From assembly GCA_048213135.1 (NCBI GenBank), contig PS015383.1, positions 76,167 to 111,463 on the forward strand: a stretch of DNA of 35,297 nt. The letters are read 5' to 3'. Both the position numbers and the translations under genes were made by a program. Below are positions 1-35,297 of the stretch, in pieces (the stretch's first letter is position 1; every line of letters begins with the position of its first letter). The notes under the pieces were generated by a model that had not been told where the DNA came from, ran no database searches, and saw only the letters and a program-made list of their open reading frames with translations. This stretch comes from Reclinomonas americana ATCC 50394. Taxonomy: Eukaryota.

Positions 1-131
<131 letters not shown>

Positions 132-174
132 CCTGCTGCACACGTGGTGACTGAGTGCTTGATCGCTTACGCAG

Positions 175-1398
175 TTGGTGTCGGTGCGGCGGGAGCTGCG
201 CGACCTGCGCTGGAAATCGGAAGATGATCGCTCGCAGCTGCTGAGCACTGTGGGCGAGTACCTTGCCGAGCACGACCGCTGTGTGTACCGCTTGCACCTC
301 CTGTTGGAACAGGTGCTGAATTTGACCGCTGCCCCGGGCACCATCACCACCGTGCTGGAGCCACGACCCAATGTCAATCCAGTGGTGGCCACCGCCAGTT
401 TGTTGCGTGGGCTTGCGCTGCGCGAAGAGCAGTGCTTCTTGCTAACCCAGAGTGCGCAGGCTGGAACAAGTCAATGGCCTCCTCTCGACGCAGCTGACAA
501 AAGAGGTGGCGCAGCTGTCGGCGGCCGCAACTACTATGCGCTACGGTGATGATGTGGAGAGTGCCGGTGGCGACGGTGAGGGAAGACCACATTCGTCGGA
601 GAAGAGGAATGGAGCGGAGGGGGCGGCAGGCGATGCGGGGAGTGAGAGTTCAGAGTCGGAGGACAGTGACGAAGAGGGCGACGCGGCAGGCGACGGTGCC
701 TCCAAGGCCAGCAGTGTGCGCATCACCGAGGGCAACTCAGAGCTGCTATCCCGCCCTTCGCTGACGACGCGCCTGAGAAGAATACTCGAGCAGCTCGACA
801 TTCCACGTGGCAAGGTCGGTGACTGTCACACGCGCTGCACGTCGATGAAAATACCATCGACTCACCGTGTCGTCCATAGGAGCTGGTGGCCATCATTGTG
901 GAGCTGCGTCGACGCTTCCAGGAGCTCCAGGCACAGTACGAGCACGAGCGCCGACGAGTGGCATCGCGTGTCGGCGCCGTGCGCAACGAGATGAGTCTGA
1001 TTGCGGTGGAACGCGACACGCTGGCCATGTCGCTCAACAAGGACCACCGACTGTTGCTGCTCAAGTCACTGCCGTGAGTACAGTGCGAATCGCAGTCAAC
1101 AGGTTGCAGTGTCCATCGAATTTCTGAGTCTCCCCTTGGTGCGCAGGTTGGCACCTCCGTCTGGCGACGGAAAGAGTGTGGTGGAGCCGGGCTCGCCACC
1201 AGCCGAGTTGAAAATGCCCGAGGGCGTCGATTTTGGTGAGCGTGCTCAGTGGTCGCGTGTTCAATGGAAGTTTCGCTGACGCTCTCTGGTGGCGCAGGCA
1301 ACGATCTGAATGACCTCATGGTGCGCAAGGATCAACCGCAACCCAAGGGCGGCGACAGTGAGGATTCATACAGCAGCGACGACGACATTGGGGATTGA
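175..1398 (+). CDS. 3' part of an uncharacterised coiled-coil/acidic protein (5' end outside the window)
   Basis: Five exons (starting 175, 460, ~880, ~1147, ~1298) join in frame through GT-AG introns: LVSVRRELRDL...ELVAIIVELRRRFQELQAQYEHERRR...SSDDDIGD*, with TGA at 1396-1398. No family recognised. Confidence 0.75.
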
Positions 1399-1450
1399 TG
1401 TGACAACAACTACAACAGCAAACAACAACAACAACAAATACAATGTTCTT

Positions 1451-3508
1451 TTACAATTCAGTCGCCTTGATGTACTCCTGCATCATCTCGAAACACGCTT
1501 GTGGTTGATCAGCCGGAGCCTGCGACCACAATGTGGGGGAACGTTGGTTGATCATGACAAAGTGAGCTGGCGGAGTGGACGACGAACCATGTGACCGGCG
1601 TTGGCGACCACCACTTGTGTCATACCACCGGAGGTTGTGTACCAGCCGGCCGTGTTGTTGTTCACAATCCACACCTGTCGTGCGGCCGCCCGAAACGCCG
1701 CAGCTCCCGGCCACTCCAGCTTTTGCAGATAGCGATCGGTGCCCATTACTGGGAAAGAAAGAGAGGAGGTACGGTGAGTGGCGATGGTGTAGCGTGACAC
1801 GAGAGCATAATGACGCACAGTTGCAGATGAGATCCACCTGCGGTAAATCAGCGGTGAGTGGCGCGTTTAAGGCAGAGAGCATGAGGCGGAGCACGAAACA
1901 TTGCCGTTGTACACGAGCATGGGCATGACGGCGAGAATGTCGGGCCACAGTGGCAGTGAGGTTGGAGCATTGAGATCCGGAATCAACGCCGTCTCCACCT
2001 GCATGCACACCACGTGTGCTTGGTGCCGAGAAAAAAACAAAGTGCATGACAATGACCGACACACACCTGCGCGCCCTGAGCACCCCACGCTGGAGCACCG
2101 GGTGAAATGTGCAGTGCCTGCCGCACGTCACTCCGCGCGAGGTATTCGGCCACTCGTGGATCATCTGCTGCGTTGAATTGTCGAATGTCGTACTGCGTGG
2201 CGCGATTGTAAGTGAAGAGACTCGACGCACCAGCCGACCATCCTTCTTCGCAACTGGAGACACATTGCCACCGAGTGTGGTAATGGGATTCAACAGACCG
2301 TAGTAGCACGACGTGTTGAATGCGGTGACGTAATCGCCCTGCTCCAGCAGTTTCTTGCAGTTTTGCGCCTGCGCCGACAGGGCCACGAAATCCCTGCGCA
2401 ACGCAGTGCCTATGGTGAGATGGCGAAAGAAAAGCAGCTCCTCTACGCGATGCTTACGAACTGGGAACCAATCAGGCCATTGGCGTCTGTGCGCGAGAGA
2501 GTTAGTAGAGTAAGAGAGAACACAAGGCATGCGTCGACTGGGAGACGCACAAGCATAGTCCGGAAACGAAAGGTTCTGCTCGATGGGCTCCACCTGTGAC
2601 GGGAGTGCGGCGGTGAGTGACCAGTGGTGCTGATCGTGGCTCGGATGAATCCTCGCGCTTCGCTCTCACCCAGCCGTCACCAATGGCCACCCCGGCGACG
2701 TGCAGCGGATACGAGGGACCACGAACACGTCGCTGCTGCAACAGCTGCCACGCGATGTTGGGGGCCTGCAGGTTGTCGGCACGTGAGTATGACACACACG
2801 GTGATACGGGTTGAGCGAGCATGCACGCACCATGTGACCGGCAAACGACTCGCCCACAATGATCAGAGGCCGCTGCGCAAACCGCGGATGCTTCTCACAA
2901 AAAGAGAGCAGTGCGGCCTCGGCCGCACGGCGCAACTGCACCTCGTTCTGCACGTACCCACCGCCCGTGCCGTCGTGAACCGCCGAGAAACCAGTGCCAA
3001 AGGGCTGATCGAGGTACAAGACATCGGCCAGCGCCGTCCACGACCACGGTGCCTCCTCCAGCTGCGGAGTTGCACTAGTACTGCCGTCGACGCCACTGCG
3101 CTGCACACGGAACGGCCCATTCTCCGTGAACAAACCAAAGAGCGACGAGGCGCCCGGTCCACCCTGCAGCCACAGCAGCAGCGGCTTGGGCGACGATCGC
3201 GACTGCTGCTGCGACATGCTGTCCTCGATCAGCCAGTAAAAGAGCTGGCCGGGTACATTATCGGCCACAGTGGCATTGAGACTGTGTGGCGTAGGGGTCA
3301 TCAGTGACGGGGACGGGGGGAGTGAGCAGGAGCACGAGGCAATGATCCGCAACAATCCGGCGTGCATGACAAGTCGCGTTTGCAACGATGGTGGCAGGCC
3401 CGGCAGCGCTGTGATCAAGTCGGGCGATGCGGATTGGGAGGCTGTGGCATTGCACAGGGAGGCCGCCACGAGGAAGGCGAGGAGCGCGACAACTGTCGCT
3501 TGCGACAT
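1451..3508 (-). CDS. Secreted serine carboxypeptidase, peptidase family S10 (11 exons)
   Basis: Signal peptide MSQATVVALLAFLVAASLC. Family motifs HAGFLN, LFYW, PLLLWLQGGPGASS, FTENGP, YLDQPFGTGFS. Catalytic triad in GESFAG (Ser), NGNVDLIC (Asp) and NAGHMAPADQP (His). Ten GT-AG introns are all phase-compatible; stop TAA at 1451-1453. Confidence 0.95.
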
Positions 3509-3593
3509 GACGGAACGAATGAACGATGCGAGAACAGGACATTGCTGCGGTTGTCCTCTCACTTTGTGCCGACACATCATCGACAAACACGCA
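3509..3593. promoter_or_regulatory. Putative bidirectional promoter (85 bp between divergent ATGs)
   Basis: Carboxypeptidase ATG at 3508 (-) and PES1 ATG at 3594 (+). An imperfect dyad AGGACA-N10-TGTCCT lies in the middle. Confidence 0.6.
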
Positions 3594-6500
3594 ATGGCTG
3601 GCCGAAAGGGACGCTCCAAGGTACCTGCACTGGACATCACATACGCACACATGCAAGCCGTGCTGCATCTGCTGTTGTTGCATCGTCATGCATTGCATGT
3701 TGATCCCTCTCTTCCTCTTCTTCTCCCCTCTCCATCGCATCCCCCAATCCCCACTCCACTCTCTTCACTGCACGTATCACTCTTGTGCACGCTCGGTGTG
3801 CTCCCTTTTTTGTGTGTCTGTGGGTCGGTGATGTGCATCTGCACATGCACATGCACACACACTCACCCCCCTCGGCTCGCCCTGACAGGTCCGCGCGGCC
3901 GTGGACAAGAAGCGGAAGAAGAAGGGAAAGGTGTCGCCCAACTTTATGACACGCAACATGGCCATTCGCAAGCTGCAGATCACACTGCGCGACTTCCGCC
4001 GCCTCTGCATCATCAAGGGCGTGTATCCGCGTCAGCCGAAGAAGAAGCTCTCGGGGCGCGACAAGACCTACTACTACACCAAGGACATTATGTTCCTCAT
4101 GCACGAGCCGATTCTGCGCAAGCTGCGCGAGATCAAGGTCTCGATCATCGTCCAATCGTCTCTCTTTTCGTGCTCTGACCTTGCTGTTGCTGGCGACACA
4201 GGCACACAACAAGAAACTGACGCGCGCCGTCGGCCGCAGGGAGTACTCGACGGCCGACAATCTGCGTGCGCGCCGGCCAGTGTATCGCTTGGACCATGTG
4301 ATTCTGGAGCGGTACCCGAACTTCCAAGATGCACTGCGTGATCTCGACGACGCCCTCAATCTCGTGCACCTGTTCGCCGCACTGCCGCCCAACTCGAGCA
4401 TCAAGCAGCAGCGCATCACCAATTGCTCGCGCCTCGCCCGTGAGTTCCAGGCCTTTGTGCTGCAGACGGGCGCTCTGCGCAAGGTCTTTGTGTCCATCAA
4501 GGGCATTTACTACCGCGCCAAGGTCCTCGGCCAGGATATCACGTGGCTCGTACCGCATGCATTCACGCAACACGTACGTCGTGCGCCTCTGTCAGCAGAG
4601 AGGAGCGTGGCTCGTTGTTTTGTTGACTATGAGGCGGCGCTTGCAGGTGCCCTCGGACATCAACATGGAGGTCATGCTGACCTTCCTCGAGTTCTACGAG
4701 GTGCTCATGTGCTTTGTCAACTTCCGCTTGTACCAGTCCATCGGTCTGCGATACCCGCCGCCTCTGCCCGACGATGGTCTCCACGCACCCGGATACGTCA
4801 TTGATGCGGCGCTGAGTGCGGCGGCGGCCACAGCACCGAGCGAGGGAACTGTGTCGACGACCACCACCACCACCACCACCACCACCGCGACAGCATCTGC
4901 TGCTGCCGCTGTGTCGTCCGCTGCTGTCCGGGCTGCATCTGCGGCACGCTCCCGTACTCGGTTTGTTGGGCAGCCGTCGGTGGAGAGTTGACTGGTGGGT
5001 GGTGCTGACACTCACTCGTTCGTGATTGCGTGCAGCGTGGTCGACACGACGAGTGCCATGAAGACGCTGGCGGCGAAAATCTCGCAGATTCGCAAGAAGG
5101 ACTCGGGTGCTGTCGACGACGAGGATGACGTGGTGGAGATTGTCGCCTCGGCGCCAGCCTCGGACGACGAGGACAGCGACGACGACGATGAAGATGATGA
5201 TGATGAGGAGATGGAGGATGGTGACGAGGACGAGGAAGACGAGGATGGTGAGGCGCAGGAGGACGACGATGGTGAGTGCTGTTGGTCTCCGTCCAGTGCA
5301 CTGCATTCAGGTTCTCATGCTGTCCGCTGCAGTGGCGCTGTCGGAGGGCGAGATGGACGGTGAAGGGGAAGCGGAAGGCGAAGAGATGCAGCAGCCGGAT
5401 GAGCTCACCGAGGGTCTTGCCACCACCGCGGAAGAGCGCACGCAGCTGCGGGGCGATGCGCAAAAGGCGCCCCAGATCTTTGCCGGTCTCAAGTTCTTCT
5501 TGAGTCGCGAGGTTGGTGGTCGTCTGTGTTCGTGACACTTCTCTCCCCTTGTTTTTCCTCACTTGGTTGTCGGTGTTATTGCACAGACGCCGGTGGCCAC
5601 ACTCGATTTTGTGATTCGCTCCTTTGGCGGCGTTACGTCGTGGGCAGGCTGCACCATTCCTTCCGCATTTGTCGAGGGCGACTCGAGCATCACCCATGAG
5701 GTAAGATGCTGTCACTTGGCGCCCTTTGGTGACCCGTATAAGCTCACCGCGCGCGCTCTCAGGTGGTGGATCGCCCGCGACAGGCGCATCGCTTCCTGTC
5801 ACGCGAGTACGTGCAGCCGCAGGTGAGGACCAATCCGGGAGAAAGATTCCGTTCACGACAACCCTGACACGTGTTGTTGTCGTTTGTGTGCAGTGGGTGT
5901 TTGACTCGGTCAATGCCCGCATTCTGCTTCCGGTGGAGCCGTACATGCCGGGTCTCGCACCACCGCCACATTTGTCGCCGTTCGTGGACAACCGCCGCTT
6001 GGGGTGAATCTGCCTTCTCGTTGCTTGTGCAGTGGTTTTCTCCGACTCTTGGTCATGCTTACTCCCTCCCTCCCTCCCTCCCTCCTTTCCTTTCTGTTTC
6101 TGCAGATATATCCCGGAGCAGGCACTCAAAATTAAGCAGCTTATCGCCGAGAGTCGAGGCGAGCAGATTGCCAAGCTTGAAGCTGGTGCGCAACGGAGAA
6201 TTCTGGGGAAGCTCGCACACGAGGACACGGCTGGTGCACTGGAGGAGGAGGACGAGGAGGAGGAGCAGGAGCGCTACGTGCGCGAGCTGCAGGCGGAGGC
6301 CGCTGGTGTGTCGTACTCGGCCGCGCAGCACCGCAAGCAGAAGAAGGCTGGAAAAGGCATGCAGGTCGACGATGATGACGAGGAGGAGCATGGCGAAAAG
6401 GCTGCAGCGGACGGTGACGACGATGAGGAGGAGGAGATGGCGGTTGACCCAGGTGTGTGTGTGTGTGTGTCTGCGCGACAGTTCTCTATTTGGTGGGTCG

Positions 6501-6750
6501 CATGAACTGACGACGACGACCTTCTGCAGAAGAGGAGAAGCGCTTGGAGAAGCGACGCAAATCCCTGGAGCGCAAGCGACATGCCGAGCATATGGAGGAG
6601 AAGGAGAAGAAGGACTTGCGCAAGGCCGTCATGCCCAAGAAGAAGCGCAAGCTGTTTGAGCACTTGGAGGCCAAGAAGACCAGGAGAGTCAAGGTGGTCA
6701 AGAACCTGGAGCGGAAACGTCGTGCGGTCGCCGGTGGTACTGCGCAGTGA
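3594..6750 (+). CDS. PES1: Pescadillo/Nop7 homologue, 60S ribosome biogenesis factor with BRCT domain (11 exons)
   Basis: Exon 1 MAGRKGRSK (3594-3620) is spliced to 3889. Pescadillo motifs: [86 protein letters not shown] region: [11 protein letters not shown]...ITHEVVDRP...[12 protein letters not shown]...PPPHLSPFV. Basic coiled-coil tail; TGA ends at 6750. Confidence 0.97.
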
Positions 6751-7119
6751 ATGAGGAGCTTTGCAACGTACTTTGGTTGTTGACGCGCACGAAGAGCTCT
6801 CCATGTGCCCGCCCTTCAAAATAGGCGAAATGGCATCATCATCGATCGCGGGGGAAAACTCGTCGTGAAAGGCTCGCTGCTTGCCCATTTGTGGCACCGA
6901 CCAACTCAACACGCATTTTGCCGACTCGAGGAGAGCAGAAAAAACACACACACACGCACAGAGAGAAACACACACTCGGCCAACAAACAATCTTGGGGAA
7001 ATATGACAAACAGCTCGGCCGCCGCCGCCCGTCAGTGGTGCGTCCTCCTCCTTCTCTTGTCCTTCTGTCTGTCTGTCGTTGCGGTGTGTGTGATCGCACT
7101 CTCCCTCTGTGTGTGGCAC

Positions 7120-7284
7120 GCTCAGTGGGCGTACTGCTGTGTGTGGGAGCGAGTGAGTGAGAGTGGGGAGTTGTCAGAAAGCACTTGTAACAAATCTCCG
7201 AGTCGACCACACACACACACTGTGAATCGATAGGCGTGTGTATGGCTGCGTTTTCTTCTCTCCTCCCCTCCCCCCCCTCCCCTC

Positions 7285-7316
<32 letters not shown>

Positions 7317-7465
7317 GCCTGCACGCACATCAGCAGATGATCATCCTTGTCATCATCATCATTTTCCGTTGCCAACAAACACAACGACAGTTGCTCCGTG
7401 CGCGCATGTGTGGTTATCTCTCTATCTATATGTGTGTCTCTGTGTGTGTAAGTGTGTGTGTTTCT
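7120..7465. repeat. Low-complexity microsatellite cluster ((TG), (CA), (CT) runs) upstream of GARP gene 1
   Basis: Interspersed dinucleotide runs, e.g. (CT)n around 7285-7315 and TG runs around 7430-7460. No credible ORF. Confidence 0.7.
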
Positions 7466-8324
7466 ATGACGTGATGTGCTTGAGTTGATTTGATTCCCGT
7501 CACTGCTGCACTGCCGTGGCGCACATACCATCACAAGTCTTTTGCGACTGCAGAAGCTGTGTTGCTGATTGAGAGAGAGTGAGTGCGAGCGAGAGAGTAG
7601 AAGGGTGGCAGAGGAAAGGCACGCCTTGCTTCTCGTTGCTGGTCAAGTCAGTCGCTGGCGTATGGGAGAGTGAGAGAGGATTATGGTTCATGTTTAGTTG
7701 TTGTATGCTTCGTGCTCGATGGATGAGCGGGGTCGCCGACACTTGCTGCTGCTCTGTGGTGCACTCTTGCTGGGGGTCGTGTATTTGCCCCCCACCCACC
7801 GTCCAGAGAAAGCAGGCGCACTTGCAGACGTCGTGTGTGCGCCTTTTGGTTTCCTTGTGTTGCATGTTTCTAGCCGCATCTTCTTCCCGCACATTGCTGC
7901 ACGGTGTTTGTTCTTTATGGGAAGCACCGACATTTGCATCTGTGCTGTTGCTGTGTTCCCCTGCTTTTTGTGTGTGTGTGTGTGTGTGTGTGTCGCGGTG
8001 TGAGTTGGAGAGAACATGCAGTTCGCGATGGACAACTGGCACTTAGATGTCGTCGAGCTTCTGTCTTCCTTGCGCACACTGCAGCAGAGTGTGTTTCTAC
8101 ACAGAAGTGCACCTTGTTGTTTGACTGGTGGTGGCGTGTGACGTGTGGTCGGGGCTCTGCCTGTCTGCATGTTTTGCGTGTGATCGGAGAAACGATGCCT
8201 CAGATGGAAAATAGTGCGGCCCACGTTTGGTTGTTCCACTTGCCTCTTTTTTTCCTTTTCCTCTTTTTTTCATCTTTGCGGGGAGCGAGCACCGCGGCCT
8301 TTTTTTGCACCCTTCTTACGCAGA

Positions 8325-10782
8325 ATGCTCAGGGGGCGCTTCCGCTGGACGCCTGAGCTCAACGAGGACTTTGAGGACGGCATCCGGGAGCTGGCGCGAT
8401 GTGGTATTCGTGCGTAGATCCTCGCCTCTGTTGTCCACGTGTGTGGAGGTGCGACGACACTCGCCAAACTGACACGCTTGCCATAATTTGCAGAGCTCGC
8501 ACCCAAGGCTCTTCGCCACGCAATGTTGCGCGTTCACCCTGAACTCGAACCACTCGGTCTCACCCTGGCGCACGTGAAGAGGTGAGTGGTGGGGGGCCAA
8601 GTGGGCGGACGAACAACAGATGGACACTTGGTGGCGTGTGCGCGTGTCTGTTGTTGTGTTTGTTCGCACTTATGTCACTGGTGCACGGTGCAGGAGAGTG
8701 CAAAGTGCTCTTTACATATCTGCTCACTATTGTGTCATTACGTGCAGTCACCTGCAAAAGTGGAGGATTGCGTGTCGCGAAGCCAAGCATTTCCGTCGTA
8801 TGCCCGGCTCCAGTCCTCCCGGAGTGACTCCTGGTCGCAGGCAGATGCGCGGACCGACGTCGCGCTCGCGCTTGCTAATGTCGGCACTGGCTCATTCGAC
8901 TGATGGCACCATTGTGCCGTCGAACACCGCCCCTCCGATGCAATCAATGCCGACAGGTGCCGCCGTGTCAGCGACGACCGTGCCTCCCACGGCAGGCGGT
9001 GGCGAGTGTGGCGACGAGTGCAAGCCTGCGCTGCACAAGTACCACAGCGGCGCCTCGACTGGTCCTGTTCAGCGGTATGGCGTTCACAACAGCAATGGCG
9101 GTATGCCGCTGTCTGCTGTCGAGTACGGTGCGTATGCGACGCCACTTGTTGCGAACATGGGAGGGTGCTCTGGGTGTGCGGCCGAACGGCAGCCGCACGA
9201 CGCTGCCGTCACCGGCACAGCGGCATCGGCGGCGACGGCGGCGGCCACTCCTTATCGCGGTCACGGCAGCCTTGGTGGCATGTCACTGACCTATGGCATC
9301 GAGGACGCCAACAGTGTCGGCGGCTCTGACGAGGACGAGGAGTATGGCGACGGTACCGGCGACGGCCGCAGCAGCGGCAGCAGTGCCCATGCCGTCACCA
9401 CCTCCACGCCGGCGCCGCACATGTCGCCGCGTCCGACACTCTCCATGCCCTATGGCTGCGGCGGATCGCCCGCCGCTCCAGGCTTTGGTGGCGACATGCA
9501 ACAGCCGCAGCAGCCACAGCAGCAACAGACGCAGTACCATGTTCAACAGCTTCCTCTTGCGTACCACCACCAGCAGCAGCAGCAGCAGCAGCAGCAAATG
9601 ACCATGTCCTGTGGTGGCAGCACGATGGCCATGCCTCCGCCTGTCATTCACCAGCCGCCGCGATTCCTCAACAGCGGGCCCTACGGTTTTTCGTCCATGC
9701 GACACATGTCTCCGCAGCAGCAGCAGCAGCAACAGCAGCAACAGCAGCCACCGCAGCCACCGCCGTACCGCCCTCAGTACCCGACGCGCCGCCCGAAGCA
9801 TCGCTCACTCGGCAACGGAAGCGACATGTACCCACGCTCGTCGCACACAGCGGCCACCGCCTACACGACGTCGATGCCTGTGCATCCGTTTTCGCACCAC
9901 CACAGCTTTGTCGGCGTGCCAGCCATGTATCCTCCAGCGTACGTCTTTCAGCAGCAGCAGCAGCAGCAGCAGCATCAGCAGCAACAACAACAGCAACAGA
10001 TGCACCAACAGATGGTTCAGACGGGATTTCAGCAGCTGCACCTTGGCCAGCCGCAGCAGTCGTCGCAGGTGCAGCAGGAGGATGGCGACGAGTCGCTGTC
10101 GTCACAGCAGGCATCGTTGCCGCCGCCGCCGCCGCCGCACCAGCAGCAGCAACAGCACCAGCAGCCGTGCACTTCGGCGATGCAGCTTTTGCCCGCACCT
10201 CTGCCGCCATTCTGCGGTCCCGAGGCCACCGCGTCCGCTGCCGGGTCGTTGATGAACGACTTGGAGGCAGCGGCGTCGACGGTACACGCGACAGCCACGT
10301 CGGTGGCCGAACTGATCGAGATGGACATGGAGGAGGCGGCCTCCACAACGGTTTGTGTCGATGTGCGTGTGTGACGAAGCAGATGAAGGCGATGCTGACG
10401 TTGTTTTGGCTTGTCTGTGCAGGGACTCACCTCCAGTCTCGACGATTTCACCTTCTTTGACGATTTGCACGTGTCGATGGATAGCTGCGCCGTGTCGCCG
10501 GCGCACGACTTGGCTTTAGCCTCCACATTCTCGACTCCGTTCGGAACGATGCATTCGGGTATCAGTCGCTGCGGTGGCGGCAGTGGCACCGGCACCGGTA
10601 CAGGCAGCAACATGAGTCTGTTTGGTGCGCCTCGCCCCACGACTCCATGCAGTGGTGGACCATGTGCCGACCTGTTCGGCACAGTCCACGGGCACGCCAC
10701 CAGTGGCAGCCACAACAACGGCAACAGCGGCACTGGTGGTGGGGTGATGTGGGGGGTGGCTGACTTGCAGGCGTCGACGTGA
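8325..10782 (+). CDS. GARP/G2-like (SHAQKYF-class) Myb transcription factor, paralogue 1, with Q/P-rich disordered C-terminus
   Basis: Exons 8325-8409, 8494-8581, 8748-10350 and 10423-10782 give RGRFRWTPELNEDFEDGIRELARCGIQLAPKALRHAMLRVHPELEPLGLTLAHVKSHLQKWR. This matches the GARP pattern RLRWTPELH..F..A...LG....TPK.....GLT..HVKSHLQKYR. Start codon uncertain because an acceptor AG lies at 8322-8323. Confidence 0.88.
9571..10000 (+). repeat. Coding (CAG/CAA)n polyglutamine tracts in GARP gene 1
   Basis: CAG-rich runs near 9571-9597, 9715-9747 and 9949-9999, in frame as poly-Q. Confidence 0.9.
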
Positions 10783-13598
10783 GTACGCAGGCGCGCCGAA
10801 AGATAGTGTGTGTATGTGTGTGAATAGGATGTTTCGAGAAAGAGAGAGAGATGTGTATACACTTGCACAGACACTACAGACACGACAAATTATGTCGTCG
10901 CACATTATGAGTTCATGTGTGTGTTTCTTTATGTCTATTTTACTGTGAAAGGAATGTGATGTTGTGAGAGTAAGGCGTGTGAGATAGGAGGGAGTAGGAA
11001 GAAGAACATCTCCTCAGCGACAATGTACTCAGAGCGAGGATGTTTTATCGGTGTCCCAATACCGAGAGAATCGTACAACAATGTGTCAGTCAAGCCGGGC
11101 GTTTCGTACTCGGTGCTCCGTGTGCATGCGTCTGCTCATGTCGCGCGTCGTCGTGCGTTGGTCAACGGTCGATGAACTGACGACAGACTCCAGATCGTCC
11201 CGTGCGAGAAGACAAGTGGCGGAAAAATGAACAAGAAGAACTCAGTTGTCGAGGCATCACAGTTGTTGTTGTTGCTCATGTGTGGGCTGCGCATTGACGG
11301 GAAGCAACACACACGTTTCACCGATGCACCTGTGATGCGAGTGGGGGGCATGTCCTCTGGTGTGCTGCTGTTGTATGCGTCGCTGCACTTTCGACAGTGC
11401 AACATACAGGCCTGCAGGCGCGGCATCAATAATTGCAATTCGTGCACGTTTGTGAAAACAGACGATGCTGGTGAAGTCACGGGACGCAATCGCACAGTCT
11501 ATCGCTGTCACTGATGTGCGTACGTGGCAGTGGCTCTGGACGACAGTCTGCATTTGTGGATTTCGCAGCTGGGACATCATCGACACGGAAGAGATCCCGG
11601 CCCTCTCGCAATGACGTGGCTTCAGTGATCCACGGAGCATGGAGAGTAGGGGTGAGCGCGGACGACCATGACTTCATGCCTGTGTGTTGCCACACAGCTG
11701 CTCACAGCCGGCGCCGATCGGTCAGTGATCATGAATTCGAAACTGCAAAAGACTCGCATGAAACCACGCACGGGTGTGTGAGAGAAAGCGACAGCTGTGG
11801 GTTGCAAGAGCACCAAAGGAAGGCTGCTGACGGTGGCGTTGGGACGGAAATTCGTCGTCGCGACGCGTGCTCGTGTCTCACGGTCAAAAACTGGCCACGA
11901 TAAAATTCGTGGCCGCAGCGAGGCCGCTCATGACGATATTCAACAAATCAGCTTGCGTTGCGAGAGCATTTCGTTTCGTCAGTGCCTTGCCAAAAGTGCT
12001 CATCCGTACATGTGAGTCCACGATATGTGGGCGAAGGGTGCTGTGTGCGTTTTTGTTGCACGTGCACTTTCATGAACAAACAGGAGCCAATGCATTGTCG
12101 GAATTACGGCAATGTGTTCGATTTTTGCACTGCTGCACGATCAGACAAGACCGGCTGCGCTTGCCACTGCGACACACGCAGGCAATGCGACGGGGAGAAC
12201 ACCCCTTCAGCACAGCAAAGCAGCGGAGACTGGTATCTGTGGGTGACAACGGTGGACGTGATGTCAATGCATCAAGGAATCGCATGTTCGCACAGCTGCA
12301 GTGCCGAGGCGATCACGGCCGACCGCAATGTAGGGCGTGCGTGCATCAGCGGCCACGCATGACGTCCTCTGGTTGCGAGATTCACCTGCACAAATATGTG
12401 GTGCTGCACATTGGCGACATGGTGAGTCGCTGTTGACAACTGCGCATGCGCATGCGCATGCCGCGCACTCGTGCCACAGCTGTGATCAGTGACGTGTGTG
12501 CAACAAGTCCTCTCTGACAAGGGAGAACAGCGACACCGAGCTGCACGTGCACGACGCAGAGGACGATGCTGGTGCGGCCGCCGGCGCCCATGGCCACGTA
12601 ATATTTCATGATTGAATGTCCGAATTCGACTTGTGTGATCGCTGCGTGGCTCGCTGCGGTTTGCGTGGTGGCTCCGCGGGGGACAGTGTGGACTGATGGG
12701 TTTGCTGAAAATATGCGAAGCAGGCCGTGTATGTGGCCAACGCTTTTGACGCTCGGAGAAAGAATCTCGTGCAATGCTGCAAGTGAGAGGACAAAAGTGA
12801 TCGCAGAACGGTGCGCGCTGCTCTCCGGCCTGCACGTTCTCGTGGTCGATGCTTTCTACAAGGTACGAGCTTCCGAGTACTGCCTGTTAAACGCAGCGCA
12901 CCATTTTTGCAACTTGCGGAAGAGCACATTAGCCTAATCCGGTCTGGATGCGACGTCATGTTTTCGTGATGACTCCGCACAAAGAGCCGACTGTTTATTT
13001 CTCCTTTCTTGACTTGCACGGAGAGCAGACCACCAACCCCGTGTGGTTCTTCTAGATCTTTGTCACGCGCTCCCAGATACACGTCTTCCTGCTCTACCCT
13101 GATTCCATCATGCCACTGCGCCGAAGGTGTGTGTGTGAACGTGGTAGCAGAGAGGAGAGGAGGAGAGAATTTTTCCTGGTGAAAAATGCACGTGGCGCTG
13201 GCCTTCTCCTTTGTTGCACTCTATCGCGGTGGCTTGCATGTGGTTATGCGCGCACGTGGTGTTGTGTCGTTTCTTTCCGCTTCTTCAAGCTGCACCGAAG
13301 ATATATCTGCGTATTGCGGTCGGCGCTTTCGCTGCCTCTGGTGCTCTGCAGCTGTTTCTGTCTCGCGAATGGGTGTGTCTGTTCTCGAAACATGTACGCC
13401 ACATGCGTACACAGTTGACCCTGCTCCTTGCTACATGTGCGGAAATTTGTTGCGGCCACACACAAGAAAGTGCTACTTGTCGGTGTTGTTGCCTGTTTCT
13501 CACTTCTCATATTTCACTCTCTGTGCGCATCTGTCGTCGAACAGCCCAGTCGCATCTCTCATTATGTGCGTTTGTCCCGACACAGCGAGACTGCTCTC

Positions 13599-16500
13599 AT
13601 GCCTGGTGACGACGATCTTCTGCTGACGGAGCTGCCTCGTCGGTGAGTGTTGCGATGTTCACGAAAGAAAAGAATGATCCTCTTTTCCTCCACTGTCTCT
13701 TGGCTCTTGAGCACGACGCCCCGTTATGGCGCGTCTTTTCGTGTGGGACTTCTTGATTAGAGTGCGCCTTTTGGCGCCACAGACCGCATTTCGTACAATT
13801 TCCTTTTCTTTGTCGAGTGTCAGAGAGGAGACAACTTCCTCTCGTACTCCTTCACCGCACCTGACCGTTGGCCATGATTTCGACACACAGAGGCCGTCTG
13901 AAGTGGACGCAGGAGCTCACCGACATCTTCGAGCAAGGCATCGCCAACCTGGCGTACGCAAAAATCCGTGAGTTGTTGCAGTGACGACGTGCGTGTACAT
14001 GTGTGAAAACACTGCTAACGACTTCTTGCTGCCAACAGCGCTGGCGCCCAAGGCTCTCCGCCGCGCCATGATTGATATCGAGCCAGAGCTGGAGGTTGAA
14101 GGACTTTCACTGGCGCACGTAAAAAGGCGAGTGGTGCGTGTTCGCGCGCGTACACACACACACACCCCGTAATATTATTGTGTCCGCATGTTCGTCTGCT
14201 CTTTTGCCAATCACTCTCTCGCTGCCACTTTTCTGCACTTCTTCTTTTGCTGTCGTGCTGAGTTTCTCTTTGATACTGCGATGAGTGAGCCAGAGAGTGT
14301 GACGCTCGTAAGAGAAACCCGTTACACGGGTGTTTCTGTGATTCGCTGCGTGCTTTTTTGCAATCCCGTTTTGCCGACTGCTGCAATAACATTAACGGAC
14401 AACTCATGTTGCACCGCACCTACTATTGCTGTATCTGCTGCTCCTAGTGGCACACTGTTGTGGGTACGGATCTGTTGTGCTGCTGCGGCGCTGTGCGCTG
14501 TCGCCTCGACGGCTACTGTCTTCTCCTTTTTTGTCTGACTACACTGTTCTTTCACTCGCCGTGCGTCTTTCGTGGATGTACACGTGAGTGTGCATTGCTG
14601 GATGTGCACACGCTCTTTCGCCATGTGCCTCCTCCTGCGGTCGCCTTTCTCTAGCACGATTCTCGTCTGCACTCCGCACCTTTTCTACCCGCACGCATCC
14701 AATATTATCACGGACACTATGTGCGAGAGTATGTGCAGCGAATTATTGTTGTAGTTGCCTCATTGCCGACATACACAATCGGGTCCTCTTTCTCTCTTTC
14801 CCTTTCGCAATCTATCACCCCGCTGCTGCCACCGCACAAGACACGAAGACTCACTTTTGTGCGCACATGTGTGTGAACAGTCACTTGCAGAAGTGGCGCG
14901 TGGCCCGCCGCGCCGAGGAGGCGCAGTTGCGCCGCGCAGCTATGAGCGCGGCGCGCAAGGCCGGTGGTTCAGTGCTGCACGACAACAGCAGCGCAGTGCA
15001 CGCATTGGCTGGAGCAACCGCTTGCCGATTCACCGGCGCCGTCACCTCCACCACCGCCGGCAGTTCGGCTGCCGATAGTGACGATGAAGATGGCGTCGCC
15101 GGTTTTGCGCCTTTCGGAATTCCCGGCGGCATTGACGGCGCTGAGCCGTGCAAGTGGGACTGGAATCAGCACAAGCCGGCGGTGCTGCTGGCACCCACCC
15201 GCCAGTCGGATACGGCGTGGGAGTTCCGTGTCGACACCGACATGTGCGCTTTCGATGCCGCCTCGTACTCGTTTGCGTCCATGGCACAGGCGGTTCCCGC
15301 CGCTGCCGCCCTTCGCCTCACTATGCCGCCGCGCCCGATGCAGCCGGTACCGACCGTGGGTACCTGGACGGTGCCTGCCTCGGCTCCAGTGCCGCCACCA
15401 CAGCCGTCGAGTGGACACGTGCATGCCTCCACTCTCCATCCGTCTCCGATCGGTCAGTCATCGTTCCACACGATACGCTCGGTGCCAGCGCATGCGTACA
15501 ACAGCAGCAGCAGCGCGGGCTGGATGTCGGACTCTTCGATACAGAGTCGCGTCACTGCCAGTTCGCTGATTCACATTAGCGATGTGGCGCCGACCACTGA
15601 CGACGACGGCGACGACTCGGACCGCAGCCGTGTGCGCCGTTTCATCATCTCGTCGGCACTCGATCCGCTGCCACTCTCGCCGTCACGCAGTCGTGCACCG
15701 CTGGCGTCGGCCACCTCTGTCTCCGCCGCTGCTCGCCTCAATGCCGCCATGGCGGACGAGTACGAAGCCGACGACGATGGCGACGGATCGGCACCATCGT
15801 GTCGCATCGCCTTCCCGTCGTCGACTGTGGGCGCCGCGCGACAGACACAGCCAACTGTGCCTCCGCGCCGACCACAACCACACCAGGCCCTCGGCGGATT
15901 CGTGCAACCGCTGTCGTCGCCCAGTCGCGCTGCATTTCGCCACATTCACGGTCGTCGCACCGAGTCAACCACCACCGGCGCGTGCGCACCACTGACTGCG
16001 CAGGATGGCGGCAATGCCGTCACCCCTTCTCCTTCTTCTGCGCCGTTGCCGCCGCTGCCGACGCCAGTGATCTTCGGATCGGGGTCGTTTCCCGTTCATG
16101 CCGCCACCACTGCCGCGTACCCACACTCCGGCCTCCCAGTCCAGTCGCAGCAGCAGCAGCAACTCCCACAACAAGACCAACAGCAGCAGCAGCAGCCGGT
16201 AGCTCCGTCTGAGCTGCAGCAGCTGGCCGAGTCGGTCGACATCCACCAACCACTGGATGGCGAGCGCCATCTGCCGTCGGCCTTTGATCCGACCGAGTCG
16301 TGGGGCTCGGAGATCGACGACGACGAGGAGACACTGACGACGCCATCGACCACTGGCCGTCACACCACCCTGGACTCACATTTTCACCCGGTGGTGAGTT
16401 CTTCCATCATCATTCTGGCGCGAGTCTCCGCACACTGTCACTCACCCTCCCCCCCTTTCCCCGCACAGAGTCCACCCCACGTAGACCATGTCGGAGGGCT

Positions 16501-16714
16501 GGCCATGGACTGGCCGCCGTGCACCTTTGCCGACGACTTCATGTGCGGCTCGTCGGTGATGACGGGAGGTGCACCCTTGTCGTACTTTGGGCCGGCCCCG
16601 CAGCGCCTAAGCGTGCCACACGCACTGCACGACGCCAGCTGCTTCCTCAAGGCCAACGTTGCCCGCCACACGGGCTCCATGCTCCTCGACGATGCGATGC
16701 ACGGTCACTCGTGA
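13599..16714 (+). CDS. GARP/G2-like Myb transcription factor, paralogue 2
   Basis: Exons 13599-13642, 13891-13967, 14039-14126, 14881-16393 and 16469-16714 give PRRGRLKWTQELTDIFEQGIANLAYAKIPLAPKALRRAMIDIEPELEVEGLSLAHVKSHLQKWR. It shares both intra-domain intron positions with paralogue 1. The third intron is GC-AG (14127-14880). Further upstream exons are possible (acceptor at 13585). Confidence 0.85.
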
Positions 16715-17471
16715 TTCATGACCGCCGTCCACATGCAAGAGGCACAACGCCCTGTGCCTCTTGCTTACTGTTCTCGCCTTGCCTTGCCTTTTCCTCTCCT
16801 TTTGTTGCCAAATCCTGTCCTAGCTATAGTGTTCGTTCTACGTCGACGAGCCGCACCGCTAACTATGTGTGCATACTTCTCTTATCCTTCCTTCCTTGCC
16901 CGCCCCTCCCCTTCCGTTGGCTTCTCTGCTTTGCACATCGGTGCGTCTCTGTGCTCGACGTTGTTGCTTTTGTTGATTGTGTGTTGGGAACTCGAGCGCG
17001 CCCCGTGTGACTCGCTTTGTTGCTGAGCCACATGTCCGTGCGCCTCTGTTCTCTCGCTCCCCCCTAGTGTTGTGACGACGGTGAATGAAATCGACGTCGT
17101 TGTCTCTACTCCCCCACAAGATGATCATGATGTCCTGCTGCAAACTCCCTTCATTGTGGTCGTGTGCACACACGCCGCTCTTCCGTCCTTGGCCCCCGCG
17201 CACAAACAGAAGGCGTGTGTAAGAGAGTGTGTGCGAGAGAGAAGGGAAGGACAGCACATCGCACGTGTGTGGAATCAAGTCCGGAGGTGCTTACGACATC
17301 TGTATCAGTCGCCTGCGCGCTCTCTCTGTTCTCCACAACTCGTCAGTGTGTGCACGCACACACGCACTGACGAACTGCGGGGATGGGGTGTGGCCCATCA
17401 CGCGCATTAGAGGTCTGTGTGTGCGTGTGTGTGTATGCATTTGTGTGTGCGCGCGGGATGCGTTTACTGAA

Positions 17472-17491
17472 NNNNNNNNNNNNNNNNNNNN
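17472..17491. other. Assembly gap (20 N)
   Basis: Run of N; true size unknown, so the flanks may not be adjacent. Confidence 0.99.
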
Positions 17492-18002
17492 TGGTGCGGC
17501 GGCGGCGGCGGCGGCCGAGAATTTGCAGGTGGCGCGCGGAGATCCTGTGCGCCGCGCGTCGGTGACCAGTGTCAGCATGATACCGACGACGCAGGGCTCG
17601 TTTTATGGGACGCAGAGCGACATGACCCCGGAGGGCATGCTGTCGCGCATGCAGTCCATGGTCACGTTTGCGCACGGGCAGGGGGCGCCGGCGGGCGCGC
17701 TGCTGGACCCGCTGAGCCGCGGGTCTTCGTTTGCGAGTGGGCCGCCGTCTGCGCTGCTGTACTCGCAGCAACAGGTGGGTGGGCCGCTGTCGCCGACCAC
17801 GCCCACCAAGGGCGCGCCGCTGAGTGCCGGCCACGAGGTGATTCCGATGGTGTCGATGACCACGGCCGGCACGCGATCGGTGCCCGTGGTGCCGCCATTA
17901 CCACTGCACGAGCTCAATAAGCCGCGGCCGCAAAAGCAGCATCGACGGGACGATAGTAAGATTGTTTTGCCGCCACCGGGCGTCGACACGCCCATCTTGT
18001 AG
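17492..18002 (+). CDS. 3' terminal exon of an unknown gene (5' part lost in the gap)
   Basis: Open, GC3-rich frame AAAAENLQVARGDPVRRASVTSVSM...VPVVPPLPLHELNKP...DTPIL* with TAG ending at 18002, followed by an AT-rich 3' region. Confidence 0.65.
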
Positions 18003-18128
18003 TTAATACCCTCCACCCAATTAATGTAATCGTTTCTTCACCATCACGTTCAGTATTTTCCCTCTCATCATCCCGAGGAAGTGACACAGACGTGCACACA
18101 AAATAAAAAAAGAACAAAACACAGAGTG

Positions 18129-21100
18129 CTACGACGGCGGCGCGTAGGTCGAGACGCCAGTTGCCGGATTGTAGTAGTAGACGCGTCCTTGCGCGTCGTA
18201 GTAGGCTTGCCAGGCGGTCGCTGCACTCGAAAGAGTGAGGATGCGGGAAAAAAGAATGAGAAGAGGAGCGTGCTAGGTGACGCAACGTTGTGGCGCTGCC
18301 GGCTGCGGGGCATAGGTCGGGTACGCATACTGGGAAGCGGGAGGCGCATACTGGGAAACGGGAGGCGCGTACGGAGCATACTGCTGTTGCTGAGGTGGAG
18401 CATACTGCTGTTGCTGCGGCGGGGCGTATTGTTGTTGCTGAGGTGGAGCATATTGCTGTTGCGGCGGAGCATATTGCTGCTGCTGCTGCTGCTGTTGTTG
18501 TTGTGCGTACGCCGCAGCGGTGACGGCGGTGGCAGACTGGGTGTAGGCGCTCGCGTAGCCGGACGGTGGCATGTACGCTTGACCGGCGGGCAACGTGTAG
18601 GGCGACGCTGACGCCGGCAGTGTCGTGGCGACGGGCGCCGCGGCTGGGGGCAGCGTGGCGGCGGAGGCGGTGGTGGCGGGCGCGGCAGCGACAACCACTG
18701 GAGCAGCTGGATTGTAGGCGGGCGGCGGTGGAGCGGACACTACTGGAGCGGCTGGATTGTAGGCTGGTGCCGGAGCAGCAGCCGGGAGTGTGGCGGCAGT
18801 GGCTGCAGGGAAGGCGGTTAGTGAGGGAAGACCGATGAATGACACACACATGCACTGGAGAAAGCACAAAAACGCACCAGTGACTGGCTGGCCCGCCGCT
18901 AATGTGGAAATGTACGGCGAAATGTACGAGTTGCCGAGAGAGGCTGGTGTGACAAAACGCATCGGCGTCAAGCCGCTGCTCGGGTCGGTCGATGCGGCCG
19001 CCGGCGCGGGGGAAGGCTGCCGCGGGGCGACCGTGGCTGTCGGCGACGACGATCGAGAACCCGGTGCGGCCAGGAAGCTGCCGCCAGTGGCCGGAGCCGG
19101 AGCCCACATGGCATACGATCCGGAGCCTGCAGTGGAGCTGGAACCGGAGCCAGAGCCGGACCGAGGGGCGGCCGGTGCAGCAGGCCCGCCGGCGGTCGCC
19201 GTCGGGGCGACCATGGGAACGGCAGCGGCAACAGGAGTGGCCCACATGGAAGCTGGCGCGGCGGAGGCCGCCGTGGTGGTCGTAGTCGTCGTCGTCATTG
19301 GTGGCGGCATCATCGCCTGCACGGGCGCACTGACGACCACCGGAGCACTTTCGTTGAACATTGGCGGCGGCGGCGGCGGCGCAGCAACGGCGACCGGAAG
19401 ACCAGTGGCAGTGGCCACAGGGGCGGCGACCGGCGTGCTGCACGTACCGTCAGACTCGTGCTGGTGGACGGGAAGAGTGAGAGAGGCGACACACCTGGCA
19501 GCTCGCTGCGACGGCGCTTGCACCAGAATCGGCGTGTTCGCCGGTGAGTGGGTGGGCGGTGGTGGCAACCAGTCGCGTGGTGCCTCCGGGGCAGCCTGCA
19601 TGCATACAAGGTGAGTATGAGGCCCAATCGAAGCGAGTGCGCTACAAGAACGAGAGACACACACCGAAGCTACCGACGACTGCGAATCGGTGGCCATGGT
19701 TCTCGTTGGCTCCGCGCCTCCAGCAACAGACACTGCGACGGCAGATGGTGAGTGTGGGGGCGGAGCAGTGCAGACGCGCAGTCTCATACGGAACTTTGTG
19801 CAAATGCCGCAGTCGCAGGTGCAATGCCTGCGCGACACCGTCAGAAGAATAAGAAGGACGAGTCATCTCTGCATAAAATACCACGCAACTCTCGGGTGCC
19901 TGGACGACGCGCATCGGGGTCGGTGCTGCCGGCGCCACAGCGGCCTCGATGTAGTCCATATACTGCAGCCGAGGAGCGAATACGTCCGACGGTTTGATGT
20001 GCTGTGCGACGCGCATCGTGAGACAATGGCACACCGCCAGCACATTAGTGCAATCAAGTGCGTCACCGTGGTACAAATCGGATGCGTGACGAAAATCTGC
20101 ACTCACACAGAAGGAGTGAGTGAGTGACGTGAGGACAGAGAGAAAGAATGCGAGAAACACAGGTCGCAGCAAGCGCAACTGGGAGCTCCATATGCACTTT
20201 CCGCTTCTTCTTGTTGCGCTTTTCGACTTCCACGTCGGCAAACACAAAGTAGGCAATGCGCACGAGGACGCCGCGGATACACGGCGGCGTCTGTGCCGGA
20301 ATCTCCAGCGACATGACCAGTGCGTCGGCATCAAAGTTGCCACTGGTGAGAACCGTGGTCTCGTCCGTGGTCTTGCCGTGCGCACGAAGCGTCTTGGTGC
20401 GCACCAGCGTTGCTGCCACATTCAACAGCACTGCACGCAACAAGCCACAGGTGAGGGCGCTGTGCCCGAGACAAGGAGCGTGAAAGGCAAGCAGAACGCA
20501 ACTGGCATCCGTCGACACGGTAAACGACACCACATCGCCAGCAAACTGCACCTGCCGCTCCGCTTGCAGCCTACGGAGTGTGAGTCGAACGCACCCAGCG
20601 ACAACGACAGAGGAGCATAACGCAACGACACCGAGTACGTCTTCTTGGTGACGGTCTTCACCACCGGCTGGAAAAACGCCTCGTCCTCCGACAACAAACA
20701 CTTTTGCAGCACAAACAGCGCCGCCCCGTCCTCAAACGCATCCGGCTGGCTCGCCGCACTGGCCACCGCAAAGTACGCCGAGGCCTGTGCCCACACTTTG
20801 CATCAACAACTCGTCCTCTTGCACGCAGACGACTGGCGTGCAAGGTAACCTGTCGCTTGGCGGCCACACATCGCACTCGGATCTCATATTGAATGTAGCC
20901 GGCCGAGTACGTGACCGTCGACACGGCATCGTCTTGCAAGTAGCATGAGAATGGCAGCTTGTACACTCCCGGTGCCATGACACAGCAACCAGTCGCCGCA
21001 TCGCGACCTGCAAGTGAGTGAGAAATCAGAGAAGGAACAATTGCAACACTGGTGCAGACTGAAGACTGAGAATGCGGAACTTTGCACCATGTGATCGGGA

Positions 21101-21492
21101 ATGATGAGGTTGCTGTCCTCTTGCGTCACCTCCGATGTCTCTGTGTGGCAGCGGCTTGCTGAGCAACAGCACACGGAGACAGAGAGAGAGACGGGCGCGG
21201 AATGTACCCTTGTGCGACTCGTCGAGCTTGACCAACTCTTTGCCAAAGACGCGCACACGCAGCAACGCAATCGCACGCTCCTCCGCCAGCTCCAGTGTCA
21301 CAGTGCCAGTCACCACTATAACACACAGTGTGTGTGAGAGCGAGAGAGAGACACAGACACACACACACACATAAGCGCGCAACTGCTTCCGCTGACGACA
21401 ATGCCTCGTCCAGGCACCTCAATGTGCACTGCACTCTCGCGCGGGATGTTGACAGCAGCAGCAGCTGCAGCAGCTGCAGTGGGCGCCCACAT
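18129..21492 (-). CDS. Alpha-arrestin-like protein (arrestin N + C domains) with Pro/Ala/Tyr/Gln-rich tail, PPxY motif and C-terminal WW domain (~15 exons)
   Basis: ATG at 21492. Arrestin-N: GSMVTGTVTLEL...LRVRVFGKE...MAPGVYKLPFSCYL...GYIQYEIRV. Arrestin-C: FAGDVVSFTV...LEIPAQTPPCIRGVLVRIAYFVFADV...MELPIFV. Phase-compatible linker exons (APESIAPATAAFAQMSVAGG) join these to the PPPPAY and YAPPQQQQ region. The last exon reads PTAWQAYYDAQGRVYYYNPATGVSTYAPPS*, a WW domain; TAG at 18129-18131. Confidence 0.82.
18325..18510 (-). repeat. Coding tandem repeat (YAPPQQQ(Q))x4 plus degenerate YAPP units and poly-Q
   Basis: 21-24 nt units in the arrestin-WW tail: YAPPQQQ-YAPPQQQQ-YAPPQQQQ-YAPPQQQQ-YAPYAPPVSQ-YAPPASQ. 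Confidence 0.9.
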
Positions 21493-21572
21493 CGATGTTT
21501 AATTAAAGACAAAAGAGACACAACTTGGCGAATTTGCATACGAGCTTCCTTCGTTGCTTTGTTTGTGTGTCA
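21493..21572. promoter_or_regulatory. Putative bidirectional promoter (80 bp between divergent ATGs)
   Basis: Arrestin ATG at 21492 (-) and RING ATG at 21573 (+). The spacer is AT-rich and contains TTTAATTAAA, with a purine-rich left half and a pyrimidine-rich right half. Confidence 0.6.
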
Positions 21573-22740
21573 ATGGCAACGCAAGCAACGAGTAACAGTG
21601 ATAGTGGTGGTATAGGCCGACTAGTGCACATTGCATGCTCCATTGTTGTGGCCGGAGCAAGCTTCTTTATGATCAAGATCACCGACGCAGTTTCGTGTGT
21701 TCTGTTCTCTCTCTTTCTTTGCGCGTGTCTGTGTTTTTCTCATGTGCAAAGCAGCTTCTTTTGTACACTGGAGAACCGGGTCAGCGACGCGCGTCGGAGT
21801 TGATTGAGGAGAGAGAGGATGAGTTCTTTCATGCGAGTTCCGCGCGGCGACGAGTCTACATGCAGCGCTTGATTGCGGCTCCGCGAAGTGCGCCACCACA
21901 GGCAGCAGCTCCTCCTCCTCCACCACAACCAGTGCAGCAGCAACAACAGCAACAAGTTCTCTTTCAACCCAGGCTCAGTTGCGTTTCTTGGTTGCTGTCC
22001 TTGTGATGTTGTTGTTGTCAGTCGTGCTCACTCTCTATCGTTTTGCACAGTGGATGTGCCGTTTCGTGTGATCGTTTGTCTCTCTTTGTTCTGCACACGT
22101 TGATCTTGTTGTTGTTGTTGGCGACAGTGAGCATCTCGCGGAGCATGTCAATCGTTTGTTGCAAGTGTGGAGTCGTTGCGTTCTGTTTGTTGTTTTTGGT
22201 GTGTGTTGTGTGGCGAGAGTGCTCATCTGTGTGTGTGTGGAATGTGGCGTAGAGGTCATGGGGATCAGTTGCGTCTGCGTTGTTGATTGTGGTTATCGAC
22301 GAGGCTGTCACTGATTGCTTCTCGTTTCTGTGTGGCCAGACTTGCATGATTTGCCTGTTGCGTGCCTCTTTTGTGTTGTCTTTTTGATGATGCGTGGTGG
22401 ATGCTCATGGCTGGTGTGCGAGTAGATTCGCGGAGAGGCCCTCGACGGCAATCGAATCGACCAGCACACTGCAATTCAAGTGTGTCGGACCGCGAATGAT
22501 CTGCTTGCTTCCGACGGTTCCGGCGACATGTTTCGTGTTTTCTTGCACGCACCGGTCATCCATCTGCTTGCTGACTCCGTTGTGCACAGTTGTGCCGTTT
22601 GCTTGGACCCGTATAACATCGACGAGCGACTACGAGTGCTTCCGTGTCATCACCGCTTCCATGTTGCGTGCATCGATGCGTGGCTCCAGCGCAACAGTCT
22701 GTGCCCCACATGCCGCCACGACGTCCTGGTTCCTGCGTGA
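21573..22740 (+). CDS. Transmembrane RING-H2 E3 ubiquitin ligase (ATL/RNF-like architecture), 8 exons including 4 microexons
   Basis: Exons 21573-21689, 21755-21977, 22051-22060, 22128-22153, 22253-22267, 22340-22356, 22426-22529 and 22590-22740. N-terminal hydrophobic segment LVHIACSIVVAGASFFMI, GLD-like ALDGNRIDQHT, and RING-H2 CAVCLDPY...LPCHHRFHVACIDAWLQRNSLCPTCR. Confidence 0.88.
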
Positions 22741-22855
22741 GCCAAGTACACCCACCCCGTCGTGACACTATGCTTGGTGTCTTTCTTTTTACAGGAGCGA
22801 CTTATGGCGGCACTAGAGAACTCTTATCTACACACGCCAACACGATAGACTGACT

Positions 22856-22889
<34 letters not shown>

Positions 22890-22903
22890 CAAATGCCCGC
22901 GTC

Positions 22904-23193
22904 TCAGCGGCGGCCGGATGACTTCGGCACCGCTGCAGGCGACGAGCGAGTACCGGCTCCACGCACGAGTGGCGGCGACACTGACCGCGTACCACCGCGA
23001 GTCGGGGATGTGCGCTTGTGTTCGGGTGAGTCGGCTTTGGTCTTGCGTGGTGCAAGACCCACTGGAGTGGTACCCGGTGGCATCACCCGGTGCGAAACCT
23101 TGCGCGGCTGTGTCGCACGGTGGACGGTAAACACCGACTGCACACAGGAAGAATTCGGGGGTGAGACGAGAACCGCAATCGCACACACACAGA

Positions 23194-23247
<54 letters not shown>

Positions 23248-26200
23248 NNNNNNNNNNNNNNNNNNNNNNNNNNNNNNNNNNNNNNNNNNNNNNNNNNNNN
23301 NNNNNNNNNNNNNNNNNNNNNNNNNNNNNNNNNNNNNNNNNNNNNNNNNNNNNNNNNNNNNNNNNNNNNNNNNNNNNNNNNNNNNNNNNNNNNNNNNNNN
23401 NNNNNNNNNNNNNNNNNNNNNNNNNNNNNNNNNNNNNNNNNNNNNNNNNNNNNNNNNNNNNNNNNNNNNNNNNNNNNNNNNNNNNNNNNNNNNNNNNNNN
23501 NNNNNNNNNNNNNNNNNNNNNNNNNNNNNNNNNNNNNNNNNNNNNNNNNNNNNNNNNNNNNNNNNNNNNNNNNNNNNNNNNNNNNNNNNNNNNNNNNNNN
23601 NNNNNNNNNNNNNNNNNNNNNNNNNNNNNNNNNNNNNNNNNNNNNNNNNNNNNNNNNNNNNNNNNNNNNNNNNNNNNNNNNNNNNNNNNNNNNNNNNNNN
23701 NNNNNNNNNNNNNNNNNNNNNNNNNNNNNNNNNNNNNNNNNNNNNNNNNNNNNNNNNNNNNNNNNNNNNNNNNNNNNNNNNNNNNNNNNNNNNNNNNNNN
23801 NNNNNNNNNNNNNNNNNNNNNNNNNNNNNNNNNNNNNNNNNNNNNNNNNNNNNNNNNNNNNNNNNNNNNNNNNNNNNNNNNNNNNNNNNGTCGACGGTCG
23901 GAATATTGAGGTCGGGCATCTCCTCGAGATCGCCATGCGCCGCCACGGCTGCTGCTGACAGTGGCGCACCGGACTCACTCTTGCGGTCACTGGGCGAACG
24001 AGCCGCCGAACCGACGCCACCGTCGCGCGGCGAGTGTGGTCGAGTGTGCGTGCGCGAGCCGGGAGCCGAGAGTGTGGTTGGGGCCAGGCGCGGTGCATCG
24101 AGATACGCAGACCCATTGGCCAAGTCGGCGCGCGTCAGCTGTGCCACGAATTAGCAAACACGAGCACACGTCATCGACACGAGAAAGACTCGTACCTTGC
24201 GCAGATATGAAGTACGCTGCTGCGGACGTGCCACGAGTTCACCGGGTGGACTGTCTGATGTCGGTGCCACGGCGACTGGGACACCGGCCGGGCTTGACAC
24301 GTAAAGTGACTGCGGATGAGTGAAGTGAGTGAGTGAACCATCGAGTACCAAGTGTGGGCGCAACGAGGGAGTGAGCGTACCAGGAGATTGCGCGACTCGT
24401 TGAGGCGGACATCACGTTCCGGACTGGAGCTGTGCTGACTGCCGGTGGCGACGGCGGTGGGTGGCGAGGAGCGGCGATTGCGCAGTGTGCGTTGCGCAGC
24501 CTCCATCATGGGATCGCGTGGGGATGTGGGCGCCGAGGTTGCCGACTTGGTGCCGGCGCCGACAGTCAGATAGGTCGGCGAACGGGGTGCACTTCGCGCC
24601 GCTGGCGATCCAGCAGGTGGCGGCACCGGCACCAACGGTGCTGCTGCTGTCGCGGCTGCTGTTGTCGCCGACACGCGGAGCTGAGGAGACTTGGCAAGTG
24701 GCTCGAGAATGGAACTCATGGCCTGCGCTGCGCCACGCGGCGACGACGGCGCAGTGATGGAGGGCCGGCGTGCGTGCAAAGGCGACGCAGAATCGAGGCG
24801 GAAGCGCACCGACGGGCTCACGCGATGCGGAGGTTGCGGTGGTGAGCCAGCTGCCACTGGCGACAGGTGATCGCCCGTCGCACTGCTCCGCAGGCGATTT
24901 TGTGCTGCGGCCGACAGCGACGATGACGGAAGTGGTTCAAGTCGCGGTGTGCCTGGTCGAGGCTGCGGCAGCGCGACCGGTGAAACATGGCTGTCATCGG
25001 AGAGGAGGTTGGTGAGCGTGCTGAGGCGGGGAAAGAGCAGAGGGTGCTGGCAAACGCAACATGGTTGTTGGCGACGATGCCGTCACATCAACCGAGAGCG
25101 GCGGGAGGCGACGGGGAGTCGGCGGTCGCACCGGAGGCAACACAGTGGTTGTTGCCGTTGTGGCTATTGTCGGTTGTGGTGGTGGTGGCGAGCCAGACGA
25201 CAATTCTGTGACACACTCACTCAGCAATGGGCGCGCACTGAGATGGACGCGCCGGCACGTGCGAGACTCACCCTTGGCTTTCTGAACGGCCGACACCATT
25301 TTCTGCACGAGACTGGAGGGTCGGTTGCGGCCGGGTGATGGCGGTTGGCTCATCGAGCTGCTTCGTCTGGCCACGCGTTTCTGCAGCTGCTGCTGCAGTT
25401 GCTCAATGCCCTACACACACAGTTTTGTTGAGAAGAACACGCGTTCACCCCTTCGTCGGTCACACTCTCTCACCTCACGAGTGTCGAGCATCGCCATCAC
25501 AGCAGAACGCGCAATGCCACTGGCGGTGGGCGCCGCCACCGACGACACCTTGTCGCGATCTGGAGTCTCCGGAAGTCGCAACTGCGGCACCTGCACGGGT
25601 GAGTTCGGCAATTGCGCCAACGGGGCCGCCAGATTCAGGTGCCCGATGATCACAGTCGAGAACAGCTCGCCGAGCGAACCCCTGCGTGCATTCACAACAG
25701 GGAGTGAGACGCACGACGGGGGAACGCCGAGTTACAACCCCTGGCCACCACGAAACTTGCCACCAAAGAGGACCAGCTGCGGCAGCGGGCCGACGGTGAT
25801 CACACAGGCGTGCTTGGAGCGCGGAGTAATGGCGTCAGAATCACGACGAGTCCACGGCTCTGCCGCAGGTGGCGCATCCCGATTCGCTGCCGCCATGGCG
25901 TGGTCCTCCAGGGCGTCTACCACAAGCGGAAGAACACGCAGTGAGCTCACGACTCGCAGTGCATTCGAAGAGCGCATGCAACGCACCGGCATTGGCCACC
26001 CAGCAGTCGCCGAGAGCATCTTGCCGATGATTGATGCCTCCAATGACGACAAGGATGCGGCCGAAAGACGACAGAGTCATGAACGAGCGCGGGCAAATCT
26101 GCTCCTGCACTCCCAAAAACGTCCACACGTTGGTGGTGGTGTCGTACACAAACAGCTCGTTGCTGTACTTGCTCTGCTGGTCACAAAAGCCGCCAAAGAG

Positions 26201-27328
26201 GAACAGGCCTGAGCGGTGCAGCACCAGGGTCAGAATAACGCACCGATGAGTACGCCTGTCAGTGCGAGGACGACGCAACGAGTGCCGACCGCAGTCATGG
26301 CATGACCGCACCGTGGCGATGGCACCTGTCCCTTCGGTTGCAACAGCGTGTACTCGTGGTCGCGCAAGTCAAACGAGCACATGCTATCGGTGGCGCGCAC
26401 GGAACCATCAAACACTTGCTGATTGCCTCCGAACACATACACAGTGGTGCCAACACGCGCACAGGCGGCCTCGTAGCGACCACGGAAAGTCGGGGGCATG
26501 CGCACGCGCTCAAAGTGCCCCGAGCCGTCACCCTTGTGCTTGTACCACTTGCGTTGCAGGCGCAAGCAGTACACATTGTGCAGACTGCAACACAGTCAGC
26601 TACCGACGCGAACACACGGCTGCGTTGTGACAGAGCGCAACATGTTCCCCGACGCGTCGAGTCCAGAGAAGAGATACACGTGGGCGCCAGAGGAGAACGC
26701 CAAGTGGTCGGTGCGACACAGCGGGTTTGCCACACCACCCGAACCCATCATGAGCGATGCCAGTGCCGGCGACGAGTTGAGCGCCACCGCCGCTATACAC
26801 AATACAAGAAAGAGTCAGCACTCTGCATATGGTGTCGCACTCCTTTGTAACGCTCACCGGCACTCGGGGCCTCCCAGGTGGTTGGCGGACGCGCCCATTC
26901 TCCCGATCCCGGCAGCTGAATGACACCAAAGCCTCCGTCGAGTGCCGCCGACGACTTGGACTGTCGACTCCATCCTCCGCACACCAACACACCACTCTCC
27001 GTGGCAGTCACTGTGGCGACGAGTGAGACAGAGTGTGATGTGTTTGACTGCATCAATGTGTTCGCAACTCGTGTGACCGACGCGTCCACTCAGCGACTAC
27101 ACACACACACACACACAGTGAGTGTTCTGTGGAGACGGAGAGCACAGTGTGTGTGAGGGAGAGGCGCACCTCATTGTATGGCACAAAAGGAGCAGCGATA
27201 ATGGAAGTGGTGACTGCTGAAGGCGACGAGGCCGACGCGTGAGACTCGCGCGGTGGTGACGGAGGCCTCTTTTGCTCTGCCGCAGTGTGCGACTCCTCCA
27301 CAGAGAGCACCTCAAATGTCAAGTCCAT
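22904..27328 (-). CDS. Kelch-repeat (beta-propeller) protein with long Ser/Pro/Arg-rich C-terminus; spans an assembly gap
   Basis: ATG at 27328. Kelch repeats after splicing: GRVGHTMTATESGVLVCGG, RTDHLAFSSGAHVYLFSG, RYEAACARVGTTVYVFGG, PSPRCGHAMTAVGTRLFLFGG...ELFVYDTTTNVW, PRSFMTLSSFGRILVVIGG, PRSKHACV...LVLFGGKG. The terminal exon ending at 22904 is assigned across the gap and is less certain. Confidence 0.85.
23197..23246. repeat. (GA)n microsatellite at gap edge
   Basis: Perfect GA run immediately before the N block; intronic in the kelch gene model. Confidence 0.95.
23248..23889. other. Assembly gap
   Basis: Run of N inside the kelch gene. Confidence 0.99.
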
Positions 27329-27434
27329 GAGGTAACACACACGCAGCGCGACTAATGTTGTTGATTGCCGAGAGCCGCCGAGATGATGCCCAAATTTGGT
27401 GAAAGTGTCTACACAATGCCATTCATTGTCTTCT

Positions 27435-30235
27435 TCATGTCGCGTCGTCGCCGGCACCGGCGAGAGCACGGGCGCGAGCTTCCCACATGGGTACTTCGTC
27501 GTCGCGACCGGCACGGCGGAGCACCAGCACGAGATTGCTGTAGGCCAGTGCGAAACCGGGCCACAAGCGGATGGCTTCCATGTAGTCTGCAGCGAGAAGG
27601 TCATTTTCTGAGATTTGTACCGAGACGCGCCTTGCCATGTACTTACCATTGATGGCTTCTGTGAACTGGTTGAGGGCGGTATATGCATTCTGTGCAAAAA
27701 GGCAAAATGCGTTAAGAATCTCAATGTCAGCAAAAAAATCGCGATTGCCAAGAGCACGCACTCCGCCTGTGAAATAACACAACAACAAACGGTGAGGGAA
27801 TCGCCGGTGCATCAGAAACAAGCGAAGAAACGAGCGAAGGGAAAAACGGCCGCCCCCCAAGAGGACGCACGATTCTGCAGGGAGAATCGCAGGTCAGCAA
27901 ACAACGTTCCGCACCGGGCCGTAGCATCTGTATTCATATATTCCACCCGACTCCGCGACGCAACATTCAGCGCTGTCCAGTTGTTCGCGTCCAACGCCAG
28001 TGCTCTTGTGCAGTCGTCTCTGTTATTTTGCACACAACATGCGATTCGCACGTCAGCGGACATGCACACGCAAAAGACAGGGGGACGTTGTCGTGCTGAC
28101 CTCGCTCCCATGAAGTCTCGCATGCAGTACAACGAATCGCCGTGCGCCACCCACGCCATGGAGCACTCGGGGTCCAACCACAATGCGTGCTCCGAGTCCC
28201 GCAACCCTGCGGCAACGACGGCGGTGTCAGGATGTGCAGAACAACAAACATGCAGTTGAATGGAGGTCACCGTCGTCGATGCGTCGACACCGATTGTGAC
28301 TTCTCGCTCGCCCGCACCACGCCAGCACAAGCCGTGGATCCAGTTCAATGGCCTCGTCTGTTGTTGCCGGAGAACATCATCATCATGAGGAGGAGAATGG
28401 CAGACAGGCAAAAGGTGAATGAAACAAGGCGACGCAACCGTACAGACGGGTGGCTTCCGCGAAATTACGATCGCGATACATGGTGTCGGCATCGCGCAAC
28501 TTGCGCAGTGCTCGCGATCGCCGAGCACTCGCTGCATGCGTCTCCAATGTCAACATCCACCAGCAAACAAGGGAGGTCAGTGCTGCAGATCCCTTTGCGA
28601 ACCTCTAGAAAACACTTGTGCACCACGGGCAAGCACCGTCGACATTGGTAATGCCAGCGCCATGTTGGCGACCCGTCCCGAAATGTCGGCCTTGATCAGC
28701 TCGTCTTGAATCGCCGCGTCCGCTGTGACCGACGAAGTCCCAATGTGTGTGATGAGCTGTGTAATGCACGAGCACATCCGACGGACGCACCTTCAGAGAC
28801 CGCCAGCAGCACCTGCAACATCTCTTCGACCCAGTCGATGCGAGGGATGCTGGCCGCCGACTCCAACCAACTCAGCGTCAACGGCACCATGCACAGGTAC
28901 CGGAAGGCACCGCTATTGCCGCGATGATCTGCGACAGCATGGAGAGGGGTTGGTGTGAGTGTGAAGCAGACACTTACTCGAAACTCTAGCACCAACGCAC
29001 CGGTCACCGCATTGCGGAGCGTCCGCAGCAGTGCGAGCGAGAGCATGTCCTCGCCCGTCCGTGACACTTCGCTCACCGCCAACGGCAACATGGCTTCACC
29101 CAACAACGAGAAGCGGTGGCACAAGCAGCGGAGCAGAACACGCAGACCCTCACAGTCGTGAAACGCATCCTGATTCCGTACACAACCTGCACAGACCAGT
29201 GAGCGATTTCAGTCCCTGCACAACTCTCTCGTTCACCTCCCGCAGACGAACCGGCCATGGCGTTCCCGATGCAGCCGAGCAGACATGAGGCAAGGAATGT
29301 CGGCGTTGACTCGCTGACCGCGCGAATCAGCAGCGACATGCCGTCGCAGTCGGCCAGCTCATGCTTGCTTTCGGAGCATTCTGTTTTCCGCACGCGTCAT
29401 CAGCGTCTTCACCACACACACCACACGCAAAGCGACACGCACCACACAAGAGAGCCCAGAGCGCAGCAGCCGCACGCTCACGGATCACAAGCGGCACCGA
29501 CGACGGCGGCGCAATCTGCATCAACAGAAGACTCGCGGCTCCCTGCTGCGCGGCCAGTCGTCGCTGCGCCGGGTTCACTGTACGCGCACAGAGAACAGAT
29601 CAGCTGTAAGCAACATGGCGGTCCACACACGTGCACACACACATACCATGTAACAGATCCGATAGCGTCGCCAGCGCCTCGACCAGCACCGACTCATCGA
29701 CACAGACACCACGCAACACACCCAACAACTGCGACAAGACCACCACCTGCTGCTGCCCGACAACCACCACATCCACCGTCGGCGTGGTGCTGACCGCCCG
29801 CTCATCCACCGCAACCACATTCCTCCGCGACACTTCTTCCACGGCGACCACCACCACCTCCTCCACTTCCTCTACATCATCATCTTCTTCGACCTCTGCC
29901 AATTCCCGCTTGGCGCACCACGGCGCACCACTCGGAGCGATCTTTGATCGCGTTATCAGTGGTGGCGGCGGTGGTGGTGAAGATGAGAGAGGAGAAGGCA
30001 GTGGAGGCTGCGCGCGTGCTCTCCGAACGCGTTGCGCTGGTGGTCGACGCGGTGCGATCGGCGAGTATGAATGCAGCGGACCGGCCACGGAAGACGAGGA
30101 CGAGGACGACGAGGAGGAGGAGGATCGCGATGCTGGCGCGTCGCGATTCGCTGTGTACGTGAGAGAGTGAGAGAGAGTGCTAGTGTAAGTGACTTAAAGC
30201 GAGCGCGCTTTCGGCGATGAGAATGACGCACCCAT
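27435..30235 (-). CDS. Armadillo-like repeat + C-terminal TPR repeat protein (~15 exons, including 4-nt and 5-nt microexons)
   Basis: ATG at 30235 (4-nt first coding exon, in-frame stop upstream). ARM-like helices: RERAAAALWALL, CLLGCIGNAMAGCVRNQDAFHDCEGLRVLL, ALLRTLRNAV. TPRs: ADTMYRDRNFAEATRLYDEAIELDP, AWCGRARSH...DSEHALWLDP, AWVAHGDSLY...DCTRALALDA, ALNNRGNAYTALNQFTEAINDYMEAIRLWP, ALAYSNL. TGA at 27435-27437. Confidence 0.85.
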
Positions 30236-30630
30236 TCGTTGTTGTGATCGCGGTTAGGCTGGTGGCGAGGCTGAGGATGAGGGTGATCTACTCGCTATGT
30301 GTGTGTGTGTGTGTGTGTGTGCGCGGAGTGCGTGATTGGAGACAGAGAGAAAGAGAGAGCAAGTGATGCTCGCGCGCGGGAAGGAAAAACTACAACCACG
30401 ACCCGCCAGCCACTCCATGTTGCGCGACTCACTCACTCACTCACTCTCACACACACACTCTCTCTCCACACGTGTGTGATCCTTCTCTGTGTGCTGCTAT
30501 TAACGCGTCATTGCTTCACTACTTCTCCTCGTCTTTTGTGTGTGTGAATATGAATATGGTTCGGACACTTGCTCACTCACACACACACACACAGATCAAG
30601 TGAGGCGAGCACGCACGTGCGCGGTTTGGC

Positions 30631-33600
30631 ATGAACACTCCGTCGCGTGTGCTCGCGCGCCGCGTGCGGGAGAGCGGTGCCACCAGCACGCAACGACAAC
30701 AACAACAACAACAACAGGCGCGACTGGAGAGTGTGAGTGGCCGCGGCGGTCTGCTCATCAATGCCGCCACTCTGGCCGCCCTCGCACCTCCATCCGCGTC
30801 TGCGCCCAAGTCGGGTGGGTACCCGGTGGTGCCGGAGGCGCAGANNNNNNNNNNNNNNNNNNNNNNNNNNNNNNNNNNNNNNNNNNNNNNNNNNNNNNNN
30901 NNNNNNNNNNNNNNNNNNNNNNNNNNNNNNNNNNNNNNNNNNNNNNNNNNNNNNNNNNNNNNNNNNNNNNNNNNNNNNNNNNNNNNNNNNNNNNNNNNNN
31001 NNNNNNNNNNNNNNNNNNNNNNNNNNNNNNNNNNNNNNNNNNNNNNNNNNNNNNNNNNNNNNNNNNNNNNNNNNNNNNNNNNNNNNNNNNNNNNNNNNNN
31101 NNNNNNNNNNNNNNNNNNNNNNNNNNNNNNNNNNNNNNNNNNNNNNNNNNNNNNNNNNNNNNNNNNNNNNNNNNNNNNNNNNNNNNNNNNNNNNNNNNNN
31201 NNNNNNNNNNNNNNNNNNNNNNNNNNNNNNNNNNNNNNNGTCGTCGGTGCTCGCACCAAGCATGGTGTCTGTGGAAAAGTACCCGGGTGTGGTTCGCTTG
31301 CATCACAACGACTATCCGGCCCTGCTGGACCCCGACCTCGACGCTCTCGAGGCGCGCAAGCAGCGGCGAGGGACGATTGACCTCGCCACAGCTTCCATGT
31401 TTCGTCTGCCCGGATCCGCAGCTCCAACTCCCAAGCCGCAGGCTGGACTGTCATCTATTCACGAGGCGCGATCGGATGCCGATGAACTCAGCAGGTTCCG
31501 TTGCATCCGCACCGTGCGCACAAGAGCCATCATCGTGCACTCATTATGTCTTGCGTGTGAGCAGTGCTCTGCTGGGCAACCCGTCGCTCGGACGCGTCCA
31601 CGACGTGCCGCGACCGCGCGTGGAACTGACGCAGGCTGAACGCATGTTGTCGCAATTGAATGCCAAGCATGGCATTGTGGATAGCGCGCCGCCGGTTGCA
31701 GTGGCGTCGGCGATACCCGTGCGTCCGGTGCCATCGTGGACACTGCCGAACGAGGTGTTGCGCGCGGCGGCCCAGAAGCAGAATGGAGATCCGACGCACT
31801 GGGGCGACCAGGTGGTAAGCCCCGACGCCAGTGAGTTGGCGATGCTCACTGGCCTGGTGGAGGTGTGTGTGTATGATGACAGCGATTGCTGTGTGTCGTG
31901 GGTGTGCGCGAACTCATGTGTCTCCCCCAATGTGTGTCTCTCACCACAGCCCTCCAATCGTCTGGGTTCTCCGGCCTTGGCGCCAATCGACGCCCTGCAA
32001 CGCGACTCATCGCCTCTGGGAGTGGTGCAGCCGTACGCTGCGGAGGAGGGGCTCGGTGCTGATGCCTCGTTTGATGACATGGTGGCGAACCTGCTGCGGC
32101 GGCAGGGTGGTGATGAGGAGGGAGAGGCGGGCGGAGAAATGCTGGACACTGGCCAGATGCCGCCAGAGATGCTCATGCAACAACTGCAGGAGCTGCAAGA
32201 GCAGCTCGGCATTGGTGCCGACGAACTTGCACATGTCCTCGATGCTCATGCGCAAGGTGCCGAATTCGTGCGTCCTTTGCATCAAGAGTTGCCTGAGGAA
32301 GGGCTGGCGGCGGAGGGAAGTGGCCTCGGTCTCCCCACGGCACCGTCAGAAGGTGTTGCAGAGTTGATGGCTTCGGCTGTGACGGCGGAAACAACTGCGG
32401 CGGTGAACTCGCCGACACCTCCTCCGCCACTTGTCGCCTCGCCACACCCGGTGAGTCCTGCTTGAATTCAGAGAGAGAGGGGTGTTGTCATCGGCATTCT
32501 CACACATGGAAATGTGTACAGCCTCCCCCCGAAATCGACCTGGCGGCGTTTGGTATGACCATTCCCGACATCAAGTTGCCGCCGCTGCCGGTGGAGGAGG
32601 TGCCAGTGGTGGCGGTGGCGGAGCAGCAGTCACACGTGAATGAGCCGTCGTCCTCGCGTGCCGCGGACGCGTCTGCGTTGGCGGTCGTGCCGCAGACACC
32701 AGTAACAGTGGTGACCACTGTTGCGTGTGATTGTGGTGTTCCGTAGCAGATGCGCTTGGATTCTTTCACCAACATTTCTGCACTGGAACGCAGGTGACGG
32801 CCACTCTCTCACCAGAGCAACTGGAGGAGATGGAATCGCAGCGCCGGAGATTGGACGAAGAAGAACGGCTGCTGGAGGAGCAGCGCAGATTACAGCAGGA
32901 GATGTTGGTGCATCAGGCAGAGCAGGATCGCCTGCAGGCCGAGCAGGCCAAGATGCAGGAGGAGATGGATCGTTGCGTGTGTGTGTCGCGCATGGGAGTT
33001 GTTTTCCGTGTGCACTCGTATCCTCACGTCTCCCAACCACTCGCCAGAGCGCATGCGTGAGTTGCAGGAGCAACTGAGGCAGCAGAACGATGTGTACGCA
33101 CAAAGCCTGCTGAAATACGGAGAGGACATGGACGAGAAACTGCGCGCGCAGCAACAGAGTCAACTCGCGAAACAGGAAGTGCGTTGTTGCAACGACTTTG
33201 AAGCTTACCTCCTCTCATGTTATTAATATGTGTGTCGGCAACCAGGAAGAACTGCGGAGACTGGAGGCAGAATTTAAGTACCAGCAGCAGCAGCTGGTCG
33301 AGCAAGAGGTCAGTGAGCGTCACCGGTGGCACAAAGTTTGCTGCGATCGCGGCGTTTGATGATGGTGGCTCATTGTGGGCGATTGCAGCTGAAAGTGGAG
33401 CTGGAGAAGCAACTTGCTGCGCAGCGGCAGGGCATGCAAGAGGAGCTGTTGTCGCTGATGGAACAGCAGCGAGCCGAATTAGCGCGTTCACAGGCCGAGG
33501 CCGACAAGGCCATGCAGGAGGAGCAAGTGAAGATCATGTCGGAGAACTTGCGCGTGCAGCTGGAAGAGGAGCGCCGGTGTGTATTGATTTGCGGATTAGC

Positions 33601-35297
33601 CCCTCTCCTGCTCGGTGTGGGATCTCTCTCTCAACCTTGCCTGCGTGTTGTGTCTGCGCGCAGTCGCCAAGACGAACAACAAAAATCAATGATGGAGGAG
33701 CGCCAGCAAGCACTGCTGAAGGAGCTGGAGGAGCAGGTTGGTGGAGCGTCGGTGAACCATCGATGCGTGTCAATTCTGCTGAACCGCATTGATCGTGCTG
33801 TAGCTGGCATCGCAAGCGGCTGCTCGACTAAAGGTGGAACAGGAGCGACTGGAGCGGGAGCGTGAGGAGGCGGAACGCAGTCGAGAAGCCATGCGACAGC
33901 AAATCGAACAGCAGCGACAGATGCTGGAGGCGCTGGAGGAGAGGCGACGCAAGGAGCTGCAGGAGATGGAGCAGCGATTGGAGTTGTTGAATCAGCAGCG
34001 AGTGGAGGAGCAGACGAAGCTGCGAGGTAATTTTAAGGAGTGTGTTGACGTGCTCGTTCCTAGTTGCTTACTGTGTCCGGGGCAGAGGAACAACGTCTCC
34101 TGATGGAGGCAGAGCGACAGCGTGTGGATGAGGAGCGACAACGTCTGCACGACGAAATCCGGCAGGCCACGGAGGTGGCAGTGGCGGCGGCCAAGGCAGC
34201 CGCTGCATCGGCTGCTACCGCGGCCGCCATTCCGCACGCAGCATTGCAGGCCGCAGAGCAGGCATCGATTGCTGCCGCGCAGCAACAGCAGCAGCAACAA
34301 CAACAATGGCAGCAGCAGCAGCAGCAGCAGCAGCCGCAGTATGTGAAACCGTCGCCAGAGGCATTCGAGATCAGTGGTGTTCCTGGTGCAGGACCAAGTG
34401 CGGCCGGCGATGCTGCGTCTCAGTCGTCGGTGCTCTACACTGGATCGCTGCCGCCGCAGCAGGTGGCCGGGGCGGTGCCGTCGTCGGTCAGTGACGCGAG
34501 AGAGAACTGCAGTGCTCATGCAAAGCTATTTGTCACTTATTCTCGTATGCCAGGAGTCGGCCAAGGCGCGTGCTGGCGGTCGTGCAGACGGCAGTGCCGT
34601 TGGAGGCGACGTCAAGCTGACTGGTCAAGCGGGTCTGGGTGTCCTCGGCACACCAGGCATGATTTCTGTTGCGTCCTCAGTGCGCCACTGCGCATTTATG
34701 TGCACGCTGTGATGTGTGTAATTCTGACCCTATCTTCTGTATTTTTTTGCAGCCTTTGGCTGGCGGCGGCGATGCGGACGTGTCGGTGGCCGGCCGTGCC
34801 GCCAATCCAGCGCGATCGGCAGCGCTCAGTCCGCGAAGCAATGCCAGCAGCACACCGCGTTCCGGTGCCAGTGGCGAGGAGTGGGAGCCACGACCGGAGC
34901 CGCTGCGGTTATCGCAGACGCCAACACGGCAGTTGAACCAAGCTATTCCGCTGGCCCAACCCGCTCTGCTGGCCTCACGCACCACCCCGAGCCCACCGCC
35001 AATCGCGGCACCAGCGTCTCTCTCCGCGTCACCGCCTCGTCGGTCGCGTGCCTCGCTGTCGCCACCCGAGTACTCCACACGACTGCGTGACCTGTCACCA
35101 CCCGGGGGCTCATCGCGGCTGTATGGGCGCACTCCGCTCGAATTGTCGTATCAGGCGGTCGACCGCATTGATGAGTTCGCTCGGCAGCACGCCTCCGGTG
35201 AGGCACCGGTGGAGGAGAAAGCAGCCGTACGACTTCCACCGCTGGTGCGGCCGGCGCCGCCGTCGGCAGCCTCCATTGCTCAGTCGCTGTCGCGTAC
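30631..35297 (+). CDS. Large uncharacterised protein with long E/Q/R-rich coiled coil and Ser/Pro-rich regions; 3' end beyond the window; spans a gap
   Basis: ATG at 30631 with an in-frame stop at 30601. At least 12 phase-compatible GT-AG introns follow the gap. Heptad-rich exons at ~32794-34200 (EQLEEMESQRRRLDEEERLLEEQRRLQQE...). The frame is still open at the window end. Joining the 5' exon across the gap is an assumption. Confidence 0.75.
30845..31239. other. Assembly gap
   Basis: Run of N. Confidence 0.99.

Follow-up and report, generated by a model that had tools for sequence, protein, structure and literature searches.

Few features of 5' splice sites vary as little among eukaryotes as the G at +5. 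Mammalian 5' splice sites of the /GUUAAGU type, which are shifted in register, were reportedly described by Roca and Krainer in 2009. Shifted-register mammalian sites are also described by Tan et al. (2016; PMC4856993), where validated noncanonical registers together make up 1.5% of 201,541 human sites, compared with an earlier projection of 5.1%; non-normal registers are known there only as a small human minority (1.5-5%). We compared these sites with a second class of intron start, GTTNCGT, in the window (the whole 35,297-nt stretch of DNA that was analysed), which comes from a microbial eukaryote rich in introns. As in the mammalian /GUUAAGU sites, GU stands at +1/+2 and U at +3, the remaining consensus lies one base downstream, the predicted cut falls at the GU, and there is no reliance on a G at -1. 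The mammalian shifted sites are rare and single, whereas the class here comprises 18 of 62 introns in one window, and the core, read here from sequence alone, is GCGU with an obligatory C rather than AAGU. The bulge and asymmetric-loop U1 registers in the same source (Tan et al. 2016, PMC4856993) resemble the class in having one extra intron U between the GU and the equivalent of the +5 G, but they keep exon-side pairing, whereas the class avoids G at -1 (2/29).

Two further systems are related. In the model of AG//GUNNN versus NN//GURAG sites, two separable classes likewise coexist in a genome and the exon G is anticorrelated with the intron motif; both of those classes keep the register, with G at +5, whereas here the intron motif is displaced by one base. 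In Ostreococcus, an atypical donor consensus, GTGCGTG, and two intron populations have been described, and matching snRNA changes were raised (Irimia and Roy 2008, PMC2483917). The ordinary class of the window, with GTG[C/A]GT(G), a CTGAC-type branch and about 58% G+C, resembles this consensus, but the Ostreococcus populations are split by chromosome and signal strength and not by a one-base shift as here. The pescadillo matches, at about 60% identity to many unrelated lineages, give no link between the window and Ostreococcus.

The first-pass annotation had proposed 29 donors of the form GTT(G/T/C)CG(T). All 29 begin with GTT[GTC]CG on the expected strand, and the motif was corrected to a unit of 7 nt, GTTNCGT, with T at +7 in 22 of the 29 sites. 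The window contains 38 copies of GTTNCGT on both strands, compared with 18.8 +/- 4.3 expected from 100 dinucleotide shuffles of the window, none of which (0/100) reached 38. We called a donor intron-like when a branch-like site and then a YAG followed downstream, and found this for 26 of the 38 GTTNCGT copies versus 1032 of 4700 (22%) of all GT hexamers (binomial P = 1e-9). Among the controls, GT[ACG]NCGT was intron-like at 9/58 copies, that is, at baseline, GTTNCG[ACG] at 10/52 and GTTNAGT at 0/4, and the comparison of 26/38 with 9/58 showed that the base at +3 is specifically T. When only 'GT' was required of a donor, the gene finder returned GTTGCG as its top donor hexamer, at 11 of 61 finder donors, although it makes up only 56 of the 4700 hexamers starting with GT that the window contains (P = 2e-10), and an unsupervised two-component fit on +3 to +8 separated GTG[AC]GT (62%) cleanly from GTTGCGT (38%). 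These results, in which the class was defined and tested on the same data from one 35-kb window, exclude chance together with the three homolog-fixed junctions described below, and they confirmed GTTNCGT, at the level of predicted gene structure, as a second class of intron start that is genuine in the window.

A total of 62 introns could be modelled, 18 (29%) of the class and 44 with ordinary donors. The earlier figure of 29 in about 90 introns thus stood for its sites and not for its total, and the share of about a third applies to this window alone and is very uneven between genes: the class is found at none of the nine introns of the pescadillo gene (0/9) and none of the five in the gene at 28577-30235 (0/5), and reaches 5/9 and 5/10 introns in two other genes. 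The pescadillo protein has a best identity of 64%, with about 60% across fungi, haptophytes, amoebae and algae, and none of 62 pescadillo loci on metagenome contigs exceeded 58% identity. At 27 of the 29 sites CT[ACG]A[CT] and then YAG follow 30-135 nt downstream, with predicted intron lengths of 56-90 nt apart from one exception of 122 nt (regex) or 74 nt (model). Of the listed sites, 13/29 were recovered with no donor information and 19/29 with a self-trained donor model. The gene finder itself misplaced 4/9 donors of the pescadillo gene, and in one case it wrongly assigned a site to the class: GTTACGT at 5632, which we rejected as coding sequence (GVTSW).

Homology fixes three class junctions, and the remainder rest on the gene finder or on motifs. 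The three lie in the gene of an S10 serine carboxypeptidase (slashes in peptides mark the junction):

1838..1899, minus strand: GTTTCGT-class intron, 62 nt, -1 T; YNGN/VDLICN is gap-free against 6 homologs of about 50% identity; also found in the donor-agnostic run at P=5
2193..2254, minus strand: GTTGCGA-class intron, 62 nt, -1 A; VSP/YDIR is gap-free against homologs
3282..3353, minus strand: GTTGCGG-class intron, 72 nt, -1 T; HAGF/LNA fits homologs

All three junctions (3353, 2254 and 1899; 3/3) align to the homologs without gaps and are fixed to the residue; a collection of 5.8 billion proteins yielded no near-identical protein, the S10 protein reaching at most 56% identity. Retention of 3282..3353, which is in frame with its 72 nt, would give 24 extra residues that are missing from homologs. 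For 2254, a rival ordinary donor, GTGCGT at 2230, was rejected because it adds 8 residues present in no homolog, and a cut one base later (G/TTGCGT) was ruled out by the conserved Y. Conserved motifs had been said to fix many of the class junctions; HAGF/LN and NGN/VDLIC proved to be fixed by homologs. GT-R/LFLFGG and RLY-D/EAIELDP presumably agree with Kelch and TPR spacing.

The sites on the plus strand are as follows:

402..459, plus strand: GTTGCGT-class intron, 58 nt, -1 T; donor-agnostic finder, CTAAC then CAG
21690..21754, plus strand: GTTTCGT-class intron of the RING-finger gene, 65 nt, -1 A; self-trained model at P=6
21978..22050, plus strand: GTTGCGT-class intron of the RING-finger gene, 73 nt, -1 A; self-trained model at P=6
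22061..22127, plus strand: GTTTCGT candidate intron, -1 C, doubtful; implies a 10-nt exon (22051-22060)
22175..22252, plus strand: GTTGCGT candidate intron additional to the earlier list, 78 nt, -1 C; intron-like downstream
22268..22339, plus strand: GTTGCGT-class intron of the RING-finger gene, 72 nt, -1 A; self-trained model at P=6
22357..22425, plus strand: GTTGCGT candidate intron, 69 nt, -1 T; motif, CTCAT and TAG, absent from models
22530..22589, plus strand: GTTTCGT-class intron, 60 nt, -1 T; the splice gives ...GDI/CAVCLD directly 5' of RING-H2, and no stop codon forces it
31495..31564, plus strand: GTTCCGT-class intron, 70 nt, -1 G; donor-agnostic pick
32720..32793, plus strand: GTTGCGT-class intron, 74 nt, -1 T; self-trained model
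32972..33047, plus strand: GTTGCGT-class intron, 76 nt, -1 C; donor-agnostic pick
34668..34752, plus strand: GTTGCGT-class intron, 85 nt, -1 T; donor-agnostic pick

Pfam domains were sought in 376 stop-to-stop ORFs, and zf-RING_2 begins at the C of CAVCLD, right after the 22530 splice. The candidate at 22175 would be required for the frame of the RING gene on hand reading. The donor claimed at 22061 has the motif and is doubtful as an intron start: the regex CTVAY..YAG found no match downstream of it, and the model assigns a 192-nt intron instead. A search of the arrestin-like exon against proteins, for a junction test, returned no homologs.

Those on the minus strand between 18 and 29 kb are as follows:

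18221..18286, minus strand: GTTGCGT-class intron, 66 nt, -1 C; donor-agnostic pick, directly 5' of a WW domain
19733..19794, minus strand: GTTCCGT candidate intron, 62 nt, -1 A; motif, CTCAC and CAG
19828..19889, minus strand: GTTGCGT-class donor, -1 A; donor-agnostic pick, 3' end uncertain at 62 nt (regex) or 157 nt (model)
20097..20179, minus strand: GTTGCGC-class donor, -1 A; donor-agnostic pick, 3' end uncertain at 83 or 178 nt
20431..20502, minus strand: GTTGCGT-class intron, 72 nt, -1 A; donor-agnostic pick at P<=7.5
20571..20626, minus strand: GTTGCGT-class intron, 56 nt, -1 C; donor-agnostic pick at P<=7.5, previously marked "ambiguous"
21008..21080, minus strand: GTTCCGC candidate intron, 73 nt, -1 A; motif, CTGAT and CAG, absent from models
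21316..21383, minus strand: GTTGCGC candidate intron, 68 nt, -1 A; motif, CTCAC and YAG, absent from models
24991..25060, minus strand: GTTGCGT-class intron of the Kelch gene, 70 nt, -1 T; donor-agnostic pick
25682..25756, minus strand: GTTTCGT-class intron of the Kelch gene, 75 nt, -1 A; self-trained model
26209..26279, minus strand: GTTGCGT-class intron of the Kelch gene, 71 nt, -1 C; donor-agnostic pick
26585..26641, minus strand: GTTGCGC-class intron of the Kelch gene, 57 nt, -1 T; donor-agnostic pick
27011..27068, minus strand: GTTGCGA candidate intron of the Kelch gene, 58 nt, -1 A; the splice gives GHTMTATESGVLVCGGW
27875..27964, minus strand: GTTGCGT-class intron of the TPR gene, 90 nt, -1 T; the splice gives LDANNWTALN/NRA, and the finder modelled no gene here
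28358..28438, minus strand: GTTGCGT-class intron of the TPR gene, 81 nt, -1 G; the splice gives FAEATRLY-D-EAIELDP

The evidence at 19794, 21080, 21383 and 22357 consists of the motif and the downstream branch and acceptor; at 19794 the models recovered no separate intron and merged it with 19889 into one of 157 nt. The intron at 18221..18286 holds an in-frame TAG, as read from the sequence, and the exon that follows it matches positions 4-31 of 31 of the Pfam WW domain (E 2e-10). In the Kelch gene the 26279 splice yields CGHAMTAVGT-R-LFLFGG, which we take to be a Kelch blade with the usual spacing, and the product of the 27068 splice, GHTMTATESGVLVCGGW, is presumably Kelch-blade-like, both by comparison with the Kelch consensus; at 27011..27068 the gene finder chose GTGTGTG at 27114 instead. 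A comparison of the Kelch exon with the protein collection gave repeat-level matches alone (898 proteins, multi-stretch, none below 1e-30). The two splice products of the TPR gene, LDANNWTALN/NRA and FAEATRLY-D-EAIELDP, presumably follow TPR spacing. The TPR repeats are split over exons and all their Pfam matches are sub-threshold, including TPR_17 and TPR_11, which match the exon after the 28438 intron weakly at a sub-cut-off E of 0.06-0.18.

In length, branch-like site and CAG end the class resembles its neighbours. All 29 sites start with GT, and a YAG follows a branch-like site at 27/29. In a set of 19 class introns that includes the false 5632 and 44 ordinary introns, median length was 72 versus 70 nt, a branch-like CT[ACG]A[CT] was present in 17/19 versus 35/44, the median distance from the branch-like site to the 3' end was 19 versus 21 nt, and a CAG end was found in 18/19 versus 36/44. 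The commonest branch-like motif in both classes was CTCAC, then CTGAC. The best explanation of these predicted structures is that the class members are ordinary short U2-type GT-AG introns. U12-type introns have a rigid 5' site, /RTATCCTT, and the branch site TCCTTAAC. Like the class, they are a minority with a rigid 5' motif of their own, but their 5' motif and their TCCTTAAC branch are missing from the class, and we rejected a U12-type identity on the GTTNCGT 5' ends together with the CTCAC/CTGAC branch and CAG end shared with ordinary introns. An introner family was also rejected, as the interiors show no likeness and the ends are not duplicated: mean local scores of interiors were 6.27 for class-class, 6.30 for ordinary-ordinary, 6.36 for class-ordinary and 5.85 for shuffled pairs, and the identity between exon tail and intron tail was zero in 15/16, which argues against target-site duplication.

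The ordinary donors read G/GUG[C/A/U]GU(G), and the second class reads N/GUUGCGU(G). The earlier counts at -1 (A 12, T 10, C 5, G 2) were reproduced exactly, and the reported anticorrelation with the exon G held: G stands at -1 in 2/29 of the listed class sites (1/18 of the modelled set) versus 32/44 ordinary donors (Fisher P = 1e-8), against a background of about 29%. To the first-pass annotation the class looked like the normal G/GTGCGT slid by one nucleotide, and the profile log-likelihoods bear this out position by position. For exon positions -3 to -1 of the 29 sites, the ordinary profile shifted by one base gave -117.3, the same register -137.0 and background -124.8; for intron positions +4 and +7 to +10, the values were -162.6, -220.4 and -201.8, respectively. 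The shifted mapping outscores background, and its margin over the same register is 12-20 log units for exon positions and 36-58 for intron positions. The base composition of the 29 class sites at +4 (G 21, T 5, C 3, A 0) resembles that of the 44 ordinary donors at +3 (G 31, T 8, A 3, C 2), and T at +7 and G at +8 correspond to the ordinary T at +6 and G at +7. At each of its free positions the class follows the ordinary profile displaced by one base.

From the class, its GT...AG boundaries and its shifted profile we infer which RNA would read it, and in which register. At a probability of about 55%, the second class would be the ordinary recognition element placed one base further into the intron and read by the same snRNAs in a shifted register. 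Aligned on the CGU core, both classes read as one string, G-[G/U]-U-G-C-G-U, in which the G that opens an intron of the second class takes the place of the last exon G of ordinary donors, so that no G would be needed at -1. The same snRNAs would recognise the two classes, U1 at an early stage and U6 at a later one, an additional U being looped out. In the new class their pairing would be displaced by one base and would contain a single mismatch, at U+2, and cleavage would stay at the sole available GU. As this displacement would be paid for with a mismatch, tolerance may be limited to the core that pairs best, with C at +5, G at +6 and U at +7. The uneven spread between genes speaks against this explanation, in that a pure recognition model does not predict it. 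A search of the window with Rfam found no snRNA gene at gathering scores, and when E values up to 1 were allowed, the 8 weak matches belonged to families of miRNA, sRNA or UTR elements, with no snRNA among them.

The idea of a plain slide fits the other positions and leaves the C at +5 unexplained. All class members have C at +5 and G at +6, by definition of the class, and the unsupervised fit agrees. The C at +5 is obligatory, the ordinary +4 is mixed (A 15, C 14, T 11, G 4) and GTTNAGT is intron-like at none of 4 copies, so a plain shift is an insufficient explanation. The standard U1 5' end would pair better with A than with C at this position, and the usual snRNA base opposite the core C is U or pseudouridine. 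We also considered, tentatively and at well below even odds, that in this organism the spliceosome may routinely work in two registers, reading the same U1/U6 element either at the cut or one base downstream (~70:30) with an snRNA that carries G opposite the core C; that G would account for the restriction of shifted donors to C. If true, this reading would uncouple cut-site choice from the U1 register on a genomic scale. The shifted class may persist because it frees the last exon base from G, and phase-2 introns amount to 7/18 in the class versus 6/44 among ordinary introns (P = 0.04).

A variant snRNA devoted to the class, be it an additional U1 or a changed U6, could instead pair with GUUGCGU in the normal register, so that two RNAs would serve two classes. 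The strict C at +5, with GTTNAGT at 0/4 although A (15) and C (14) are about equally frequent at the ordinary +4, points to such a specific complement, and differential use of two RNAs would suit the uneven spread between genes. We nevertheless consider it unlikely: positions -3 to -1 and +8 to +10 follow the shifted ordinary profile, which a single shifted RNA predicts for free, and the Rfam search of the window yielded no snRNA gene.

Of the shifted and bulged pairing for which the first-pass annotation had allowed, the former agrees with the sequence data and a simple bulge is at odds with them, since G is no longer preferred at -1. In a bulge, G+1 and U+2 would pair normally with U1, one U would be flipped out and GCGU would pair as +3 to +6. 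The intron-side mapping is then identical to that of the shift and fits equally well, the extra base is always U (GTTNCGT intron-like in 26/38 versus 9/58 for GT[ACG]NCGT), and registers bulged at +2/+3 are described for human sites (PMC4856993). However, -1 would still be pairable, and G should be favoured or neutral there; it was seen in 2/29 class sites versus 32/44 ordinary ones with a background of about 29%, and for the exon positions the same-register profile scores below background (-137.0 versus -124.8). As a bulge would keep the -1 G preference, the sequence evidence favours the shifted register over the bulged one, and we regard a bulge as rather improbable.

It is more improbable still that there is no separate mode and that the class represents the intron-dominated extreme of the known seesaw between exon and intron contacts (AG//GUNNN versus NN//GURAG) with an odd consensus. 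The anticorrelation between a G at -1 and a strong intron motif matches this model (PMC11732430), and among ordinary donors G stands at -1 in 7/12 with CGT at +4 to +6 versus 25/32 of the others, a difference that is not significant (P = 0.26). The model keeps G at +5, whereas the class has C at +5 and G at +6, and the two-component fit separates cleanly, with the intermediates GT[ACG]NCGT at the baseline of 9/58. Least credible is an origin in wrong gene models, as the 10-nt exon at 22051-22060, the four motif-only sites and finder errors elsewhere might suggest, or in a mobile introner family carrying GTTGCGT, as the clustering in some genes might, because three junctions are fixed by homologs, the interiors of the class are no more alike than ordinary ones and the ends are unduplicated in 15/16.

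The shifted register thus remains our preferred reading, and GTTNCGT recognition is probably an unreported shifted-register variant, known here from one 35-kb window. Literal matching in the main texts of open-access papers found no GTTGCGT- or GTTNCGT-type string as a splice motif, and a phrase search of open-access papers on unusual or divergent 5' sites returned nothing relevant; these literal-string searches of the open-access literature hint that the class may be unpublished. We treat shifted recognition as a well-supported lead from one window and not as a result. If RNA confirms it, a recognition mode that is rare in humans would become routine here: a genome in which about 3 in 10 introns have G at +6 and no exon-end G would indicate that a shifted mode can carry much of splicing, and it would supply numerous naturally occurring introns in which to examine how the cut site is set after U1 departure. 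Gene finders with a single donor profile will misplace introns of the class, and the gene finder used here missed or misplaced several of them until it was supplied with two donor profiles.

The 35,297 bases of the window are eukaryotic nuclear DNA with a G+C content of about 58%, dense with short introns and containing three N runs (17472-17491, 23248-23889 and 30845-31239). Through Pfam searches of 376 stop-to-stop ORFs of at least 60 residues, the following genes were identified:

3508-1451, - strand: S10 serine carboxypeptidase gene
3958-6750, + strand: pescadillo gene
about 21400-18129, - strand: arrestin-like gene with a terminal WW domain (WW confirmed)
about 21669-22760, + strand: RING-H2 gene
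27328-23890, - strand: Kelch-repeat gene
about 28553-27435, - strand: TPR gene (weak)

Two long ORFs at 8845-10782 and 14867-16714 (+), with runs of Q, A, S and P, had no Pfam match and contain one or no intron, in contrast to the 9-12 introns per gene of their neighbours. Near-identical proteins were absent from a collection of 5.8 billion proteins and from the searched metagenome contigs. The best protein-collection identities were 56% for S10 and 64% for pescadillo, with matches scattered over unrelated lineages; given best identities of 56-64% and no protein from a close relative, the lineage is poorly sampled.

The first-pass annotation had listed 29 introns starting with GTT[G/T/C]CG, with the conserved G at +6, beside ordinary donors of the GTNCGT/GTGAGT type with G at +5. 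We found the motif on the expected strand at 29/29 positions, and the claimed counts of the preceding exon base (A 12, T 10, C 5, G 2) were reproduced exactly. At 27 of the 29 sites, CT[ACG]A[CT] and then YAG follow within 30-135 nt downstream, giving introns of 56-90 nt. The conserved unit is seven bases long, GTTNCGT, and occurs 38 times on both strands, versus 18.8 ± 4.3 expected from 100 dinucleotide-preserving shuffles, none of which reached 38 copies. Intron-like downstream sequence was found at 26 of the 38 copies and at 1032 of all 4700 GT hexamers (22%; P = 1e-9), whereas near-neighbour motifs stayed at baseline (GT[ACG]NCGT 9/58, GTTNCG[ACG] 10/52, GTTNAGT 0/4). The heptamer alone is insufficient: the copies at 22663, 3113, 26405 and 5632 fall in coding exons.

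For a test free of donor assumptions, we wrote a small Viterbi gene finder whose score combines codon usage, GT...AG ends, length and a branch-like motif and leaves out the last exon bases. Started with GT as the only donor information, it returned 42 introns, nine at GTTNCG; once the codon table had been trained and the intron penalty lowered, it returned 61, and GTTGCG was the top donor hexamer (11, against 6 for GTGCGT). An unsupervised two-component mixture on positions +3 to +8 of its donors gave GTG[A/C]GT(G) (62%) and GTTGCGT (38%). The finder recovered 13 of the 29 listed sites without a donor model and 19 with a self-trained one. Alignment with pescadillo homologs proved four of its nine donors in that gene wrong. 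One of them was a false class call at 5632, rejected because the sequence there codes GVTSW; the pescadillo and S10 models were replaced by homology-curated ones. The finder also falsely began an intron in the microsatellite at the window edge (1-128, +), a (GT)n tract some 64 units long.

The final set comprised 62 introns, 18 in the GTTNCG class and 44 ordinary. The class share, put earlier at about a third, is thus 29% in this window. G at -1 was found in 1/18 class and 32/44 ordinary introns (Fisher P = 1.5e-6), and the depletion proposed for the 29 listed sites was borne out (2/29 versus 32/44, P = 1.3e-8). These results confirm the class in the window.

To examine the boundaries, we aligned the script-spliced S10 protein with homologs, the closest of which share 44-56% identity with the query exon, and with others further removed. 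The three S10 class junctions all aligned without gaps: HAGF/LNA (3353), VSP/YDIR (2254) and YNGN/VDLICN (1899). The 3353 intron is 72 nt long, in frame and stop-free, so its removal is shown by homology only. At 2254, a cut one base further in (G/TTGCG...) is excluded by the conserved Y after the junction. A perfect, in-frame ordinary donor, ctg/GTGCGT at 2230 (-), was rejected as a rival, as it would insert VAKKDGRL, found in no homolog. It lies inside the GTTGCGA intron, 24 nt downstream of the 2254 donor and with 38 nt left to the acceptor, and could serve as an alternative donor or simply sit too near the 3' end. Among the 16 homology-fixed introns (S10 10, pescadillo 6), three are class and 13 ordinary, with -1 G in 0/3 and 9/13, respectively. 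The exon after the 18286 intron matched WW profile positions 4 to 31 (E 2e-10). Junctions at 28438 and 27964 (TPR), 26279 and 27068 (Kelch) and 22530 (RING) restore motifs with the expected spacing; Pfam matches on the split TPR and Kelch pieces were below threshold.

Class and ordinary introns had median lengths of 72 and 70 nt, the common branch-like motif CTCAC, then CTGAC, branch-to-end distances of 19 and 21 nt, and a shared preference for CAG at the end (all in a set still including the false 5632); the class therefore consists of the same kind of intron as the ordinary ones. CTCAC is the most frequent branch-like motif (15/35 ordinary and 9/17 class introns having one), ahead of CTGAC; it is uncommon for the favoured motif to carry C in place of the R of CTRAY. 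Class introns were absent from pescadillo (0/9) and from the gene at 30235-28577 (0/5), and made up 5/9 in the arrestin/WW and 5/10 in the Kelch finder models and all six listed sites in the RING gene. Phase-2 introns were 7/18 in the class versus 6/44 (P = 0.04); this excess, in a small sample, would fit a benefit of the last exon base not needing to be G.

When the two kinds of donor are lined up by their CGU core, the ordinary (-1 to +6, GGTGCGT) and the class sequence (+1 to +7, GTTGCGT) differ at one position. Each free class position tracks the ordinary profile at an offset of one base: +4 (G 21, T 5, C 3, A 0) resembles ordinary +3 (G 31, T 8, A 3, C 2), +7 T (22/29) resembles +6 T (31/44), +8 G (11/29) resembles +7 G (20/44), and -1 resembles ordinary -2 (A 15, C 14, T 9, G 6). 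The listed 29 sites were then scored under the ordinary profile.

Log-likelihoods of the 29 sites
Exon -3 to -1: same register -137.0; shifted -117.3; background -124.8
Intron +4 and +7 to +10: same register -220.4; shifted -162.6; background -201.8

These statistics support the earlier description of a motif slid by one nucleotide, but a plain shift leaves the constant +5 C unexplained: every class member has C there, while the matching ordinary +4 is A 15, C 14, T 11, G 4. As for the molecular mechanism, we infer from these profiles that an snRNA pairing one base further into the intron, with the cut still at GU, would incur a mismatch at U+2 and thereby a pairing threshold, so that only the best-pairing core may survive; the snRNA is then predicted to carry G opposite the +5 C. 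No snRNA genes were found within the 35,297-base window. A second, dedicated U1 or U6, which we regard as unlikely, would account for the +5 C as well as the pairing threshold does. Still less probable is a bulged register, with the extra U flipped out: its intron-side mapping equals that of the shifted register, but it leaves -1 free to pair and predicts that G is welcome there, which the data contradict (2/29). U12-type identity was rejected since branch, length and 3' end are as in ordinary introns, and mobile-element copies were rejected since class interiors are no more similar than ordinary ones and duplicated ends are absent.

In human, noncanonical U1 registers are estimated to account for between 1.5%, counting the validated kinds, and 5.1%, in the first projection, of 201,541 sites (PMC4856993). 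It is also established that donors fall into AG//GUNNN and NN//GURAG classes, whose exon and intron contacts are anticorrelated (PMC11732430, PMC9803359). Both of those classes retain G at +5. In Ostreococcus the donor consensus is the atypical GTGCGTG, which resembles the ordinary class of this window; a matching snRNA change was suggested there as a possibility (PMC2483917). Literal searches of open-access article text did not find GTTGCGT or GUUGCGU as a named splice motif. If RNA data and snRNA genes bear the pattern out genome-wide, shifted-register recognition would be a major mode and not a rarity.

The homology-fixed pescadillo intron 4138-4201 (+; REIK/AHNKKL) begins aag/GTCTCGAT, with C at +5 and G at +6 as in the class, yet with C, not T, at +3 and G at -1; it belongs to neither class. 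The TPR gene has a similar donor, GTGTCGAC, close to 28288 (-). Hand reading of the RING gene at 22051-22356 (+) gave putative exons of 10, 47, 15 and 17 nt between GTTNCGT introns, with the frame kept through to the RING-H2 domain; micro-exons this small are unusual.

Follow-up and report, generated by a model that had tools for sequence, protein, structure and literature searches.

Two consecutive tiny segments, AATC (4 nt) and GCGGA (5 nt), are very probably real coding microexons whose 9 nt are carried in the mature mRNA of a predicted TPR gene of Reclinomonas americana ATCC 50394, judging from the agreement of its genomic sequence with TPR architecture. They lie in the 275 nt (27964–27690, minus strand) that separate an exon ending in WTALN from an exon beginning with NAYTAL. 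Positions refer to the window, that is, the whole stretch of 35,297 nucleotides that was analysed (GenBank assembly GCA_048213135.1, contig PS015383.1, positions 76,167 to 111,463). In the reading that we prefer, the 275 nt would consist of three ordinary short spliceosomal introns (90, 104 and 72 nt) split by two constitutive coding microexons, and the Asn-Arg-Gly spliced in from them would complete helix A of the fourth TPR (TPR4) in a protein of about 500 residues.

The gene model, the upstream part of which was assembled by eye, comprises 14 exons and spans roughly 29899–27435 of the minus strand (Table 1). It forms one open frame of 501 codons that ends at a TGA (27437–27435); the 5′ end and the start codon of the gene were not found when the model was built. 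All 13 introns run from GT to CAG, and the ten outside the disputed region measure 60–81 nt. The junctions of exons 7–14 are backed by long alignments to two TPR proteins, P0059 and P0061, and the C-terminal 174 residues form a TPR array with four TPRs. The window around the gene is eukaryotic DNA; its G+C content is about 58%, its three N runs (17472–17491, 23248–23889 and 30845–31239) all lie outside the gene, and no Rfam family was found in it.

Table 1 Predicted exons and introns of the TPR gene in window coordinates, with splice-site and coding features.
Feature	Position	Strand	Length	Description
Exons 1–5	29899?-29647, 29577-29443, 29380-29252, 29186-29001, 28928-28791	-		Open frame
Exons 6–9	28722-28603, 28531-28439, 28357-28271, 28206-28101	-		Open frame
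Exon 10	27965..28019	-	55 nt	End of TPR3 and residues 1–5 of TPR4 (...DANNWTALN); preceded by a CAG acceptor and followed by a GTTGCG donor; continues the frame of the model
Intron A	27875..27964	-	90 nt	GTTGCGTCGC...CTGCAG; GTTGCG donor
Microexon 1 (predicted)	27871..27874	-	4 nt	AATC; Asn codon and base 1 of the Arg codon
Intron B	27767..27870	-	104 nt	GTGCGTCCTCTTGG...TTTCACAG; GTGCGT donor, CAG end
Microexon 2 (predicted)	27762..27766	-	5 nt	GCGGA; bases 2–3 of the Arg codon and Gly codon
Intron C	27690..27761	-	72 nt	GTGCGTGCTCTTGG...TTGCACAG; GTGCGT donor, CAG end
Exon 13	27647..27689	-	43 nt	NAYTALNQFTEAIN; in TPR4, remainder of helix A and part of helix B
Intron after exon 13	27587..27646	-	60 nt	GTAAGT...CTGCAG
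Last exon	27435..27586	-		End of TPR4, partial fifth repeat, stop TGA

The microexons had been proposed by a sequence-only reading, and its coordinates for the exons, for AATC and GCGGA and for the three introns proved exact on the minus strand. The GT...CAG ends and the branch-like motif that it assigned to each intron are present: intron A has a CTGAC with its A 19 nt from the 3′ end, intron B a CTGAT with its A 45 nt from the 3′ end and intron C a CTGAC with its A 37 nt from the 3′ end. In the genomic strand the microexons stand as CAG|AATC|GTGCGT and CAG|GCGGA|GTGCGT, so that each is flanked by a spliceosomal acceptor and a spliceosomal donor, with workable intron sizes and branch-like motifs on both sides. 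The joined reading is as had been claimed, AATC and GCGGA together encoding Asn-Arg-Gly, and it also requires removal of the further 60-nt intron after exon 13. A U12-type (minor) intron has a highly conserved [AG]TATCCTT donor and a TCCTTAAC branch; introns A, B and C, with the donors GTTGCG, GTGCGT and GTGCGT, are all unfit for that class.

The periodicity of the TPR array bears directly on whether the 9 nt are kept. Counted on the translation, the position-32 residues of successive TPRs lie 34, 34 and 34 residues apart when the 9 nt are included. In this position-32 register Asn-Arg-Gly falls on positions 6–8 of helix A of TPR4, and Arg7 and Gly8 match what the two preceding repeats have there (Arg-Ala and His-Gly). 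One alternative is a single 275-nt intron, with 27965 joined to 27689, the internal splicing signals coincidental and TPR4 three residues short. Such a transcript would keep the frame without the 9 nt; in the shifted register of its product W, L and Y still stand in TPR-like positions, and a 31-residue repeat there would not be absurd, but the regular 34/34/34 period then ends in a distance of 31.

Alignments to other TPR proteins were used as a yardstick for the same question. The yardstick consisted of four generic TPR proteins (P0059 to P0062), fetched with the last two exons only, in the longer class and at E-values of at least 0.39, so that none is a significant homologue; because the query held only exons downstream of the junction, these proteins were blind to it. 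One of them, P0059, is named a TPR repeat protein by a source and carries many precomputed Pfam TPR families. The C-terminal 174 residues were then compared by phmmer, with E-values at a nominal database size of 1000. For P0059 the score was 135.3 bits with the 9 nt included and 92.7 bits with them skipped; for P0061 it was 47.5 and 42.3 bits. By the two skipping scores, a single long intron would still yield a recognizable TPR protein. Against P0060 the two models were about equal (28.5 bits with inclusion and 27.7 with skipping), as they were against P0062, where skipping was marginally higher (38.0 versus 37.3 bits), a slight point in favour of the single intron. The form of the alignments separates the models at the junction itself. 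The inclusion model aligned without a gap there over 134–136 residues of two unrelated TPR arrays (P0059 and P0061), whereas all five spanning alignments of the skipping model, and hence of the single long intron, contained a gap of three residues at precisely that point, and the target residues facing this gap were mostly n-r-g or n-r-a. Pfam searches with single exons and read-through pieces gave at best weak fragments in the last exon, below the Pfam cut-offs: 18.6 bits for TPR_11, whose cut-off is 26.8, and 15.5 bits for TPR_17, whose cut-off is 24.4.

Next, we enumerated the ways in which the 275 nt could be spliced. They contain only 10 candidates of the form AG|exon|GT of up to 30 nt, AATC being one of them. 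When every intron must measure 40 nt or more, 16 GT–AG paths exist, and seven of the 16 are in frame and free of stops. The path that encodes Asn-Arg-Gly scored best of the seven (247.4), followed by a single 9-nt exon (226.5) and full skipping (201.3); the remaining four in-frame, stop-free paths fell below 201.3. Inclusion of one microexon alone shifts the frame and either truncates the test segment at a stop after 33 residues or changes the C-terminus. Skipping of both keeps the frame, which would also stay open on retention of intron A or of intron C. The second-best path corresponds to an exon GCGGAGTGC (27766–27758) encoding Ala-Glu-Cys between introns of 198 nt upstream and 68 nt downstream, and this reading brings the repeat back to 34 residues and has the strong acceptor at 27767. 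Its donor at 27757, however, scores −6.1, its 198-nt intron lies outside the 60–81-nt range, Ala-Glu-Cys is unfit at positions 6–8, and the path scores 21 bits under the Asn-Arg-Gly path; we regard it as exceedingly unlikely.

To set these paths against chance, 20,000 dinucleotide-preserving shuffles of the 275 nt were analysed. Some AG/GT path that adds 9 nt occurred in 5,705 of them and a two-exon path in 1,696, and paths combining CAG acceptors with GTGCGT donors in 14. As for the encoded residues, 193 of the 20,000 shuffles encoded x-[Arg/Leu]-[Gly/Ala], 39 encoded x-Arg-Gly and one encoded Asn-Arg-Gly. Selective searching by the earlier reader cannot explain the match, because these rates are far too low. 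The x-Arg-Gly and Asn-Arg-Gly counts also speak against a single long intron, under which the internal signals would have to spell these residues by coincidence. Together, the unbroken 34-residue period, the ungapped TPR alignments, the best-scoring path and the low chance rate support the earlier proposal that AATC and GCGGA rebuild a TPR motif.

Intron lengths point in the same direction. For comparison we took the ten introns of the same gene outside the disputed region and five introns of a pescadillo gene (64, 73, 75, 62 and 71 nt; plus strand, about 3.9–6.0 kb, placed by homologue alignment). The relatives matched by the pescadillo exon are only 46–65% identical, none of them close. All 15 introns measure 60–81 nt and all 15 end in CAG; at 275 nt, a single intron would have 3.4 times the length of the longest of them. 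Introns A and B (90 and 104 nt) also exceed all 15, yet they are nearer the norm than 275 nt. Splice-site strength was scored with matrices that comprise only 16 sites and are too noisy to decide, and they gave moderate support to the acceptors and the first donor and none to the second donor. The acceptor before AATC scored 5.0 (a value reached by 9% of the window's AG sites), the acceptor before GCGGA 8.2 (top 1.8% of these sites) and the donor after AATC 5.0 (reached by 6% of the window's GT sites). The donor after GCGGA scored −0.3 bits, a value reached by 47% of GT sites in the window and a point in favour of the single long intron; this low score is due mainly to the A at −1, a position at which G occurs in 14 of the 16 training donors. 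The hexamer GTGCGT itself is the commonest donor, being found at three of the 15 other donors. Weighing the kept frame, the poor GCGGA donor and the surviving phmmer scores against the broken period, the junction gaps, the shuffle counts and the intron lengths, we consider a single long intron quite improbable.

A different kind of alternative is that the locus has no functional reading at all, being a pseudogene or an assembly artefact. The missing start codon would fit this, as would the N runs in the window and the N-terminal part, which has no homologue in 1.84 billion representatives. Exon 4 gave no match among 5.8 billion proteins (longer class, word search), and an exon-by-exon test of the N-terminal 320 residues returned no Pfam family, and an initial impression of armadillo-like repeats was accordingly dropped. 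Exons 4–5, read through the in-frame intron between them, gave four weak matches (E-values 3e-7 to 5e-4) in an exhaustive HMMER search of the 1.84 billion representatives; two of the four, P0001 and P0003, are repeat proteins, and the matches were taken as spurious. In metagenomes the last exon found one locus, 45% identical, and this locus was rejected as a relative, its likeness being limited to the generic TPR stretch with none elsewhere to the gene. No orthologue was thus found by exon 4, exons 4–5, the C-terminal exons or the metagenome scan. Against a pseudogene or artefact, decay would not have kept a frame of 501 codons open through 13 GT...CAG introns, and the N runs lie clear of the gene; we hold this explanation to be exceedingly unlikely.

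If the two microexons are real, their size suggests how they might be spliced. Introns as short as these are generally accepted to be recognized across their own length. Introns of 60–80 nt would each be recognized as a unit (intron definition), so that exon length would matter little, and an exon of 4–5 nt would be too small to hold acceptor and donor complexes at once. With no room for both complexes, the three introns would therefore probably come out in sequence, each step enlarging the exon that adjoins the next splice site, which is reminiscent of recursive splicing. Both microexons must go in together, because either alone shifts the frame.

Joint use of the microexons raises a further alternative, namely that they form a regulated pair, alternative as a unit, so that substantial amounts would exist both of the full TPR4 and of a version lacking three residues. 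The sequence-only reading had pointed out that skipping both would delete 9 nt in frame, and its arithmetic is right; joint skipping is therefore tolerated by the frame in a way that single inclusion is not, and inclusion might be conditional, given the weak exonic context of the donors (C and A at −1). On general knowledge of TPR structure, however, a TPR without positions 6–8 of helix A would pack poorly, and we judge regulated skipping of the pair to be improbable. Constitutive inclusion remains the reading that we prefer.

The three introns also resemble one another. At their 5′ ends introns B and C agree at 13 of 14 nt. Around the branch motif, introns A and C have 20 matches in a stretch of 23 columns, and the first 10 nt of intron A equal those of the intron at 28438–28358. 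Among 153 intron pairs, the three formed by A, B and C rank 2, 3 and 11 in similarity; as a trio these introns tie for fourth of 816 triples, with a score that none of 1,000 shuffles reached. One could imagine that the three are paralogues, one resident intron having been copied locally twice, 4 and 5 nt away, and the microexons having been created in this way. Local copying would explain the presence of three introns within 9 nt and, if true, would amount to intron gain by short-range intron duplication caught in the act. The likeness is short and overlaps splicing signals, however, and could be due to signal constraints common to the introns; when the gene was scanned for direct repeats, only short signal-like matches emerged. 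We therefore put copying forward tentatively, as a rather unlikely origin of the microexons.

A gene predictor would call a 275-nt intron at this locus and a protein three residues short. The 34-residue periodicity of TPRs offers a cheap way of spotting microexons missed in this manner. If the splicing is confirmed, the locus would provide a clean natural substrate for ordered, intron-defined splicing, although its significance is bounded by its being a single locus.

Recursive (ratchet-point) splicing occurs in long introns of Drosophila and vertebrates and leaves 0 nt in the mRNA. As at recursive sites, an acceptor is followed here almost at once by a donor, and for that reason removal would have to be stepwise. 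Unlike recursive sites, with nothing retained and very long introns, the present arrangement would keep 4 + 5 coding nt between short introns. Closer parallels come from established microexons. In PMC8831610 and PMC11096116, a plant Peptidase M1 gene (rice Os08t0562700, Arabidopsis AT1G63770 and Zygnema Zci_04270) is described as having adjacent microexons of 5 nt and 12 nt, which were missed by annotation and verified by RT-PCR or RNA-seq. The predicted pair resembles the Peptidase M1 pair in that consecutive coding microexons with ordinary introns between them restore a conserved protein motif; it differs in that both microexons are at most 5 nt (4 + 5 rather than 5 + 12), the organism is not a plant, the introns are of the 60–80-nt kind and the pair is predicted from genomic DNA. 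The plant genes APC11 and VPS55 contain 1-nt microexons that, according to PMC8831610, are constitutive and coding, have canonical splice sites and give a wrong protein when omitted. Our case shares with them an extreme, constitutive coding microexon of less than 5 nt at canonical sites, here predicted, whereas theirs are single and conserved across land plants and ours would be a pair.

Human genes supply the remaining comparisons. PMC12207440 and PMC9929638 describe three consecutive, alternative microexons of 3, 18 and 22 bp in RPS24 and a constitutive 4-bp microexon in MPC1. The present locus, as predicted, is like RPS24 in having consecutive microexons and like MPC1 in having a 4-nt exon whose length is not a multiple of three; the two human genes, in contrast, have the long introns and exon-definition splicing of vertebrate genes, whereas the flanking introns here measure 72–104 nt. 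In the open-access literature we found no description of an adjacent exon pair in which both exons are at most 5 nt. Should transcripts confirm it, a pair of 4 and 5 nt, each shifting the frame when included alone, would rank among the most extreme microexon arrangements that we found described. The microexon phenomenon is already established, and the present case would be a new and rather extreme example of it, with the rare arrangement of two tiny exons in succession.

The TPR gene, a 14-exon model on the minus strand at 27435-29899, has a regular, exon-shuffling-like pattern of phases and lengths: the preceding exon ends in phase 1 for 8 of the 13 introns, and seven internal exons in a row have lengths divisible by three (135, 129, 186, 138, 120, 93 and 87 nt). 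The introns around its two probable microexons, in the 27690-27964 region, resemble one another in places. Intron B, which separates microexons AATC and GCGGA, and intron C, which follows GCGGA, are alike over their first 14 nt save for one base, and intron A, which precedes AATC, shares the 10-nt start GTTGCGTCGC with the intron at 28438-28358 and a T-rich CTGAC...GATTCT stretch with intron C. Local duplication of introns is one possible source of these resemblances, and an extended splice-signal preference is another. The last of the three assembly gaps, some 950 nt upstream of where the modelled exons start, may conceal the 5′ end of the gene.

Assembly gaps and repeat-rich open frames in the window
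Feature	Position	Strand
Run of N (assembly gap)	17472-17491	
Run of N (assembly gap)	23248-23889	
Run of N (assembly gap)	30845-31239	
Long open frame, polyglutamine-rich with QQQQYAPP-type repeats	8578-10374	+
Long open frame, polyglutamine-rich with QQQQYAPP-type repeats	14588-16714	+
Long open frame, polyglutamine-rich with QQQQYAPP-type repeats	18273-19862	-

Elsewhere, microsatellites of the (AC)n and (AG)n types are common in intergenic DNA, including at 1-100 and around 23200. Judged by eye, two further minus-strand open frames look like a serine carboxypeptidase (about 2666-3685, with a GGPGASS motif) and a kelch-repeat protein (25841-26595). A pescadillo (NOP7) gene at about 3886-6004 on the plus strand contains five or more introns, each 62-75 nt long and with a CAG 3′ end. 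In a searched collection of 5.8 billion proteins, the closest relatives of this gene share only 46-65% identity with it across the first exon, so no close annotated relative of the organism is present there.
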